Source of the DNA: a virus
Length of the DNA stretch: 64,000 nucleotides
Strand: one strand, 5' to 3'
Virus record (IMG/VR): IMGVR_UViG_3300017774_006254
Location: 64,001 to 128,000 of that record
A program made the position numbers and the translations under genes. The notes under the pieces are model-generated. The model saw nothing but the letters and a program-made list of their open reading frames with translations. It was not told the DNA's origin and searched no databases. Below are positions 1 through 64,000 of the stretch, in pieces (position 1 is the first letter of the stretch; every line of letters starts with the position of its first letter).

Positions 1-226
1 TTCTCAACTGCGGTGCAGCACTTCCCGAAGCTTTCGCCATGATCATCAAGCTCCGCGAACTCATCGTACTGCACAGTTCGCAACGCAGGCTCTATCTAGG
101 AATTTCGCTCCCAGCATGGCCCGAATTCACGTTCTGGCGTGACACACGCTCTCGCAAAACCAAGCGCGCCATCGAACGCGCAGATCGCAAAGCCCTGAAA
201 CGACAACGCCGCGAAAGCGGAGAAGG

Positions 227-1165
227 ATGATCCCAATGACCGACGCAACCGAGACTGAAACCCACGAAGAATCCACCTCGAAGAAGAAGCAGCTGATCGA
301 CGGCAAGCGCTCACCGCTGTTCCTGGTCGACCCTGAGACGCTGACGATCATCGGCGTGGACACCGACGACAAGCAGGGCGAGCACCCGCTGTGGGACGAG
401 CGCGCGTTCGAGCCGCTTGCAGAGACGATGGTTTTGAACATCATGGCTTTGGGCGTTCAAGAGCCGGTCATCGTCGTGGTCGAAGGCAAGGACAAGGACC
501 GCAGGTCCATCATCGTCGACGGCCGAAGGCGCTGTCTCCATGCTCGTGAGGCAAATCGTCGCCTCAAGGCACTGGGAGAAGAGACGATTCCCGTCCCGGT
601 CATCGCGAAGAAGGGCATGAGCGAAGAGGACCAGTCCATGGTCATGGTGAGCCTGAACGAGCAGCGCGCCGAAGACTCCATGATGATCAAGGCTGCGAAG
701 GCTGCCCGCATGCACTCGCGTGGTGTCTCCGCCGGAAAGCTCGCGATCGCGTTCGGCGTGAACGTCCAGAGCATCGAGCTGTGGATCAAGATCAACAGCT
801 TGAGCAACGCGACGAAGGAGATGATCGCCGAGAAGAAGATCAGCCCCACGGCCGCCGCCGCTTTCGCGGGGATGAGCGCCGCCGACCAGAAGACTTCCAT
901 CACGGAGTTGCTTGCCGAGTCCGCCGCGACCGGTGAGAAGCCCACCGTCGAGCGTGCAAAGCAGAAGGTGAAGGCCAAGCGCAACGAGAAGAACGGCACG
1001 ACCGTCGAGGTGACTGGCGTTGCTCCGAAGCTGCGCGTTCTCAAGAAGGTCATCGAGAACGGCGCGGGCGTGCTGAGCGATGACTTCATCCGTGGCTTGC
1101 GCGTCGCGATTGGGGACTTGAGCCCCAGTGCGATCAAGGGCCTTCAAGAGCTGATGCGGAAGTAG
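227..1165 (+). CDS. ParB/Srx N-terminal domain protein with HTH-like C-terminal region
   Basis: GVQEPVIV...IVDGRRR ParB arginine patch, LNEQR motif, downstream helical region KLAIAFGVNVQSIELW. Confidence 0.75.
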   Translation: MIPMTDATETETHEESTSKKKQLIDGKRSPLFLVDPETLTIIGVDTDDKQGEHPLWDERAFEPLAETMVLNIMALGVQEPVIVVVEGKDKDRRSIIVDGRRRCLHAREANRRLKALGEETIPVPVIAKKGMSEEDQSMVMVSLNEQRAEDSMMIKAAKAARMHSRGVSAGKLAIAFGVNVQSIELWIKINSLSNATKEMIAEKKISPTAAAAFAGMSAADQKTSITELLAESAATGEKPTVERAKQKVKAKRNEKNGTTVEVTGVAPKLRVLKKVIENGAGVLSDDFIRGLRVAIGDLSPSAIKGLQELMRK

Positions 1166-1167
1166 TC

Positions 1168-1398
1168 ATGAACACGAACGAACCCAAGCCCGAGTCCCCC
1201 GAGCTGGACGAACCCACACGACTGCGTCTGGTCGACCACGCGCGAGAGGAGTACGCCAATGACGACCTGGAGATCGACGACAACGCGAAGGTCTCACTGA
1301 ACGACGAGGGCGGCGCCTGGATCGCGGCTTGGGTCTACGTCCGACTCGAAGACTTGCCAGATAACAGCGCAGCGTCAGCAGCGGAGAGCGACACATGA
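1168..1398 (+). CDS. small acidic hypothetical phage protein
   Basis: ORF tightly packed between neighbours; GAWIAAWVYV C-terminal motif. Confidence 0.6.
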   Translation: MNTNEPKPESPELDEPTRLRLVDHAREEYANDDLEIDDNAKVSLNDEGGAWIAAWVYVRLEDLPDNSAASAAESDT

Positions 1399-1595
1399 CT
1401 ACTTCGAAACCGATCCTGAAGAAGATCGAAGAAGCCCAGAAGGGTGATCGGGTAGAAATCACCTATCGAGGCGAGAAGGTCACCGGCAAAGTCATGCTCG
1501 TGAAGAAGGACGGCACGGTCACGGTGGCCACAGAAAACCACTCTGACCCGGACGTGGGCTGGGTCGACGTTCGTCTGCCAAAGAATACGGGTTGA
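1395..1595 (+). CDS. small SH3/KOW-like hypothetical protein
   Basis: ATGA overlap with previous gene; KGDRVEITYRGEKVTGKV beta pattern. Confidence 0.55.
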   Translation: MTTSKPILKKIEEAQKGDRVEITYRGEKVTGKVMLVKKDGTVTVATENHSDPDVGWVDVRLPKNTG

Positions 1596-1619
1596 CAGTC
1601 ACGTCGTAATCGTTACTTT
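1592..1619 (+). promoter_or_regulatory. sigma70-like promoter
   Basis: TTGACA (1592-1597), 16 bp, TACTTT (1614-1619), upstream of AGGAG RBS and ATG 1663. Confidence 0.6.
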
Positions 1620-1662
1620 CTACACACACGAGAAGTCGCCTGATACGGCGCAGGAGAATCTG

Positions 1663-2787
1663 ATGAGCAACGAGTCCGCACCACGCGTCCCCAACCGCAA
1701 GCCCGATCACCCCGTCGACATGAAGGAAGATCCGATCGGAACTCTTCCCGATCAGAAAGATGTCTGGAACGACAAGTCATTCGCCTCCCTCGACGATGCG
1801 ATCGATTGCGTGCTCGCTGCCCATGAGAAGGATGGGCCACGCACGGACGTGAAGATCGAAGACGTGAACAAGTGGATTGCGAGCGCGTACTGCGGAAGCT
1901 CTTGCTTCTACCGCCCAGGCGAGGATTTCCTCTTGCTGCGAGGTACCGCGTTCGCTCACTTGTGCGAGCGTGCCAAGGCGCCGCCGAGGTACTTGCAGAG
2001 TATCCCGATGATTCACTCGCTTCCCGCTCTCAACTGGGGCATTCGCAAGCAGACAGAAGGCACGGCTCTCCTCCGGCTCGTCAATGGCGATGAGGTGCGA
2101 GCCATCCTCTCTCATCGCTACGCGATGCTGGATGACGCAGTGGCGCTCCCGCAGCTTCGCGACTGCCTGAAGATGATCGACCTTCTCCCGAAGGTGTCTA
2201 CGCGCGTTGTGGCGACTGGCCTCACGACGCTCGTGCGCCTCTCACTCCCGGAAGATGAAGCGCAGGAGGTGAACGGAGAGATCGTCGACGTCTCGTTCGA
2301 TCTGACCAATGGCGAAGTGGGCAATCGCGCCGTCGCGCTTTCACCGTCGATCTACCTTCGCAGTCGAAATACATCCGCTCGCCGTAAGGGTCTCCGCCTT
2401 CGGCACCTCGGATCCCCCGACCGCATGGAGCTGGAATTCCAGGAAGCGATGCCCGCTATCCTGGAAGAGGCAGAGCTGATGCGAAGTCAGCTCGTTGATA
2501 GCGTCGACAAGATCATCAAGAACATGGCTGCCGAAGCGGAGAGCTTGCGGACGCTTGGTCTCTCGATCGCTGAGGCTCGGGATGTCGTGCGCACGATCGC
2601 CCGCGACTCCAACGTCACTCTCCCGAACGACACGAGCGAGTGGGAGGCCCCGCTGAAGGCGATGACAGGCGTCAACGCTTACGACGTCTTCACCGCCATC
2701 ACACAGCTCGGCGACGAGCGTCCGAACGAGCGCCGGTTGGATCTGGAGGAGTCGGCTGGACGCTACCTGAATCGGGTGTCGCGATGA
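1663..2787 (+). CDS. DUF932-like protein
   Basis: RAILSHRYAMLDD and LTNGEVGNRAVALSPSIY resemble the DUF932 family of phages/mobile elements. Confidence 0.55.
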   Translation: MSNESAPRVPNRKPDHPVDMKEDPIGTLPDQKDVWNDKSFASLDDAIDCVLAAHEKDGPRTDVKIEDVNKWIASAYCGSSCFYRPGEDFLLLRGTAFAHLCERAKAPPRYLQSIPMIHSLPALNWGIRKQTEGTALLRLVNGDEVRAILSHRYAMLDDAVALPQLRDCLKMIDLLPKVSTRVVATGLTTLVRLSLPEDEAQEVNGEIVDVSFDLTNGEVGNRAVALSPSIYLRSRNTSARRKGLRLRHLGSPDRMELEFQEAMPAILEEAELMRSQLVDSVDKIIKNMAAEAESLRTLGLSIAEARDVVRTIARDSNVTLPNDTSEWEAPLKAMTGVNAYDVFTAITQLGDERPNERRLDLEESAGRYLNRVSR

Positions 2788-3293
2788 CCCTCGGCGCAGC
2801 GATCAACTCGATGGTCATCACAGGCATCACGGGCACGGCGAAGGCTGTCACACCGGCCTGGAAGCTCGCGAGGATCAGCGAACGCGGCGAATGGAACCCG
2901 ACCGTCACTGACGGGAAGTTCTTTCTCGATCACACGGAACTCGTCTTCGGCCTGTACGCATTCGACAGCAATTCCCACACGTACTGCGCGGAGATCACCC
3001 CTTCGTACGAACTGCACAGAGTCGGCTCCGACTACACGCTTTCAGAAGCTGGACACGCTCTCTCTGACGAAGACCGAGAGAGGCTCTACACCATCCAGGA
3101 CGAAGCGAACGTCGACGCTGATTGCGTCATCTACATCCATGTTGGAGTCGTAGAGCGCTTGATTGGCGCTCATCCGGAGAACTTCAAAGACGTCGAAGTG
3201 GACCAGGACGCGCTCGGCGCTGATGACCCAACTCTTGCCGCCGTAGACGAGATCCGAGAGCGCGTCTGCACTGGCTCACTCAGCTTCTACTGA
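2784..3293 (+). CDS. hypothetical protein
   Basis: ATGA overlap with previous stop; 169-aa ORF. Confidence 0.55.
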   Translation: MTLGAAINSMVITGITGTAKAVTPAWKLARISERGEWNPTVTDGKFFLDHTELVFGLYAFDSNSHTYCAEITPSYELHRVGSDYTLSEAGHALSDEDRERLYTIQDEANVDADCVIYIHVGVVERLIGAHPENFKDVEVDQDALGADDPTLAAVDEIRERVCTGSLSFY

Positions 3294-3362
3294 TCCTTCA
3301 CGTTTCTGTTCCGCAACCATCAACGAAGGCGCCCCTTACGGCGCCAAGAAAGAGTCCCCTAC

Positions 3363-4502
3363 ATGTCGAACGATCACATCATCGCCGCGCAGATCTGCGT
3401 ACAGGCCCGTTTCGCTCTCTTCCTCTGGGGCGCCCCAGGCATCGGCAAGACGGCCGTACTCGAAGAGCTAGCCCCGATGCTCGACGAGAAGATCTGGACC
3501 GTCCTCCTCTCGATCCGCGAGCCCAGCGATCAGGGCGGCCTGCCGATCATCCGCCCGAACGGCGTCACCATGCACCCGCCCCTGTGGGCTCATGAGTTGA
3601 ACCAAGAGCAGAAGGGGATCGTTTTTTGGGATGAGTTCAACACAGCCCCCGCAACAACCCAGTCGTCAGCCTTGCGCATCATTCACGGCGGCTATGCCGG
3701 TGACATGAAGCTCCCTCGTGAGACAAGCCACGTCGCGGCCGGAAACCCACCCGAGGAATTTCCGGGAGGTTTCAACCTGACAGCTGCCATCGCGAACCGA
3801 TGGGTACACATCCGGTGGCCTCTTCAGCCCGCCATCTGGTGCAGTGGGATGGTCTCTGGCTGGGAGTCGCCCCCCGTCGTGCAGGTGCCCGCAGATTGGC
3901 GACGCAAGGTTCCCGTCAATCGCGGTCTCATTGCCGCCTTCATCTCTCAGCACCCCGAGCTTCTTTTGTCCTACCCAACGTCGCGAGTTGAGCAGGGCAG
4001 GGCATGGCCTAGCCCGCGCACCTGGGAGCGAGTCGCCTTCCTGATCGCGGCCTGCGATGCAGCTGGCTACCACGTGAAGTCCGAAGTCACGCGCCTGCTC
4101 GTTCTCGGATGCGTTGGAGAGGGTGCAACGATCACGTTCTACACCTGGCTCAACGAGCAGGACTTGCGTGACCCCGAGGAGTACCTCGCCGAGCCGTACA
4201 AGACGCCACTGCCTGACCGTCAGGACAAGGTGATGTCGACGCTGATGTCCGTCTGCGCCGCAGCACTCAGCAAGTCCCACGCAGACGCTGAACGCGCAGG
4301 AAGGTGGGTGACCGCATGGAAGGTCATCGGGCGCGTGATGGACTCCGCTCCTGACTTGGCAATCCCCGCAGCACGCATCCTCGCTACGGTGATCACGACA
4401 GATCCCGCGCTCAAGAGCGTCAAAACCAACTTGCCTCCAGAGCTGTCCAAGATCCTCCCGTTCCTGGAGGAAGCCAAGATCGATCACAAGAAGTCGCGAT
4501 GA
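3363..4502 (+). CDS. MoxR-type AAA+ ATPase
   Basis: Walker A GAPGIGKT, Walker B VFWDEFN, AAGNPP sensor, ANRW arginine finger; paired with VWA gene. Confidence 0.85.
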   Translation: MSNDHIIAAQICVQARFALFLWGAPGIGKTAVLEELAPMLDEKIWTVLLSIREPSDQGGLPIIRPNGVTMHPPLWAHELNQEQKGIVFWDEFNTAPATTQSSALRIIHGGYAGDMKLPRETSHVAAGNPPEEFPGGFNLTAAIANRWVHIRWPLQPAIWCSGMVSGWESPPVVQVPADWRRKVPVNRGLIAAFISQHPELLLSYPTSRVEQGRAWPSPRTWERVAFLIAACDAAGYHVKSEVTRLLVLGCVGEGATITFYTWLNEQDLRDPEEYLAEPYKTPLPDRQDKVMSTLMSVCAAALSKSHADAERAGRWVTAWKVIGRVMDSAPDLAIPAARILATVITTDPALKSVKTNLPPELSKILPFLEEAKIDHKKSR

Positions 4503-5911
4503 AGAAGAACAAAAACGTCAAAGCGGAGGAACGAGTTCGGGTAGCTCGCGCTAGAGCCTCATTTCTTCGCGGCTACTTCGCGAGCGCGCTCTACGCGCTG
4601 ATTCCAATCGAGTCGGAACTGGTCCCGACGATGGCCGTAGACGTCTACGGGCGACTCTATTACAGCCCCACGTTCGTCCTCAGCGTGACAGTCGACGAGC
4701 TGACAAGCGTGTGTCTTCATGAGGTGGGGCACAAGCTTCGTCGCCATCATGAGCGGGCAGACGCCATCGGGGTAACCGAGGCAACGCACACGATTGCGAA
4801 CTGGTGCCAAGACGCGGAGCTGAACGATGACCACGCTGACGAGGTCAAGAAGTTCAAGGACGTGGCAGCTTTGCCCGGTAGCCCGTTCTACCCTTCAACC
4901 TTCGGGTTCGAAGATGGAAAGATGTGGGAGACCTACTACTTCGAACTGCTCAAACAGGCGCTTCCGTTCAACCCGTCACCTTCGACTGACCCGTCGGCCA
5001 AAGGATCTGGTGAAGGTGACGGCGACGGGTCTGGCGACGGAGACTCCGACAGCGAAAAAGGCTCCGGATCTTCGAAGAGCAAGGGCGAAGACAAGGACGG
5101 CAAGGGCTCCTCTCCCGCCAAGTCCGGAAAGGGCGGCTTCGACGCAAGCGGAAAGCACAACTGCGGCTCCGCAGCTCATGGCGTGAAACAGCCGTGGGAA
5201 CTCGGGGCACCTAACGCCGATGGTTCCAACGAAGGTCTGGAAGATGGCGACTGGCGCAACATCGAGCGCATCGTTGCTTCTGAGATCAAAGCGGAAGCTG
5301 CCAAGGGAAGAGGCACCGTTCCCGGCTCGTGGGTTGACTGGGCGAACGAGCTTCTCAGGCCGGTCCATGTCCCATGGGATCAGGAACTGAGCGTACTAAT
5401 GAAGCACTCTGTGAATACCGTTTCTGGCAGGGTCTTTCACTCCTACGCTCGACCGTCTCGACGACAGAACCCCGAAATCGTCTTCCCTTCGATGCGGAGT
5501 CCAGTCCCGTGCATCGCGTTCATCGGGGACACGTCTGGGAGCATGAGCGGCAGAGCTTTGGGCCTTGTCCGTGGCGTAGTGCAAGACATCTGCTCGGATG
5601 TCCAAGCAGACCTTCGCTTCATCGCGACTGACATGGTGGCTCATGATGCGCAGCGAGTCACCGACGGCCACTCTCTGGAGATGAAAGGACGTGGCGGCAC
5701 AGACATGCGCGTTGGCTTTGCCGCTGCTGAAGAGATTTCGCCTTCGGTAGACATCATCGTGATCGCCACTGATTGCGATACGCCGTGGCCTGAAGTCGAG
5801 CCGATGGTGCCAGTCATCGTGTGCGCCATCGACGCTTCGGAATATGCCATCGCAGCCATCCCTAAGTGGGCAACTGTGATCATTATCGAGGAGGACGCGT
5901 GTCAGTCGTAA
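4499..5911 (+). CDS. metallopeptidase-VWA protein (DUF2201-like)
   Basis: HEVGH zincin motif, Gly/Asp/Ser-rich linker, MIDAS DTSGSM, GRGGTDM. Confidence 0.85.
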   Translation: MKKNKNVKAEERVRVARARASFLRGYFASALYALIPIESELVPTMAVDVYGRLYYSPTFVLSVTVDELTSVCLHEVGHKLRRHHERADAIGVTEATHTIANWCQDAELNDDHADEVKKFKDVAALPGSPFYPSTFGFEDGKMWETYYFELLKQALPFNPSPSTDPSAKGSGEGDGDGSGDGDSDSEKGSGSSKSKGEDKDGKGSSPAKSGKGGFDASGKHNCGSAAHGVKQPWELGAPNADGSNEGLEDGDWRNIERIVASEIKAEAAKGRGTVPGSWVDWANELLRPVHVPWDQELSVLMKHSVNTVSGRVFHSYARPSRRQNPEIVFPSMRSPVPCIAFIGDTSGSMSGRALGLVRGVVQDICSDVQADLRFIATDMVAHDAQRVTDGHSLEMKGRGGTDMRVGFAAAEEISPSVDIIVIATDCDTPWPEVEPMVPVIVCAIDASEYAIAAIPKWATVIIIEEDACQS

Positions 5912-6375
5912 GGGCCAAGAAGACCGCCACGCAAGCCGTGGTCGATGAAACCTCTGCGTCCGCCTGGAAGGCGCTCCTGGAGGCCGCGCAAGCGGTTGAC
6001 GCGATGGTCTGGCGCGCAGAAGGCCAGGGGTCCGGCTGCGAAGTCCAGGCAGCCACCATGCGCCAGCACCTCACCAAGGTTACACGCCTCACCCCGGCAT
6101 CGACGGTAGAGAGCGCCCGCTCCGCCGTACCACCCAAGTGGTCCTTCATGGACTACAAAAAGGCCGCGACGGTCTGCGTCGAGCTGCGACTCATCGTGCT
6201 CGAAATGTCGTCGAAGCTTGTTGGTATTTGCCCCGAGATGGACAAGGTTCGGGGAGACGCTCTGCTGAGCGTCGTCGCGAGCACTGAGGCCCTGGGGCCG
6301 TACACAGAGCTGTGCAAGAGAGAGCGTTCTTTCGAACGTCTCGTTGGAGACGAAAGCGATCGCCGAAGATCCTGA
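5899..6375 (+). CDS. hypothetical protein
   Basis: GTG start after GAGGAG; operon packing. Confidence 0.55.
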   Translation: MSVVRAKKTATQAVVDETSASAWKALLEAAQAVDAMVWRAEGQGSGCEVQAATMRQHLTKVTRLTPASTVESARSAVPPKWSFMDYKKAATVCVELRLIVLEMSSKLVGICPEMDKVRGDALLSVVASTEALGPYTELCKRERSFERLVGDESDRRRS

Positions 6376-6410
6376 ATGTGAATGAACCGTCGACAATCGA
6401 CGGAGAAAGC

Positions 6411-7088
6411 GTGACAAACGTGAAGAAGAACAAAGAGCCGGTACAAGTTGGTCGTTCGTTGGTTACATGCGCCGGAAGCACTGACGGGAAAAAGCACTAC
6501 GTCTGCTACTACGCCGATGGGACCGTGACGTGTGGATGCGGAGAGAGCGCCATCGAGAGCGCTGCCCGCGCCGGAGCACTCGTGCGCCTTGGAGGATCGG
6601 AACCAACAGAGCGAACCTGCGCGTCACTCGCCTGTTTCCTGATGTCCACCCTCCCCGGACTGATCGGTAGCGATGACTGGCAAAATTCAGAAGGGTGGAA
6701 GAGCTACAGCTCTCTCGCGGTGACGCAGGACGTCTACGGCTTCATCCAGAGCCAAGACCCACGAGCGAAAGCTCGCTCTGTCGCAACGAAGGAGATCTTG
6801 AAGTGCAAGAGCTACCGCGATGGGATGACGCGAGACGACTTCGCCGAAGAGCTGCACTTCAGCAACGCCGACCCGTCTGAAGGAACTCAAGTCGCCGCGT
6901 TCTCCTCAGACACATGGTCCATCCCACTGGCCACCGACTGGCTGGAGAGCGTCGCCAAGAAGGGCATGGCTCTGTTCAAGGGCATGTTCGTCGTCGCCAT
7001 GGAGAACGAGTCGCTACTGGCGATCGCTGGCTCCAACGACGAGGGTTTTGTCATTAAGCGGTTTTCGCGCCTGGAAGGTGCGCAGTGA
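6411..7088 (+). CDS. hypothetical protein (SWIM-like Cys motif)
   Basis: GTG after GGAG; HYVCYYADGTVTCGC; exact start uncertain. Confidence 0.5.
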   Translation: MTNVKKNKEPVQVGRSLVTCAGSTDGKKHYVCYYADGTVTCGCGESAIESAARAGALVRLGGSEPTERTCASLACFLMSTLPGLIGSDDWQNSEGWKSYSSLAVTQDVYGFIQSQDPRAKARSVATKEILKCKSYRDGMTRDDFAEELHFSNADPSEGTQVAAFSSDTWSIPLATDWLESVAKKGMALFKGMFVVAMENESLLAIAGSNDEGFVIKRFSRLEGAQ

Positions 7089-7618
7089 CCTCCGCTTTGT
7101 ATCGCGCGTTTTTGATCGGCTCGCTTCGTTTGAACGAGCGGGGCCAGATTGCACTAACGCAGGTGCACGTCAGTCACAGGCCTACTCATATGAACTACGC
7201 GAGAGCTAGTGTTCTTCGTGTCAAGAAAGAAGACGTGACAGAGTTCGATCTACTGGAGAGTCCGGAGTTCAACGACTTTGAGGAGGCCAAGCTCTGGATC
7301 GAAGGGGCGTACAAGGGCCGCTTCCCGAAGCTTGCGAGCGCTCTCTCGATTACCGAGAGCAGTGACGTGGCGAGCCAGGCGAAAGCGCAAGCCCCGAGCA
7401 AGCCGAAATGCCGCGAGTGCGGTGGTACCGACCTTGAATGGCAGTGCATGCAGTCGAATCGTGGCGGAGCGGTGAATGGACGCCTGCGACTGAACGAAGT
7501 GAGCACGGTGTTCGTGCTGTCGTGCACTGAGTGCTCAGAAGACGTGCGCAGGGTGAGCGGAGATGACGTGGCGGCGTGGATGACGACTGCGAAGTTGTCG
7601 CCTGAGGTGGCGACGTGA
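7085..7618 (+). CDS. hypothetical protein with C-terminal Zn ribbon
   Basis: GTGA overlap; CRECGG...CTECS. Confidence 0.6.
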   Translation: MTSALYRAFLIGSLRLNERGQIALTQVHVSHRPTHMNYARASVLRVKKEDVTEFDLLESPEFNDFEEAKLWIEGAYKGRFPKLASALSITESSDVASQAKAQAPSKPKCRECGGTDLEWQCMQSNRGGAVNGRLRLNEVSTVFVLSCTECSEDVRRVSGDDVAAWMTTAKLSPEVAT

Positions 7619-7944
7619 GCCTGATGTCCGTGGATATGACCAACGCGAAAGAGCGCGACGCCCGCCTTCCAGACGGCCGCCTGAGCCACGACGGACATCC
7701 GTTCCGCGCCCCCATTGTCTTCAAGGCGTCATGGAGAAACGCCCAAGGGCACGCGATGACCGGTCGGTTGCGCACCAACCGAGTCCAAAAGCGCTGGTGG
7801 TACGAAGACGGCTACGACGAAAGCCCAAGCTTCTGCGCCAACAGGGCTTCAACTAGTTCGCCACGCATCGCTCAGGGATGGGCAGATGCAATGGCTGTGA
7901 TGAGTCAAACAACAGCACCCCAGATCACCAAAGGTAAGTCATGA
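7615..7944 (+). CDS. hypothetical protein
   Basis: 4-bp overlaps at both ends. Confidence 0.5.
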   Translation: MSLMSVDMTNAKERDARLPDGRLSHDGHPFRAPIVFKASWRNAQGHAMTGRLRTNRVQKRWWYEDGYDESPSFCANRASTSSPRIAQGWADAMAVMSQTTAPQITKGKS

Positions 7945-8348
7945 AGGTCAAAATCACCGAGTATCGCGGGTTCCTGGCGATCGAAGCTTTGGAACCTGAG
8001 ACGCCGCATCCCGACTGGGCGCCCATTGGTCCCGGCCGCTTTGGTTGCGTGGTCAACAACACGAAGACGAATCTCGGCATCAGCAAAGAAGCGATGCTCG
8101 TGCTCTCCAAGTTGCCCAAGAGCAGAGATTCGATCGGGAACATCATGTGGTTCACCACGAAGTCGCCCTCGGGGGAAGCGGAGGGCGCGGCCTTCGGTTG
8201 GATGGGCGGCGCGCTGTGCATCATCGGGCCTGACGCAGACACAGACCGCTCCACACGGATGCACCAAGGCCAGCACATCGACATCCCCAACGACACCTCC
8301 GCAATCCTGCGTGATGCCATCGATCTGGATCTGGAGAAGAAGCCATGA
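7941..8348 (+). CDS. hypothetical protein
   Basis: ATGA overlaps at both ends. Confidence 0.6.
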   Translation: MKVKITEYRGFLAIEALEPETPHPDWAPIGPGRFGCVVNNTKTNLGISKEAMLVLSKLPKSRDSIGNIMWFTTKSPSGEAEGAAFGWMGGALCIIGPDADTDRSTRMHQGQHIDIPNDTSAILRDAIDLDLEKKP

Positions 8349-8815
8349 GCAAGATGATTACACTCCTCGACGGGTTCTCCCCGTCTGACATCCAGAAGAC
8401 CTGCATACTTCTGGCGTGGAGGGCTCGCGCAGAGCTTTCAATCGCCGAACAGAACCCCGACATGATCTTGCCGATCAGAGGGGGTCACGTGTCCAACGCG
8501 ATCTCAGCGCTGAGCGCCGCGATCGACCTCATCGGCCCGCAGAAAAAGATGGACCGTGCGCGCATGCTGCTGGACGTCGCCAAGTACGCCAGCGAAGCCA
8601 GCGAAGCTCACCTCAACGTCGCGGGCAACGCCGCGTTCCTCGTTCCCTCGATGCCCGAAATGGCGAAGAGGGCCGAGCACGCCCTTCTCATCTTCACGAA
8701 GTCGACCGAAGCCGCTCGCAAGGACGCGCATCGCGCGCTGGCCGAGCTGTGCGAGCTGTTCCCCGAGTCGGTCCCTGTCGAAGCACACCCGGAAATCGTC
8801 CAGGAGAACGTCTGA
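8345..8815 (+). CDS. hypothetical helical protein
   Basis: ATGA overlap upstream, TGATG coupling to thyX. Confidence 0.6.
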   Translation: MSKMITLLDGFSPSDIQKTCILLAWRARAELSIAEQNPDMILPIRGGHVSNAISALSAAIDLIGPQKKMDRARMLLDVAKYASEASEAHLNVAGNAAFLVPSMPEMAKRAEHALLIFTKSTEAARKDAHRALAELCELFPESVPVEAHPEIVQENV

Positions 8816-9705
8816 TGTACGCCGCGAAAGTTCTAGCCGACTCAATGGCCCCCAACGGTGTCCGCCTCGTGACCATGGAAGTCACGTTCCCCCGCTTCAT
8901 CCTGGCGGAATTCAATACGCATCGAATGTTCTCGCGGAACAGCGCGTCGAGCCGCGCTATCCCACTTGAGCGCCGCATCGCTCAAGTGCGTGCCAACCCG
9001 TTCGTTCCAGAAGCCTTCGGCGCCAACAAGAGCGGGATGCAGGCTGGCGCCGACCTCGGCGGCTGGAAGGCAGTCGTCGCACGCTGGCTCTGGCTTCTGG
9101 CCGCGAAGTTCTGCGTCTTGATCGCTTGGGGCATGAGCCACCTGGGCATTCACAAGCAGCACGCCAACCGCGTCATCGAGCTGTGGGCTTGGCATACCGT
9201 TGTCGTGTCGGCGACGGAGTGGGAGAACTTCTTCCGGCTTCGCACTCACAAGGACGCGCAGCCCGAGATGCAGATCGTGGCGAAGATGATGCGCGACGCG
9301 CACACGAGCAGCGTCTCCCTGCTACTCAAGGAAGGCGACTGGCACCTGCCCTACGTCACGAGCGACGAGAGGTCTTCCCTGTCGGAGAGCCAGGAGGTCG
9401 CGCTCAGCGTGGTGAAGTGCGCAGCTGTTTCTTTCGAACGGCAGAACACAGAGCGAACTCGCGAAGCTGTCACAGCGCGCCACGACGCGATGATCAAGTC
9501 GGCTCACTGGTCGCCGTTCGAACACGTTGCGCAAGTGGGCTCCGAAAGAGACGTGGACAAACTTGGCCTCTTCAAGATGGGCGAGGACGATTTTATCCCC
9601 GAGTTCATCGGCAACTTCCGGGCGCCGTGGGTCCAGTATCGAAAGAGGTTTCCAAACGAAGAGGTCTGGGAGCATCTGGAGTACGTGCCGGGGGCAAGTG
9701 TCTGA
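8815..9705 (+). CDS. thyX: flavin-dependent thymidylate synthase
   Basis: EFNTHRMFSRNSASSRAIP, FFRLRTHKDAQPEMQ, HWSPFEH motifs of phage ThyX. Confidence 0.9.
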   Translation: MYAAKVLADSMAPNGVRLVTMEVTFPRFILAEFNTHRMFSRNSASSRAIPLERRIAQVRANPFVPEAFGANKSGMQAGADLGGWKAVVARWLWLLAAKFCVLIAWGMSHLGIHKQHANRVIELWAWHTVVVSATEWENFFRLRTHKDAQPEMQIVAKMMRDAHTSSVSLLLKEGDWHLPYVTSDERSSLSESQEVALSVVKCAAVSFERQNTERTREAVTARHDAMIKSAHWSPFEHVAQVGSERDVDKLGLFKMGEDDFIPEFIGNFRAPWVQYRKRFPNEEVWEHLEYVPGASV

Positions 9706-10078
9706 CGTCGAAAGCGAACCGAAGCCGTGCGCCAAGTGTCCTTATCGCAAAGACGCCCCTCTCGAACTCTGGAGCCCAGAAGAGTTCCAGAACGTGCTCG
9801 AACAGGACAAAGCGATGGTTGGGCATGTGTTCGGCTGTCACAAGTACATCAAGAGGAAGCTCGCTGGCGAAGCGACTCCTCTCTGCGCAGGGTGGGTCCT
9901 CGACCAACTCAAGCGCGACCTTCCGTCGATTGCTCTGAGACTTTTGATCGCAAAGAGCGACAACCCTCAGCAGTCGTTTGCCCAGTTGCAGTCGGTTTCA
10001 TCGGACGGCCTTGACATGTACGAAACGATCGAAGACATGTGCGCCGCAAACGGAGTTGAAGATGACCAAGATCCCTGA
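9698..10078 (+). CDS. DUF6283-like Cys-rich protein
   Basis: PCAKCPYRKD...FGCH...CAGW motif set. Confidence 0.6.
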   Translation: MSDVESEPKPCAKCPYRKDAPLELWSPEEFQNVLEQDKAMVGHVFGCHKYIKRKLAGEATPLCAGWVLDQLKRDLPSIALRLLIAKSDNPQQSFAQLQSVSSDGLDMYETIEDMCAANGVEDDQDP

Positions 10079-10706
10079 AATGCCTCCCATCTACACGTTC
10101 ATCGGAACCAAGTTTCGCTTTCTCGACGCGGACCCGAAGGACGTCTCGCTCATCGACATCGCCCAGTCGCTTGCCATGACGTGCCGCTACAACGGCCACA
10201 GCCTCCGCCACACGTCAACGGCAGCTCATTCCGTCCGCGTTGCAGAGCGAGCGCTCCAGGAAACCGGGGTACCCGGTATCGCCTGGCTCGCGCTCATGCA
10301 CGACGCTCCCGAGGCGTACGTCGGAGACATTCCCACGCCACTCAAGCACGCGATGCGCATCGTGTGTGGGGAAAAGAAGAGCCCATTCGACACCATCGAA
10401 GACGCGGTCACCGCTGTCGTCGCGCAGGCGCTTGGACTCGACGAAAAGATCACCGGAAGATACTCGCTCAGGGAAGCCTGGGCCATTGTCAACGGTCTCG
10501 ACTACGAAGACTTCATCGCCGAAGCCAGTGTTGAGTGTCGTCAGCCAAAACGCCTGGTCCCTGAAAAAGCGATCTACCCCACCGGCCACACCGCCAAGCA
10601 AGCGCGAGCGCTGTGGCTACGTACGGCTGCCAAGTACGCCCCCACGACCGAGTTGCTTGTTCGCGTCCGAAGTGCCCAAGCGTACTTCCGAGGAGCGCAT
10701 CAATGA
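10062..10706 (+). CDS. HD-domain 5'-deoxynucleotidase-like hydrolase (YfbR/YfdR-like)
   Basis: DIAQSLAMTCRYNGH, STAAHS, LMHDAPEAYVGDIPTPLK. Confidence 0.85.
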   Translation: MTKIPEMPPIYTFIGTKFRFLDADPKDVSLIDIAQSLAMTCRYNGHSLRHTSTAAHSVRVAERALQETGVPGIAWLALMHDAPEAYVGDIPTPLKHAMRIVCGEKKSPFDTIEDAVTAVVAQALGLDEKITGRYSLREAWAIVNGLDYEDFIAEASVECRQPKRLVPEKAIYPTGHTAKQARALWLRTAAKYAPTTELLVRVRSAQAYFRGAHQ

Positions 10707-12487
10707 CCTTCCGTGTCTACAGGTACGGCTTGCAACCGCCCATCGAGAACGCGGAACTTGTTCGAAGCCAATTTGTCCTGGCTCACAAGTACCAGAACAA
10801 GCTCATCGAGATCGAAATTCAGCAGCGCGCAGAGGTGCGTGCTCTGTCTGCCAGGCACGGCGTCATCCCTGAGCTTGAAGCCAATGCCAAGGCTGCCGTC
10901 GACAGCGTCGACAAGCTCTTGGCAGAAATCAGGGTCCTGAAGTCGGCATCGAGAACGCGGGTCGTGCCGCAGGAACTCAAAGACCAGCTCGCCGCCGCGA
11001 AGGTAATCAAGAAGGAGACGCGAAATGCTCTCCAGGCGGCGCGCTACGAGACGCGCTCCGACACCGCGATCGCAGCCATCAGCAAGGAGATTCAGGAGAA
11101 GTACCTCGCAGCGCGCAAAGCAGCTCGTGCCGCTAACGGTCTCTACTGGGGCTCCTATCTGCTGGTCGAAGACGCAGACGACGCGCGGCGCAAGATGCCG
11201 TTCTACAAGGGCATCGAGCCGAATGACCCCCGCTTCGTGCGCTGGTCGGGTGAAGGTGCTGTCGGAGTGCAGATGCAGAAGGGGCTCCCGGTGGAAAGTA
11301 TCTCCACATCAAGGCACATTCGCATCGACCCCCGTCAGGCTCCTCCAGGAGTTGACCCTGCAAGCAAACGCTCCGCGAAGCGCTCGTACTGCACGCTCCG
11401 AATGCGCGTCGAAACGAATGATGACGCCACCAAGACACCGGTGTGGGCAGCTTGGCCTATGGTGTTCCACCGGCCCCTGCCAGAAGGCGGCGTGATCAAG
11501 CGAGCAGCCGTGCACATGAGGAAGATCGGCCCGCGAGAAGAGTGGTACGTGCTGTTCTCGGTCGATTTCAGCGGGGCTCCCGCGACTCCAGCTACAACAG
11601 AGCGAGTAGCCGTTGACATCGGATGGCGAGTGACTGAGGACGAAGGCATCTGCGTCGCCACTTGCGTCTCAGACAGCGGAGAGATCACGCGACTCGTCTT
11701 GGACAAGAAACTGCTGTCTCAGGCGAAAAAAGCGGAAGAGCTTCAGTCCATCCGAAAGAGGAACTTCAACGAAGCCATCGTAGCGCTCGTGAGCCAAGTT
11801 CACCTGGCAACCAATCCACCGGACGGGAGCGCGCCCACGATGCTGCTGCCAGAGTGGTTCCCTACGAACCTGATGCAGTGGAAGTCGGAGCAACGCTTTG
11901 CGGGCCTGGTGCACCAATGGGCGACCAATCGTTTTGAAGGCGACGAAGAGATCTTCACCGCCGCAGAAGCATGGCGCATCCACGACCGACACCTGTGGGA
12001 CTGGGAATGCAACCAGAGGTCAAAGGCTCTCCGTCACCGACGAGAGGTGTATCGAATCTTCGCGGCTCGACTTTCAAACAAGTACGCGCAGATCGTCCTC
12101 GAAGACTTCGACCTCCGGAAGGTGGCTCAAGTCCCAAGCGTTGAGAATCAAGTCGGCGACAACGAGCAGGCTCGGGCGAACCGACACTCGGTCAGCGTGA
12201 GCGAGCTGCGGCTCTGCCTGGTCAACAAGTTTGTAGACCGTGTATCCATCGTGCCCGCCGAGTTCACAACCAAGAGGTGTGCTCACTGTGGCCATCTGAA
12301 CACCTGGGACCAGGCGAAGTACGTCAGCCACACGTGCGCCAGCTGCGGTACCACTTGGAACCAAGACGAGAATGCGGCGCGCAACATGCTCGCTTACGAG
12401 AGCCCGCCTGTTGAAGCCAAAGCCCCATCCAAGGGTCGATGGATCAAAGCTAAGGAGGCGAAGAGGGAGCGAGAGGCGGCCGAGTAA
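10703..12487 (+). CDS. cas12m: Cas12m-like (type V-M/V-U1) RNA-guided effector, TnpB/Cas12 RuvC family, 594 aa
   Basis: N-terminal VYRYGL, long coiled-coil REC insertion, GLYWGSY, GAVGVQMQ, RuvC-I VAVDIGWR (D305), QWKSEQRF, RuvC-II VLEDF (E467), CxxC..CxxC zinc finger, RuvC-III QDENAARN (D555); AGGAG RBS and ATGA overlap. Confidence 0.8.
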   Translation: MTFRVYRYGLQPPIENAELVRSQFVLAHKYQNKLIEIEIQQRAEVRALSARHGVIPELEANAKAAVDSVDKLLAEIRVLKSASRTRVVPQELKDQLAAAKVIKKETRNALQAARYETRSDTAIAAISKEIQEKYLAARKAARAANGLYWGSYLLVEDADDARRKMPFYKGIEPNDPRFVRWSGEGAVGVQMQKGLPVESISTSRHIRIDPRQAPPGVDPASKRSAKRSYCTLRMRVETNDDATKTPVWAAWPMVFHRPLPEGGVIKRAAVHMRKIGPREEWYVLFSVDFSGAPATPATTERVAVDIGWRVTEDEGICVATCVSDSGEITRLVLDKKLLSQAKKAEELQSIRKRNFNEAIVALVSQVHLATNPPDGSAPTMLLPEWFPTNLMQWKSEQRFAGLVHQWATNRFEGDEEIFTAAEAWRIHDRHLWDWECNQRSKALRHRREVYRIFAARLSNKYAQIVLEDFDLRKVAQVPSVENQVGDNEQARANRHSVSVSELRLCLVNKFVDRVSIVPAEFTTKRCAHCGHLNTWDQAKYVSHTCASCGTTWNQDENAARNMLAYESPPVEAKAPSKGRWIKAKEAKREREAAE

Positions 12488-12663
12488 TGGGCGCACGTGC
12501 ACGAGCATGGGGGACGTCTCCTGCCTGGTGGTAGTGCGGCAAGTGCAATCGCGAGCGCGATCACAAGAACTTCGCCAAAGCAGGACAGCCAGTTCCCACC
12601 GGCCGTATCAAAGGAAAAGTCACGAGTCCGCACGTGCAGTACAGTCGTGACCATCCGACGTGA
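12487..12663 (+). pseudogene. interrupted paralogue of the Zn-ribbon gene at 61908-62171
   Basis: reads SPAWW*CGKCNR...AGQPVPTGRIKGK versus SPPCWKCGKCNR...HGKPTPTGRIEKK; in-frame TAG at 12532, early TGA at 12661. Confidence 0.6.
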
Positions 12664-12775
12664 TCGCAGCACTTACACACTTCTGCGCGCACCTTTCATT
12701 CGTTCGGATGTTCCCCGACGAAGCAGTCAAGTCAGGTCTGTTTTCCGAAATGCAACTAGATCGCTGGAGAAAACG

Positions 12776-13021
12776 ATGAACACAACAAGACCATACGTGG
12801 TGAAGTCCGGAGACACACTGTCTCGAATTGCCACGGACCATGGCTTGTCTTGGCGTGCTCTCTACGACTCACAAGAGAACGCCGACTTTCGAGCGAAACG
12901 TCCGGACCCTCAGAAAATCTTCGTTGGCGACGTCATCAACATTCCAGAGAAGAATGTAGCTCTCCGCAGGCTCGGGACGGTTGCCGAGCTGGACCCGTTG
13001 TGGTCGCCGATCAAGGTCTAA
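12776..13021 (+). CDS. LysM-domain protein (81 aa)
   Basis: YVVKSGDTLSRIA...NADFRAKRPDPQKIFVGDVINIP; GGAG RBS. Confidence 0.85.
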   Translation: MNTTRPYVVKSGDTLSRIATDHGLSWRALYDSQENADFRAKRPDPQKIFVGDVINIPEKNVALRRLGTVAELDPLWSPIKV

Positions 13022-13035
13022 CCGCAGTACACGAA

Positions 13036-13310
13036 CTCGACGCGTCGAGGCATTGGTTGGTGGACAAGTGGCGCTCGCGTCCGAGGCGAGACAGATCCAA
13101 ACCGCTTGGAGTATCCAAGACCCGAGGACAAGCTTTGAAGGCCGCTCGGCGCCCAGCCGAGACCGTAACGGAGTTTCGGCGACAAAGACGAGACGAGATC
13201 ACCGTCCGCAAAAGCAGCTCGACGCTCCAAGTCGAGACCTGGATGCTCGCTGTGCAAGCGCAATGGCATCTCGGCGCCCAGCCGAGACGAAAGGATCGCA
13301 CACGAATGCG
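13036..13310 (+). CRISPR. degenerate structure-conserved CRISPR-like mini-array (6-7 hairpin+AC units)
   Basis: hairpins ending (G/A)AGAC at 13092, 13121, 13163, 13194, 13238, 13288; CTCGGCGCCCAGCCGAGAC identical at 13145-13163 and 13270-13288; intergenic, about 550 bp downstream of the cas12m-like gene. Confidence 0.65.
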
Positions 13311-13339
13311 CCTTGACTGGCCAACTGTTACACTTGGCC

Positions 13340-14152
13340 ATGTCTTCACGTCAGCGCAAAACCAGCCGAAATCCCGAGTCCAAAAATCGTCGCGTAACGA
13401 TTAGACCAGGGCTAATCTCTGGGCCTGGATTCAAAGCCACCGCCTACAAGGGATCCGATCCCACCTTCAAAGGTCGTATCGCAGTTCTGCGTGGCTCCGG
13501 GATGACTGAGTTCCCCAACGTGCAGCAGCTCACTCGCATTCTGCGCGAGGAGGGCATTTCACCTTCCGCCGCTGAGCAGGCCTTTGGCTCGAAGAAGATG
13601 AAGAAGAACGGCGGCGCGGGGAAGACCGTTCGCCATGGCTACCTCAAGATCGGCGGCATGGAAGCAGCCGAGTACAAGGGTCCCGAGAAGAAGCTTACTG
13701 GCAAGATTCACATCTCGGCCCCCGGCATCAGCGCTTACAAGACCGTGAGCGAATTCCAGCAGATCGCCCAAAAAATCGGCATCGACATGGAGGACCTTGT
13801 CGCGGCGTTCGGGCACATGTTCGAACTCGAAAAGCCAGAGAAGATCGACGCCAAACTCACGTACGGACCGAAGCGCATGAAGCTTGGCCACGTTGGGCCT
13901 CGCGGCGTGAGCTTGGGGACGAAGCAGGGAAGCCTAGTCTTGCTCGATAGCCAGAGCGGTCAGATTGTCTGGGGCGTCATGGAGGAGTCCAAGGCAATTC
14001 GCAACATGGCGACGAACCGTGAAGTCTCCGTCGCAAGCGTGTTTACCAAAGCGAAGTCACTGAGGATTCCAGCACAAGCAGTCTACGACGCATTCGGGCA
14101 CATGCTGAGTGCCGAGGAGCGTCGAAAGCTTGTTACTTCATTCCATCGCTGA
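13340..14152 (+). CDS. basic protein with three internal domain repeats
   Basis: repeats end ISPSAAEQAFG, IDMEDLVAAFG, IPAQAVYDAFG; TGnTACACT 5 nt before ATG. Confidence 0.65.
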   Translation: MSSRQRKTSRNPESKNRRVTIRPGLISGPGFKATAYKGSDPTFKGRIAVLRGSGMTEFPNVQQLTRILREEGISPSAAEQAFGSKKMKKNGGAGKTVRHGYLKIGGMEAAEYKGPEKKLTGKIHISAPGISAYKTVSEFQQIAQKIGIDMEDLVAAFGHMFELEKPEKIDAKLTYGPKRMKLGHVGPRGVSLGTKQGSLVLLDSQSGQIVWGVMEESKAIRNMATNREVSVASVFTKAKSLRIPAQAVYDAFGHMLSAEERRKLVTSFHR

Positions 14153-14168
14153 CGTCTGTCGAAAGTAG

Positions 14169-14197
14169 TTGACGGCGAGATCCGCGAGAACTACTTT
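14169..14197 (+). promoter_or_regulatory. sigma70-like promoter, likely leaderless transcript
   Basis: TTGACG, 17 bp, TACTTT, then ATG 14204 6 nt later with no SD. Confidence 0.65.
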
Positions 14198-14203
14198 CGA
14201 CAG

Positions 14204-14545
14204 ATGACTCTGAAATCCCGGCTCAGTGCCCTAGCTGAAAAGTGCGCTGAGTCCATGCATCGGGCTGCCTGGGAAGCTCTGACTCGAACGACGGCTTTCC
14301 GTCAGAAGTTCGACGCGGTAGCCGACTCTCTGTCTCAGATCGAGATTGCGATTTCGAACGTGGAGGAAGGCGTTCTGAATCAGTTTCCGGCGAACGAACA
14401 CCGTGCCGATCTGTTGGAAGCTCTCGCGCTAATTCGCAAGACGCTGAACCTCACAAGGGAGGCCGTTGCTGGTGTTTCCGGTGAGTCGAAAGTTGTTGAC
14501 ACAGAGAGTGCTCCAACCTACAAGGTTTCGAATGAGCCTCAGTAA
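14204..14545 (+). CDS. hypothetical helical protein
   Basis: ORF directly after promoter. Confidence 0.6.
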   Translation: MTLKSRLSALAEKCAESMHRAAWEALTRTTAFRQKFDAVADSLSQIEIAISNVEEGVLNQFPANEHRADLLEALALIRKTLNLTREAVAGVSGESKVVDTESAPTYKVSNEPQ

Positions 14546-14744
14546 AAAGTTCATCGAATCCGGGCTGTTGAGCACTGGCGCCGTCGCAAAGAGGTGCGGT
14601 GTCGACCGGAGTACACCGTTCGTTTGGATCAAGTCCAAGATGCTCAAATCAACGAAAGTTGATGGCTACATTGGGGTCAAAGAGAGTGACCTCAAGAAGT
14701 TCCTTTCGATCTACAACGTGAACGGAGAAAAGAAGAATGAGTGA
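14532..14744 (+). CDS. excisionase/MerR-like HTH DNA-binding protein
   Basis: LLSTGAVAKRCGVDRSTPFVWIKSKML winged HTH pattern. Confidence 0.75.
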   Translation: MSLSKKFIESGLLSTGAVAKRCGVDRSTPFVWIKSKMLKSTKVDGYIGVKESDLKKFLSIYNVNGEKKNE

Positions 14745-15990
14745 TTCCGAATTGGTGACTACAACGCCGCTTACGGCGGCTGAGCTTGAGTCGTATGGCG
14801 TCATCATGCCTCTCGCGAGTGCTGCGCAATTGCGTCGAGTCCACGCTGAGAAGCAGGCAATGTACGCGGCGATCCTCGACGAGAACGACTACATCTACGT
14901 GGTCGCGTTTCAGGAGGGAGGCAAGGCAAAGCAGAGCGTCTATGCTCTCAAAGAGCACGCTGAGAAGGCCGCCGACGCATACAAAGTGAAGGTCATGGCG
15001 AGCCCGAAGAAGAGTGGCATCACGAAGCTCGCTGCCGCTCTTGGCATCGAGTGCAGGCGCATTGACGGCGGCGGAGTGCCAAAGGAGCCAGGAGCAAATC
15101 ACTCCTGGGTTCTTTACGAGGCCAAACACGCGAAGACGGGGCGAACTGCCGAGGGCATCGGATGGTGCGACAAGTCCGAGCAGGGCGGGAAGATTGCCAC
15201 GCACGCGATGCTCGGGACGGCGGACACGCGCGGATTCAACCGTGCGGTCTTGCGCCTCTCAGGGTTCGGAAACGTGTCAGCTGAAGAGGTTCTTGGAGGC
15301 GAGGACACCATGGTGCAGTTCTCCGACCCAATCGCAACTTCACAGCAGAAGGCTGCCGCTCTCCCCGCGCCTTCCGATGAAAGTGTCATCATGGCGATGA
15401 GGGGTTGGGCGGAAGAACTCGCTCGGCGCCCTGAAGGGCTTCAGCCAGCCGCACAGCAGTCCACAAGGGCTGCGAGAGAGATGAGGGCCAAGGCAGCCCG
15501 TGGGGCTTACACGGAGGCCCGTGTGATGGGTTCGATGGGATTTGCGTGGGACGGCCCAGCTCAGGACTCACCAGCTCACGAGCTGTTCAACGTTGAACCG
15601 CCCACCATCACCGTCGACGATGTCACGCGCTCCGCCAAGCTCATCGCTGCCACGGAGACCAAGCCTGTGGGCTGGGATCTGAGCGGGATGTCCAACGCTC
15701 ACGAAGAGAACCGCACGGAAGAGAAGCCGATCACGCGCGAACAAGGCGCCGCTGGCGTTCCTGCCGCGAGCGTTCCGCTTGCTGCCACTCATGGCGCGGG
15801 CTCCGACACCATCAGCCAAGCTCAGCAGAAGATCCTGAGCGCCGCATTGCTCGGGCGACTCGGAACACGAGAAGCGTGTCAGGCGTGGCTGATGACACAT
15901 GCAAACGTCGAACGAAGCGCTTTCGTTCGTCAAAACCAGTACGACGCTCTGCTGAAGTTGCTGGAAGAAGGAGACAAGAAGAATGCCTGA
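14737..15990 (+). CDS. putative single-strand annealing (Rad52/Sak-like) recombination protein
   Basis: KKSGITKLA and ADTRGFNRAVLRLSGFGNVSAEE motifs; next to an SSB-like gene. Confidence 0.45.
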   Translation: MSDSELVTTTPLTAAELESYGVIMPLASAAQLRRVHAEKQAMYAAILDENDYIYVVAFQEGGKAKQSVYALKEHAEKAADAYKVKVMASPKKSGITKLAAALGIECRRIDGGGVPKEPGANHSWVLYEAKHAKTGRTAEGIGWCDKSEQGGKIATHAMLGTADTRGFNRAVLRLSGFGNVSAEEVLGGEDTMVQFSDPIATSQQKAAALPAPSDESVIMAMRGWAEELARRPEGLQPAAQQSTRAAREMRAKAARGAYTEARVMGSMGFAWDGPAQDSPAHELFNVEPPTITVDDVTRSAKLIAATETKPVGWDLSGMSNAHEENRTEEKPITREQGAAGVPAASVPLAATHGAGSDTISQAQQKILSAALLGRLGTREACQAWLMTHANVERSAFVRQNQYDALLKLLEEGDKKNA

Positions 15991-16471
15991 AGTGAAAATT
16001 GGTTACGCGAAGATCACCGAGCCCGAAGCGGCCAAGAAGCCGCCGAAGAAGCCGCCCGTCGCCATCGGCACGTACAAGGCCGTGATCGCGGGCGCGCCCC
16101 TGGGCGTGACGAAGGGAACGCCACTCCAGAAGCTGGCTGTCGAGTTTCAGATCATCTGCGCAGCAGAGACCGGAGACATGGCAGAGACCGGTCGTCGCGT
16201 GTACCAGGACTACGTGCTTGAGCCCGACCCGGCAAAGCCCGACTGGGATGACCAGCGGCGCTTCGAGCTGCGCAGCCTGCTTGATGCCTCTGGCATCAAA
16301 TACTCCGAAGGGGCGTTCAACAACGATCATCTCGTCGGATGCACGGTGCTCATCTCGGTTATCCATCGCCTCGGAAAAGAGGTCGACCAGGACACTGGCA
16401 CGTTCCCCAAGTTCGCCAACATCTCCAAAGTCGACACCGCGGAGCCGATCAATCCAGACGAACTGGTCTGA
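15983..16471 (+). CDS. DUF669-like ssDNA-binding protein
   Basis: GTYKAVI...LAVEFQI...LVGCTVLISV, acidic C-terminus; context in replication module. Confidence 0.55.
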   Translation: MPEVKIGYAKITEPEAAKKPPKKPPVAIGTYKAVIAGAPLGVTKGTPLQKLAVEFQIICAAETGDMAETGRRVYQDYVLEPDPAKPDWDDQRRFELRSLLDASGIKYSEGAFNNDHLVGCTVLISVIHRLGKEVDQDTGTFPKFANISKVDTAEPINPDELV

Positions 16472-16490
16472 CCTGTTCCTCGGCAGCAAG

Positions 16491-16528
16491 ACGGCCCGTG
16501 ACTCATCATCATCGGGCCGTTTTCTTTT
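16491..16528 (+). terminator. putative intrinsic terminator
   Basis: ACGGCCCG/CGGGCCGT stem followed by TTTCTTTT. Confidence 0.5.
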
Positions 16529-16537
16529 GGAGTGTGT

Positions 16538-17383
16538 ATGAGCCCAGTCTTCTTGATCGACATCTCCTCGTACCTGCATCGCGCAATGCACGTGATTCAC
16601 GGAAAGCTTGCCTCTGAAGCCGATCCGTCAGACATCTCGTTCACCGTTCACGCAGCGAACATGCTCGCCAACACCATGTTTCGACTTCACATCGAAAGAA
16701 TGGCCGTGGTGTTCGACTCGACCGAGCCATCAGCTCGGTGCCAAGTCTACCCGCAGTACAAAGCCGACAGGAAGCCTCACACTCCTGTGTTCGCGGCCCA
16801 GATGCCTCGGTTCATGGCAGCCCTGGCTGACGTCGGAGTAAGCGTCTTCGAAGAACCTACCTTCGAAGCCGACGATATCATCGCGACTCTGGTAGGAGAT
16901 GAAAGAGTTCCGTACTCGATCGTGTCACACGACAAAGACCTGCTTGCTCTTGTCGACGATGCGTCAGAGGTGGCCGTCTACAACCCAACATCTGACAAGT
17001 GGCACCGCATGGATGACATCTTCTCCAAACTGGGAGTGTTTCCATGGCAGTTGCATGACTACATGGGACTAGTCGGAGACACGTCAGATGGAATCCCAGG
17101 CGTTCCTGGGATTGGAGCCAAGACCGCTTCAGCTCTCGTGGTGAAGTACGAAACGCTAGAACGTATCTACAGCGCGGAATGTCGCGAGCTTGTAGAAGAT
17201 GATCTGTCCAAGAAGCAGTTCTCTTCGCTTATTGAGAGCGAGGAAGTGGCTTTCTTGTCCAGGAGTCTAGCCAAGCCAATCATCTGCCCCGAGTTGATTA
17301 TGGTTGGGCATGGGCCCCTCTCTGCGCCGAGTCCCGACAGGATACGAACGGCCGTACAAGACTACGAGAGGAGGAATCGCTGA
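16538..17383 (+). CDS. 5'-3' exonuclease / flap endonuclease (Pol I N-terminal-like)
   Basis: LIDISSYLHRA, YKADR, FEADDIIATL, DKDLL, GDTSDGIPGVPGIGAKTA (H3TH). Confidence 0.92.
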   Translation: MSPVFLIDISSYLHRAMHVIHGKLASEADPSDISFTVHAANMLANTMFRLHIERMAVVFDSTEPSARCQVYPQYKADRKPHTPVFAAQMPRFMAALADVGVSVFEEPTFEADDIIATLVGDERVPYSIVSHDKDLLALVDDASEVAVYNPTSDKWHRMDDIFSKLGVFPWQLHDYMGLVGDTSDGIPGVPGIGAKTASALVVKYETLERIYSAECRELVEDDLSKKQFSSLIESEEVAFLSRSLAKPIICPELIMVGHGPLSAPSPDRIRTAVQDYERRNR

Positions 17384-20300
17384 TGCCTTTGGTGCGGACG
17401 ACCCACAACTTCGAACTTCCGATGACGCCTCGGAGCCCAGACGTTCGTACCTGGACGCCTCAGATGGGCACGCAAGACCTCGTGTACTCGCTTGCTGTTG
17501 GTGCTTGTGCTCCGACAGCCGAGACACAACTTCAGCGGCGCGCTGTCGAGGCCGTGAGCGTTCCATTGGCCAAGTCAGGAGGCGGCTCTGTCGTCACGAT
17601 GAGACCATACCAGAACGAGGCCATCGAAGCCGTTTCAGCGGCCTGGAAGAGTGGTTCGAAGTCGCCATTGATTGTCTTGCCGACGGCTTGCCACCGTGCC
17701 GGACAAGGCGTCCTCATGATGGATGGAACCGTTAGAAACGTAGAAGACGTGCAAGTGGGAGATGTCCTGCTCGGGCCAGACTCCAGGCCTCGAAATGTCC
17801 TCAAGACGCACCGCGGGTTCGGTCAGATGTTTGAAGTCATCCCTGTAAAAGGAAAGCCCTTTGTCGTGAACGGCGAACACGTGCTCACGCTGTACCGAAC
17901 CCCCCAGAAGCCCAACGCTAAGTACCCAAGTCAAAGATCGGCCATCGTTGACGTGACGGTGAATGATGTACTGACCAAGTCAAAGACATGGCGTCACATT
18001 CACAAACTGATCCGAGCGAGCGATGTAGAGTTTTCCGTCAGAGAGGCCCCGGTCATTCCTCCGTACTTCCTCGGCCTTTACATCGCAGACGGCTCCATGG
18101 CACAGCCCAATCAAGTTGCAGTGTCCAAGCCGGACCCGGAGGTAAGAGCTGCCTGCATGGAGCTTGCGGAAAGCTGGGGACTCAACATGCGAACGGACGT
18201 CGGTGGGAGTGGTTGCCCTTCGCATCACCTCTCAGGACTCACGTCTCCAGGAAAGACTCGCGGAGACAACCATATCCTGACGGAACTTCGCAAGCTTGGC
18301 CTCATGAACATTCCCTCCGAGGAACGCTTCATACCAGACAGTTACAAGTTCGGGTCGATTGCGGTGAGAAGAGAGCTTCTGTCCGGCTTCTTAGACGGAG
18401 ACGGACATCTCCATCGAACTGACTACGACGTCATTACGAAATCGAAGCGACTGTCCGATGACATCGTCTTCGTAGCTCGGAGCCTGGGGCTTGCTTCGTA
18501 TTCCGCTCCTTGCGTGAAGGGGTGCCAGAACGGGTTCATCGGGAATTACTTTCGCGTGACCGTATCCGGGGAAACCTCAAAACTGAAACTGAGGATACCG
18601 CGCAAGCAAGCGCCTCTCAGAGCCCAGAAGAAGAATCCTCTCGTTGCTGGATTCAGCGTGAGAAGACTTGAAGAGGAGCCGTTCTTCGGCTTCACACTTG
18701 ACTCAGATCACCGATACCTGCTTGACGACTTCACGATCACGCACAATTCGGGAAAGACGATCATCTCCGCCGAAATCATGGCTCGCACGTACGCGGGCTC
18801 TGGAGAGAAGAGCCTGTTTATTGCGCATCGTGAGGAACTGCTCACTCAAACGGTCGACAAGGTAAGGCTAGTGAGTCCCAACACTCGCGTTGGGTTGGTG
18901 CAGGGGAAGATTGCAGAGTTCGGCCGCGATGTGACCGTCGCCTCGATTCAAACGGTCGGCCACAGTAGCAAGAAGAAGCTGCGTGAACTCATCGACGGCG
19001 GACCGTACAGAACCATGATCATCGATGAGTGTCATCACGCTACGGGCAAACAGTATCGCGATGTCATCTCCGCGTTGATGGAAGCGAACCCCTCGATGCT
19101 GATCATGGGAATGACAGCAACACCCGGCCGGTCCGATGGCCTAGCTCTCGATGCCGTGTTCGACTCGGTGGCATTCGAGAAGGACATCTTCTCGATGATC
19201 CGCGAGGGATGGCTCGTTCCTCCCGTTGGCTTCGCGCAGAAGATCGATGTCGACCTCGACAAGGTTGCAACAGGTAACGGTGACTACGTATTGAGTCAGC
19301 TGTCGAAATTGATGAACACGCCCAAGGTCAACCGCGCAGTTGTCGAAGCGTGGCAGACGCATGGGCTCGACCGGAAATTCATCGCCTTTGCTTGCGACGT
19401 CGCTCACGCAAAAGCCCTAGCGCAAGAGTTCAACGACAGTGGATACCCCGCAGCGGCCGTCGACGGGAAGATGAAGAAGACGGAACGCAAGAGCATACTC
19501 ACTGCATTCCGCGAAGGCGCATTGAAAATCCTCGTGAACTGCAACATCTTGATCGAGGGGTACGACGATCCAAGCGCCGAAGGAGTCCTCTTCGCGCGCC
19601 CGACACAGAGCCAGGGCCTGCACATCCAGTCGCTCGGAAGAGGACTTCGCCTGTTCCCTGGGAAGACAGAGTGCCTGGTGATCGACTGCGTTGGAAACAG
19701 CGCGAAGCACCGCCCAGTGCAGCTCGCTTCCCTCGTCGGCTTTGATCCGCAAAGGAAGTACAAGGGCTTCGCCGGGTTCGGAAACGAGGAAGAGGAAGAA
19801 ACTGAGAAGCCAGCCGAAGTAGGCGTCGACGATGCTCGACTTGGTCAAGCGTCAGAACTTGGATTCGGATTCGCTCCGCTGAAAAGCACGTACCAGTGGA
19901 GAGAAACTTCTTTGGGGTGGATCATCCAGATACCGAAGATCGGCTACTACCTAGTCGCATGGAGCGACAAGACCAAGGTGATGGCCACGATTCGCTTCTA
20001 TGACCAAAGAAAAGGGCGCAAAACAGACAAGCCTCGCGAGGTGACCCGAATGCCGATCGAGTTCGACATGGCCTATGGGCTTGTTGAAGGAGAACTTGAC
20101 CGAATGTTCCGCGCCAAAGACTTGCGACGCGAGGAGAAGAAGGACGAGACAGGCGCAGACCTCGTCTCGTTCGTCCCGCTCGATGATGGTCTGGATGAAG
20201 ACCTGTCCGTCAGAGAAGAGCAGATGCTCAAGGACGCCGAGTGGCGAAACAAGCCCAAAACAGAGAAGCAGCGAGAGTGCCTCGAATCGCTGGGCGTGAA

Positions 20301-20505
20301 GATGAAGACGATGCCCGAGCTTGCTGGAGAAGCCAGCGACCTAATCACCATTATGCGCGTTGAGAAAGAGCTGAAGATGCGCGTGCCCGCGACGCTGAAG
20401 CAGCTGAACTTCCTTCGCTTCCACGGTATCCCGTTCTCCGAAGACATCACCAAGGGCCAGGCCGCCAAACACATCTGGCTTCATCGAAAGGCGACTGAGG
20501 TATGA
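17383..20505 (+). CDS. SF2 DEAD/DEAH-box helicase precursor containing an intein
   Basis: Q motif MRPYQ, split Walker A LPTA|SGKT, IIDECHH, GMTATP, EGYDDP, QSLGRGLR. Confidence 0.92.
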   Translation: MPLVRTTHNFELPMTPRSPDVRTWTPQMGTQDLVYSLAVGACAPTAETQLQRRAVEAVSVPLAKSGGGSVVTMRPYQNEAIEAVSAAWKSGSKSPLIVLPTACHRAGQGVLMMDGTVRNVEDVQVGDVLLGPDSRPRNVLKTHRGFGQMFEVIPVKGKPFVVNGEHVLTLYRTPQKPNAKYPSQRSAIVDVTVNDVLTKSKTWRHIHKLIRASDVEFSVREAPVIPPYFLGLYIADGSMAQPNQVAVSKPDPEVRAACMELAESWGLNMRTDVGGSGCPSHHLSGLTSPGKTRGDNHILTELRKLGLMNIPSEERFIPDSYKFGSIAVRRELLSGFLDGDGHLHRTDYDVITKSKRLSDDIVFVARSLGLASYSAPCVKGCQNGFIGNYFRVTVSGETSKLKLRIPRKQAPLRAQKKNPLVAGFSVRRLEEEPFFGFTLDSDHRYLLDDFTITHNSGKTIISAEIMARTYAGSGEKSLFIAHREELLTQTVDKVRLVSPNTRVGLVQGKIAEFGRDVTVASIQTVGHSSKKKLRELIDGGPYRTMIIDECHHATGKQYRDVISALMEANPSMLIMGMTATPGRSDGLALDAVFDSVAFEKDIFSMIREGWLVPPVGFAQKIDVDLDKVATGNGDYVLSQLSKLMNTPKVNRAVVEAWQTHGLDRKFIAFACDVAHAKALAQEFNDSGYPAAAVDGKMKKTERKSILTAFREGALKILVNCNILIEGYDDPSAEGVLFARPTQSQGLHIQSLGRGLRLFPGKTECLVIDCVGNSAKHRPVQLASLVGFDPQRKYKGFAGFGNEEEEETEKPAEVGVDDARLGQASELGFGFAPLKSTYQWRETSLGWIIQIPKIGYYLVAWSDKTKVMATIRFYDQRKGRKTDKPREVTRMPIEFDMAYGLVEGELDRMFRAKDLRREEKKDETGADLVSFVPLDDGLDEDLSVREEQMLKDAEWRNKPKTEKQRECLESLGVKMKTMPELAGEASDLITIMRVEKELKMRVPATLKQLNFLRFHGIPFSEDITKGQAAKHIWLHRKATEV
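17689..18747 (+). mobile_element. intein with LAGLIDADG homing endonuclease (353 aa)
   Basis: starts at Cys (CHRAGQ), block B NGEHVL, FLGLYIADG and LLSGFLDGDG, ends THN followed by Ser, inserted in Walker A. Confidence 0.93.
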
Positions 20506-21158
20506 GTTACAACGTTTGGTTCACTGAGCCGTACTTGATTTTGGACACGGAGACGACTGGAACGACGAGCAAAGATCGCGTCGTTCAGCTAGGCCTGTCG
20601 CTGTTTGATCAGGGGAAGCTCATCAAGACCCACTCCGCGATGTTCTGGCCTGGAATTGAGATCCCAGAAGAAGCGACGGCCATCCACGGAATCACAACCG
20701 TGCAAGCTTCTTCTTGTCCTCTCTGGGCGTCGAGCATCGTCGACATCATCCGGCTCTCAAGAGGCGCGAACGTTGGCGCGTATCACGCGGACTTTGATAA
20801 GGACATGATTCACAGGGAGATGTCGCGTGTACCGATGGACCTCTCGATGTTCCCTGTATTTCAGCAAGACCACCGTTGGATCGATCCGCTTGTCTGGGTC
20901 AGACACTTGGACAGGTTCGTAAAGGGCCAAGGCCGCCACAAGCTCGCCGCCACATGCGCGCGAAGAGGGATACCCCTGCTCAACGCCCACGAGGCAGTAG
21001 CCGACTCTACGGCCGCCGGATTCCTCCTGTGGGACATGCGTCACGACATCGGGGAGATGACCGTGAGTGAGCTACTTCGGCAGCAAGCACTACTAGCCGA
21101 AGCCCAGGAACGTCAGTTCCAGGCGTGGAAGGCCAGAGAGAGCAGCATCGGGCGATGA
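20502..21158 (+). CDS. DEDDh 3'-5' exonuclease (DnaQ/epsilon-like)
   Basis: LDTETTG, AIHGIT, HADFD, AHEAVAD. Confidence 0.9.
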   Translation: MSYNVWFTEPYLILDTETTGTTSKDRVVQLGLSLFDQGKLIKTHSAMFWPGIEIPEEATAIHGITTVQASSCPLWASSIVDIIRLSRGANVGAYHADFDKDMIHREMSRVPMDLSMFPVFQQDHRWIDPLVWVRHLDRFVKGQGRHKLAATCARRGIPLLNAHEAVADSTAAGFLLWDMRHDIGEMTVSELLRQQALLAEAQERQFQAWKARESSIGR

Positions 21159-21742
21159 CAGCTCCCGAAGAACCGGTCGCCGAGATAGAAGCCCTGCGAC
21201 GGCTCGGGGCTCGCACTGGAACTTGCCTTCGATGTGAGAAGAAGTTCATCGTTCCAGCGGTTGGAACATTCATCGTAGACCAGCATCGTTCCGAGGGCGG
21301 ACCGCGGAGCAGATACGCTTGCTCGCTTCAGTGTGCCATTGAGGCTCTCGAATTCATGACCGATGGTTACGTGTGGCGAGACGGATTACTGGGCGGGTAC
21401 CCGTACTACGAAAAATGGCCAACCCTGGAGAGCAAGCTCGGCCTGTGCACAGAGACCGTCAAAGCGAACTTGATAGCTGCTGGCTATCAACTCGAAAGCT
21501 GTCACGCGTGCAAAGAGCGCTATGTCCTCACGTCCACAAATTTTGTTGTCATGGGCTGTGACCCGAGCGTCGACTACGACTTCGACTCTGGGATGATGAT
21601 CGCGTTGCCAGTGTGCTCGTACAAGTGCGGGGCCCATGTTCTAGCAACGGGCCCGTTCGGGGAATCAAGCGTCCTGCTGAGAGGCGACAATCCGGTACTC
21701 GACAGGAGGACTATCGATGGACGCAGACAAGATCGATTTTGA
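21155..21742 (+). CDS. Cys-rich protein with two CxxC...CSxxC units
   Basis: CLRC..CSLQC and CHAC..CSYKC. Confidence 0.55.
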   Translation: MTAPEEPVAEIEALRRLGARTGTCLRCEKKFIVPAVGTFIVDQHRSEGGPRSRYACSLQCAIEALEFMTDGYVWRDGLLGGYPYYEKWPTLESKLGLCTETVKANLIAAGYQLESCHACKERYVLTSTNFVVMGCDPSVDYDFDSGMMIALPVCSYKCGAHVLATGPFGESSVLLRGDNPVLDRRTIDGRRQDRF

Positions 21743-22106
21743 CTGGCGATCCTGGCGATCGCGCCATGAGCAGGTGCTTGCCCTCAATCGCCTTGGAGCA
21801 CACATGTTCGTTTGTGACTGGTGTGGCGAGGTGACCGATGCCGACGCCGTGTGGATTCAAGTCTACTGCGACAGTGGCACATTCGTCCCTGGACATCACT
21901 GCTCTCTCGGATGCGCCGTCGAATATGCGAAGTCGGAATCGGACTCCGCATCCATCACCACGTTCATCTCTTCTTCTGGCTTCCGTCTCGGCACTGGATC
22001 CTTCACAAAAATGGGGCACTTCCTGCTCTCACTAAGCGCTAACGGCGATCACATCTGGATCAAGGAGAGGGTTCGCCAACTTCAAGACTTGGGAGAGCTT
22101 GCGTGA
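21717..22106 (+). CDS. Cys-rich CxxC...CSxxC protein
   Basis: CDWC..CSLGC; AGGAGG RBS. Confidence 0.55.
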   Translation: MDADKIDFDWRSWRSRHEQVLALNRLGAHMFVCDWCGEVTDADAVWIQVYCDSGTFVPGHHCSLGCAVEYAKSESDSASITTFISSSGFRLGTGSFTKMGHFLLSLSANGDHIWIKERVRQLQDLGELA

Positions 22107-22423
22107 AGCCGGATTGGAAAGACGTACTTCGAAAAATGGCGTCCGTCGCAATTCCGACGTGTGTCGAATGTAGTTCGGAGTATGATGCAGAGGACAGCTT
22201 TCTCGTGTACGAGAAAACGTCCACAACGCAACGCGTTCACGAGGGTTACTGCTCCATGCACTGCGCTATTCACGCCGCACACAAGATCGATGCTCTCTAC
22301 ATGCGTGTCGGCCCTGCTGTCCTTGTCGACGAGCCATGGGCAACCATCTCCGACGGCGACTGGGATGTCTCTGCCGACGGAAAAGAGAGACTGATCGAAG
22401 AGACCTCCGAGGGCCTGAGGTGA
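22103..22423 (+). CDS. Cys-rich CxxC...CSxxC protein
   Basis: CVEC..CSMHC; GTGA overlaps. Confidence 0.55.
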   Translation: MKPDWKDVLRKMASVAIPTCVECSSEYDAEDSFLVYEKTSTTQRVHEGYCSMHCAIHAAHKIDALYMRVGPAVLVDEPWATISDGDWDVSADGKERLIEETSEGLR

Positions 22424-23568
22424 GCTTCTCATTCGAAGAGAAGGTACGGCTTCTGCGCGAGCTGACGCGCTCTTGTGACGATGCGTACGCGCTTCGTACG
22501 CATAAGAACAACGGATGGTCATGGCGTCCGGTGTACGCGCCACTATCCGACAACGCGATCGCGCTCCATCTCAAAGGCCATATCGAAATAGGGAGCTACG
22601 CGCTCGTGCCGAACGGTAACGGACTACTTCCAAACGTCTGGTGGATCGGCGCCGACTTCGATGGGAAAAAGCAGTACACCGAGTGGGAGCGAGACGTGCA
22701 GAGGACAACCGAGTTCCTCATTGAGACAGGCGCACCGCTGAGCGTGAACCTGTCACGAAGCGGCATGGGCGCCCACATTCGAGTGCTGTTCAAGGAGCCC
22801 GTTCCCGCCTGGATGGCGCGACGATGGTTCAACGCGTGGCTAGAAGAAGCGGAAGTTCTCACCTCTGACGACGACCTACACGACGGAACTCCGCAGAGCT
22901 TTGACCGGTTGATACCGCCTCAGGACTTCTTGACGACCATGATCGAAGCCGACGGCAACAGGTCTGTCGGAAACCTACTCGGATCGCCACTGAACAAGAA
23001 GTGCGCAGAAGAGAACAACGGCGGGTCTTTGGTTCTGGACCCGTACAAGGTCGTAGAAGGAGACTTCACGCCCGACGGAATGCACTGGGAACATGTCGAA
23101 ACGGCCCTCAACAACCGAACCTGGGGCGTCGCGGAACTGCAAAGAGCGCTAGACGATGCACCTGGCTCTCCAGCGTCTACTCCACCGTCGTCCAACTACA
23201 AAACACGACTTCCGATTGTCACAGGAGACAGCGGGCAACTCGGCTACACAATGATGTTCTGCGAGTTCATGCGGCACATGCGCGATCCGCGAAATCAGAC
23301 CTATCAGCTATGGGTCGCCCTGGCCTCACAGCTGCACCGTTTTGGTCCCTCCGGAAACGAGGCGTTTCACATGATCAGTAGCGCCTACTCCGGCTACAAA
23401 GCATCGGAGACTGAGCGCAAGTGGAACGAGACGGCGAACATGCGTCCGATTCGCTGCGACACCCTCGTGTCATGGGGATACCGGTGTCCGCACCTCACGA
23501 CGATCCGCTGCGGGGGCGCGAAATGCCCAACTTATTTCGCCGAACATACGTTCGCAGAAATCCTGTGA
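22420..23568 (+). CDS. archaeo-eukaryotic primase (AEP, TOTE-like) with Cys-rich PriL-like C-terminal domain
   Basis: HLKGHIEIGSY, ADFDG motif I, SRSGMGAH motif II, DRLIPPQD, GNL; C-terminal CEF..CDTL..CPH..C..CP. Confidence 0.8.
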   Translation: MSFSFEEKVRLLRELTRSCDDAYALRTHKNNGWSWRPVYAPLSDNAIALHLKGHIEIGSYALVPNGNGLLPNVWWIGADFDGKKQYTEWERDVQRTTEFLIETGAPLSVNLSRSGMGAHIRVLFKEPVPAWMARRWFNAWLEEAEVLTSDDDLHDGTPQSFDRLIPPQDFLTTMIEADGNRSVGNLLGSPLNKKCAEENNGGSLVLDPYKVVEGDFTPDGMHWEHVETALNNRTWGVAELQRALDDAPGSPASTPPSSNYKTRLPIVTGDSGQLGYTMMFCEFMRHMRDPRNQTYQLWVALASQLHRFGPSGNEAFHMISSAYSGYKASETERKWNETANMRPIRCDTLVSWGYRCPHLTTIRCGGAKCPTYFAEHTFAEIL

Positions 23569-23706
23569 CATCCACCATAGGTAGTAGGAGATATCCACCC
23601 GGAGCACTACGACCAAGCGAATCAACACGGCACGAACTTCGCGCCTCAGTACGGCCCTTGACCGAGCCACATGAGCATGGTTCTGTGCCGATTCACCCAT
23701 AGACGC

Positions 23707-23746
23707 AAAAGCGCCCCAACCAGTTTAGCCGACCAGTTGGGGCGCG
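23707..23746. terminator. GC-rich hairpin with flanking A-tract (possible minus-strand terminator)
   Basis: GCGCCCCAAC...GTTGGGGCGC in the primase-helicase intergenic region. Confidence 0.4.
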
Positions 23747-23799
23747 GAGCTAAGCAGTGACAACTGCTGAACTCTTTAGACAAAAGAGCATCACCTCAA

Positions 23800-23808
23800 T
23801 GTCCGACA
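23800..23808. promoter_or_regulatory. TGTCNGACA operator
   Basis: TGTCCGACA 50 bp upstream of the large helicase-like gene. Confidence 0.55.
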
Positions 23809-23857
23809 GCGACGTTAGTACGCCTAATAAGCACTGTCCAGTCCGCCGGGTATTTGC

Positions 23858-26800
23858 TTGTCGTTGAACAGCAATGATCCGTACGACAACCCGTACGGAG
23901 ACTTCGATCCCGACCTGACACGGGCGCACGCACACGAAGCCGCTATCGTGGCGCAAGAACGCGCCCTCGAAGTTCGCTCATGGATCGCACTCCACGCTCA
24001 AGGCGATACGAGCAACATCATCGCTCGGTCGGCTCGCAAAAGCGCCAACTTTTCAGCGGAAAAACTAGACAGGACGGCAAGTCTCGCCCTGGCCTCTTTT
24101 GAAGCCGGAGAAGCTGCGACAGCTCCAGAGGAAAAAGCAGTCGCATACGACGCTGCTATCGAGCACTACATCGCCGCGAACAAGATCTACAGCGAAGTCG
24201 CAGAAAACGCTTACCTCGAAGCAGCCGCAGCAAGACCCGACCCCGCTGAACTACCCATCGTAGAACCACCACTGCCAACCACTCAAGACTGGAAGTCCGT
24301 TTCGTCTCAAGTGAACGTGGAAACCATGCGGTGGGCCGCCAGCGTGCGCGGGCAGACGGGGAAGATGTTGATTCTTCGCCCATCTCCAGGAACAGGAAAA
24401 ACGCACTCGATGTGCGACCTGGCGATTAACGAACAACGACTGCGACAGCGCGTCGTATTTGCTGCTCGCACCAAAGACGTCTTGTGCGAGGAGCTAGAAC
24501 CGCGCGTACGAAAAAGCGGGCCGTTCGTCCGACTGCACGTGATCCAAGGTCGCGACGCAACATCCTGCTGGAACTTCGCCAACGTGGAGGCTGTGCAGCA
24601 GCACGGATACGCCCCAGGTCGGACCGTCTGCTTTTCTTGCGACCACCATCCGCGCGTCGCCTTCTCTGTAGGGGCAAACATCTGCCCCTACTATCAAACG
24701 CGTATTCGCGCGCAGAACGATACGAACTCGGCGCGAAGAGGAATGCACGAGTACCCCATCATCCTTACGACCCACTCCGGATTCCTAGCAGCCGTGGACT
24801 CCGGAGGCGGAATGTACGGCCAGTTCTGGCCGTGCGACACCCTGCTGATCGACGAAGATCCAACGGAATCATTCGAGCCAGAAGTCATCGTGAACCAGCG
24901 CCACGCTGCATTCACGTCAGCGAATCCAGTCGACCGACCGGCAGTCGTGATGGCAGCGATGCTGCGTTCGGCTATCGACCTGGCCAGCATAGAACGCAAG
25001 GCTATGCGTGACACCGCCTGGAAGTCGACAGACGGTGTCCAAAGTCCAATCCACAATCGACTCGGAAGCGTCTACGCAGGACAAGCTCTCCATGACCTCC
25101 TGTCCCGCGTTGCCACCGGTGCCTTTGGTCAACAGTACAACGTGCGAAGCGCCATCCAAGTGCTTCGTGACGTCAGCGACAGCCATGCGCAGCCCGCCGT
25201 CGGCGCGCTCTTCGGGGCAACCACAGCGGCGGCTGTGAGCCTCGTAGTGCCCCCACAGGGCCTCGCAAGGACCGGCGAGGCCCTCTTCGAAGAGATCTCG
25301 ATGCGGGCGAATCTGAGACGCTACGTCTACCAACAAGTCCACGGCCGAGAACTGCCAATCGCCACGGCACCTGAAGTCGAAAAAGAATTGTCGGAGCGAG
25401 TCGAGACGCTAGACACCGCGTATCGAGTCCGACTCGAATTTGCCAGAGACGAATGGAGGTTCGTCGTCCAAGGATTTACAGACATGCGAGACCAGACAGC
25501 CAACGTTGTCGTAGGAGACGCATACGCCCACGTTGAACACTATCGCCAGGTGTTCGATAAGCCTGCAACCACGTCAGACCCCAACTACGTAGACCCGGTC
25601 ACGGTATGCTCGTTGGTTGCGAAGTTCCCGGAAGGAAGCCTTGTCTGGCGCCTTCGAACGCAAGCGAACATCACGCACCTGCTCAACGAAGGATGGCAGG
25701 ACCACGCGGCTATCATCGGGGAGGTTGTAAGCCAGTTGGAGGGCAAGAAGGTACTTGTCTACGGGCACCGGTCCCTCAAAGAGCGCATCGAAAAATTGTT
25801 CGACGATCATGCTGGCTTTGGTACCGACGAGTGGGCGTTCGAGCACTGGTGGGGCGGTCGCGGCAAGGATCATTACCGCGACTTCGACGCTGTACTTCTA
25901 GTGTCAGAACCCATTCAGAACATCGACGGCATGCTGCACAAAGTCAACGCACGTGCTGCCCGAGAGACCGCTCGCTTACTTGCCCAGAACAAGAAAGAAG
26001 AGGCTCTAGTCGAGGGGCAGAAGATCACCTTCTCGACGGGCAAAATGAAGGCTTCTTTTGCTCATACGATGAGGCTCCCTGGCACACATTGGCGCGTGCG
26101 CCAGGAGCACGAAAGACAAAATGTCAGTGAATTGGCGCAAGCTTCTCATCGTGTTCGAGGGCTGATTTCACCCAAGCTGATGGTGATCTTGGGTCAAGAA
26201 ATCGAGCTGACTCGGGACACCATCGCAGCTGCTGTCACGACAGTTCCGGCCAGCCAGCCAGATTCTTCGGGCTCAACGAAGGGTCCCAGCAAGGTGACTG
26301 ATCGGATGATGGACGGCTGCCTGACTGCCGCCGAAGCGTTTGCGTACATGGAGCAAATCGAGGAGCACTTTGGCTGCTGGAGTCCAGCGTTTCTCCATGC
26401 TTTTACTGCTGTTGAGGTATCCAGCGTGCTCGGCGCTATTGGGACCCGAAACTACAAAATGGCACCCAGTTCTTCCTCAGGTGTGACAGGTCGTCATAGT
26501 TCAGGGCGACCTATTATAGAAGAGGCTACTAATAGGTCGCCCTGGACTATGTCAGACTGTCACAGTTGCGGGGCCGTTAGACCTCAACGAGATGATGGAG
26601 ACTCAACCCAGGAAGCGAGTGTTTTGCCCCAGGTCAGACCAGGTCAGATTGTGGATGCAGTCGGACACGGTGCCGGACCCAGTGACCGGGGGACCTGCCA
26701 AGTGTGCCACTCACCTCTCCAACGCGAGGTTGTGCCACTCGCATTGATGCAGCGAGTTTGGTTCCCTCCGACACGGTGGAAGAACCTCTACCAGCTCGCT

Positions 26801-27037
26801 CAAAACAACATGAAGAGACTGCACCAGGCCAGCGGCATGGCTCGCCAAGAATTTAAGTTCCAAGGCAAGTACCGTCCTTCATGGGAAGACAAAGCTCACC
26901 AGGGGTACGCATGGTACTCTCGACACAGTGCCCAACGAGGACACGACTCGTTCGTCGAAATCATGGAATGCCAGTACGGTGTTCACACGACCACGGGACT
27001 TGTTACTCCAAACAAGAAACAGTTCGTTCCGTTTTGA
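23858..27037 (+). CDS. large SF2-like helicase / putative replication-initiator protein
   Basis: PSPGTGKT Walker A, LLIDED Walker B, GRDATSC..CFSCDHH..CPYY cluster as in DinG-like helicases, QASHRVRG motif VI-like; start codon uncertain. Confidence 0.6.
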   Translation: MSLNSNDPYDNPYGDFDPDLTRAHAHEAAIVAQERALEVRSWIALHAQGDTSNIIARSARKSANFSAEKLDRTASLALASFEAGEAATAPEEKAVAYDAAIEHYIAANKIYSEVAENAYLEAAAARPDPAELPIVEPPLPTTQDWKSVSSQVNVETMRWAASVRGQTGKMLILRPSPGTGKTHSMCDLAINEQRLRQRVVFAARTKDVLCEELEPRVRKSGPFVRLHVIQGRDATSCWNFANVEAVQQHGYAPGRTVCFSCDHHPRVAFSVGANICPYYQTRIRAQNDTNSARRGMHEYPIILTTHSGFLAAVDSGGGMYGQFWPCDTLLIDEDPTESFEPEVIVNQRHAAFTSANPVDRPAVVMAAMLRSAIDLASIERKAMRDTAWKSTDGVQSPIHNRLGSVYAGQALHDLLSRVATGAFGQQYNVRSAIQVLRDVSDSHAQPAVGALFGATTAAAVSLVVPPQGLARTGEALFEEISMRANLRRYVYQQVHGRELPIATAPEVEKELSERVETLDTAYRVRLEFARDEWRFVVQGFTDMRDQTANVVVGDAYAHVEHYRQVFDKPATTSDPNYVDPVTVCSLVAKFPEGSLVWRLRTQANITHLLNEGWQDHAAIIGEVVSQLEGKKVLVYGHRSLKERIEKLFDDHAGFGTDEWAFEHWWGGRGKDHYRDFDAVLLVSEPIQNIDGMLHKVNARAARETARLLAQNKKEEALVEGQKITFSTGKMKASFAHTMRLPGTHWRVRQEHERQNVSELAQASHRVRGLISPKLMVILGQEIELTRDTIAAAVTTVPASQPDSSGSTKGPSKVTDRMMDGCLTAAEAFAYMEQIEEHFGCWSPAFLHAFTAVEVSSVLGAIGTRNYKMAPSSSSGVTGRHSSGRPIIEEATNRSPWTMSDCHSCGAVRPQRDDGDSTQEASVLPQVRPGQIVDAVGHGAGPSDRGTCQVCHSPLQREVVPLALMQRVWFPPTRWKNLYQLAQNNMKRLHQASGMARQEFKFQGKYRPSWEDKAHQGYAWYSRHSAQRGHDSFVEIMECQYGVHTTTGLVTPNKKQFVPF
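26482..26564. repeat. long imperfect inverted repeat (35-bp arms, 13-nt loop), candidate origin
   Basis: left arm 26482-26516 and right arm 26530-26564 pair at 30 of 35 positions, inner 15 bp perfect; AT-rich centre. Confidence 0.85.
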
Positions 27038-27042
27038 GGCCT

Positions 27043-27606
27043 ATGCACATCGTAAAGATCCCAGATGAGCTTTTGAATTGGGGCAAGTCGTCCGTGTCCA
27101 CACGGTTCGCTCGACCATGGGCGACAGAACTTGAACGCTTGAGCGCGCGGCCAATTTCTGACGAGCGAGGGTTTCGCGAGTTGATGTCCAACTTCGAAGC
27201 CCTTTGTGTCGAAGCCGTCAGAGCGAACAGACCCGAATTGCTTGACGGTGTAGATCTTCTGTCGGCCGAGTACATCGGCCTCAAGTACAAGTTCGAGTTT
27301 CTCGGCAAGCAAATTGGCGTCGGACATGGCGAGAGGTACTCATGGACCGAACTTCGAGGAATACTGGAGACAGACGATCCGGAGTCGGCGCTGATGGCCG
27401 TTGATCGAGCAAAAACGTTACTGGAGCAGGCTTTTCCGCACGCACGACTACAAGTGCATGACGCGCAAGAGGTCCAGGTTTCCTGTTCGGCTTGCCAGAC
27501 CACAACCTCACGAGTCATGCTGGACACCGCCCAGTCCAGTCTTTGTGGCCCATGTTGGGTAACGCTTACGGACGCAAAGCCCCTGACCTTCAAACGCAAG
27601 CGGTAA
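27043..27606 (+). CDS. hypothetical protein with C-terminal Zn finger
   Basis: CSAC...CGPC; follows the helicase gene. Confidence 0.6.
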   Translation: MHIVKIPDELLNWGKSSVSTRFARPWATELERLSARPISDERGFRELMSNFEALCVEAVRANRPELLDGVDLLSAEYIGLKYKFEFLGKQIGVGHGERYSWTELRGILETDDPESALMAVDRAKTLLEQAFPHARLQVHDAQEVQVSCSACQTTTSRVMLDTAQSSLCGPCWVTLTDAKPLTFKRKR

Positions 27607-27610
27607 ATCC

Positions 27611-28318
27611 ATGAGTCGAGGCGCTGAGTTTGGTGATGTAAAGCCGCTGAGGACACAAGGTGGTCCACTTGGCGTCACGCCTTTTACGATTTTGCCAGCG
27701 GCTTCGTTTGGGTCCGGTGATGCCATCAACACCGCGTTCATCCAACAGGTTTGCCCGCTGAACAGCTTCCGACTTGGCCAGCAAGTCTTTTTTTGGCTTG
27801 GAGTCGTTCCGGGACCGGGCGGAATTTCGCCATGGGCAAGCCGCGTGCGTCTGAAGTTGTGGTGGCTTCGTCCAAACAAGCAGTACCGAGCGCCTGGCGT
27901 GAATGGGTGGCTGCCTATCGACAAAGCTACGTTCGGAGATGGTCCGGCTCCGACGTCAGACTTCACAGATAACCGTTACTGCTGGATTCCGAGTCCTAAG
28001 CGACTTGACGTGACTCCGTACGGTACTGCGCCTCCGGCGGTTCCTCCGCTTCCGAATAGCGACTCGGCCCTTCTGGATGACTGCCTTGTGCTCGACCTGC
28101 CCGACCCTGGCAATCCGGCGTATCAGGCTAAGTTCGTGTCGCCCCAGGTGGTTTCGCGCTGGACATCGTTTTTCTACCCAGCGATGGGCTACTCTTTGGG
28201 CATGACGTGGGACGCGACGGGCGGCGGGCAGGGCACAGTGCCAGCGACGCTAAGCATCAGCCTTAACTGGGCAGTCGGCACTCTGGGAGGTTCTAACTAC
28301 CAGGAGTCGGTCGGCTGA
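27611..28318 (+). CDS. Pro/Trp/Gly-rich beta-type protein, putative virion component
   Basis: first gene of a coupled run of beta-rich ORFs. Confidence 0.45.
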   Translation: MSRGAEFGDVKPLRTQGGPLGVTPFTILPAASFGSGDAINTAFIQQVCPLNSFRLGQQVFFWLGVVPGPGGISPWASRVRLKLWWLRPNKQYRAPGVNGWLPIDKATFGDGPAPTSDFTDNRYCWIPSPKRLDVTPYGTAPPAVPPLPNSDSALLDDCLVLDLPDPGNPAYQAKFVSPQVVSRWTSFFYPAMGYSLGMTWDATGGGQGTVPATLSISLNWAVGTLGGSNYQESVG

Positions 28319-29574
28319 TGGGTAGCCGCGGCATACCGAGGATCTCTTCTTCTGGAGGTGGCGGAGGTCCGCCTCCAGGCGACAGTCAAGACCGCTTTGC
28401 TCCGAAGTACATGGTGGGAAACGAACTGGCGGGAGACACTGCTCCGGCCTATTCGGCGGGCGGCTTTGTTTACATCTTGGATCCTGGCGATGGCACTGGC
28501 ATTGAAGCGGCCCTGGCGCTTGCCGCTATCAACCCAGGTGACATCAGCGTGCGCCCCGGAGTCTACGATTTTGCCGCCGGAGCCGCCGTGATGCCATTGT
28601 CGGTTCCGGATGGAGTGCGGATCACAGGTTCGGGTCCTGGCACCTGCGAACTCCGCAGCCGTACCAGTGGGGATCAGGGTATTTTCGAGCTTGGTACCCA
28701 AGTGGGCATCGAGGACATTGCTTTTGTAGTGCAGAGCGCTGGTGAGGCGATCTATCTCGGGTCGCAAGCTGTCATCACAAACTTGGGCGATGGTGGCGGT
28801 TACGTCGCTCGCTGTACGTTCTCGCTTTCACTGGCAGCCGCGTCGGTGCTTCGTGCGTGCGTGCTTGATGGTGGTCCGGGGTCTTTTGCAGTGCGGCAAT
28901 GCTCTGGTACTGGTCCGAGCGTCGGAGGCTTGGATCCAGATCTGTGGATCTCGTTCGTCGTTGCCGCAAAGACTGGAAGCGGTCGCCTTACGATGCCTGG
29001 AAACGCGGTCGTTGGCTTCGACGTCGGCCTTCTGTGTGACGACGTAGCAGGCGTCGACGATGTGCTCGTGCAAGACCTTTCTGCAACGGCCTTTGCGCTG
29101 TATGCGGTGTACCAGCGCGGCTATGGTTTTCTGGGTCTGTCCGACTGCTTCTTCTTGCTCGAAGATGTGACCGCAGGCGTGGTTGTGTTTGGCGCTGCGA
29201 TTGTTGGTCCTGGTTCTACCCCGGGCTCGCATATCATCGATTCGACGATAGCTTCGTCTGCGGGCACGCAGACCGCACCCGCTGTACTCATTCGATCTGG
29301 CGCTGGTGGTGGTTACACCCGAGTGCAGAACAATCTGATTACGTGGGATCGTGTGGGCGCCGTGGTGTCGGTCGGAACGGCATCGGGGTCGTGCAACTAC
29401 AACCTGATTCAGAACAATCAGATCTTCAACGTGAACGCAGATCCCGTGGCTGCCGGTGTGGAGATCTTCAACAACGGCTGCATCTCCAATATCGTCTCGA
29501 CGAACGTAATCGTTGCGTCGATTCCTGTGGTGAACAACTCTACCTCGACGCAGATTATGGGTAACACGCCATGA
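28318..29574 (+). CDS. right-handed beta-helix (pectin-lyase-like) spike/fibre protein
   Basis: GIEAALALA..GDISVRPGVY N-cap, GVRITGSG, Asn-ladder repeats NLIQNNQIFN. Confidence 0.7.
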   Translation: MGSRGIPRISSSGGGGGPPPGDSQDRFAPKYMVGNELAGDTAPAYSAGGFVYILDPGDGTGIEAALALAAINPGDISVRPGVYDFAAGAAVMPLSVPDGVRITGSGPGTCELRSRTSGDQGIFELGTQVGIEDIAFVVQSAGEAIYLGSQAVITNLGDGGGYVARCTFSLSLAAASVLRACVLDGGPGSFAVRQCSGTGPSVGGLDPDLWISFVVAAKTGSGRLTMPGNAVVGFDVGLLCDDVAGVDDVLVQDLSATAFALYAVYQRGYGFLGLSDCFFLLEDVTAGVVVFGAAIVGPGSTPGSHIIDSTIASSAGTQTAPAVLIRSGAGGGYTRVQNNLITWDRVGAVVSVGTASGSCNYNLIQNNQIFNVNADPVAAGVEIFNNGCISNIVSTNVIVASIPVVNNSTSTQIMGNTP

Positions 29575-30107
29575 GCACGGTTACCCCTGCCATCCAGCCC
29601 CGCAATGGGCACCCTCGAAACTGGGGCAATTACCCATCAGCGGCTGTGCTTCCAAATGCTGCTGGGTGGCCTGGTGGCCCATTACCCGGAGGCGTCAATC
29701 CCACGACTGCGGCAACGCCTTTGGAGCTTGGCGACACGGCCATCGTAGTGGGAGTTGGCCCCTATTGGTGCTTCTCCGCAGGCACTCCTGGGCTTCTGGA
29801 TGCTGTTTGGCTGCCGGTTGGGAGTAGTTCCCCGATTTCGGTAGTGCAGTTGCCGTTCACAACACTGCCCTCCGAGAAACCGGTCTGGTCCAAGACGTTC
29901 TCCGTGGTCGACGCTCGGGTGACACCAGCCAGCGTGATTGTGGTATCCCAGTCCGGGAACACGGCAACGGGACGCGTGGGCAATGATCTCGAATGGGATC
30001 AAATACTCCTTGGAGCGGTCGCAGGAACAGGCTCATTCGAGGTCACAGCATACGCAGTTCCAGGGCCCATCGTGGGCAATCGCGTCATCATCTACCAAAT
30101 TTTCTGA
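29571..30107 (+). CDS. putative virion fibre-associated protein
   Basis: beta-rich C-terminal domain VVDARVTPASVIVVS; ATGA coupling. Confidence 0.5.
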   Translation: MSTVTPAIQPRNGHPRNWGNYPSAAVLPNAAGWPGGPLPGGVNPTTAATPLELGDTAIVVGVGPYWCFSAGTPGLLDAVWLPVGSSSPISVVQLPFTTLPSEKPVWSKTFSVVDARVTPASVIVVSQSGNTATGRVGNDLEWDQILLGAVAGTGSFEVTAYAVPGPIVGNRVIIYQIF

Positions 30108-30113
30108 GGCACC

Positions 30114-31583
30114 ATGGCAGTCATTGATACAGGCTCCGATACCGCTGGCAAGGCAAACGTAGACTCCGCGTTCAACCTTCGGGTTAACACTCCGGGGTAC
30201 TCCAGCACAGGTGTGCCCGTGGGAGGAGGTCCGGAGAACGGCCCTGCGATGTTCAGCGAAAATGATGCGGGGACCGCAACGGGCACTCGCAGCGTCATCT
30301 CTCCTGAGACTGACGACGATTTCCGACTTCGCGTCGTCTCCGACATGATTTTCGACACGGAGATCTTCAACTACGCCGCCCAAAACACTGGCAAACACAC
30401 GCTTCTCAACACAACGCTTACAGCATCCTTCGGAGCGACAGGTCTTCTGACGAACGCCGCGGGCACAGGTGGCGTTAACACCGGCCTGACATTCGGCACC
30501 TACGCAACATTTCCGCTGCTCGGCGCCGCGGTTTTGTACTTTGAATTCATGCTGTCGCTCACGCAGCAGCCACCGACGAACACTGTGGTGAATTTTGGCG
30601 CATTCACCCGAGGCGCCGCGACGGGCTATGTCCCGACGGATGGGGCTTACTTCCAGCTGGAAAATGGCCTGTGGCAGGGCGTGCTGATGATCAATGGCGT
30701 GCCTACGTACGTACCCTTGGCCGCCGCCGCCATGGCGTACACCGAAGGCAACGTACGCCAGTACATCGTGTCGATCCACCCGAGACATGTTGAGTTCTGG
30801 GTCAACAACATCCTCGTGGGCGCTGCCGTTGTTCCGGTTGCGCAAGGAATCCCGTTCCTTTCGTCTGCGCAACCTCTTTCCTTGAGCCACAGCATCATTG
30901 GTGGCAACGCCAGCATTGTGGACTTCCGTGTTCTTCTGAAGAATTACACGGTTTCCATGGGCGGGTTCCAAGTTGCTGACGACTTCGGCGCAATCGGAAA
31001 CCGAATGTATGGCTCCTACCAGGGCCTCAGCGGTGGCACGATGGGGTCTCTTGCGCAGATGCCGAACGGGCTTGGAGTGGCGCCGACGGTAGCGTTGCCA
31101 ACCAACAGCAGCGCAGCGGCGCAGCAGGTGGGTCTCGGAGGTCAGGTATGGGAAACCGATACGCTGGCCGTGCTGACAGACGGCATCATTTGCTCGTTCC
31201 AGGTACCTGCTGCTTCCACCTCGGTGGCAGGAAGAAGGCTTCGTGTCACGGGCGTGAAGATCGATAGCTTTGTACAGGTCACGCTCACAGGAGGCGGATA
31301 CAACGCGGTGTGGTCGTTGGCGTTCGGACATACTGCGGTCTCCCTTGCCACTGGCGAAGCAGCGGCTACCAAAGCGCCTCGGCGATTGCCCTTGGGTTCG
31401 AATGCTGTGGCGGCGAACGCAGCAGCGCTCACACAACTTGCGACTATTTTTCTCGACATGAGCGCCTCTCCCGTCTACGTGAATCCAGGAGAATTTATCC
31501 AGGCGGTCAAGAAAAAGGTGGGCACCGCTCCGTCCGCAGGTGTTATCGCCCATACCATCGCCATCATCGCGTCGTGGGAGTGA
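30114..31583 (+). CDS. beta-sandwich / lectin-like virion protein
   Basis: Gly/Thr/Ala-rich; DGAYFQL..VEFWVNNILVG concanavalin-like strand pattern. Confidence 0.55.
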   Translation: MAVIDTGSDTAGKANVDSAFNLRVNTPGYSSTGVPVGGGPENGPAMFSENDAGTATGTRSVISPETDDDFRLRVVSDMIFDTEIFNYAAQNTGKHTLLNTTLTASFGATGLLTNAAGTGGVNTGLTFGTYATFPLLGAAVLYFEFMLSLTQQPPTNTVVNFGAFTRGAATGYVPTDGAYFQLENGLWQGVLMINGVPTYVPLAAAAMAYTEGNVRQYIVSIHPRHVEFWVNNILVGAAVVPVAQGIPFLSSAQPLSLSHSIIGGNASIVDFRVLLKNYTVSMGGFQVADDFGAIGNRMYGSYQGLSGGTMGSLAQMPNGLGVAPTVALPTNSSAAAQQVGLGGQVWETDTLAVLTDGIICSFQVPAASTSVAGRRLRVTGVKIDSFVQVTLTGGGYNAVWSLAFGHTAVSLATGEAAATKAPRRLPLGSNAVAANAAALTQLATIFLDMSASPVYVNPGEFIQAVKKKVGTAPSAGVIAHTIAIIASWE

Positions 31584-31584
31584 C

Positions 31585-31779
31585 ATGACCAAGGATGCAG
31601 CGCTGGCTCAGAGGGTTGAGGACGCGGTCACGGCTCAGTACGCACTTCCAGGCTGGGAACTCTGCAATGAAATGCAGTTTGCAGCGGACACTCAAGAGAT
31701 TCTGCAAAATGACGAGCGCTGGTTGTCGGAGCGCAAGCGCCGAGAAGCGCTTCGAAAAGCGCTTAGCGGTTTGCAGTAA
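31585..31779 (+). CDS. hypothetical protein
   Basis: short ORF ending the structural run. Confidence 0.45.
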   Translation: MTKDAALAQRVEDAVTAQYALPGWELCNEMQFAADTQEILQNDERWLSERKRREALRKALSGLQ

Positions 31780-31827
31780 CACTTGAATTAAACTTGCGTG
31801 CGTCGAAAGTATGAGTAGGGTCGGGGC

Positions 31828-32502
31828 ATGAAAAAAGCCCTACTACTAGGCGTTCTGACTGTTGCGTTTGCGATCGGAGCGGGGATTGCCCACGGAGATG
31901 ATGCTCTGGTGGCTGACGAACCGCCCCTTACACCCGAACAGCACGATCTCTACCTCGCTGTCTCTCGGGTGTGTGCGAACGAGGCGTTTGGACATCCAGC
32001 TGACTGCATGGTGGTGTGGCAGGCAGTGCGCAGGCACGGCCGCACACCTTCAGAGCGTCTCGCATGGCTGCGTCAGCATTCCAGGTGCGTACTTGGCGCT
32101 TCAGCGCCTGTGAGAGCTTTGGGGAACTGCCCGTGGACCAGGAACCTGACCGACTCAGACAGGCAGCCCGATGGCTGGCCTGCTGACTGGCGTTGGGAGC
32201 CGAATGCGTCGAGTCGCAACGGAGGACATGTTGCGACCTGGGCTCGAACTCGCAGGTTGGTGAGAAGGATGGTGCTCGGCGGCACGCCTCCTCGCGGATG
32301 GCCGTGTGCACAGGACCCCGACTCGTGGGCGGGGCGAGTGACAGACGCCGCTCACATCCAAGCACACGCAGGGACGCGGCTCGCATTGCGCTGCACAGAC
32401 CCTGTGACGCGCAGGCCTACCCTCAACGAGGGATTCCGGTACGTGCGTAGGGCCGCAGCCGCGACAGCCATTGCTCCAACCGACCGCCCCAATTACGATT
32501 GA
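31828..32502 (+). CDS. secreted protein, possible SleB/Hydrolase_2-like cell-wall hydrolase
   Basis: signal peptide MKKALLLGVLTVAFAIGAGIAHG; VSRVCANEA resembles the LARxIxAEA motif. Confidence 0.45.
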   Translation: MKKALLLGVLTVAFAIGAGIAHGDDALVADEPPLTPEQHDLYLAVSRVCANEAFGHPADCMVVWQAVRRHGRTPSERLAWLRQHSRCVLGASAPVRALGNCPWTRNLTDSDRQPDGWPADWRWEPNASSRNGGHVATWARTRRLVRRMVLGGTPPRGWPCAQDPDSWAGRVTDAAHIQAHAGTRLALRCTDPVTRRPTLNEGFRYVRRAAAATAIAPTDRPNYD

Positions 32503-32505
32503 GGC

Positions 32506-33411
32506 ATGGCCTCCTCACCTCCTGTTGCTCCTTCTACGTCTCGCCTGATCTCTCGCTACGGGGTTCGCCCGTCTCAAGGGTCAGGCGAGCTTCGCATGCA
32601 TGCAGGGTTCGACATTGGTACGTCGAAGCGCAGTCGTGAAGACGAGCCTGTCTTTGCGGTAAAGGGCGGCACGGTCACGCTCGTCGCTCCGAATACCGCG
32701 AACAGCAACATGATGGGGTACGGCAATGCCGTCGTGATTCGTCACACCGGCGGGAAGTACGCGCTCTATGCGCACTTGAAAGACGGATCTGTTCGAGTCA
32801 CTCCTGGTCAGACGGTGGATGGTGGCACCCAGATCGGCGTGATGGGCAACACGACCAACGGCAACTTCTCTCCTCTTCCAGGAGAGAGCATCGACGCGTG
32901 GACAGTCCGGGCAAGAGCGCGTGGGTACCGCAGCGGCCCGATGAACCGGCATCTCCATTTCGAGATTCGGTCTGCGCGGCCTGATGGTTCGAGCCCTTTT
33001 CCTGGACCGTACCCAAGTAGCCCTGCTCAAGCGCTGTTCAATGAAGATCCTGGGCCATGGCTTCGAGAGCTGGGCCTTCAGTTCTCGACGCGCGGAGCGA
33101 CTCAAATTCAACCCGGAAGCTCGATCGACACCTCACGCGCCCGCTGGTCGCCGTCGATGGCAGGTGCGTTCGCGGACCTTGGTATGAGCGGAGCTGAAAT
33201 CGACAAGCAGCTTGGCCAAGATTACCAACCGCCTGCGCCAGAGCGTGATGTCAAGTGGGGCCTCACACCAACCGAGTGGACAGTCGCAGCAGTAGGTGGC
33301 GCAGCAATCACGGCGACCGTCGTGGGACTCATCGTACGGAGTCGCATGCAGCCGAACAGGCGTCGCCTCGGCCCAAGGAAGAGCAGGCTCCGAACGTGGG
33401 GAACAAAGTAG
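32506..33411 (+). CDS. M23 family peptidoglycan endopeptidase with C-terminal TM anchor
   Basis: HAGFD (HxxxD), YGNAVVIRH, YAHL, HLHFEIR; TM helix then QPNRRR. Confidence 0.9.
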   Translation: MASSPPVAPSTSRLISRYGVRPSQGSGELRMHAGFDIGTSKRSREDEPVFAVKGGTVTLVAPNTANSNMMGYGNAVVIRHTGGKYALYAHLKDGSVRVTPGQTVDGGTQIGVMGNTTNGNFSPLPGESIDAWTVRARARGYRSGPMNRHLHFEIRSARPDGSSPFPGPYPSSPAQALFNEDPGPWLRELGLQFSTRGATQIQPGSSIDTSRARWSPSMAGAFADLGMSGAEIDKQLGQDYQPPAPERDVKWGLTPTEWTVAAVGGAAITATVVGLIVRSRMQPNRRRLGPRKSRLRTWGTK

Positions 33412-33417
33412 GGCACT

Positions 33418-33426
33418 TGTCGGACA
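33418..33426. promoter_or_regulatory. TGTCNGACA operator
   Basis: TGTCGGACA, intergenic, upstream of TAGGCT -10-like box and ATG 33452. Confidence 0.6.
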
Positions 33427-33451
33427 CGCCTGCCGCGAGTAGGCTGAGACG

Positions 33452-33856
33452 ATGCACGACAAAACAAAGACATGGTCTGACGGACAGGGTGAGAGCCGCG
33501 CATCAGCCGAAGACATGATGGAGGCTCTTGGAGATCAAGAAGACGTCAAGGTGAAGGCTACCCCTTGCGCGACCGGCGTGATCTTGATGGGCAACTGCCA
33601 TCACTGCGGTAGGCAATGGAAGATGATTTCTCCATGGGCCGAAGTCGCGATGATGTTCGTAGGACAGGTTCCGAACGGGACAAATGGCGAGCCGCCGTGG
33701 AAGCCCACAAGGCAGGGCATCTTCATGCGTACGGACTGCGCTTGCGGCAAGAAGAGCCCGATGGTGACCGAGTGGGACGAGATTCGCGCTTGGGTGGACA
33801 TTGGCATTCGCATCGGAGCGCTCAGTCCCATGATTCTAAAGGCGGTCAGGGGGTAG
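33452..33856 (+). CDS. Zn-binding hypothetical protein
   Basis: CHHC...CAC. Confidence 0.6.
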   Translation: MHDKTKTWSDGQGESRASAEDMMEALGDQEDVKVKATPCATGVILMGNCHHCGRQWKMISPWAEVAMMFVGQVPNGTNGEPPWKPTRQGIFMRTDCACGKKSPMVTEWDEIRAWVDIGIRIGALSPMILKAVRG

Positions 33857-34283
33857 CAGGTTCGGGCTTCTGCTCGACTGGAGCTGGCGGGATGTACCCT
33901 CCCAGCTTCACAAAGCTCTCTTCAGCTACAGTTTGAAAGCCCGCCACGATGTGCCGCGCATAGATCACAGCCGAGCGCTCAGCAACCGTCCGACCGTTCT
34001 GAGCAAGGGTGCTGTTGATGCCGTCGAGGCGCACGGCGACGGCGACGAACGTTGCGACATCGCCATGGCGAATGGCCTCAGCTGCCATCTCGGGCGTGAT
34101 GTCGTAGATGCGTCTCGCTAGGTACGTCACAGCTCGGGGCATCTTGCCCATGGCAGGATCCAAACAGACAGAGTCCTGCATGCGCCGCCAGACGGAGTAC
34201 AGCGCCTCGACGCTGCGCACTCTCCCGAGCTGCTGAGGAAGCGCTTTGTACTCGATGACAGCGCCATGCCTGGAAACGGTCAT
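33846..34283 (-). CDS. hypothetical protein
   Basis: ATGA-coupled to the phosphatase gene. Confidence 0.55.
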   Translation of the reverse strand: MTVSRHGAVIEYKALPQQLGRVRSVEALYSVWRRMQDSVCLDPAMGKMPRAVTYLARRIYDITPEMAAEAIRHGDVATFVAVAVRLDGINSTLAQNGRTVAERSAVIYARHIVAGFQTVAEESFVKLGGYIPPAPVEQKPEPATP

Positions 34284-34720
34284 CGTGGTGTCTGGCGCAA
34301 GAGCCACTGTTCGAACATGGGGTTGCCCAGGCAGTCTTTGTGACGCCTGGTGCGAATCAGCCTGATCGCATCGACGGGCTTCATCTTGTACCCGTACATC
34401 AAGGTGAGAGTGGTCATGAGCCCGCTCCTGTTGAAGCCCATCGCGCACGTGATGATCATGCGCTTGCCACGGAGAGCTTTCGCGCCGAGCACCTTCGCGT
34501 GCGCGTGAAAAATGTCGCCAGCTTCCTCAGGTACAGGCCGATAGATGTCGTCGTCGAAACCGAGGCGGATGATCTCCTTCCCCGGTGGAGGCTTCAAGCC
34601 TTTCGCCTGATGCTCTTCGGCGCACAGCACAAGGATATCTGCGTGGTTGAAACCAGTACCCTGGAGCCCGGGGTACGAGCCTTGGGCTACCCCAGGGACG
34701 ATCCAATCAAAAGCGTTCAC
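34280..34720 (-). CDS. dual-specificity protein phosphatase
   Basis: CX5R P-loop CAMGFNRS, GFDD acid loop, NPMFEQWL. Confidence 0.88.
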   Translation of the reverse strand: MNAFDWIVPGVAQGSYPGLQGTGFNHADILVLCAEEHQAKGLKPPPGKEIIRLGFDDDIYRPVPEEAGDIFHAHAKVLGAKALRGKRMIITCAMGFNRSGLMTTLTLMYGYKMKPVDAIRLIRTRRHKDCLGNPMFEQWLLRQTPR

Positions 34721-34757
34721 AAATCCTCTTGTTCTTTCGACACACGTGAAGTAACGT

Positions 34758-34766
34758 TGTCAGACA
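34758..34766. promoter_or_regulatory. TGTCNGACA operator
   Basis: TGTCAGACA in the divergent intergenic region 34721-34790. Confidence 0.6.
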
Positions 34767-34790
34767 TCAGCATGGTAGCAGAGGAGCGAC

Positions 34791-35189
34791 ATGGACACGA
34801 CCAAGATGAAAGACGACACGACTCTCCCTGGGCACAGTTACTCGTTGGGGGAGATGCGGGACACGATCCGGAAGATGCGGGAAATCAACAGCGCCTTCTA
34901 CGCGATGGTTTTTCAGGCAGGGATGGGTAGCCATTGCCACGCCTTTGTCGAGTTCAGTGGCCTGCAAGCGAAGTTCATCGACATGGCAGAGGCCGCGCTC
35001 GACGCCGGGATTGAGTTTCCTTTCGCGAACACGCACAGCAGCACCTCTTGGCCGATGGAGGTTCATCACGCGGCGTACCTCGGGGAAAAGTTCAACTGCA
35101 TCTACGGCTTCGCTCTCGCTCAGAGTCCAGATCTTCTGGAGGCCTTCAACAAAGAAGCCTTTGGAGAGAAGAGGGAATCCAATGGCTGA
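34791..35189 (+). CDS. hypothetical phage protein
   Basis: GAGGAG RBS; YLGEKFNCIY. Confidence 0.6.
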   Translation: MDTTKMKDDTTLPGHSYSLGEMRDTIRKMREINSAFYAMVFQAGMGSHCHAFVEFSGLQAKFIDMAEAALDAGIEFPFANTHSSTSWPMEVHHAAYLGEKFNCIYGFALAQSPDLLEAFNKEAFGEKRESNG

Positions 35190-35745
35190 AGACATCGAGA
35201 AGAACCGAAGCAAGGCGGAGGCTGGGGAGGACATCCTTCTCAGCTCGCACCCGTGCCCGCACTGCCATCATTTGACCGGCGGCACATACGACCGCTATTG
35301 GTCAACACGTGGCGGTTTTGGGAGACACTCAGCCCAAGAAAAAGACTGTTCGTTTTCTACGGACAATTACGAAAGGGCGATGAACCGGCTCGGTGTGGAT
35401 GACGGAGCGGACAGGTCTACCTCGTACCAATACAGCACTTGGTACCACGCCGCGATGGAACCTAAGTGGGCAGCAGCTTACGCCAAGCAAGTCGCCGAAG
35501 AACTGGCGAGGCGAGAGCAGGAGCTAGCTCACTTCGCCAGAATTCGCCCGATGGCGGAACTCATCTATGCGTGCGATCGAGCTGCGACTCCGCAGTTTGC
35601 AATTTCCAGAGCGGAGGAGTTCGTCAAGGCGTACGCCGAGAACGTGGACCCTCTGACCGACGCCTTGGAAAGAGCCAAGAAGGCCATGGCGGAGGCGACG
35701 GAGCGACTCTCGCGCTCCGAACGAAAACTCGCGGAGAAGACGTGA
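35182..35745 (+). CDS. hypothetical protein
   Basis: CPHC, C-terminal coiled coil. Confidence 0.55.
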   Translation: MAEDIEKNRSKAEAGEDILLSSHPCPHCHHLTGGTYDRYWSTRGGFGRHSAQEKDCSFSTDNYERAMNRLGVDDGADRSTSYQYSTWYHAAMEPKWAAAYAKQVAEELARREQELAHFARIRPMAELIYACDRAATPQFAISRAEEFVKAYAENVDPLTDALERAKKAMAEATERLSRSERKLAEKT

Positions 35746-35942
35746 TGAATGGGCCGGAAAAATTTGGAGCGATAACGGTGGTCGCACTCTGCGCTGTGGG
35801 CATTGCACTCATAGTCAGCAGGCATGTCTCCGACCAAGCTGAGCGGGGCGTGCGACCGAGCGCAGACACGGTGATTCAATGTTCTGACGAGTGCGTACGC
35901 GCTTGCGTCAGAGCTGACCGAGAGGAGATTGTGTTCGAATGA
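35745..35942 (+). CDS. small membrane protein
   Basis: TM AITVVALCAVGIALIV; TGATG/ATGA coupling. Confidence 0.5.
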   Translation: MNGPEKFGAITVVALCAVGIALIVSRHVSDQAERGVRPSADTVIQCSDECVRACVRADREEIVFE

Positions 35943-36658
35943 GTATCCAACTTACATGCGGAGACGCCTGCGACCTGATGCGCTCCCTCCCCGCTGAGTC
36001 GATTGACATGATCGTTACGGATGTCGCGTACGAGAGCTTGGAAGAGCACCGCGCGAAGGGGAGCACAACCCGTCTCAAGGTGAGCGACGCGAGTTCCAAC
36101 GAGTGGTTCGACATCTTTCACAACGACCGCTTCGCCGAGTTCTTCAGTGAGGCCTATAGGGTTCTGAAGAAGGATGCGCACCTGTACTTCTTCTCCGACG
36201 GGAAGACGTCTCGTGTGGCTATCCCGGTCGGAGAAGCGGCTGGCTTCAAGTTTTGGAACGACATCACCTGGGTGAAGACAGGCGATGTGGTGAAGGCTGA
36301 AAGCTTGGACCCTCGGGATGTTCGCATCGGAATGGGCTACCACTACAGGAACGCGAAGGAGCTGGTTCTCTTTTTCGAGAAGGGGAAGAAGCGGCTGGCG
36401 GACTTGAGCGTGCCGAACGTTCTCTGCTATCCGTCAGTGCGCAACAAGTACCCCACGGAGAAGCCTGTCGACCTGATTCGTGTCTTCGTCCGGCAAAGCA
36501 CTGTCCAGGGTGATGTCGTGTTGGATCCGTTCATGGGCTCTGGAAGCGCGGGAGAAGCGGCGCTGCGCACTGGCCGGTCATTCATCGGTGGCGACATCAA
36601 GCAGAGCGCCGTGGACCTCGCGAAGACGCGTCTGGAGGCTCTCCAGCGTCCAGGCTAG
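35939..36658 (+). CDS. orphan beta-class N4/N6 DNA methyltransferase
   Basis: SIDMIVTDVAY (motif IV variant), YPTEKPVDL, VLDPFMGSGS. Confidence 0.85.
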   Translation: MSIQLTCGDACDLMRSLPAESIDMIVTDVAYESLEEHRAKGSTTRLKVSDASSNEWFDIFHNDRFAEFFSEAYRVLKKDAHLYFFSDGKTSRVAIPVGEAAGFKFWNDITWVKTGDVVKAESLDPRDVRIGMGYHYRNAKELVLFFEKGKKRLADLSVPNVLCYPSVRNKYPTEKPVDLIRVFVRQSTVQGDVVLDPFMGSGSAGEAALRTGRSFIGGDIKQSAVDLAKTRLEALQRPG

Positions 36659-36661
36659 AAT

Positions 36662-37909
36662 GTGACGGTGCATCAGAACCCGAAGATCGTATCTCTCTCT
36701 CCCAATAGGCCAGCAAGCGTCGACGTACGGGCGGCACTACTGGCCGCTCCTTCGTCATTTCTTGACAGCATCGGCCTGACGGTCGAAGACGTAGAGAGTA
36801 TGGGAACACAGAGAGACCGCGTTCCTTCGATCGGCGAGGGGCACTACGCTCACGCGTACGCGCTCCCCAATGGCATGGTTCTCAAGGTCACAGACGACCC
36901 GGACGACGCTGCCGCGGCTGACGTGGTCAGGAAGGCAAACGAGAGAGGAGAATTCCCAGTTGGCATCCTGCACGTCACTGCCGTGAAAAAGTTCAGGACG
37001 CAGGTCTACGAGAACGAGCGAGAACCGAACGAGCTTCGGGACATCTTCGCTATCGTATCTGAGCCTGTCATGTCGCTGAAGGATAGGATTTGGGGCGCGT
37101 TCCTTATGATCGGGCAGAAGCGCCGGTGGAAAGGGCGCGCAGACGGAATGCTCGTGAAACCGTTCTTCGGATACATGGTTCGCAATGGAATCAGGTCCAT
37201 CGAGGAATTCCTTCGAGCGAAAAGCGACCACTCAAGCGACTACACAGACTTCGCGTGGACGCTGGCACTTGAAGCTCCTGAGGTCGTAGAGATCTTCGAC
37301 GAGGTGCTAGAGGGTGCCCACTGGATGGCTGGCCACGGCTTTCAAGTAACTGATATTCACATGGGCAACTTTGGGGTCGCTGCGGGTGGGCGCACCGTGC
37401 TGTTCGACTTTGGGCACGGCTCTCGCCTCGATGAGACCGTGCATTCTGCGGAAAACGTCGAGCTGATGGCAAACGGCCCGATGAAGCGCGTGGTCGCCGC
37501 CTTCGACGAGTGCTTCGCCGTCCTCGTGAAGGAATTCCCAGACTTCGGGAAGATCGAGCTTGTGAACGACGAGAAGGCTGGCTCGGACAATGGGCATGGC
37601 TCGGAGCGCCAGTTCGGATACTGCATGGACGGTCCGACCATCCGCATCGCGTTCGCCGCGAAGACAGACGCCCTGCCAGTCGCAAACATCCGCGGCCTGA
37701 TGGCTCACGAGTTCGGCCACGCCATCGATTTTAGGTACGGAGGCAAGCTGGGCAAGATGCTCGGACAGCGCCTCCCAGGGGGCATAGAGCGCCGCGCAGA
37801 CGCCATCGCGAAAGCAGTATTCGGTCGCACCATCAAGTACGACGGGAAAGACGTGCAATGCGTGGCGTGCCAGGGCGTCAGCGTGCGACCGCGCAGGCTG
37901 GGCGCGTGA
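36662..37909 (+). CDS. protein-kinase-like domain fused to a HEXXH metallopeptidase-like domain
   Basis: IGEGHYAHAY, VLKVT, DIHMGNF, LFDFG, then AHEFGHAID; start may be GTG 36668. Confidence 0.75.
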   Translation: MTVHQNPKIVSLSPNRPASVDVRAALLAAPSSFLDSIGLTVEDVESMGTQRDRVPSIGEGHYAHAYALPNGMVLKVTDDPDDAAAADVVRKANERGEFPVGILHVTAVKKFRTQVYENEREPNELRDIFAIVSEPVMSLKDRIWGAFLMIGQKRRWKGRADGMLVKPFFGYMVRNGIRSIEEFLRAKSDHSSDYTDFAWTLALEAPEVVEIFDEVLEGAHWMAGHGFQVTDIHMGNFGVAAGGRTVLFDFGHGSRLDETVHSAENVELMANGPMKRVVAAFDECFAVLVKEFPDFGKIELVNDEKAGSDNGHGSERQFGYCMDGPTIRIAFAAKTDALPVANIRGLMAHEFGHAIDFRYGGKLGKMLGQRLPGGIERRADAIAKAVFGRTIKYDGKDVQCVACQGVSVRPRRLGA

Positions 37910-37936
37910 GCGTGGCGGATGCGCTAGGATAGACGC

Positions 37937-38476
37937 ATGCCTAACGCGTTGGTTTTTGGAGACAGCACAGCAGGAGCCCCCGGCACAGCGGCGGCGACGG
38001 TGCTTCGAGCTAACGGTTACCAGGTGACCGTCATTCACAATGATGGGAAGTCGCCAATCGTGCAGACTCGTGCGCCGTACTGGGCTCAGTACGTCAACGC
38101 TGCTCGGGGAGCGGATGTGGTGCTGCTCATCTTCGGCAGTAACAGCTCAGCGAGCACAGCGCATCGTGTCGCCCTGGAGAAGCTGCGTGATGGTGTGAGG
38201 CCACCGGTCTTGATGAGCGGTCCGCCGATCTACAACGCCGAGCGACGGCCAATTGGTGACGCGCTTCGAGCGATGAACGCGCAGGTCTTCGGCCCTCGGT
38301 ACATTGATGCCTATCCGCACACGTCGCTGTCTCTTCCGCGAGCGCCGGACGGTGTGCATCTGACAGCTGCGGGGGCGGTGCCGTGGGGAACGGCGATGGC
38401 TCGGGGCGTGATGGACTTCATGGCAGATCCCAGTTCGTACCCTCGCGTGGGAGGCGCCTCCAGAAACCCTACCTGA
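37937..38476 (+). CDS. SGNH/GDSL hydrolase
   Basis: VFGDS, FGSN, PDGVHL blocks. Confidence 0.85.
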   Translation: MPNALVFGDSTAGAPGTAAATVLRANGYQVTVIHNDGKSPIVQTRAPYWAQYVNAARGADVVLLIFGSNSSASTAHRVALEKLRDGVRPPVLMSGPPIYNAERRPIGDALRAMNAQVFGPRYIDAYPHTSLSLPRAPDGVHLTAAGAVPWGTAMARGVMDFMADPSSYPRVGGASRNPT

Positions 38477-38530
38477 GCACCAGCGGACTGCTTCTCGCTG
38501 GTGCCTTGGTTCTGGGAATCGGGTGGTTGC

Positions 38531-38806
38531 TTACTCCTCGACGCTGACAATGTTTTCTGGCGCGAACATCACGTCGTCGTTCTTGTTGAGTTGGGCGAAG
38601 GCAAGCCCCTCAATGACCTTGCCCTTGTAGGGGATGTCAAGCGAGTGGTCGACGGCTGAGATTCGAACGACAGCTTCTTCTTGAAGTTTTCGATTCGTCA
38701 GTTCAATGAGCAGTCGCACGACGTCTCCGCGCCGAAGATTGCGTCGCAGTTCCAGAAGCGGTGGTTTCTTTTGACCTGCGTCGGCCGAGGCAAGCTTCCA
38801 GTTCAT
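38531..38806 (-). CDS. hypothetical SH3-like protein
   Basis: LRRGDVVRL..FAPENIV; coupled operon. Confidence 0.5.
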   Translation of the reverse strand: MNWKLASADAGQKKPPLLELRRNLRRGDVVRLLIELTNRKLQEEAVVRISAVDHSLDIPYKGKVIEGLAFAQLNKNDDVMFAPENIVSVEE

Positions 38807-39633
38807 CCTTCGAGATCGTCCATGGAGATCATTTCCGGTGGGACGATGTCTACGATTCCGCACTGATTGAGCACCGCTCGCCCAACGTGCGTGGAGAGCT
38901 GTAGGTCGAGCATGGCGGCGTCGACCTGCATGTGCTGGTGGAGCCCCAAGATCAGATCGGGCCATGTCTTCGGGGTCCATCCCGAGTTCTTCAGCGTCTG
39001 GAGTCTGTCTCGAACCTGATCGAGAAACGCGGGGCTCTCTGGCATCTTCTCTTCGTCCGATTCGTACTCCCTTCGTTCCCAGGGCATCAGAGGGGTAATC
39101 TCCGCTCCGTGTCCAGCCATGGGATCAATGGTCTCTGGAGCGACCATCATGTCCGTCATCCCTGGCGACGTCTCGGGGTTGAACGGAACGGCAATCGGCT
39201 TGTACGGGGCCTGTATCGAGATCATCGGAGCAGGCTCGGCAGTGGCTGCTGGCGCGTACCTCATTGGAGCATCATCGAGCCAAGACTTCGAGAGAAGTCC
39301 TGCGTCCAAGCCGAGACGATCGAGCCACTCTTTTTCCATTTCCCGAAGTGGCGTGTCGCTACTGCCGTAGATCAGGGCGTGGAGCTGAAACGGCTTCTGA
39401 GCAAGAGGCTCGGGAACGCCGCTCTCTGCCTTCACCATCTCGGCCGCAAGGGCTGCGATGGCCACACCTTGCCTGAGCCCCTCGAAGTAAGCCATCTGCT
39501 CGATCTTGCCGACGTTGCGAAGCGCTTCGCTTCCGGCGACATCTGGCAGGCCGTTCTGAGCAAGGGCTCGAAAGAGTCCAGCGTGAAGAAGGTTGAACCG
39601 ACGCTCATCCGCTTCAAATCGAAACCTGATCAT
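38803..39633 (-). CDS. hypothetical protein
   Basis: ATGA-coupled minus-strand operon. Confidence 0.6.
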   Translation of the reverse strand: MIRFRFEADERRFNLLHAGLFRALAQNGLPDVAGSEALRNVGKIEQMAYFEGLRQGVAIAALAAEMVKAESGVPEPLAQKPFQLHALIYGSSDTPLREMEKEWLDRLGLDAGLLSKSWLDDAPMRYAPAATAEPAPMISIQAPYKPIAVPFNPETSPGMTDMMVAPETIDPMAGHGAEITPLMPWERREYESDEEKMPESPAFLDQVRDRLQTLKNSGWTPKTWPDLILGLHQHMQVDAAMLDLQLSTHVGRAVLNQCGIVDIVPPEMISMDDLEG

Positions 39634-40016
39634 TCTTCTTCCTCGTCTTCGTTGTCATCGTCGATCTCACTCGGCTCCTCCTCATCGTCAATTTCCCATG
39701 ACGATGAAGCGATGCGTGGTGTCAGCGCAGAGCGAAACCGACTGATCCAGTGCGCGAGAGTCGTCTCTGACTGCGATACATCGTCGAGGAACGACCCTTG
39801 TTCCTTGAGCCACCGCTCGAAGTCGTCACGCGAATGTGCTGCGCCACCGTCGGCGCAGTCCACGACCTTCACTTCTCGCACGCCCCCCACTTGGCTCAGC
39901 TTTGTGCAGGTGATCTTGAGCCACTGCGGAAGTGTGGTGGCCTTCACCTTCACCTCATCGAGGGCATCTTCCCGATGGTCGTCAAGCCAGTCGTCGAACT
40001 CGTCTCGCGTCATCAT
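39630..40016 (-). CDS. acidic protein with internal duplication
   Basis: TRDEFDDWL..TTLPQW and SRDDFERWL..TTLAHW repeats, acidic tail. Confidence 0.6.
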   Translation of the reverse strand: MMTRDEFDDWLDDHREDALDEVKVKATTLPQWLKITCTKLSQVGGVREVKVVDCADGGAAHSRDDFERWLKEQGSFLDDVSQSETTLAHWISRFRSALTPRIASSSWEIDDEEEPSEIDDDNEDEEEE

Positions 40017-40459
40017 GACGGTTTTGATTCCGGAGCTGGGAGCTTCACGGCGGGCCCTTCAAGGTTCTCGACGACCAGAGCCATTGCCCTCAGAAACACC
40101 TCTCCTTGCTCAGGAGGAAAGTTCGTCGTGAGAAGCTTCTTGGCCCAGTCGATCTTCACGCACCGATCGTAGATGACGCCGTCGATGGTTTCTGGACTGC
40201 GCTCAAGAGGCGCTACCTCGTACTCAGCGACCGCTCGAATCACACACTCGCGGAACTTCGGCACCCCAATCATCCCCGTGGCCCCTGGGATGACATACTT
40301 GACGCGATTGTTCTTCACGAAGAACAGAATCACAGTCGGAGAGCCGAGGAACGTCATGGCGGCGTCCTGGGCTTCGATGGCCTGCGCTTCAGCTTTTTCA
40401 ATCAGGCTAGCCAGGCTTCCGGAGACTATCGGGCTGAAGATCAGGTCTTTTTTCTTCAT
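40013..40459 (-). CDS. hypothetical protein
   Basis: first gene of minus operon, MKKKDLIF start. Confidence 0.55.
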   Translation of the reverse strand: MKKKDLIFSPIVSGSLASLIEKAEAQAIEAQDAAMTFLGSPTVILFFVKNNRVKYVIPGATGMIGVPKFRECVIRAVAEYEVAPLERSPETIDGVIYDRCVKIDWAKKLLTTNFPPEQGEVFLRAMALVVENLEGPAVKLPAPESKPS

Positions 40460-40478
40460 CGGGCGATAGTGCTTGAAC

Positions 40479-40487
40479 TGTCCGACA
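40479..40487. promoter_or_regulatory. TGTCNGACA operator
   Basis: TGTCCGACA in the divergent intergenic region 40460-40521. Confidence 0.6.
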
Positions 40488-40521
40488 AAGGCAAACCCGT
40501 TCGAATCGGCTAGCATTGGGC

Positions 40522-41229
40522 ATGTCATACGCGACGAAGCGCACATCTCTTGGGCAGGTAGACGTTGGTAGCGCTCCTGGTGGAGGTGTCATCCGAAGCA
40601 AGAATGGCTTTTCCTACCAGCTGACACCGGAGGATTTGCTTTGGCTCGCGCGGTCCGTGCAGTACGAAGCGGGCAATTATGCGGCAACCGCCTGGACCTA
40701 CGCGCAGCGCCTTGCAATGGCACGCGGAAGCAGTCTCAAGAACCTCGTGCAAGCGCATAGTCAGCCTATCAACCCCATCTGGCGTCGGGACGGTGACAAG
40801 TGCCGTCCAGGCGGCACGTATCATGGCCGCGACGAGTGCTCTGAGCGCAGGCTTGCCGTGCGCGATCAAGCCGCCTCGCTTCCCTGGACCAGCGTGCGCC
40901 CTGAAGTTCGCGAAACGATTGTGAAGTTCGCGACGGGGCGCCTGCCAAATCCTGTCCCTCGCGCTGCCAACTTTGCGAATGCGCCAGTCACACAAGGCTA
41001 TCTCTCGCGCAACCCCGACTCAGCTATCGTGCTGCGCGACGGCAACTGGTACATCACCGAACGGGCAACGAACTCTTGGCCAGCGGATTTCGTGACCATC
41101 GAAAGCGACGGGCGAATCGCCGGACCCGCAGTTGCCGTCGGAGCAACCGTTGTCGGTGCCGTGGGGGTTGCGGCAGCGGCGAGTTTTGCCTGGTGGGCTT
41201 ACTCGACGAAGTATAAGAAGCGAAGATGA
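40522..41229 (+). CDS. MSY-family protein, SleB-like hydrolase motif, C-terminal TM
   Basis: MSY..SLGQV; DLLWLARSVQYEAG; TM then KYKKRR. Confidence 0.6.
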   Translation: MSYATKRTSLGQVDVGSAPGGGVIRSKNGFSYQLTPEDLLWLARSVQYEAGNYAATAWTYAQRLAMARGSSLKNLVQAHSQPINPIWRRDGDKCRPGGTYHGRDECSERRLAVRDQAASLPWTSVRPEVRETIVKFATGRLPNPVPRAANFANAPVTQGYLSRNPDSAIVLRDGNWYITERATNSWPADFVTIESDGRIAGPAVAVGATVVGAVGVAAAASFAWWAYSTKYKKRR

Positions 41230-41621
41230 TCGAACTTGTCCGTCCAATTCGAGTTGGGTTCTGGAGGCCAGTTACGCAGCCAGCGAAGTCAGCAAAATCG
41301 CTACTTGGGCAACTTCTTGAGGGCTTGGACGACTGTCTTTCTCCCGAGCCCGATGTGCGCAAGTTCGTCAGTCGCAACTGGAATGCTGAAGAGCGACAGG
41401 TCGTAGCCGAATACGTCGAAGATCAGCGGTTTCGTTCAGCGGTGTACTTCGGAAGCTCCCGTTGTCGATTTTGCGGCAAAGAGAACGGAGTCGCCGACTT
41501 TACGGACAAGACGTATGTCTGGCCGGAAGGTTTTGGCCATTACTTGCGTGAACACAGTGTTCGTCCTCCGTTGGAGTTCGTCGCGCATGTACGCCGCCGC
41601 CTTCGGGATGGTTTGCGTTAG
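41226..41621 (+). CDS. hypothetical protein
   Basis: GSSRCRFCG..WPEGFGHYLREHSVRPP. Confidence 0.65.
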   Translation: MIELVRPIRVGFWRPVTQPAKSAKSLLGQLLEGLDDCLSPEPDVRKFVSRNWNAEERQVVAEYVEDQRFRSAVYFGSSRCRFCGKENGVADFTDKTYVWPEGFGHYLREHSVRPPLEFVAHVRRRLRDGLR

Positions 41622-42661
41622 GTGACGATGCCCCTGGCAAGCTCTTCGGCCGCGGCACGCACCTTCAAGAACATCTCTTCGTGAGACTTTGTGGGACCGC
41701 TGATCTTGTGTAGGTAGATAGCTGTTGTGTTGGGCGTGGCATGGCCCAGGAAGGCCTGGATGTCCTGAAGACGGGCTCCAGCCTTGTCCAGATCGCGAGC
41801 GGCCATGTGACGCAGACCGTGCAGGCGTACGGTGGCCAGGTCTACTTCGGCTCGTTTTGCGGCCCGAGCCAAGATCTTGTTCATCATGCGCGGGGACAGG
41901 GGTTTGTTTGGCTCGCACTTCTCCGTGAGCGCGCAGTCTCGCATCGAGCAGAAGACGCCATCGTCAGGACCCAACCCTTGAAGGCGACCAGCAGCAATCC
42001 AGTACGCTTTGAGAGCCTCGTAGCAGATGCTTGGTATCTCGAAGTGCTTCACGGCGCCGCCCTTCACTCGGCATCGGTATGACCGTGGTGTCGCTTTGAG
42101 ATCGAGGTCTTTTAGGCAAAGCGAGGCGACTTCAGTGCGACGGCGGCCAGTGAAGGCGAAGAACAGCAAGATGGCCCGATCGCGAATTCCAGCAGCATCC
42201 GATGGGAGCTTGTCTAGTATCAGCTTGAACGTCTGCCACTCCATCGGAATGGCATGTCCGTAGGGCGTAGGCTTGATGTCCGAGCGAGGAACGTGCTCAA
42301 ACGGGTTGTATCTAAGAAGCGGTTCCCCGTTCGCGCCGCTAGGCTTGCGCAAGAAGTCGAAGTACGAACTCATGGCGGAGATTCTGTAGTACGCCGTCGA
42401 AGCCCCGACGTTCTCCATGAGGTGCTTCTTGAACCCAACGGCATGGGCCACCGTTACATCTTCGGGGCACATCCAGTTGTAGAGCGTGAAGAACTGCTTG
42501 ATCGAGGTACGGTACGCACGCTTCGTGTTTTCGGGCTTTCCTTCGAGGAAAGCAGCCAGCATCAACAGATGGCTCTTCAACTTCACGTTGTCCCCATTGC
42601 CGAACCTGGACAACGAAGCACTGTCTCGTGGCACGAACGTAAGTTCAGTAGCGGTACTCAT
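41618..42661 (-). CDS. tyrosine recombinase/integrase (XerC/D-like)
   Basis: RDRAILLFFAFTGRRRTE, VKGG, HGLRH, LGHA, TTAIY catalytic residues; N-terminal SAM-like domain. Confidence 0.92.
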   Translation of the reverse strand: MSTATELTFVPRDSASLSRFGNGDNVKLKSHLLMLAAFLEGKPENTKRAYRTSIKQFFTLYNWMCPEDVTVAHAVGFKKHLMENVGASTAYYRISAMSSYFDFLRKPSGANGEPLLRYNPFEHVPRSDIKPTPYGHAIPMEWQTFKLILDKLPSDAAGIRDRAILLFFAFTGRRRTEVASLCLKDLDLKATPRSYRCRVKGGAVKHFEIPSICYEALKAYWIAAGRLQGLGPDDGVFCSMRDCALTEKCEPNKPLSPRMMNKILARAAKRAEVDLATVRLHGLRHMAARDLDKAGARLQDIQAFLGHATPNTTAIYLHKISGPTKSHEEMFLKVRAAAEELARGIVT

Positions 42662-42681
42662 GCGAAGAACAATACTCCTTC

Positions 42682-42706
42682 TTGACACCAAGTGCTCTGT
42701 CTGACA
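42682..42706. promoter_or_regulatory. TTGACA box plus TGTCNGACA operator
   Basis: TTGACA 42682-42687 and TGTCTGACA 42698-42706 between the integrase and a divergent gene. Confidence 0.6.
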
Positions 42707-42748
42707 CGGTGAACATCCTGACATCTATTTGTCGGAAAGGACGTACAA

Positions 42749-42958
42749 GTGAGCAAAGTTTCTGAGTTGACGGCGAAGAAGAACGCCAAGGTTGAAGTGC
42801 GAGTTCCAGTCCACATGCAGAAGGAGCACAAGCTTGCCGAGACTGTCACCGGCAAGGTCGGCGACATCCGCACAGAAGGTCGCTTGGCGCGCGTGACGGT
42901 CCTCGTCAGAGGCAAGCCGTTCGAGTTCCGGCCCCAGGACATTTCTCTCGTCTCCTGA
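42749..42958 (+). CDS. small SH3-like protein
   Basis: AGGA RBS, beta-rich basic 69 aa. Confidence 0.55.
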   Translation: MSKVSELTAKKNAKVEVRVPVHMQKEHKLAETVTGKVGDIRTEGRLARVTVLVRGKPFEFRPQDISLVS

Positions 42959-43042
42959 ATTCGCCTTCGCCTCGGCGCGGTGGCCAGTGCACCGGAGATC
43001 ACAGCGGACTGGAAAGCCAGAGCCGCTGTTGTCTTTTCTGAA

Positions 43043-43116
43043 GCTCCCGTAGCTCAGTTGGATAGAGCAGTCGCTTCCTAAGCGAAAGGTCCCAGGTTCA
43101 ACTCCTGGTGGGAGCG
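43043..43116 (+). tRNA. tRNA-Arg (anticodon CCT)
   Basis: acceptor GCTCCCG/TGGGAGC, D arm AGCTCAGTTGGATAGAGC, loop TTCCTAA, T arm CCAGG-TTCAACT-CCTGG; no encoded CCA. Confidence 0.93.
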
Positions 43117-43413
43117 TGTGTCGAAAGTCGTTGCTATGTAGTGGCCCGCGAAGTACCATGGGGAATGGTCGAAAGCGCAGCGTACGCGGCAGAATTTGAA
43201 CTCGAAACGAGAAGCGCGCAAAGCTCTCGCCTTAGCATCCTTGGCCAGAGCACTAAGATTTGCAGGGGAGACTTTGTGCGCGTCATCGATGGCCCATTGA
43301 AGGGGCGCGGTGGACTTGTCGTCTACGCGTCTATCCACTTTGCGTCCGTCCACTTTGCGTCCGATGGAAAGATTCGCGTTCTTGAGCAACTGCAACTCGC
43401 GGTGGGCCAATGA
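43108..43413 (+). CDS. KOW-motif protein
   Basis: GDFVRVIDGPLKGRGGLV; true start probably downstream of the tRNA. Confidence 0.45.
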   Translation: MGACVESRCYVVAREVPWGMVESAAYAAEFELETRSAQSSRLSILGQSTKICRGDFVRVIDGPLKGRGGLVVYASIHFASVHFASDGKIRVLEQLQLAVGQ

Positions 43414-43604
43414 AGCTACACCACGCGGTCCTCACTGCCGAGAAGATGCTCGAACGACAAGACCTCTCATCAGAAGAACGCATCGCTCTTGTCGTCGTGA
43501 CTCGATTCTCGAAGAGAGTGCTTGCCGCAAAGCGGGCCATCCGATCTCTCGAAAAAGCTGTCAGCGGAGAAGACCTGAACCAGGACGAGTTGCCTGCCGG
43601 ATGA
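43410..43604 (+). CDS. hypothetical protein
   Basis: ATGA overlaps. Confidence 0.5.
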   Translation: MKLHHAVLTAEKMLERQDLSSEERIALVVVTRFSKRVLAAKRAIRSLEKAVSGEDLNQDELPAG

Positions 43605-44017
43605 TAGAGTTGGTCATGCGTAACACGGGCAAAGAAGCACTGCGTCGGCTAGGAGCATTTGTCTGTGGCATCTGCGACGAGCTGTCTGAGAAAGCGGGCT
43701 CTGTTGTCCCGCAGGACGTGCAAGTGGGCATCTACGCCGTAGGGACGACTATCGACGTGTGCGCCGCCTGCCTAGAGCGGCACAGCGAAGAAGCACAGCG
43801 AAAGCAGGCCGAACTCAAGCGCCAGGACGAACACCGTCGTCGAATGGACGAAATCGAGAGGAACCACAAGAAGTGGATGGACAAGCATCTCGAAAAAGCC
43901 ATTCCGCTCCTGTCCGTGACGCACAGTTCAAGCAGCTCCTCCTACAAGCACAGCTGCATTCAAGCTCATGATGATTTGATGGCGGCCACAAACGGTCGCT
44001 TCGGAACGAGACGCTGA
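43601..44017 (+). CDS. Zn-finger/coiled-coil hypothetical protein
   Basis: CGIC..CAAC. Confidence 0.5.
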   Translation: MIELVMRNTGKEALRRLGAFVCGICDELSEKAGSVVPQDVQVGIYAVGTTIDVCAACLERHSEEAQRKQAELKRQDEHRRRMDEIERNHKKWMDKHLEKAIPLLSVTHSSSSSSYKHSCIQAHDDLMAATNGRFGTRR

Positions 44018-44022
44018 CGACC

Positions 44023-44256
44023 ATGGCCGACCCGATTCACCACTGCGAACTCTGCGGAAGGAAGCTGGGTCAAATTCGCATCGAGCTTCCGCAGGACATG
44101 ATCGCCCGTATTGAGCTGGAGTCGGAGATGGTAGAAGACCCGACGTGCCTTCGGTTTTGTGACCAGAAGTGCAAGAAACGCTGGGGCGATTTGAAGCAGC
44201 AGGCTGCTTGGAAGGCTCACGGCGCGCTCTGTATGTGCCCCAGATGTCTCAGGTGA
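44023..44256 (+). CDS. small Cys-rich protein
   Basis: CELC..CDQKC..CMCPRC. Confidence 0.5.
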   Translation: MADPIHHCELCGRKLGQIRIELPQDMIARIELESEMVEDPTCLRFCDQKCKKRWGDLKQQAAWKAHGALCMCPRCLR

Positions 44257-44278
44257 GCGCGCGTGTTACGATCTGCGC

Positions 44279-45778
44279 ATGAGCTACAGTCACAGCCTCG
44301 GGGCCGGTCTATCAGCGCCACTGCTCTCCGCTTCGAATGCGGTGTTGCCGAAGAACACCCTGTCGGTGGCTCCGAAGGCTGCGACTGCGCCTGTGTCAAC
44401 GGATCCGTTTCAGATTGTTCCACCAGAGTGCAGCCGCATGCGTCCTACCGGCACCAGCATCTACCCCACGATTGCTGCGGGTCAGATTGCTATGTTCACT
44501 TGGCCGTATGTGACGCTGGATGACGTCCAGGTTCGGTCTGCGCTTGATGCCATCGTTGGGAACGGTTCACAGGGCGGAGGGCCAGCTGTACTTGCGGGTT
44601 TGGTGAGTGCTGTCAGCTCAGCCGTTGTTGCGACGTCTACCGCTCAGACAGGGCAGGTGACGTCCGACGCTGTGCGCGCAAGAGCGGTCGCCCTTGCTCC
44701 TGCTTTTTTGGCAGCGGGTTTCATCAGAGATGCCGAGGTGAATCAGTCGGTCACGCGGGGGTACTTGTGGATCGCTGCATCTTGGACTGCGGCTCAGAAT
44801 GTCAACGAAGCGAAGCGAATCGTGACGTCTGTTCTGAGGTCCGCGCTTCCTCCTGATGCTCTGTGGACGGGAGCAACGCTTCCATCGGGGAAGGTCAAGG
44901 CGATCTCGGGACTTGTCACGGCAGTGGCGAACGAGTCGGACGTTGCGCTTGAAGCTGCCGCGAAGGAGTCGGTAGTCAGTTTCGTCGAAGCCGCGAGCGC
45001 TCTGGCTTCGGTTGTTGCCACGGTGCTTGGTGGAAGAACCGTATCGAGCGCTGCGGTGGCTATGCGAAACGAGTTCAGCACTTCGTCCGAGAGGATGAGG
45101 AAAGCTGCTTTGGCCATCCAGTCGGCCACCAGCTTGGTCGGTCAAGTTGAGGCCGTGGCTGCGGCGGCGATGGCTCTCCCGGCTGAAGCGCAGAATACGG
45201 CGGGCATTGCGCTACAGGAGATGCAGCAGCGTCTCCGAGAGAGCAAGAGTTGGATCACGGACGGCATGCAGAATGCGCGTTCCGTTCTGGAAACCTGTGC
45301 GCAAGAGACCAACGGAACGGGAGGCATCGCTCGTCGTCTTCGAGATCTCGTGTACGAAGATGCCCGAGCGACCATCGATCGACGAGGCGTACCTACGGTG
45401 GCACGTGAGTACGCAAAGTGTCAGCTGTGGAAGCGGGCTCAGCAGCAGCTGGACAACGAGCTTCGAGGCCTGGCCGCAGAGCTGAGCGGCGCATGCACTG
45501 TTGCTGGCGGCCTCATTCAGAATGGCAATTCACTCGAAGCTTTGATCGCGACTGTCGACGCCGCACTTGCTCGTCTCGACTTCGTCATCTCTCAGCTCCG
45601 GATGAACTGGTGGTCGCGTGACTACATGGGAGTACCAGTCGGCTACTGGATTGGTGGCGCATCTGCGATTGCTCTGGTTGGTGGCGGCCTTGTGATTCGG
45701 TCCATCAAGCGAAGGAGAGCGACAGCTGCGCCACCCAAGCCTGCGCCAGTATCCAAGAACAGGAGGAGATCTCGATGA
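44279..45778 (+). CDS. MSY-family Ala-rich helical protein with C-terminal TM
   Basis: MSYSHSLGA; TM YWIGGASAIALVGGGLVI; tail SKNRRRSR. Confidence 0.7.
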   Translation: MSYSHSLGAGLSAPLLSASNAVLPKNTLSVAPKAATAPVSTDPFQIVPPECSRMRPTGTSIYPTIAAGQIAMFTWPYVTLDDVQVRSALDAIVGNGSQGGGPAVLAGLVSAVSSAVVATSTAQTGQVTSDAVRARAVALAPAFLAAGFIRDAEVNQSVTRGYLWIAASWTAAQNVNEAKRIVTSVLRSALPPDALWTGATLPSGKVKAISGLVTAVANESDVALEAAAKESVVSFVEAASALASVVATVLGGRTVSSAAVAMRNEFSTSSERMRKAALAIQSATSLVGQVEAVAAAAMALPAEAQNTAGIALQEMQQRLRESKSWITDGMQNARSVLETCAQETNGTGGIARRLRDLVYEDARATIDRRGVPTVAREYAKCQLWKRAQQQLDNELRGLAAELSGACTVAGGLIQNGNSLEALIATVDAALARLDFVISQLRMNWWSRDYMGVPVGYWIGGASAIALVGGGLVIRSIKRRRATAAPPKPAPVSKNRRRSR

Positions 45779-46695
45779 GCTACGTCGGACACAGGCATGG
45801 CGTCCCGCCAATGACCCGGCACTTCTACTTGCGTGACCGTGGCCTCGGACAGAGCCCCTCACCTCCGCTTCGCTCTTTTGACGAGCTGCCAAAAGAGGGT
45901 GAGCGATTCAACATCATGTGGGCGCTCTTGAGCGACGCTCCGACGATCCAAGCTCTTCGAAATCGACTGATCGAGCTTCGAGCGTTGAACCCTAGCGAAG
46001 CGGATGATTCTTTGTCCGAGACAGGGGCACTTGTCACTGGATTGAAGAACTTCTGGCTCAGGGCTTCATCCGATCCAGACCTGTGGCCAGGTATCCACGC
46101 TCACCAGAACTTCAACTTCGGCCCGACGAATATGCAGAACGGAGTGGGTCAGATTCGCATCAATAGGGGCATGTGGGACCTCTTGAACGGTGCTGACGTG
46201 CACCGACCATGGCGCGAGACGGACCGTGGATTTGTACGCTTGCGCGCTTCGGACCCTGTCATGACAGCGATGCGCAACAGGCTTTACAGCCTCGGCTACA
46301 TCGACGCAGCCGTCATGCCTTCTGTTCAGGAAAACAGTGAGTTCGTGCGCGCTCTCATGACGTACGCATACGAGCTTGGCGGCATTGGTGTAGACGCGGG
46401 ATCCTGGCCGAGCGGCTTCAATTTCGGCCCGAACGACGGAGATAAGCTCAGGATCTCGTCGCAGCTTCTTAACTCACTGATCAACACACAGGACAACCCG
46501 AGGTCTGTGGCGGCCGTGGAGGGGTTCACATCGGGGATTGCGACCATGCGCACAAAGCCGCCGTTGATTGGCAGCGTGGGCGCAGGTTCGCCGTCGGCGC
46601 TCTTGTTGACGCCAGCGCCTGTCTTGAGAAGGGTAGCCATCTCCAGCATTGCATCTCGCCCCGGCTTGGTCGCGGCAATGACGAAGGCCAGATGA
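45775..46695 (+). CDS. MSY-family protein with two internal repeats (possibly peptidoglycan-binding-like)
   Basis: GLGQ; ALRNRL..FNFGPT..IRI and AMRNRL..FNFGPN..LRI. Confidence 0.6.
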   Translation: MSYVGHRHGVPPMTRHFYLRDRGLGQSPSPPLRSFDELPKEGERFNIMWALLSDAPTIQALRNRLIELRALNPSEADDSLSETGALVTGLKNFWLRASSDPDLWPGIHAHQNFNFGPTNMQNGVGQIRINRGMWDLLNGADVHRPWRETDRGFVRLRASDPVMTAMRNRLYSLGYIDAAVMPSVQENSEFVRALMTYAYELGGIGVDAGSWPSGFNFGPNDGDKLRISSQLLNSLINTQDNPRSVAAVEGFTSGIATMRTKPPLIGSVGAGSPSALLLTPAPVLRRVAISSIASRPGLVAAMTKAR

Positions 46696-47156
46696 TGGAT
46701 GCCAACGCACAAAAAGACCTGTACTGGTTCTTCGTCCAGCTCTGGCCATCGATGGTCGTGGCTCTCATCGTGTACGTGGGCGGTCTGACAACCAACGCGC
46801 TCGCGTCTCTGTTTTTCCCAGCGGCAAAGGCGTACCTCTCTGGCAAGCAAGCAGAGATCGATCCCTCGTGGCCGTTTCTGTTTCGCTTGTGGGCGTCGAC
46901 ACGAGTGTCTCACCCGTTTCTGGTCGGCGCGCTGATTTCTCTTGTTCCAGAACTTCCTCGGCCGGAGTTCGCCGAGGGCGAAATTAGCGCGGCTATGTGG
47001 TTCGGGCTCGTCGGCATGCTCAACGGGCAGGTGCACATGATCGGTGAGTCCGTTGTTCGACAAATTACCAGGGTGGTGGGACTCATTCTTCCGTGGGCTC
47101 GAACGAAGCTTGGCCTTCCAGCAAGCGAGACCGAATCGGACAAGACGGATGCCTGA
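46692..47156 (+). CDS. multi-TM membrane protein (holin-like candidate)
   Basis: three hydrophobic segments. Confidence 0.45.
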   Translation: MMDANAQKDLYWFFVQLWPSMVVALIVYVGGLTTNALASLFFPAAKAYLSGKQAEIDPSWPFLFRLWASTRVSHPFLVGALISLVPELPRPEFAEGEISAAMWFGLVGMLNGQVHMIGESVVRQITRVVGLILPWARTKLGLPASETESDKTDA

Positions 47157-47502
47157 CATTCTGAAGAAGCCTGGTGTTGTTCTGGTCCTGGCGATGGCGA
47201 TCTTGCTCCTGGTCGCACTGGCTGCGACGGCGTTCCAAGGCTGCCACTGCTCGGGGACGCCCGCTCTAATCGTCACGGGAATTGATGCGGGGCCTGGAGA
47301 GCGCATCATCGAGGACAGGCTTGACGCTCGCGTCCAGCAGTTGTCGGTGCGCATTGAGCAGATCGAAGAGAAGTTCTCAGACGACCTAGCGGCTTTCGAT
47401 GCGCAGCAGCGCGCTGAGTACGAGCGCTTGCGCGAAGGTGAAGACCTGGAAGCCGCAGCACGAATGCTGTCTGATTGGAATCGGCACCGGACTCGCCAAT
47501 GA
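47149..47502 (+). CDS. membrane-anchored/lipoprotein coiled-coil protein (spanin-like candidate)
   Basis: N-terminal hydrophobic helix ending AFQGC, then coiled coil. Confidence 0.45.
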   Translation: MPDILKKPGVVLVLAMAILLLVALAATAFQGCHCSGTPALIVTGIDAGPGERIIEDRLDARVQQLSVRIEQIEEKFSDDLAAFDAQQRAEYERLREGEDLEAAARMLSDWNRHRTRQ

Positions 47503-48833
47503 AGTACAGCTTCCGCGAGTTCTCGGATGCATTACCGAAGTCGATTGTGGCACTTGCCCAGGCCAACACCTACGAGGTGCTCAGTCATCCGCGTCTCATC
47601 TTGATGCACGCGGCGGAAGAAGTGCAAATCTTCCTGGATTCCCGTTGTCGCCAGTATCTACCCGAAGCACTACGAGTCCTGCCGAATGACCCTGAGGCCA
47701 GGTTCGACTCTGCGCATGATGATAGACGGTTGATATTCGCAGCTATCGGGGCTCTTTGCGACGAGGGTTTTCAGCCTTTTGCAGCAAATCTAGCTCCGCC
47801 GCCAGATCATGAAGTAGCGGGACTATTGCCGGACATAGGCTTGCTCATTCAGCTGGTTCAACAGGATGAGCCTCTGTACCAGGAGCAAGCAAGCCGGTGG
47901 CTCGTCGCTGCGCATTTTTATGAGCAGTTCCGTGCCTACCTAGAAGAGAGCCCGGGCTTCTCTGAGTCCAGCTTGCGCATGACGCCAGAGCAAGCGGCCA
48001 TTGGAGTGGGAATTATCAACAAGTGGTGGCCGTGGGTTGAAGCGATCGAAGCGGCCTCCAAGTCGGGCGAATGGGTCGACTGGAAAGGCCTTGGCGCGTC
48101 TGGTCTTCATCCGAACGCGAGAGCGACAAGTTTTCGCAAGTTGCTCGCCAGCCTTCCCGAGCCGCTGTCCGGGCCGTTGCGCGTCAAAGATGCGCGCGAG
48201 TCGCTCCAACGATGTGGGAGCGAAGCGCTGTCTACGGCGGCGATCATATGCCGTGCGTCCAAACCGGATGCACTGCGAAAGGCCATCAGCGAAACCGCGC
48301 TCATGAGAAGCGATTTTGAGTTTCTTACTCGCTTCACGTTTGCTGCGATTGCCCGTCTTTCCGATGAGGGCTTTCAGCCGTTCCTTTCCAGTCTGACACC
48401 TCCAAACGATCCCGGGTTTGACGAGTTCTTACCGAGCGCTGACGCGTTGATTCGCCTGGTGCAGCAAGACGAGCGCCTGTATCAGGAGCAAGCTAGCCGC
48501 TGGCTTGTGGCAGCTCATTGCCACGCGCAACTGCGCGCTTACAGCAAGGACAACCCTGAATGCTTTCTTGGTCATTCATACGACAATCTGATGACCATCG
48601 AGCAGGCTGAGGGCTTGGTTGCCATTTTGAACAAATGGTGGCCGTGGGTCGCAATCTGCGACAAGGCGATCTCGACCGAAGGCACCTATGACCCTGCTCG
48701 GCGCTTGCGGGATGGAACGACCAACTACATCGACTGGAAGCATCTTTTTGGCGCTACCGAACTTCGTCCGAATGCAAGACGCACGAGCAAGCGCCGCCGC
48801 ACAAGCAGACGCTCCTCCAGGCGTGTAAGGTAG
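47499..48833 (+). CDS. protein made of two tandem homologous domains with Arg/Ser-rich tail
   Basis: DEGFQPF..LVQQDE.LYQEQASRWLVAAH..NKWWPWV occurs twice; both units end L.PNAR. Confidence 0.75.
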   Translation: MKYSFREFSDALPKSIVALAQANTYEVLSHPRLILMHAAEEVQIFLDSRCRQYLPEALRVLPNDPEARFDSAHDDRRLIFAAIGALCDEGFQPFAANLAPPPDHEVAGLLPDIGLLIQLVQQDEPLYQEQASRWLVAAHFYEQFRAYLEESPGFSESSLRMTPEQAAIGVGIINKWWPWVEAIEAASKSGEWVDWKGLGASGLHPNARATSFRKLLASLPEPLSGPLRVKDARESLQRCGSEALSTAAIICRASKPDALRKAISETALMRSDFEFLTRFTFAAIARLSDEGFQPFLSSLTPPNDPGFDEFLPSADALIRLVQQDERLYQEQASRWLVAAHCHAQLRAYSKDNPECFLGHSYDNLMTIEQAEGLVAILNKWWPWVAICDKAISTEGTYDPARRLRDGTTNYIDWKHLFGATELRPNARRTSKRRRTSRRSSRRVR

Positions 48834-48837
48834 AACC

Positions 48838-49311
48838 ATGTTTCGTCACATCGCTGCGCTCACCATCTGCCTCTGCACTGCCTCCGTGCCCGCTGAGGCC
48901 CAGAATGCGCCCGAGTATCAGCTCACTGAGCCAGCGGACATTCTCCCTCTGCGAAGGGGTTCCGTTGCGCCACGTGACGGGCTTCTCATTGACGCGTCGG
49001 ACCTCCTACAGATTCGCGCCGACTACGAGCGTCTGCGGTTCCTCTTGGCGCGCACCTCAGAGCGCGACACTGAGGTCTGCGGGATACGCGTGCAGATTGA
49101 AGAGGCGCGGACGGCCGCTTGCGGCGAGCGCGTGAGGCTCCGAGACGATCTGTGGACCGCGCGGCAGGCGGAGCTTGTGGGCCAGGTTGCCGCCGCTCAG
49201 GAGCAGGCTCGTCGCGCCGCGGAGCGTGGCTGGTGGGAGCTTCCGATCGTCTGGGCGATACTCGGGGCGGCCGTAGTCGGAGCCGCGTGGATTGCAGCCG
49301 CTGTGTACTAG
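48838..49311 (+). CDS. secreted coiled-coil protein with C-terminal TM
   Basis: signal peptide (AEA-Q), APRDGLLI, C-terminal WAILGAAVVGAAWIAA. Confidence 0.6.
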   Translation: MFRHIAALTICLCTASVPAEAQNAPEYQLTEPADILPLRRGSVAPRDGLLIDASDLLQIRADYERLRFLLARTSERDTEVCGIRVQIEEARTAACGERVRLRDDLWTARQAELVGQVAAAQEQARRAAERGWWELPIVWAILGAAVVGAAWIAAAVY

Positions 49312-49331
49312 TTGACGACCCAGTCTGAACC

Positions 49332-49340
49332 TGTCAGACA
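49332..49340. promoter_or_regulatory. TGTCNGACA operator upstream of the LexA-like gene
   Basis: TGTCAGACA 6 nt before ATG 49347; TTGACG at 49312. Confidence 0.65.
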
Positions 49341-49346
49341 CGTGGT

Positions 49347-50135
49347 ATGTCGAATGAAGGCGGTCCGAAGATACTGGTGAACCCGATCACAGATCGGCAG
49401 CGAGACGTGCTCGTCTGTATCCGCAAGTCCCTCGATGACCATGCGTACGCTCCAACGCTTCGGGAGATTGGTGACGCCCTCGACATCCAGAGTACCAATG
49501 GTGTGACCGAGCACCTCCAGGCGCTGATCCGCAAGGGCTACGTCGAGAAGGATGGTCAGAAGTCGAGAGCGCTGCGTCTTACGAAGATGGGGATGATCAT
49601 CACGGACCCGCCTCGACTTCCTGATGTCAGAAGAGGGAACTACCCCAGCAATCCCACGGAGGGTATCGAGCAGACATACTCGGTCGTCTCTTCCTTGCGG
49701 TATCTGGCAGACGCCGCGGACCATCTGCTCCACGACCACAACTGCGACACGTTGCACTGGGAGCAGATCGTGGCCGCGAAGGACGCGGCTCGTATTCACG
49801 CGGACAGGCTGGAAAAATCAGGAGACCCCGAATCCGAGCGAGACGCTCTGCGCTCGGAGAACGCAAAGCTAAGGCGTCGCCTTGAGACAGCTTCGCCTTG
49901 GCAGGCAAAGTCGTTCACGGAAGAAGAGATGCGCGCGATCGAGTCGAGGTGGGCTACGGGACCTGAGAGGTATCAGGCAGACGCAGACTCGATGATCGCC
50001 TTCATCCGGTTCCTGAAGGGCGCCAACCAAGAGCTGCGCGCGAGAATCATGGAGTCGTCTGACGAGAAGCTGCAAGGAGCGGCGACTGAGTCGGTGGAAG
50101 AATTGTTCGCTGCGCACCGGCGGAGGGAGTCGTGA
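49347..50135 (+). CDS. LexA-type winged-HTH repressor domain fused to a non-peptidase coiled-coil region
   Basis: TDRQRDVL..PTLREIGDALDIQSTNGVTEHLQALIRKGYV..SRAL; no Ala-Gly site or Ser/Lys S24 domain seen. Confidence 0.8.
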   Translation: MSNEGGPKILVNPITDRQRDVLVCIRKSLDDHAYAPTLREIGDALDIQSTNGVTEHLQALIRKGYVEKDGQKSRALRLTKMGMIITDPPRLPDVRRGNYPSNPTEGIEQTYSVVSSLRYLADAADHLLHDHNCDTLHWEQIVAAKDAARIHADRLEKSGDPESERDALRSENAKLRRRLETASPWQAKSFTEEEMRAIESRWATGPERYQADADSMIAFIRFLKGANQELRARIMESSDEKLQGAATESVEELFAAHRRRES

Positions 50136-50440
50136 GACTCTTCGGCGTTCAGGTTTGCAGGCGCCTCGGCCTCCCCAAGACGCAGCAGATCGCTGTTGGG
50201 AAAGAGTGGACGGCGCTGATTAGCCAGCCGGGAGACGAGTCTTGCTACGAACTCGAAGTGATGTTCTCGGGCGAAGTGGGTTGCAATGTTCGTGTTCGCG
50301 TAGGAGCGCAGGGCTCGACATTCGCGACGGCGACTCGTGCCATCGAGCTTGAAATCGAAGCAGCCGTTCGCGGCGAAATTGATCGCCGGTCTACGCAGCT
50401 GAAGCACATGCGGGCTTCGCTGTCGCAGCAGCGTGCCTAG
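50132..50440 (+). CDS. hypothetical protein
   Basis: GTGA overlap after GGAG. Confidence 0.5.
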   Translation: MRLFGVQVCRRLGLPKTQQIAVGKEWTALISQPGDESCYELEVMFSGEVGCNVRVRVGAQGSTFATATRAIELEIEAAVRGEIDRRSTQLKHMRASLSQQRA

Positions 50441-50603
50441 TCCGTCGGATGCGTCAAGTGCAGGTACCACGGACCAGCGAACGTCTTCTTCTTTCGACGC
50501 CGCTTGCTCTCTTTGACCATCTCCAGCTGACGCTCGACCTTGATCGACTTGTAGCGCGGAGGTGGTGGGATGAGAGTGCTGTCCCGCGGCGACTGGATGG
50601 TCT

Positions 50604-50819
50604 TCACGTTGATACCGGCGTCGCGCTGATGCGATTATTCTTCAGCCAGTCGTCCACCACTCGCTTCGCACAAGCGAATCTCGGCTTCTCTGTCTGGCCG
50701 TTCAGTACCTTTGCGATGAACATGACGGTTGGCAGCTGCCCCGGAAACCTTCGAAGTTCCTGGTGTATCTCGGCTACCACTACGCCGCGGCCATCGACCC
50801 ATTTGAACATCGCTGCCAC
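50604..50819 (-). CDS. hypothetical protein
   Basis: short ORF in minus-strand run. Confidence 0.45.
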   Translation of the reverse strand: MAAMFKWVDGRGVVVAEIHQELRRFPGQLPTVMFIAKVLNGQTEKPRFACAKRVVDDWLKNNRISATPVST

Positions 50820-50823
50820 GGGG

Positions 50824-51033
50824 TCACCTGTGTCGACGGCGACGCCTGTTCTTGCTCATCGCTCTTGCCGGAAGGAAGAGGAGCGCGGCGCCCAGTCCCG
50901 CAATCAGCAGGCCCGTTCCCCACCTTGACTGACTGACACCCTCACCAAGGCCGTTCATGCCACAGCCGCATCCCTCCAAACCCTGCAACGGAAATCGGGT
51001 GCTGCGCATACCTGTGTTCTGCGTGTAACTCAT
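50824..51033 (-). CDS. small MSY-family membrane protein
   Basis: MSYTQ..GLEGCGCGMNGLGE, TM, tail MSKNRRRRRHR. Confidence 0.65.
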   Translation of the reverse strand: MSYTQNTGMRSTRFPLQGLEGCGCGMNGLGEGVSQSRWGTGLLIAGLGAALLFLPARAMSKNRRRRRHR

Positions 51034-51122
51034 AGCAGTCACTGTAGCCCACCCGCGCTCGTCTCCCAAGCCAACTATCAGCTAACTATCAATCAGCCGC
51101 GAATTGATACAGACGAGACTCG

Positions 51123-52334
51123 ATGCGAATTCTAATGGCCACGAACACATATCTTCCCCATGTTGGCGGTGTAGCCAATTCTGTCGACAGAATGGTCAGA
51201 AGCCTTCGAAAGATGGGGCATGACGTCCTTGTCGTGGCGCCTGGGGACAGCGCGATGGCACCCATCTATCTCGATGATGAGCACGTGGTGCGGATGCCTG
51301 CACTCGCTTCTGTCGCTGGCAGTGGATTTGCCCTCCCCCTGCCGACGGCCGAAAAACTGACGGCGATCATCGCCGCATTCGATCCGGACATCATCCACTC
51401 GCACCACCAATTCTCGCTTGGAAAAGCCGCGCTCACGGCGGCTCGCCTTCTTCAGAAGCCCATCGTCGTCACCGTTCACACGTTCCTTGAGAACATGGTC
51501 ACGAGCTTCAAGTCGCCGATCAAAACATCGCCGTCAACAAAGATTGTTGCGGCAGCCGCTTCGTTCCTGGGGATGGCCACGTTCCCGATTTTCTATGAGA
51601 ACCAGTGTGACGCGGTGCTCGCGCCAACCGATAGTGCAGCCAGGCTTCTTCTTGAAAGAGGGGTCACGTCTCCCATCTACATCACGCCGTCGGGCATCGA
51701 CGCTGACATGTACGCGCGGCCTGACGGCGCTCCGGTGAGAAAGAAGTACGCGATAGATCCAGGCGCGTTCGTAATCGGTCACGTTGGCCGACTGTCGAAG
51801 GAGAAGAATCTCATTCTTCTTGCGAATGCGATGGCCATCGCTCTGGCCGACAACTTCGGCACCCGAGCTGTCATCGTGGGAGACGGGCCCTGCATGGGCG
51901 AGATGAAGGCAATCTTTCAGCGGCGTCGCGTCGGGGCTCGTGTGCGCTGGCTTGGCGTGAAGCGTGGCCAAGATCTGGCGAACGCATACGGAGCTATGGA
52001 CGTGTTCGGCTTTGCTTCGGTCATCGAAACCCAAGGCCTTGTCCTGGCTGAGTCAATGGCGGCGAGTACGCCTGTCATCGCGCTGGATGGACCAGGCACG
52101 CGGGACATCATCCGCAGTGGGGAGAACGGCCAATTGGTCTCCGAGTTGAGCCCGGAGGCGCTCGCAGAGGCGATGATCGATTGGGCGAAGATTCCTCGGC
52201 CAGAACGAGTCAGGAGGCGTGCTCAGGCAAGGGCTACTGGGTTCGATTACGCGCTTGAGAAAACCACAGCGAGACTCGTGTCTGTGTACATGCGGGTTGC
52301 ACATGATGTCAGACAGCGAGTACAGTCGCGCTGA
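51123..52334 (+). CDS. GT4 (GT-B) glycosyltransferase, lipid glucosyl/mannosyltransferase-like
   Basis: TNTYLPHVGGVANSV, DIIHSHH, VGRLSKEKN, ETQGLVLAESMA. Confidence 0.9.
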   Translation: MRILMATNTYLPHVGGVANSVDRMVRSLRKMGHDVLVVAPGDSAMAPIYLDDEHVVRMPALASVAGSGFALPLPTAEKLTAIIAAFDPDIIHSHHQFSLGKAALTAARLLQKPIVVTVHTFLENMVTSFKSPIKTSPSTKIVAAAASFLGMATFPIFYENQCDAVLAPTDSAARLLLERGVTSPIYITPSGIDADMYARPDGAPVRKKYAIDPGAFVIGHVGRLSKEKNLILLANAMAIALADNFGTRAVIVGDGPCMGEMKAIFQRRRVGARVRWLGVKRGQDLANAYGAMDVFGFASVIETQGLVLAESMAASTPVIALDGPGTRDIIRSGENGQLVSELSPEALAEAMIDWAKIPRPERVRRRAQARATGFDYALEKTTARLVSVYMRVAHDVRQRVQSR

Positions 52335-52747
52335 TGTCAGACGAAGACTTGAGCCCTCCACCAGCGAACACCGGCGACGCCTACAGGCTCGTCTTCCTGA
52401 AGATTGACTCTGAAGGTGTCATCTCGATCAGCGGTTCGGTCAGGTCTCTCACTACGAAGATCTACGACCGGCGGACAGCGATTCGCTTCGCGGCGCATGA
52501 GATTCAAGAAGCGCCAGTCGGGGTCGCGGAACAGATCGTGGCTGTTGTTGGCCCGAACGGGAGAGCGCTCGCGGTGCTCGCGGCAAGCGGGAAGCCGGTT
52601 CGAGCTGCTCTTGCTCTGCGAACGAAGCGAGCGCTTTCTGGGCTCCTTCCTAACGACATTCAGCCGCGACGCCGAACGAGCCGGACGCCTGTCGATCGCC
52701 TGAGCAAGGGGTCCGAGGCGAAGCGTCGCACGTCGAGACGGGCCTAA
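52334..52747 (+). CDS. hypothetical protein with Arg-rich tail
   Basis: TGATG coupling; LLPN..RRRTSR; TGTCAGACA at 52307-52315 just upstream. Confidence 0.55.
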   Translation: MSDEDLSPPPANTGDAYRLVFLKIDSEGVISISGSVRSLTTKIYDRRTAIRFAAHEIQEAPVGVAEQIVAVVGPNGRALAVLAASGKPVRAALALRTKRALSGLLPNDIQPRRRTSRTPVDRLSKGSEAKRRTSRRA

Positions 52748-52794
52748 TTGCCCAAGGGTGGAGCCAAGGCACCGGGTCGCGTATGCTTGAGCCC

Positions 52795-53178
52795 ATGCAT
52801 GTGAACCCCTCTCCCGCAAGCGTTCAACCGTACGTCCCCTCGCTGTACCTTCCAGGGAGCCTCGGACGCTTTCGTCAGTACCCTCGGCGCGTCGTGACGC
52901 CTATTCCAGGCGCGGGCTACAACGTGGGCCGAGGCGTGTGGGGAGAGCAGGTCTTGTACCTCGGCGGGTACGGCGACCTGTTCCGTCGAGGCCGCTCGTA
53001 CCCGTACGGCAAATACGCTCAGGTGCCATTGCGTGGCATGGGACAGGTTCCGACTTCGCCTTGGTACATGAGGGGCTGGGTCTGGGCTCTCGCAGGAGGA
53101 GGCTTGGCTGTCCTTGGCGCTGGGTCTTACATGGCCCTTCGCAAGAACGGTCGCAGCCGTCGCAGGAGAGCGCGATGA
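52795..53178 (+). CDS. small membrane protein (GMGQ, TM, basic tail)
   Basis: RGMGQVP; TM WVWALAGGGLAVLGAG; LRKNGRSRRRR. Confidence 0.6.
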   Translation: MHVNPSPASVQPYVPSLYLPGSLGRFRQYPRRVVTPIPGAGYNVGRGVWGEQVLYLGGYGDLFRRGRSYPYGKYAQVPLRGMGQVPTSPWYMRGWVWALAGGGLAVLGAGSYMALRKNGRSRRRRAR

Positions 53179-53624
53179 GCTACGCATCCAAGAAGTATTG
53201 GAACGAGTACGCAAGTGCTTGCCAAGGGATGGCGGACGAAGGCGCGTGCTTGAACCGAGCGATTCAGCATGGGGCGTCTGTGACGTTCGCGGCGAGCGGC
53301 ATGGGCCAGGTGCCCGTGCAGACCGTCCAGCAGGGCATCGCCACAGCTGCGAACGTCTCGGAGATCACTGTTCAGCTCTTGCGCAACCCTGAGATGTTTG
53401 CGTCGCAGCAAGCGCCTCGAATCGTCAATGCGCTCGACACGTACATCGTGACGCCGTTAGTCGACCGAGCTGCGGACAGAGCCACGCCGTACTTCGTGCG
53501 CTACGTGATGCCGCCGCTGGCGGTGCTGTACGTGCTGTCTGGTCTCGCGGCTTTCTACAGCTACAAGGTTTTGGAAGGTCAGCGAGACCGAAAGGTGTCG
53601 CCGAACCGTCGTCGACGCAGGTAA
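53175..53624 (+). CDS. MSY-family membrane protein
   Basis: MSYASKK..GMGQVP; TM; VSPNRRRRR. Confidence 0.65.
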   Translation: MSYASKKYWNEYASACQGMADEGACLNRAIQHGASVTFAASGMGQVPVQTVQQGIATAANVSEITVQLLRNPEMFASQQAPRIVNALDTYIVTPLVDRAADRATPYFVRYVMPPLAVLYVLSGLAAFYSYKVLEGQRDRKVSPNRRRRR

Positions 53625-53647
53625 TCAAAAGAAGGCTGGGCGCCACC

Positions 53648-54202
53648 ATGAATGTTTCAAAACGTGATCTTTTCTCGATGAGTTCGCAGCAGGCGGCGGC
53701 CGGTCGTCAGGCCTGGACGAAGGCTGGTCAGAAGGGCCGATTGGCAAGCTCGTCGTTTGATGCCGAGGCTATGGCTCCGAAGACTTGGATCATCTGGGTC
53801 GGACCCAAGGGTGATGAGATCGCGACGATTGAATGCGAGCTGTACGCCGTGCCACGTGCCAGCAATGCGAACGAGCAGATCGGTATGCTGATTGGCATGT
53901 GCCCCCGGTGTGGCGAGAACTTCACGGTCCGCGAGGACAACAAGGGCATGACGTGCGAGCGCGTGTCTTTCCGCAAAGCGCCCAAGCACCTGAAGATCAA
54001 CTGGCAGTTCCATTGCAAGAACGTGCTGATGAAGCCGGTGATGGACGACGATCAGATCCCTGTCATCAGCAGTCCCGAGCGCTGGGCCTGTGACTACTGC
54101 AAGGGCTGGTGTGTGCGAGTGAGCGGGGGCATTGCTACAACGGATATGACCGGAGTCACGCAGTTCTCAGTATCGGGCAACACGCCCATCATCGGAAGGT
54201 AG
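53648..54202 (+). CDS. Zn-ribbon hypothetical protein
   Basis: CPRC...CDYCKGWC. Confidence 0.6.
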   Translation: MNVSKRDLFSMSSQQAAAGRQAWTKAGQKGRLASSSFDAEAMAPKTWIIWVGPKGDEIATIECELYAVPRASNANEQIGMLIGMCPRCGENFTVREDNKGMTCERVSFRKAPKHLKINWQFHCKNVLMKPVMDDDQIPVISSPERWACDYCKGWCVRVSGGIATTDMTGVTQFSVSGNTPIIGR

Positions 54203-54204
54203 CT

Positions 54205-54555
54205 ATGTCGTATCACTTGGGCCCGAGTCCAATTCCGCAACCACTGGTGCGGCCGAGGTACACGGCCCCACAGCCTGTGTACGAGTTCCTGCCGCTGGCA
54301 CAAGTTCCTTCTCAGCCCACAGGGCTGGTTCTGGACGCGACCACGAAGCGCGTTCTCATTGCGGTAGGGCTGTTCTTGCTCGCCGTGGTGCTCTTCTACG
54401 TGTTCCGAGGTAAGCCGCTTGCGAAGAACCATCGCCCAATCAAGCGGGCCTCGACGCCAGAACTTGCGAAGAATTTGTACGACCGACTTGAGCGACGCGG
54501 GGGCGCGAACGAGGCGACGATGCGAAGTCTCAAAGCGTACTCAAGAAAGAAGTAG
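54205..54555 (+). CDS. MSY-family membrane protein
   Basis: MSYHLG..LAQVP; TM VLIAVGLFLLAVVLFYVF; LAKNHR. Confidence 0.65.
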   Translation: MSYHLGPSPIPQPLVRPRYTAPQPVYEFLPLAQVPSQPTGLVLDATTKRVLIAVGLFLLAVVLFYVFRGKPLAKNHRPIKRASTPELAKNLYDRLERRGGANEATMRSLKAYSRKK

Positions 54556-54572
54556 TCTGTCGTAAGAACCAG

Positions 54573-54602
54573 TTGACACGAGTGTCAGACAGGTGGTACT
54601 TC
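54573..54602 (+). promoter_or_regulatory. promoter with TGTCNGACA operator in the spacer
   Basis: TTGACA 54573-54578, TGTCAGACA 54583-54591, TACTTC 54597. Confidence 0.65.
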
Positions 54603-54611
54603 TGACGCTCG

Positions 54612-54761
54612 ATGATCGCTGATTCAGTACGCAGAGCCGCAGAGTACGTCGTCATGTTTTGTGGCGCGGCGAGCCTGTTCAGCGATACAGCTTTTCAAGT
54701 AGCGCTGGTTGCCGCGGTAGCTTTGATTGCGTTCGATACGCTAGATCGCGTCAAAACATGA
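54612..54761 (+). CDS. 49-aa hydrophobic small protein
   Basis: MIADSVRRAAEYVVMF..ALVAAVALIAF; ATGA overlap with next ORF; below the ORF-track cutoff. Confidence 0.45.
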   Translation: MIADSVRRAAEYVVMFCGAASLFSDTAFQVALVAAVALIAFDTLDRVKT

Positions 54762-55135
54762 AGGCGCTCACAAGCATCGCAGCGACGTACGCCGCACGCC
54801 CGGACGAGCAAGTTGTGTCCGATGTGCTGGGTGGCGTTGTCATGTCTGTGACGGCACTGCTTCTGTTCTTCTGGGAGACCTTCTGGCAGTGGCTAACAAA
54901 GGATCTCCGGACAGGTGAAACCAAGCGGAAGCGGCGTAAAGCGAGCCGCGTCTTCTTCGGCTGCCATTCTTGCAAGGTGGTAGCCAAGTACGCTCTCTCG
55001 GATGGTCCGAAGGTGAGCATTGCGAACTCAGGACTGATCGACCATTTCCACCGGCGATCAATAATCATCGCATGGAGAACGAGTGCTACAGGTCTTAGTA
55101 GCATGCGGGTGGCGCCCGCAGTTCAGCGGATCTGA
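54758..55135 (+). CDS. membrane protein
   Basis: TM VLGGVVMSVTALLLFFW, CHSC. Confidence 0.45.
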   Translation: MKALTSIAATYAARPDEQVVSDVLGGVVMSVTALLLFFWETFWQWLTKDLRTGETKRKRRKASRVFFGCHSCKVVAKYALSDGPKVSIANSGLIDHFHRRSIIIAWRTSATGLSSMRVAPAVQRI

Positions 55136-55245
55136 TACCAGGATGCGCGTAATTCGCGGCTGGGCAGAGTCATTAGTCAGGTAAGCGAATGAGAACCCGC
55201 AAACTAACCAGGGCGGGCAAGTAGTGTATCCTGACCTGCCACTAT

Positions 55246-55611
55246 GGGCGTGAAAGGTGTCGACGGAGTGACTGGAGACCGTGTTGCGTGCAGGGGTTGA
55301 TCGGCTGGCCCCTATATCAAGCCGATCATCGTAGATGCGAACGAAAGCAACTACGCTCGCGCCGCGCAAGCAGCCTGAGCCGTTTGGTGAAGTAGGCGGC
55401 GGACTTCATCGGGCGTCATTTAGCCGAGGCAAGCTTGTTTTGTATCCTCAGGATTCAAGCCCAAGGCTGTTCATCTGAAGATTGGTGGAGGAGTGACCGT
55501 CACTCCCGACCGGGCCGCACCAGCTGAGAGCGGTACTCTCGAACAGGTGATACGCACGTAGACGCACGGAATTTGGCATTTCGGACCCGGGTTCGACTCC
55601 CGGCACGTCCA
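55246..55611 (+). ncRNA. ssrA: tmRNA; tag (A)ANESNYARAAQAA
   Basis: acceptor GGGCGUG/CACGUCC with G3-U wobble and A discriminator; 5' GAAAGGUGUCGAC; 3' GACCCGGGUUCGACUCCCGG T arm; tag ORF 55337-55378 after UAGAU. Confidence 0.93.
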
Positions 55612-55612
55612 T

Positions 55613-55642
55613 CGCCACCTGGAAACGGGTGGCGTTTTCTTT
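55613..55642 (+). terminator. intrinsic terminator after tmRNA
   Basis: CGCCACC-TGGAAACG-GGTGGCG followed by TTTTCTTT. Confidence 0.8.
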
Positions 55643-55647
55643 GGCCG

Positions 55648-55695
55648 TTGACACCTGTCTGACATGCGCGTAGCGTGTCGGACATATGTCAGACA
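55648..55695 (+). promoter_or_regulatory. promoter with three TGTCNGACA operators
   Basis: TTGACA, 17 bp, TAGCGT; boxes at 55656-55664, 55676-55684, 55687-55695. Confidence 0.8.
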
Positions 55696-57041
55696 ATTCT
55701 GAAGCGAACGCCTACGCGCCTCATTCCGATGTGACCATCAAGGAGATGGGGGAGGACTTCAAGAGGAGTCCGATCCGCAACTACGTTGCGCCGCCTGCCC
55801 CCGGATACGACGTGCATGGTCTTTGGTCCTGCTTCGGCTCTCAGCACCGCTCGGGCTACGCAACTCACGCGATGGCACTTCATTGGATGCTGTCGAAGGA
55901 GCTTAGTATTCCGACGCAGCTGACTCCACATCGCACGATGGACGTCGACATCGAGAGGTTCCCAGCGGACAGAGAGCAGGTGCTGTTCGAGTGGCACAAG
56001 GAGGCTGTCGGCATCCCTCACGCGCTGTTCGTCAGCTTCCCGCTGGAAGTGGCTGCGGAGATGGAAGAGGCGGCGGGCGCTGTCGTTCCGTACTGCGCGT
56101 TCGAAGGCGACCGTGTGAGCAAGTACGCTCGGGACCTTGCTGAAGGTCCAATCTTCAAGAAGGTCTGGGTTGTCAGCGACTTCGTGAAGCAATCCTTGCT
56201 GGCGGCGGGCGTTCAGTCAGACCGTGTCGACGTGGTGCGACCGATGCTCACGGATGGCTTCTGGTCGATGACCGACATCGACAAGCTCCGGACGAGTCGC
56301 GATCGACCGGTGACCGCCCAGGACCCTTTCGTGTTCGGCGTCATGGGCACGTGGCAGAAGCGCAAGGGCATGCTGGATTTGGTCCGCGCGTACTATTCGT
56401 CGTTTCGACGCGAAGAGCATGTCGAGCTGGTCATTCGCACCAGCTCCATCGCGAGCAATGTCACGATTCGTCGACTGAAGGAACAGATCACAGCGGATCT
56501 TGCTGCGGTTGCTGCGGAGTTTGGCGATCACAACTTCCCGCATGGGCACAGGCAACCTCGTCTTCGTCTTGAACTCGGCACAGACCTGACGGACCAGCAG
56601 GTGATCGAGTGGCTCGGTACGCTCGACTGCTACGTGACGCCTTCGTACGGAGAAGGTCTTGGTATCCCGCAGGTCTGGGCGAAGGCACAGGGCGTCCCGA
56701 TGGTTGCCAGTTCATTCGGCGCGGTCGGCGATCTGCTCACAGAGATTGCAATCGCGAACGGAGGGACCGTCGACGAGATGTTCCCGCATGAACTCGTGCC
56801 GGTTGACCCAGAGATCCTCAGGCTTGGCTTGATGTTCGAGCGGTCGACGCAATGGGGCGGGTACAGGGTGCCAGACCTCGCACAGCACATGCGCTCTGCG
56901 ATGAACGCCGGAAGGATCACGGATGTTGCCGGTGCGATGTACGTGAGGCATGCGTTCGGGAAGGACACGCTTGTTCCGCTCCAGACTGCGCTCGCGAAGG
57001 TCATCCCGAGCAAGATGTCAGAGGAGTGGTTCGAAAAATGA
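55686..57041 (+). CDS. GT4-like glycosyltransferase
   Basis: SGYATHA, GTWQKRKG, PSYGEGLGIPQVWAKAQGVP. Confidence 0.85.
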   Translation: MSDNSEANAYAPHSDVTIKEMGEDFKRSPIRNYVAPPAPGYDVHGLWSCFGSQHRSGYATHAMALHWMLSKELSIPTQLTPHRTMDVDIERFPADREQVLFEWHKEAVGIPHALFVSFPLEVAAEMEEAAGAVVPYCAFEGDRVSKYARDLAEGPIFKKVWVVSDFVKQSLLAAGVQSDRVDVVRPMLTDGFWSMTDIDKLRTSRDRPVTAQDPFVFGVMGTWQKRKGMLDLVRAYYSSFRREEHVELVIRTSSIASNVTIRRLKEQITADLAAVAAEFGDHNFPHGHRQPRLRLELGTDLTDQQVIEWLGTLDCYVTPSYGEGLGIPQVWAKAQGVPMVASSFGAVGDLLTEIAIANGGTVDEMFPHELVPVDPEILRLGLMFERSTQWGGYRVPDLAQHMRSAMNAGRITDVAGAMYVRHAFGKDTLVPLQTALAKVIPSKMSEEWFEK

Positions 57042-58099
57042 TTTCTGTCGTCGGTCACTTTGGCACCCTGTACTCGTACTCGACTGTTGCAGGGAACATC
57101 GCGGAAGCCCTGCGCGCTGAAGGCATGCTGGCAAACTGCCAGAACCTCGATGAAAGATGGCACCCACGATGGGCAGCGCTCTCCGAGGTGAAGGGGGAGC
57201 CGACACACGGCCTGCTCGTCTCCGCGCCTAACCATTACGTTGACGTGTTCGCGAGCATGTTCGGCCGCGATCGCGCGGCGATCTTCGTGAGCCCGAACAC
57301 AGACGCGCTGGCGGACGAGCACGCTCAGACCATCAGCCTGTTCGGGCTTGTGATCGCGCCTTCGAGGTTCTGTGCGAACGCGGTGGCGCGGCAGTGCACA
57401 GTCGACAGCGTGTCCGTCTTGCCGCTCGGGACGCCCCTCGTCCTGGAGAAGTCTTTCGAGCGCATTGAGCGCATCCACGCTGAAGGGCCTAGCACGCGAC
57501 CACGCGTGCTTCACTTCACGTCGGACCAGGCGTGGCCATCCCGCAAGGGCACGGAGACTCTGCTGGCTGCGTGGGCGGCTCTGTGTCCGCGGGCTGACCT
57601 GACGGTCCACGGACCGCCTTCTTTGCGCAAGGAAGCGCTCTACGCCATCGCAGACCTTGGCATCGATGAAAGCGTCACGTACGAGACGTCTGGTCGGTAC
57701 GGGTCTTCTGATGATGAGCTGTCGAGCTTGTTCGCGTCAGCAGATCTCATCGTCGCCCCATCGCGTTCTGAGGGATACGGGATGATGATTGCTACGGCTG
57801 TCGACTACGGGATTCCGCTTTTGACCACGTACAACACAGGTCACGCGGAGTTCCTTCGGTCTTACGCAGGAGCGTGGTTGCAGATTCCGACGCCGAACGC
57901 CGGTCCAATCGCCTACGAGTGGGGCCAAGCTCCCCTTCTTGAGGCGGAGACTCTTGCGGCGGCACTTCGAGTCGCGTTGATGCCGAGCGTGCGAATGAGC
58001 ATGATCGTCGACGTGGCAAGTCCTGTTGAGCCCGCGGTGGGTTCTTGGAAATGGGCGTCTGCCCAATGGGTCGAACGCCTGAAAGAGTGGATGGCATGA
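57038..58099 (+). CDS. GT4-like glycosyltransferase
   Basis: SRKGTETLL, ADLIVAPSRSEGYGM. Confidence 0.85.
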   Translation: MISVVGHFGTLYSYSTVAGNIAEALRAEGMLANCQNLDERWHPRWAALSEVKGEPTHGLLVSAPNHYVDVFASMFGRDRAAIFVSPNTDALADEHAQTISLFGLVIAPSRFCANAVARQCTVDSVSVLPLGTPLVLEKSFERIERIHAEGPSTRPRVLHFTSDQAWPSRKGTETLLAAWAALCPRADLTVHGPPSLRKEALYAIADLGIDESVTYETSGRYGSSDDELSSLFASADLIVAPSRSEGYGMMIATAVDYGIPLLTTYNTGHAEFLRSYAGAWLQIPTPNAGPIAYEWGQAPLLEAETLAAALRVALMPSVRMSMIVDVASPVEPAVGSWKWASAQWVERLKEWMA

Positions 58100-58395
58100 G
58101 CAGCAAGAAACCAGTTCTGAAGCACCTCAACGGCGAGGGGCCTGTTGAGATTTTGACTCGCACCATGGACTTCAACATCCAGCAGATGGAAAGCCCTGAC
58201 GGGAAGAGGGTGGACCTTCCCGCGAACACTCTCGTCGCGTTCACAGCTCAACGGTTCCGTGAGCTTGGCGACACTGACGAGTGGGAGTTCACTACGGTCA
58301 ACGTGGCCCCGTCTGGTGCTTCGGTGACGAGCTACGTCTACCTCTCCGGCGTGGACATCTTCATGGTGCGGGCAGCCGCCCGAGTGGCACTCTGA
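58096..58395 (+). CDS. hypothetical protein
   Basis: coupled operon. Confidence 0.55.
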   Translation: MSSKKPVLKHLNGEGPVEILTRTMDFNIQQMESPDGKRVDLPANTLVAFTAQRFRELGDTDEWEFTTVNVAPSGASVTSYVYLSGVDIFMVRAAARVAL

Positions 58396-58607
58396 TGTCG
58401 TCGCGCGAAACGCAGAGCGCACGACTTTCGTTTCGTGCGACCACGCAGAACATGGCGAAGCTCATCGCTGTCGCAAAAGCGAAGGCGATGACGACGGCGA
58501 AAGGCCTACCGAACGTATCGGCGGCCATGAACTTCCTCATCGAGGAATTTGATATCACTACGCTGGCTCGACGGAAGCCGAAGAAGAAGGAGAAGTCTGA
58601 TGTCTGA
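58395..58607 (+). CDS. ribbon-helix-helix-like DNA-binding protein
   Basis: ARLSFRA strand, helix, NVSAAMNFLIEE helix, basic tail. Confidence 0.45.
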   Translation: MSSRETQSARLSFRATTQNMAKLIAVAKAKAMTTAKGLPNVSAAMNFLIEEFDITTLARRKPKKKEKSDV

Positions 58608-59109
58608 TGACAATTTGTTTGGTGTGCCGGACTTCAAGCCCGATGCTGTTGCGGGCACCGCTTTGACGCTGTCGAATGCTGTCGAAGCGCGTGCTCTTGT
58701 TCGGCGCATGTCTGGCGAGGAGGATCCCACTCGATGCCATTTTCACTGCGTCATGTGTGGATGGTCCAAGACGCTTCACTTCGACGAAGAAGAGCGAGCC
58801 GCGGTCGGAGATGTCCGCTCGTACACGGGTCCTTGTCCTGACTGCAATTCCATGACGCTTCAGCCGTTCGACACGATCGCCAATGGCGCGTTCAAGTCGA
58901 TCCATGAGATGGCCAGCGACAACCGCAAGAAGGACTACAGCGAGGCCGCGGACGTCTTCATTGATCGGGTGACAGATCGGTTCGGCGGCAGCATCGCAAG
59001 CATGGCGCCCAAGGACCCTGTGGCGTCAGGTGGAACGACACGAGACCAGTTTCCCGACGCCGACATGAGCGACACTTCTGTGGGCGCCACACGCACGAAG
59101 CAGGAGTAG
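58600..59109 (+). CDS. Zn-ribbon hypothetical protein
   Basis: CVMC..CPDC; AGGAG RBS. Confidence 0.6.
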   Translation: MSDDNLFGVPDFKPDAVAGTALTLSNAVEARALVRRMSGEEDPTRCHFHCVMCGWSKTLHFDEEERAAVGDVRSYTGPCPDCNSMTLQPFDTIANGAFKSIHEMASDNRKKDYSEAADVFIDRVTDRFGGSIASMAPKDPVASGGTTRDQFPDADMSDTSVGATRTKQE

Positions 59110-59111
59110 TC

Positions 59112-60335
59112 ATGGAGCACCGTTTTCAGCACATCGATGGTTGGTTCGACTTTGACGACATCTACAGCGAGGCCGTGGCCTCAGTGGACGGCGCAGCGGT
59201 GTTCGTCGAGGTCGGCTCTTGGCTCGGCCGTTCAGCGGCCTTCATGGGCGTGGAGATCGTGAATTCCGAGAAGCCCATCTCGTTCTTCTGCGTGGATACG
59301 TGGAAGGGATCCGTTACCGAGAAGTATCACCAGGACATGGTCGCTGCGAATGGAGGGTCGCTTCGATCTTTGTTCGAGAAGAACGTCGAAGGACTTCCCG
59401 TGATGTCTCTCGAAGGCGACTCCGCTGAGTCCGCTTCGACGTTTGATGACGAGTCGGTTGACTTCGTCTTCATCGATGCAGCTCACGACTTCGAATCGGT
59501 GAGCCGAGACATTCGAGCGTGGTATCCGAAGGTGAAGCCAGGCGGCGTCATCGCGGGACACGACATCGGCTGGAGCGGGCTCTTTGCCGCAGTGCAAAGC
59601 GCCATCCCGGCGAAGGAGATTGAGCAGCGGCGTTCGAGCTGGTGGCACCGGAAGCCGCTTGCTGTGGAACCAAAGCTTCCAGAGCCGCTCGACTTCCAGA
59701 GCGCCGATGCGGTCGTCTGCATCCCATGGGTGAACCGAGAAGACCTCCTGGAGAAGGCGATCTCGTCTGTCCCCTCGTGGCTGCGCGTTGTGGTCATCGA
59801 TCACGGCCAGGACATGTCCATTTCACTTCCCAGCGGAGTGACCCGCTTGAGCACGGCAACGCGGCTCAAGTTCACACAGGTTCAGAATCTCATGCTGCGC
59901 CTCGCCGCAACGAATGGGATCAAGCACCTGTTCTTCATGCACTCGGACGCTTCGTGCTCGACGGACGTCTTCGACAGGCTCAGTGAGGCGGCGCGAGCAA
60001 ACGACGACTGGGGCGTCATCTTCACCCACTACGACGTGCTGGCGGCGTTCCATGTGCCGAACCTGCTATCGCGCGTCGGTGTCTGGGACGAGACGTTCGA
60101 GTGGTATCGAGCTGACTGCGACTACTACAGGCGCGTGCGCCTCGCAGGCCTTGCCACGGCCGACACAGGCCTGGTCGTTCACCATGCACCGTCGTCGACC
60201 ATCGGCGCCGATCCCGCGGAGAAGGCGCACGTGGACGCCGTCGCTGAGTGGCACAAGCTTCACTACCTCCACAAGTGGGGCGGAGAGGACGGGGGAGAGA
60301 AGTTCTCCGTCCCGTACAATCAGAGCGGAAAGTAG
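59112..60335 (+). CDS. class I SAM methyltransferase (Methyltransf_24-like) fused to a GT2-like glycosyltransferase
   Basis: VEVGSWLGRS, VFIDAAH, KPGGVIAGHD; then CIPWVNR, MHSD, WDETF..DCDY. Confidence 0.85.
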   Translation: MEHRFQHIDGWFDFDDIYSEAVASVDGAAVFVEVGSWLGRSAAFMGVEIVNSEKPISFFCVDTWKGSVTEKYHQDMVAANGGSLRSLFEKNVEGLPVMSLEGDSAESASTFDDESVDFVFIDAAHDFESVSRDIRAWYPKVKPGGVIAGHDIGWSGLFAAVQSAIPAKEIEQRRSSWWHRKPLAVEPKLPEPLDFQSADAVVCIPWVNREDLLEKAISSVPSWLRVVVIDHGQDMSISLPSGVTRLSTATRLKFTQVQNLMLRLAATNGIKHLFFMHSDASCSTDVFDRLSEAARANDDWGVIFTHYDVLAAFHVPNLLSRVGVWDETFEWYRADCDYYRRVRLAGLATADTGLVVHHAPSSTIGADPAEKAHVDAVAEWHKLHYLHKWGGEDGGEKFSVPYNQSGK

Positions 60336-60336
60336 C

Positions 60337-60654
60337 TCAAGCGCGGTGTGTGGCCGTCCACACGTAGTTCGCGACCCAGCAAATCGCAGCCCCTGCAAAA
60401 GCCCCCATCAGCGGGGCTTTTTTGCTGCCTCCAGCAGCCATGGACCCCACCGCGCCCGCGATGGCACCGCCCACAACAGCCGCCTGTGTCCCCGCGTTCA
60501 TCGCGCCAACGAGACGAGTCCGGAAGGCATTGCTGACGGCGGTCGGGTCGCACATGGATGACGTGAGAACCTGGCCCATGCCCACATGGCGCAGGTTGGC
60601 CTTCATGTCTCGGATCATCCACTCGGGAACGTCTGTTTTTGACTTGTAGCTCAT
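60337..60654 (-). CDS. MSY-family membrane protein
   Basis: MSYKS..GMGQVL; two Gly/Ala-rich hydrophobic helices. Confidence 0.65.
   Translation of the reverse strand: MSYKSKTDVPEWMIRDMKANLRHVGMGQVLTSSMCDPTAVSNAFRTRLVGAMNAGTQAAVVGGAIAGAVGSMAAGGSKKAPLMGAFAGAAICWVANYVWTATHRA
60395..60425. terminator. bidirectional-type intrinsic terminator
   Basis: GCAAAA-GCCCC..GGGGC-TTTTTTGC at the convergence of operons. Confidence 0.7.
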
Positions 60655-60699
60655 GCAGGAAGCTTAGCCCCTTGGCGCCCGAGAGGCGACGGAGTAGTC

Positions 60700-60719
60700 T
60701 GTCCGACAATGGTCAGACA
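60700..60719. promoter_or_regulatory. TGTCNGACA operator pair
   Basis: TGTCCGACA 60700-60708 and GGTCAGACA 60711-60719 flanking the kinase ATG. Confidence 0.65.
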
Positions 60720-61482
60720 ACAGCACCGGTTCTACGACTCCGATGGCCCTGGAACGCTCACGCGCGTCCTGAACGAACCCCATCACCGCATTGGACACGT
60801 GCTTCTGAGGCAGCGGGATGCCGCTCGTGCGCTTGGCATACACAATCCTCGCAGCCAGCGCTTAGGGAGGGGATCGTTTGGCTCTGCGTACGAGGTGGAC
60901 ATCATTCCTGGTGTTCGTTCCGTGATCAAATTCACGCGCGACCCCTCGGAGGCATTGGCCTCAGCATTCCTCTGCGGCAAGAGCGACCCGCGCGTGGTCG
61001 ACATCTACCGCACCTGGTCTCTGAACTGGACGCACGAGCGGAACCTTCGTGGCTGGTACGTCGTGCATCGAGCGTATCTCCACAACCTCTCGAAGCGCGA
61101 CACGGACCTCGTCGAAGTCTTGTGGCGCCTCTACAACGACATGGAGATCGACCTGAAGTTCCCCCGAGCGAACAACAGGGCGATGATCGACAAGTGGCTC
61201 AACTACGTCCGCGAAGAACTGGAGGAGATGCAGGCGTACACGAAGACGAACGTCTCACGCACCATGTCGCTGCTCATGGAGGTCAGCCAGTGCGTGCACG
61301 CGATGCATCGACTTGGCATCGACTGGGAGGACATTCATCCGGGCAACATGATGCGACGTGACGACGGCACCATGGCGATTGGCGATGTTGGTTTTGGGCT
61401 TCTGCACAATCCTGTGGAGGCGCATGTCGACAACCTCACGACAGACCTGGCGATTGATTACATGGAGAGCCTTCGGCCATGA
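60709..61482 (+). CDS. protein-kinase-like protein
   Basis: LGRGSFGSAY, VIKFT, DIHPGNM, IGDVG. Confidence 0.8.
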   Translation: MVRQQHRFYDSDGPGTLTRVLNEPHHRIGHVLLRQRDAARALGIHNPRSQRLGRGSFGSAYEVDIIPGVRSVIKFTRDPSEALASAFLCGKSDPRVVDIYRTWSLNWTHERNLRGWYVVHRAYLHNLSKRDTDLVEVLWRLYNDMEIDLKFPRANNRAMIDKWLNYVREELEEMQAYTKTNVSRTMSLLMEVSQCVHAMHRLGIDWEDIHPGNMMRRDDGTMAIGDVGFGLLHNPVEAHVDNLTTDLAIDYMESLRP

Positions 61483-61706
61483 GCACCCCGGTTCGCCCTC
61501 CAGAGTGGTGGGCAGTGTACGGCGCGGTCTGGGCTCTCATGAGGCGCTCCGGGCCCACGGAAACGAAACAACTGCCCGACCGAACGTTCGTGACCAGCGT
61601 CGTACCGCGCAGCGCGCTTGCCGCCATGTGCGCGCAAGAAGCTGACGAGGCTATGAAGGCGTGGGAGGAGCACAACAACCCCGCACCGAAGGCCGTTGAC
61701 TACTAG
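61479..61706 (+). CDS. hypothetical protein
   Basis: ATGA overlap. Confidence 0.5.
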   Translation: MSTPVRPPEWWAVYGAVWALMRRSGPTETKQLPDRTFVTSVVPRSALAAMCAQEADEAMKAWEEHNNPAPKAVDY

Positions 61707-61907
61707 CTCAGAACGAAGTACCAAGTACGTTGCTGAGGAAGACTACAGGTCAGCGCGGGTTCGTTGTTTGTCCCAAGACCTTGCCCACGAGGATGACGCT
61801 TTATGCGTGGGATACGATTGCGGCGTATTAGCGGAAGACTGTGACATCCGTACCGCAAGGTCACATGGCAGGCCGGAAAGACGGTCACTACTCACCTGGA
61901 GACGAGC

Positions 61908-62171
61908 GTGGCAAGTCCACCCTGCTGGAAGTGTGGAAAGTGTAACCGGAAGTCCGACTTCGTGTCTGGATTCTGGGTGGCTCGGCACGGGAAGCCGACT
62001 CCCACCGGCAGGATCGAGAAGAAGTGGCTTGGTACCCGTGGTTACAACCGCCATCCAGCCACTGTGGTCGAGTACAAGTGCGGCGAGTGCGGACACGTTG
62101 GCTGGAGCAAGCTCGGGCAAGCCTTGCGCAAGTTCCGCGAAGTGTTTCCGGAGAAGGAGATTCTCACATGA
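61908..62171 (+). CDS. Zn-ribbon protein
   Basis: CGKC..CGECGHVGWS; GGAG RBS. Confidence 0.6.
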   Translation: MASPPCWKCGKCNRKSDFVSGFWVARHGKPTPTGRIEKKWLGTRGYNRHPATVVEYKCGECGHVGWSKLGQALRKFREVFPEKEILT

Positions 62172-62464
62172 ATGCGTACAAAGACGGGCCGTGTTCCTTT
62201 TGCGAGCCAGGCGAGCAGCGAAGCACATGCAGTGTGTGCGCGGGGACGGGCCTGAACGTGCCATCGCTTCAGTTCTTCGTGACGGGTCACCTGAAGCCAG
62301 AATTCAAGGAGATGGTTGAGAAGTTCCGTGATGTAGCGGTGTTCGTCGTTCAGAACTCCCCGAACAATCCCGAGCGCAGCCGTGCGCTCGGAAAGATTGT
62401 GGAAGCGAAGGACGCCGCGTGTCGTGCTCTGATCATGAAGACGCACGAGCGCCGAGCGCCGTAG
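62168..62464 (+). CDS. Zn finger fused to an Acb2/Tad1-like helical hairpin
   Basis: CSFC..CSVCAGTG then LQFF..HL..PERSRALGKIVEAKDAACRA. Confidence 0.5.
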   Translation: MNAYKDGPCSFCEPGEQRSTCSVCAGTGLNVPSLQFFVTGHLKPEFKEMVEKFRDVAVFVVQNSPNNPERSRALGKIVEAKDAACRALIMKTHERRAP

Positions 62465-62507
62465 CGGAAAGAGTGCGCTTCGAGGTTCCGCGCCATAGAA
62501 TCAGACC

Positions 62508-63116
62508 ATGGCAATTGGAATCGCGGTCATCGCTCTCACCGTTCTTGCGTTCGCCGCCATGGGGATATGGATGGCGGTGCGGGGAACCAAACCTCAGCTA
62601 CCCGCAGGTGACACGACCCTGCTCTCCGTGTTCAACGCGAAGCTTCATCTTGAGAGAGGCTTCTCCGTTGCGAACGTTGGAAACCTCATGCACGGGACCG
62701 GTCTCGACTGGGACGAGATGAAGACCGATGCGACAGCCGCTCTCCTTGAGGTTTCGAAGGCGTGGGGGGTGTACAGAGGCGTCTCGCCAGTCAAAGCGCT
62801 CGACGGCGTCATCATCCTCGTGCTTGGAGACGTTCAGTGGAAGGAAGCGCTCGCCTCGAACAGCCTCCAGGACAACACGGTGGCCTTCCAGTCCTACGCA
62901 ACGCAGTCAGTCGGGACTGGCCCCCTCATGCTGTGCATCAAGGGCTCAGCGGGGCCAATAGGGGAGCTGGTCGTCCATGAAGCGGCGCACGCCCTGCTGA
63001 CCGTCGCAAAAGCGAGCACGAGCGACAACAACCTGCATGAGGACCCCAACGTGTGGTCGGAAGGTGGCATCGAGCAGACGGCTGTGGCGCGTTTCAGGGA
63101 GCGAAGGGTCAGTTGA
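62508..63116 (+). CDS. membrane-anchored HEXXH metallopeptidase-like protein
   Basis: N-terminal TM; VVHEAAHALL. Confidence 0.6.
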   Translation: MAIGIAVIALTVLAFAAMGIWMAVRGTKPQLPAGDTTLLSVFNAKLHLERGFSVANVGNLMHGTGLDWDEMKTDATAALLEVSKAWGVYRGVSPVKALDGVIILVLGDVQWKEALASNSLQDNTVAFQSYATQSVGTGPLMLCIKGSAGPIGELVVHEAAHALLTVAKASTSDNNLHEDPNVWSEGGIEQTAVARFRERRVS

Positions 63117-63441
63117 GCGGGCCTGCGCTCGCCTGAAGCAGTGAAGAGAGCGTGGCGTAGGCGATGAGTGCGTGAGCCGTCTCTCCTGTCGCCCCGTTCG
63201 ACAAGAGCACTTGGAGTGCTTCGTCGTCTTCCACGCCGTAGAGTCGAATCGTCTCCACGGAAGAGTGGGTGAACGCCACCCAGAGTTGTCCCTCGCTCAT
63301 CGTGAAGACGACGTGGCTGTCTCCCAAGGCGATGGAGTCGGGTTCACCCCCGACCGCCTTCTTCATTGTTGCCTTGAGAGCCTCGACGTCACACGTGTAC
63401 ATGACGCCGTCACTGTCCTGTTCGTTGGCCATGGCGGACAT
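63109..63441 (-). CDS. hypothetical protein
   Basis: GAGG RBS before MSAMANE. Confidence 0.5.
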   Translation of the reverse strand: MSAMANEQDSDGVMYTCDVEALKATMKKAVGGEPDSIALGDSHVVFTMSEGQLWVAFTHSSVETIRLYGVEDDEALQVLLSNGATGETAHALIAYATLSSLLQASAGPLN

Positions 63442-63712
63442 CGTATCCCCATTTTCCTCTGTAGATGATCCCACGCTTCGCAAATTCTTCCCCGAGTGGA
63501 AGCGCGAAGAAGGTGACGATCTCGTGGTCCGTCCTGCGCTCCACAAGATTCGCTGTTTCCAGCTCGATCAGCTCAACGGTTACCTCTCCGGCCTCGTAGT
63601 GGTTCCTGTAGGGTTTTGTCCACCGGTGCTGATGGCCAGGAGGTCTGCGGATCCCAAGCATGTGTCGAAGACGGGCCAAGGCCTTAGGGCTTACGGCGAT
63701 GTTGCTCGGCAT
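63410..63712 (-). CDS. hypothetical protein
   Basis: LRHMLG..YRNHY motif. Confidence 0.5.
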   Translation of the reverse strand: MPSNIAVSPKALARLRHMLGIRRPPGHQHRWTKPYRNHYEAGEVTVELIELETANLVERRTDHEIVTFFALPLGEEFAKRGIIYRGKWGYDVRHGQRTGQ

Positions 63713-64000
63713 ATTTTTCTCCCAGTAGCTGAGGATTCAGCGAGCGCCACGACGCTGTTCGCGCTTCGTGGGCGCGGTGATTGCGCCTTGTCAGGACGAA
63801 TCTGTGAAACGCGAAGGGCGAGGCACCACCTCTGTTCTCGTGACTTGTACATGCTTTGCACATGTACAAGTCGGTCTCTTGCGCACCTCTCTCGTGCAGC
63901 CTTGCGATTCGAGATCCGCTGCGCCAGTGCACGGGGCGCTGGCACAGGATGCACGTATAGGTCTCCGCTCTTGAGACGAGCCACTTGCGCCACATCGTGA

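Follow-up and report, generated by a model that had tools for sequence, protein, structure and literature searches.

What role could unite proteins of one virus that are alike only in a few short tags? The question is raised by a 64,000-nucleotide stretch of DNA, called the window here (positions 64,001 to 128,000 of IMG/VR record IMGVR_UViG_3300017774_006254), from an uncultured freshwater bacterial virus whose genome of 161,502 bp and 208 called genes is a complete record with terminal repeats. Open reading frames beginning with Met-Ser-Tyr (MSY) and carrying short glycine motifs, a C-terminal transmembrane segment (TM) and an Arg-rich tail had been proposed to belong to a targeting or maturation system of an internal-membrane virion. 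The tags are real and enriched far beyond chance on unrelated proteins. About a dozen such proteins share them, and since related viruses keep the tags, these are probably particle-addressing signals.

Enrichment of the tags

All seven MSY starts noted in the window were confirmed (40522, 44279, 45775, 53175 and 54205 on the plus strand, 51033 and 60654 on the minus strand; Table 1). Genome-wide, 18 of the 208 called genes begin in this way, a count slightly favoured by the entry of some MSY ORFs into the gene list by hand. The frequency of Ser at position 2 and that of Tyr overall would predict 1.6 (binomial p about 2e-14). Ser is encoded by AGY in 13 of these starts and by TCN in five, and the use of both codon families points to selection on the amino acid. 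The predicted enrichment of the glycine motifs over background was likewise found. In none of 1000 within-protein shuffles were the observed counts reached, either for G[LM]GQ (7 against 0.86 expected) and [LM]GQV (6 against 0.84) or for the tail patterns N[RK][RK][RK] (14 against 2.9) and [VMLI]xxNRR (12 against 1.7). The elements also occur together: a C-terminal TM or tail is present in 12/18 MSY genes versus 21/190 others (Fisher p 3.5e-7), and GLG or [LM][GA]Q lies within the first 60 residues in 12/18 versus 12/190 (p 3.6e-9).

Table 1. Genes of the window with their tags and upstream elements.
Product	Position	Strand	Length (aa)	Features	Upstream element
M23 peptidase	32506..33411	+	301	Pfam Peptidase_M23, 57.7 bits (cut-off 28.7); start without MSY; internal Leu-Gly-Gln 236-238; C-terminal TM about 260-276; MQPN-RRR tail	-10-like TACGAT box at 32494-32499, 6 nt 5' of ATG
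SleB-fold cell-wall hydrolase	40522..41229	+	235	Fold by structure comparison of AlphaFold model; MSY; SLGQ 9-12; C-terminal TM about 203-232; KKRR end	
Ala-rich protein	44279..45778	+	499	MSY-SHS-LGAG; C-terminal TM; VSKN-RRRSR tail	TACGAT box at 44267, 6 nt 5' of ATG
306-aa protein	45775..46695	+	306	MSY; RGLGQ 22-26; no TM	
Membrane protein	46692..47156	+	154	N-terminal TM; tag-free conserved cluster neighbour	
Protein with internal duplication	47499..48833	+	444	No TM; Arg-rich tail LRPN-ARRTSKRRR..., 11 basic among last 18 residues	
157-aa protein	48838..49311	+	157	Signal-peptide-like N-terminus; C-terminal TM; no Arg tail	-10-like box 6 nt upstream
69-aa protein	50824..51033	-	69	MSY; NGLGEG; TM; MSKN-RRRRRHR tail	TACAGT 7 nt 5' of ATG
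137-aa protein	52334..52747	+	137	Arg-rich C-terminal tail; no TM	
131-aa protein	52783..53178	+	131	GMGQV 85-89; TM about 15 residues on; LRKN-GRSRRRRAR tail	
149-aa protein	53175..53624	+	149	MSY; GMGQV 42-46; TM; VSPN-RRRRR tail	Ribosome-binding site doubles as AGG-containing Arg codons of the 52783 gene
116-aa protein	54205..54555	+	116	MSY; PLAQV at about residue 31; central TM; basic C-terminal part	
105-aa protein	60337..60654	-	105	MSY; GMGQV 25-29; two Gly/Ala-rich hydrophobic segments; no Arg tail	TAAGCT box 6 nt 5' of ATG

That most of these proteins end in a Gly/Ala-rich TM followed by an Arg tail stands as the association given above, although three depart from the plan: the 45775 protein has neither feature, that at 60654 has no Arg tail, and the TM of the 54205 protein is central. 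The motif-bearing ORF originally placed at 52795 does contain GMGQV, but is best read as 52783-53178. Two MSY starts look coincidental, namely those of the exonuclease-like 20502 protein and of a protein at genome position 152784.

These two coincidental-looking starts, together with the inflation of ORF lengths by high G+C, are what could be said for the notion that the tags reflect chance, a gene-calling artefact or a functionless relic of common descent. This explanation is highly improbable. It is contradicted by the shuffle and binomial statistics and by the conservation of the tags, with spacers of varying length, in orthologues whose identity is as low as about 40%. In addition, four pairwise BLASTP runs bear out the claim that the tagged proteins are otherwise dissimilar, with similarity confined to the motif (E 0.017 to 2.4), which likewise argues against chance.

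Conservation in relatives and the cell-wall enzymes

In related virus genomes of 94-298 kb, orthologues retain the tags but separate them by anything from 1 to about 40 residues, as is seen in five families (SleB-fold, 499-aa, 306-aa, 105-aa and 149-aa). Ser-Tyr is kept after GTG or TTG starts, and in the most distant relative (G005) 4 of 5 translated MSY starts use TCN codons, both again in line with selection on the amino acid. Gln follows the motif throughout the subclade of G000, G001, G002 and G004; in more distant orthologues and G005, the residue after GLG is A, S, T, D or E. In relatives, tagged genes form tandem clusters. The protein most conserved in the family (32.1-32.9 kb) is 6 kb away from a second tagged cluster at 39-47 kb. 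Two observations count against the reading proposed below: some orthologues in G002 have G[LM]GQ without MSY, and neither tag occurs in the 20 kb seen of another distant relative (L008).

Among six homologues of the 499-aa protein, four start with MSYS.GLG or an equivalent and two with MY..GL, and all six end in V/A-x-K-N-[RK]. All four copies seen of the 306-aa protein combine a Ser-Tyr start with RGLGQ; the orthologues in L011, L012 and L013 use a GTG or TTG start codon, and Ser-Tyr, 1-4 residues and RGLGQ come next. This protein may bind peptidoglycan, a weak lead from an Atlas feature score (PG_binding = 0.79) below the level that counts beyond a lead. In the 105-aa family, MSY-(18)-GLGQM in L011 and MSY-GG-MGQA in G002 give, with the window's copy, spacers of 18, 2 and 22 residues. 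The 149-aa family has G[LM]GQ in 4/4 copies, with G-L-G-Q-[V/S] and an h-x-x-N-[RK]RRR tail in all orthologues (G001, G002, G004); the copy in G001, though not that in G002, opens with Ser-Tyr. The L011 orthologue of the 116-aa protein has a GTG-Thr-Tyr start and SLGE. Both L009 and L013 hold orthologues of the 157-aa protein and syntenic ones of the tag-free 154-aa protein.

The prediction that cell-wall enzymes are among the tagged proteins holds for the M23 peptidase and for the 40522 hydrolase. The AlphaFold model of the latter (pLDDT 90.3) comprises a disordered leader (residues 1-20, pLDDT 50-60 versus 96-98 for the domain) and a helix at 206-232, and was aligned with VIA-align to the SleB-fold structures 4F55 (Z 10.0, rmsd 2.9 Å, 116 aligned) and 4FET (Z 9.8). 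Of its 119 homologues, 32 start with MSY and 14 with MTY (46 M[ST]Y), most of them with GLG at a distance of none to about 40 residues; leaderless orthologues also exist, which start a few residues past the leader site. M23 orthologues in G001 and G002 keep [A/Q]LGQ 20-25 residues ahead of the TM in an otherwise variable linker. The leader occurs on other enzyme folds as well, such as a PF11860 muramidase in L012, and the tagged wall enzymes of relatives include a muramidase and a GDSL esterase.

The presence of several wall hydrolases bearing a membrane anchor, numerous small membrane proteins and a neighbour outside the window with a weak holin-family match (E 0.025) could instead suggest a set acting in the infected cell rather than in the particle. 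Membrane-anchored endolysins and holin-like and spanin-like proteins would then effect lysis or envelope remodelling, with the tags setting timing or turnover. This is quite unlikely, given that the tagged proteins number about 25, far above any lysis cassette known to us, and that the hydrolases have no N-terminal secretion signal. Moreover, contact with DNA is indicated by the length of the Arg tails and by an Arg-rich protein of 921 aa, and the proximity of the second tagged cluster to the most conserved protein also speaks against it.

Particle type and proposed signals

The original observation that the window holds no tailed-phage hallmark extends to the complete genome for every hallmark searched: in six-frame searches, neither a terminase nor a portal nor an HK97 capsid turned up. 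The same searches did not yield the proteins that the original prediction had named for an internal-membrane virus, namely a double-jelly-roll capsid of PRD1 P3 or NCLDV (giant-virus) type detectable by sequence, an FtsK or HerA packaging ATPase (A32 was likewise absent) or an adenain/Ulp1-type (clan CE) protease (no Peptidase_C5 or C48 match at E <= 1). Comparison of ten proteins (235-1572 aa) with PHROG yielded nothing beyond two matches without known function and one weak match to a primase.

The best reading of the whole, to which somewhat less than an even chance is given jointly, is that the source is a large tailless bacterial virus, as judged from its genes, and that the tags are modular short linear signals for virion addressing and maturation; virion location, membrane, cleavage, tail–DNA contact and the identity of the processing enzyme are inferred. 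The first element would be the N-terminal Met-Ser/Thr-Tyr cap, followed by a variable disordered spacer and Gly-Leu/Met-Gly (with Gln in the subclade named above); the motif may alternatively be placed in the linker just ahead of the anchor. The second would be a single hydrophobic helix at the extreme C-terminus, a putative tail anchor in a virus-associated lipid membrane. The third, peculiar to this subclade, would be hydrophobic-x-x-Asn leading into the Arg-rich tail, which may face and bind the DNA core. Against this arrangement, a protein with an Arg run behind a single TM would not easily be inserted from the cytoplasm, and its topology is therefore ambiguous. The cap and G[LM]G segment would be recognized or processed, presumably by cleavage, during incorporation or maturation, and a transglutaminase-fold enzyme may act on the motif. 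Tagged wall enzymes would serve entry into the next host.

Several known systems resemble this scheme in part. In T4, the capsid targeting sequence has a protease site at its end and is removed by the gp21 prohead protease. It is a short conserved N-terminal peptide, the sole feature shared by diverse internal proteins, and brings about their entry into the particle (PMC3012670). The modular leader on diverse proteins is alike; unlike T4, which is tailed and has an HK97 fold and a scaffolding core, the present virus has no HK97 capsid, portal or terminase match, its motif is MSY...G[LM]G, its carriers are mostly tail-anchored membrane proteins, and cleavage of its leader is putative. In adenovirus, the clan CE protease AVP (adenain) cuts pVI, pVII, pre-mu, pIIIa, pVIII and pTP. 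Its sites, such as IVGL↓G, are of a Gly-x-Gly type that recurs in many particle and Arg-rich core proteins (PMC4246237). A site of this type and a basic, DNA-condensing core alongside processing, both putative here, would be shared, whereas the present virus infects bacteria, its candidate enzyme is of transglutaminase fold in place of a Peptidase_C5/C48 match, and the adenovirus consensus is matched in part, since the residue four before the putative cut (M, A, F, L, H, D or Y) is not consistently hydrophobic.

The Tectiviridae, including PRD1, are internal-membrane phages whose virion-borne lytic enzymes open the wall at entry. Wall enzymes that may travel with a virion membrane and many small membrane proteins encoded together are points in common; in contrast, the present genome is about ten times larger and has no P3, FtsK, A32 or HerA match. 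To our knowledge, no shared tags have been described for PRD1 proteins, and a literature search found no paper joining tail-anchored proteins with internal-membrane phages. The order of motif, hydrophobic helix and Arg cluster in the M23 and 52783 proteins also recalls sortase, exosortase and rhombosortase signals. However, the motif here lies 13-25 residues ahead of the helix or far N-terminal rather than abutting it, the Arg run is far longer, and no sortase-type enzyme was found among the proteins scanned against Pfam.

The transglutaminase-fold enzyme and the role of the motif

Adjoining the tagged cluster, the viruses of this group conserve a gene for a 198-aa Cys-His-Asp enzyme of transglutaminase fold. 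The enzyme was found in 6/9 relatives searched, all six at least 90% complete by CheckV; the three without it are 47-62% complete. Its homologues exceed the Transglut_core cut-off, and D119, C120, H158 and D175 are invariant across 28 of them.

Such an enzyme could use the Gln of G[LM]GQ as an acyl donor and stabilize the particle by joining tagged proteins to lysines of a shell or core. The invariant triad, the superfamily and the Gln present throughout the subclade would suit cross-linking. It is nevertheless distinctly improbable, since the bacterial members of the transglutaminase-like superfamily are mostly proteases or amidases rather than cross-linkers, and distant orthologues and G005 have GLG-[A/S/T/D/E] with the enzyme still present.

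Alternatively, the cap and G[LM]G(Q) may form docking peptides that bind a pocket in a shell, scaffold or membrane-organizing protein and stay on, just as encapsulin cargo-loading peptides are docking signals retained on the mature protein. The motif is indeed short, flanked by disordered Pro/Ser/Ala-rich sequence and placed at the N-terminus or ahead of the anchor; conservation at the very N-terminus suggests that a free end is recognized, and the six-frame search for a dedicated protease family (clan CE) gave no match. Uncut docking is still unlikely: protease sites known from viruses have a similar small-hydrophobic-small core (PMC4246237), orthologues without the whole leader fit a disposable segment, and the conserved Cys-His-Asp enzyme adjoins the tagged cluster.

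For processing during maturation, this enzyme is the leading candidate to act on the motif, in a role that would parallel that of LapG-type proteinases. The latter have a Cys-His-Asp transglutaminase fold and cut a surface protein at a small-residue motif near its N-terminus. The viral enzyme differs in its small size and in being conserved among these viruses. Some of its homologues are fused to peptidoglycan-binding domains, so it may be another wall hydrolase rather than a maturation protease. Complex prediction weakly supports its pairing with residues 1-40 of the SleB-fold protein: the score was 0.45 against 0.01 for the best control, with runs agreeing in at least 52% of contacts and a partner pLDDT of at least 43. 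The mark used was reached by 58/80 solved complexes and 2/110 mismatched pairs, of which 7 solved complexes and both mismatches did so at a score of 0.60 or under.

Short tags on otherwise dissimilar proteins

The seven ORFs originally predicted to begin with Met-Ser-Tyr (MSY) all do so, each at the position predicted for it. Genes were called by a simple codon-usage scheme, hand-corrected where ORFs of the original prediction had been missed, and 18 of the 208 genes start with MSY where 1.6 would be expected (p about 2e-14); most of these then carry a Gly-Leu/Met-Gly motif (G[LM]G). A six-frame scan of the genome reveals 23 ATG-Ser-Tyr sites, of which 22 open ORFs of at least 40 residues and about 16 head one recognisable protein class. 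The recurring motifs likewise stand out from background. In 1000 within-protein shuffles, none of which reached the observed counts, G[LM]GQ was expected 0.86 times (7 seen), [LM]GQV 0.84 times (6 seen), Asn followed by three basic residues 2.9 times (14 seen), and hydrophobic-x-x-Asn-Arg-Arg 1.7 times (12 seen). Proteins with an MSY start more often have a C-terminal helix or tail (Fisher p 3.5e-7), and more often a Gly motif within the first 60 residues (p 3.6e-9). Four pairwise comparisons between tagged proteins showed no similarity beyond the motif itself. The tagged genes form two groups in the genome, a minus-strand tandem run at 39.4-46.9 kb and the set in the window. In a hydropathy scan of all genes, a single hydrophobic helix was found in the last ~50 residues of proteins devoid of an N-terminal signal peptide, which is the arrangement of tail-anchored proteins and is also seen in relatives; the long Arg tail complicates the topology rule usually applied to such proteins.

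Two explanations at the level of nucleic acid were considered for the MSY start. Since both Ser codon families are used (AGY 13, TCN 5), the constraint acts on the protein, and a nucleotide-level signal is ruled out. The second explanation, leaderless translation, draws on the -10-like boxes of the window: TAnnnT-N6-ATG sites number 12 against 6.2 expected, nine fall exactly on called gene starts (see table), including those of the M23 peptidase, the 499-aa protein (start 44279) and the 105-aa protein (start 60654, minus strand), and the same box-ATG arrangement recurs ahead of orthologues in relatives. These boxes suggest a host that uses leaderless mRNAs, and leaderless transcripts seem, as far as sequence can tell, to be common in the virus without being tied to MSY. 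Leaderless translation was rejected as the cause of MSY, given that leaderless-type genes in the window start otherwise and some MSY genes follow ribosome-binding sites. Several tagged genes close with AGG AGG Arg codons that also provide the Shine-Dalgarno sequence for the MSY gene that follows, its ATG overlapping the stop codon; the tail sequence is therefore dual-use in tandem arrays. An exonuclease-like protein that also starts with MSY has none of the other tags; its start is regarded as coincidental and the protein does not belong in the set.

Coordinates of the features discussed, in window positions or in positions of the whole contig (genome)
Feature	Coordinates	Strand	Remark
-10-like box	window 14192-14206		6 nt before ATG
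-10-like box	window 31816-31830		6 nt before ATG
-10-like box	window 32494-32508		6 nt before ATG
-10-like box	window 33440-33454		6 nt before ATG
-10-like box	window 37925-37939		6 nt before ATG
-10-like box	window 44267-44281		6 nt before ATG
-10-like box	window 48826-48840		6 nt before ATG
-10-like box	window 60652-60666	-	6 nt before ATG
-10-like box	window 62496-62510		6 nt before ATG
Dual-use AGG AGG tail	window 45751-45774
Dual-use AGG AGG tail	window 53140-53174
Dual-use AGG AGG tail	genome 40540-40560
Dual-use AGG AGG tail	genome 41103-41125
Exonuclease-like protein	window 20502-21158		MSY start only
Block of large family-less proteins	window 23858-32502		directly upstream of M23 gene
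M23 peptidase	window 32506-33411
369-aa protein	window 36800-37909		alternative candidate protease
SleB-fold protein	window 40522-41229		235 aa
Tyrosine integrase	window 41618-42661	-	among tagged genes
444-aa protein	window 47499-48833		internal duplication
LexA-type DNA-binding protein	window 49347-50135	+	among tagged genes
Glycosyltransferase/methyltransferase set	window 51123-52334, 55686-57041, 59112-60335		amid tagged genes
P0281, capsid candidate	genome 32093-32905	-	270 aa
Candidate processing enzyme	genome 47236-47832		198 aa, outside window
DUF7873 protein	genome 132079-132819	-	outside window

Carrier proteins and their relatives

Cell-wall enzymes had been claimed among the tagged proteins, and both the M23 peptidase and the SleB-like protein bear this out, the former by Pfam (Peptidase_M23, 57.7 bits against a cut-off of 28.7, E 1.3e-15) and the latter by model comparison. 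The AlphaFold model of the SleB-fold protein, built with an alignment of 31 homologues (pLDDT 90.3), comprises a disordered, non-hydrophobic stretch (residues 1-20), a compact domain, and a terminal helix (206-232 of 235). Its domain superposes on the SleB catalytic domain with Z 10.0 for 4F55 (rmsd 2.9 A, 116 of 128 residues) and Z 9.8 for 4FET, the only chains with Z of at least 2 among the 439 compared. The protein had no Pfam match at E <= 0.01 (PF07486 included), no hit in a PDB profile search, and no match at E <= 0.001 by Foldseek alone, so that the SleB fold was resolved only by VIA; its Atlas lead, Hydrolase_2, agrees with this fold. Glu49 is invariant in the 31 homologues and may correspond to the SleB catalytic Glu. 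For the 306-aa protein (start 45775) only a weak peptidoglycan-binding lead emerged, and no family was found for the remaining carriers. In relatives, a PF11860 muramidase bears both leader and C-terminal anchor, and a GDSL esterase ends in such an anchor. The 444-aa protein of the window is internally duplicated, with the words DEGFQPF and NKWWPWV occurring twice each, and a scan of viral contigs for loci related to it gave none.

Conservation in related viruses provides the strongest evidence for the tags, as judged from sequence. The SleB-fold family counts 119 homologues with identities of 35-93%, many of them from contigs of 80-140 kb. MSY is the called start of 32 and MTY of 14, and in several more the call is too long and M[ST]Y lies slightly inside it; in the leader, 0 to about 40 residues separate MSY from GLG, after which comes Q, A, S, T, D or E. 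At the C-terminus nearly all have a hydrophobic helix plus some basic residues, few in number, and in a subset with no leader the start falls a few residues past the leader site. In the 499-aa family, all six copies end in V/A-x-K-N-[RK], and four of them have MSYS.GLG. All four copies seen of the 306-aa family possess Ser-Tyr and RGLGQ, three of them with a GTG or TTG start. The 105-aa family retains MSY and G[LM]GQ across a spacer of 22, 18 or 2 residues, and the 149-aa family (start 53175) retains G[LM]GQ[V/S] and the Asn-Arg tail in 4/4 genomes, with a Ser-Tyr start in only 2/4. In the M23 orthologues, [A/Q]LGQ is kept 20-25 residues ahead of the helix in an otherwise variable linker. ATG-Ser-Tyr sites group on one strand in each of the four relatives examined whole; in G001 a dozen tagged genes follow one another in tandem. 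The most distant relative (G005) has MSY-E/H-Y...GLG leaders and anchors ending in RKKD, with no long Arg tail; by this pattern the old elements are the cap (Ser/Thr-Tyr after Met), the Gly motif and the anchor, and the Gln and the Asn-Arg tail are subclade-specific. On a distant contig (L008), anchors alone were seen.

Virus type and closest precedents

The record of the 161,502-bp contig, of which the window is bases 64001-128000, describes a virus with direct terminal repeats and an estimated completeness of 100%; the sample it came from is typed as a freshwater metagenome. Six-frame profile searches of this complete genome returned no match at E <= 1 for terminases (Terminase_6N, TerL_ATPase, Terminase_3), capsid and portal families (Phage_capsid, Phage_cap_E, Phage_portal, SPP1_portal), the PRD1 P3 and NCLDV capsids (PF09018, PF04451), Pox_A32 and DUF87/HerA (PF04665, PF01935), or the adenain and Ulp1-like Peptidase_C5 and Peptidase_C48 (PF00770, PF02902). 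FtsK_SpoIIIE (PF01580) scored just 16 bits, inside an SNF2 helicase, and thus indicates no FtsK-type packaging ATPase. The same searches recovered their families in control genomes. The original prediction that no tailed-phage hallmark contradicts a tailless virus, made for the window, extends to the whole genome by the terminase, capsid and portal searches. Its positive hallmarks did not materialize in that genome: neither a double jelly-roll capsid by sequence profile, nor an FtsK/HerA ATPase, nor an adenovirus/poxvirus-type cysteine protease was found. PHROG hits among ten proteins of 235-1572 aa are uninformative, comprising a weak primase match and two function-unknown families. Pfam likewise assigned no informative family to 26 proteins of the window and upstream module. 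P0281, which is better conserved than any other protein of the virus family (257 homologues, with at least 69% identity over the top 120), is a capsid candidate; its AlphaFold model (pLDDT only 47.6) is too poor for a fold search, and a profile search against the PDB gave nothing meaningful. The literature searched contains no description of such a virus family, nor of tail-anchored proteins in internal-membrane phages. The family is uncultured and apparently undescribed.

T4, adenovirus, the poxviruses and other complex viruses bring many unrelated proteins into one particle via shared targeting or maturation signals. To our knowledge, such a code has not been described for tailless or membrane-containing bacterial viruses. 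The T4 capsid targeting sequence (PMC3012670) and adenovirus sites such as IVGL|G (PMC4246237) come closest to the tags. Because the defining proteins of both are absent, the tag system would work like these systems but belongs to neither. As in T4, unrelated proteins have a conserved N-terminal peptide in common (18/208 MSY, pairs dissimilar), but by profile search this genome lacks an HK97-fold prohead, portal and terminase. The G[LM]G(Q) sites are enriched and conserved, but compared with the adenovirus consensus (M/I/L)XGX|G their P4 is variable (M, A, F, L, H, D, Y), and, unlike in adenovirus, no adenain/Ulp1-like protease match was found in the genome. A further difference, from PRD1-like viruses, is that no FtsK/HerA/A32-type packaging ATPase was matched here. 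Unlike sortase or exosortase signals, the motif lies 13-25 residues upstream of the helix (M23 and the protein at 52783) or is N-terminal; as it is not adjacent to the TM helix, sortase-like sorting is ruled out.

A candidate enzyme, a possible address code and neighbouring genes

A 198-aa Cys-His-Asp protein is encoded adjoining the first tagged cluster. Of the nine relatives searched, the six in which it was found (36-83% identity) are each at least 90% complete, and the three lacking it are 47-62% complete. Its family comprises 750 cluster representatives, and D119, C120, H158 and D175 are invariant in 28 homologues. No Pfam family matched the protein itself, but its homologues exceed the Transglut_core cut-off of 23 with 29-53 bits. 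The triad and this profile match of the homologues assign it to the transglutaminase-like superfamily as a putative member. Complex prediction for the enzyme with the SleB-fold leader scored 0.45 (best control 0.01), which hints faintly at leader recognition. The enzyme could also be a wall hydrolase, because some homologues are fused to peptidoglycan-binding domains. Cross-linking with Gln as donor is less likely than cutting or binding, because distant lineages keep the enzyme without the Gln. Two close relatives of the enzyme, P0131 and P0134, have a ~330-residue insertion right after the catalytic Cys; its weak Hint and LAGLIDADG matches make it a probable intein, lodged in a gene that this virus group conserves. 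An alternative candidate protease is the 369-aa protein of the window, which combines a weakly kinase-like N-terminal half (ABC1, E 5e-4) with a C-terminal, zinc-protease-like HEFGH motif and whose L009 orthologue carries DUF5661.

The reading we favour, tentatively, is that the tags are modular particle-addressing and maturation signals: the anchor would keep the protein in the virus membrane, the Arg tail would touch the DNA core, and the cap and G[LM]G segment would be recognised and probably cut. The same tags would recruit wall-degrading enzymes of four different folds. That the tags are present, conserved and modular is shown; the rest of this reading is inferred.

A bolder version we consider possible, if rather unlikely: in a 94-298 kb family of tailless bacterial viruses the Ser-Tyr cap, G[LM]G processing site, tail anchor and Asn-Arg tail would form an address code which, with a conserved transglutaminase-fold cysteine protease, loads and matures two dozen membrane and core proteins, including entry enzymes. 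If true, the maturation pathway would be convergent with those of adenoviruses and poxviruses, built from different parts, and would sit in a virus lineage without a known capsid, portal or packaging-motor gene. A code readable from sequence would offer a practical listing of the probable particle proteins of an uncultured virus family and point to testable sites and a candidate processing enzyme. The short tags could also be tried to load foreign proteins.

The tyrosine integrase and LexA-type protein hint at a temperate or integrating lifestyle. An integrase near the SleB-fold gene is also present in contigs L007 and L009, and another integrase in L012. Two glycosyltransferases (GT4, GT1-like) and a methyltransferase-containing 407-aa protein are encoded in the window, and orthologues of this set recur in L011. 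The large family-less proteins upstream of the M23 gene (1059, 235, 418, 178, 489 and 224 aa) may constitute another structural or host-recognition module. Elsewhere in the genome, the coding score per residue peaks, by a wide margin, at a DUF7873 protein (E 1e-84). Finally, 53% of sampled words of window 44201-54200 are present in a 2025 sequencing run (X2) whose label is an organism name and not a metagenome, which could point to a host or culture carrying a close relative.
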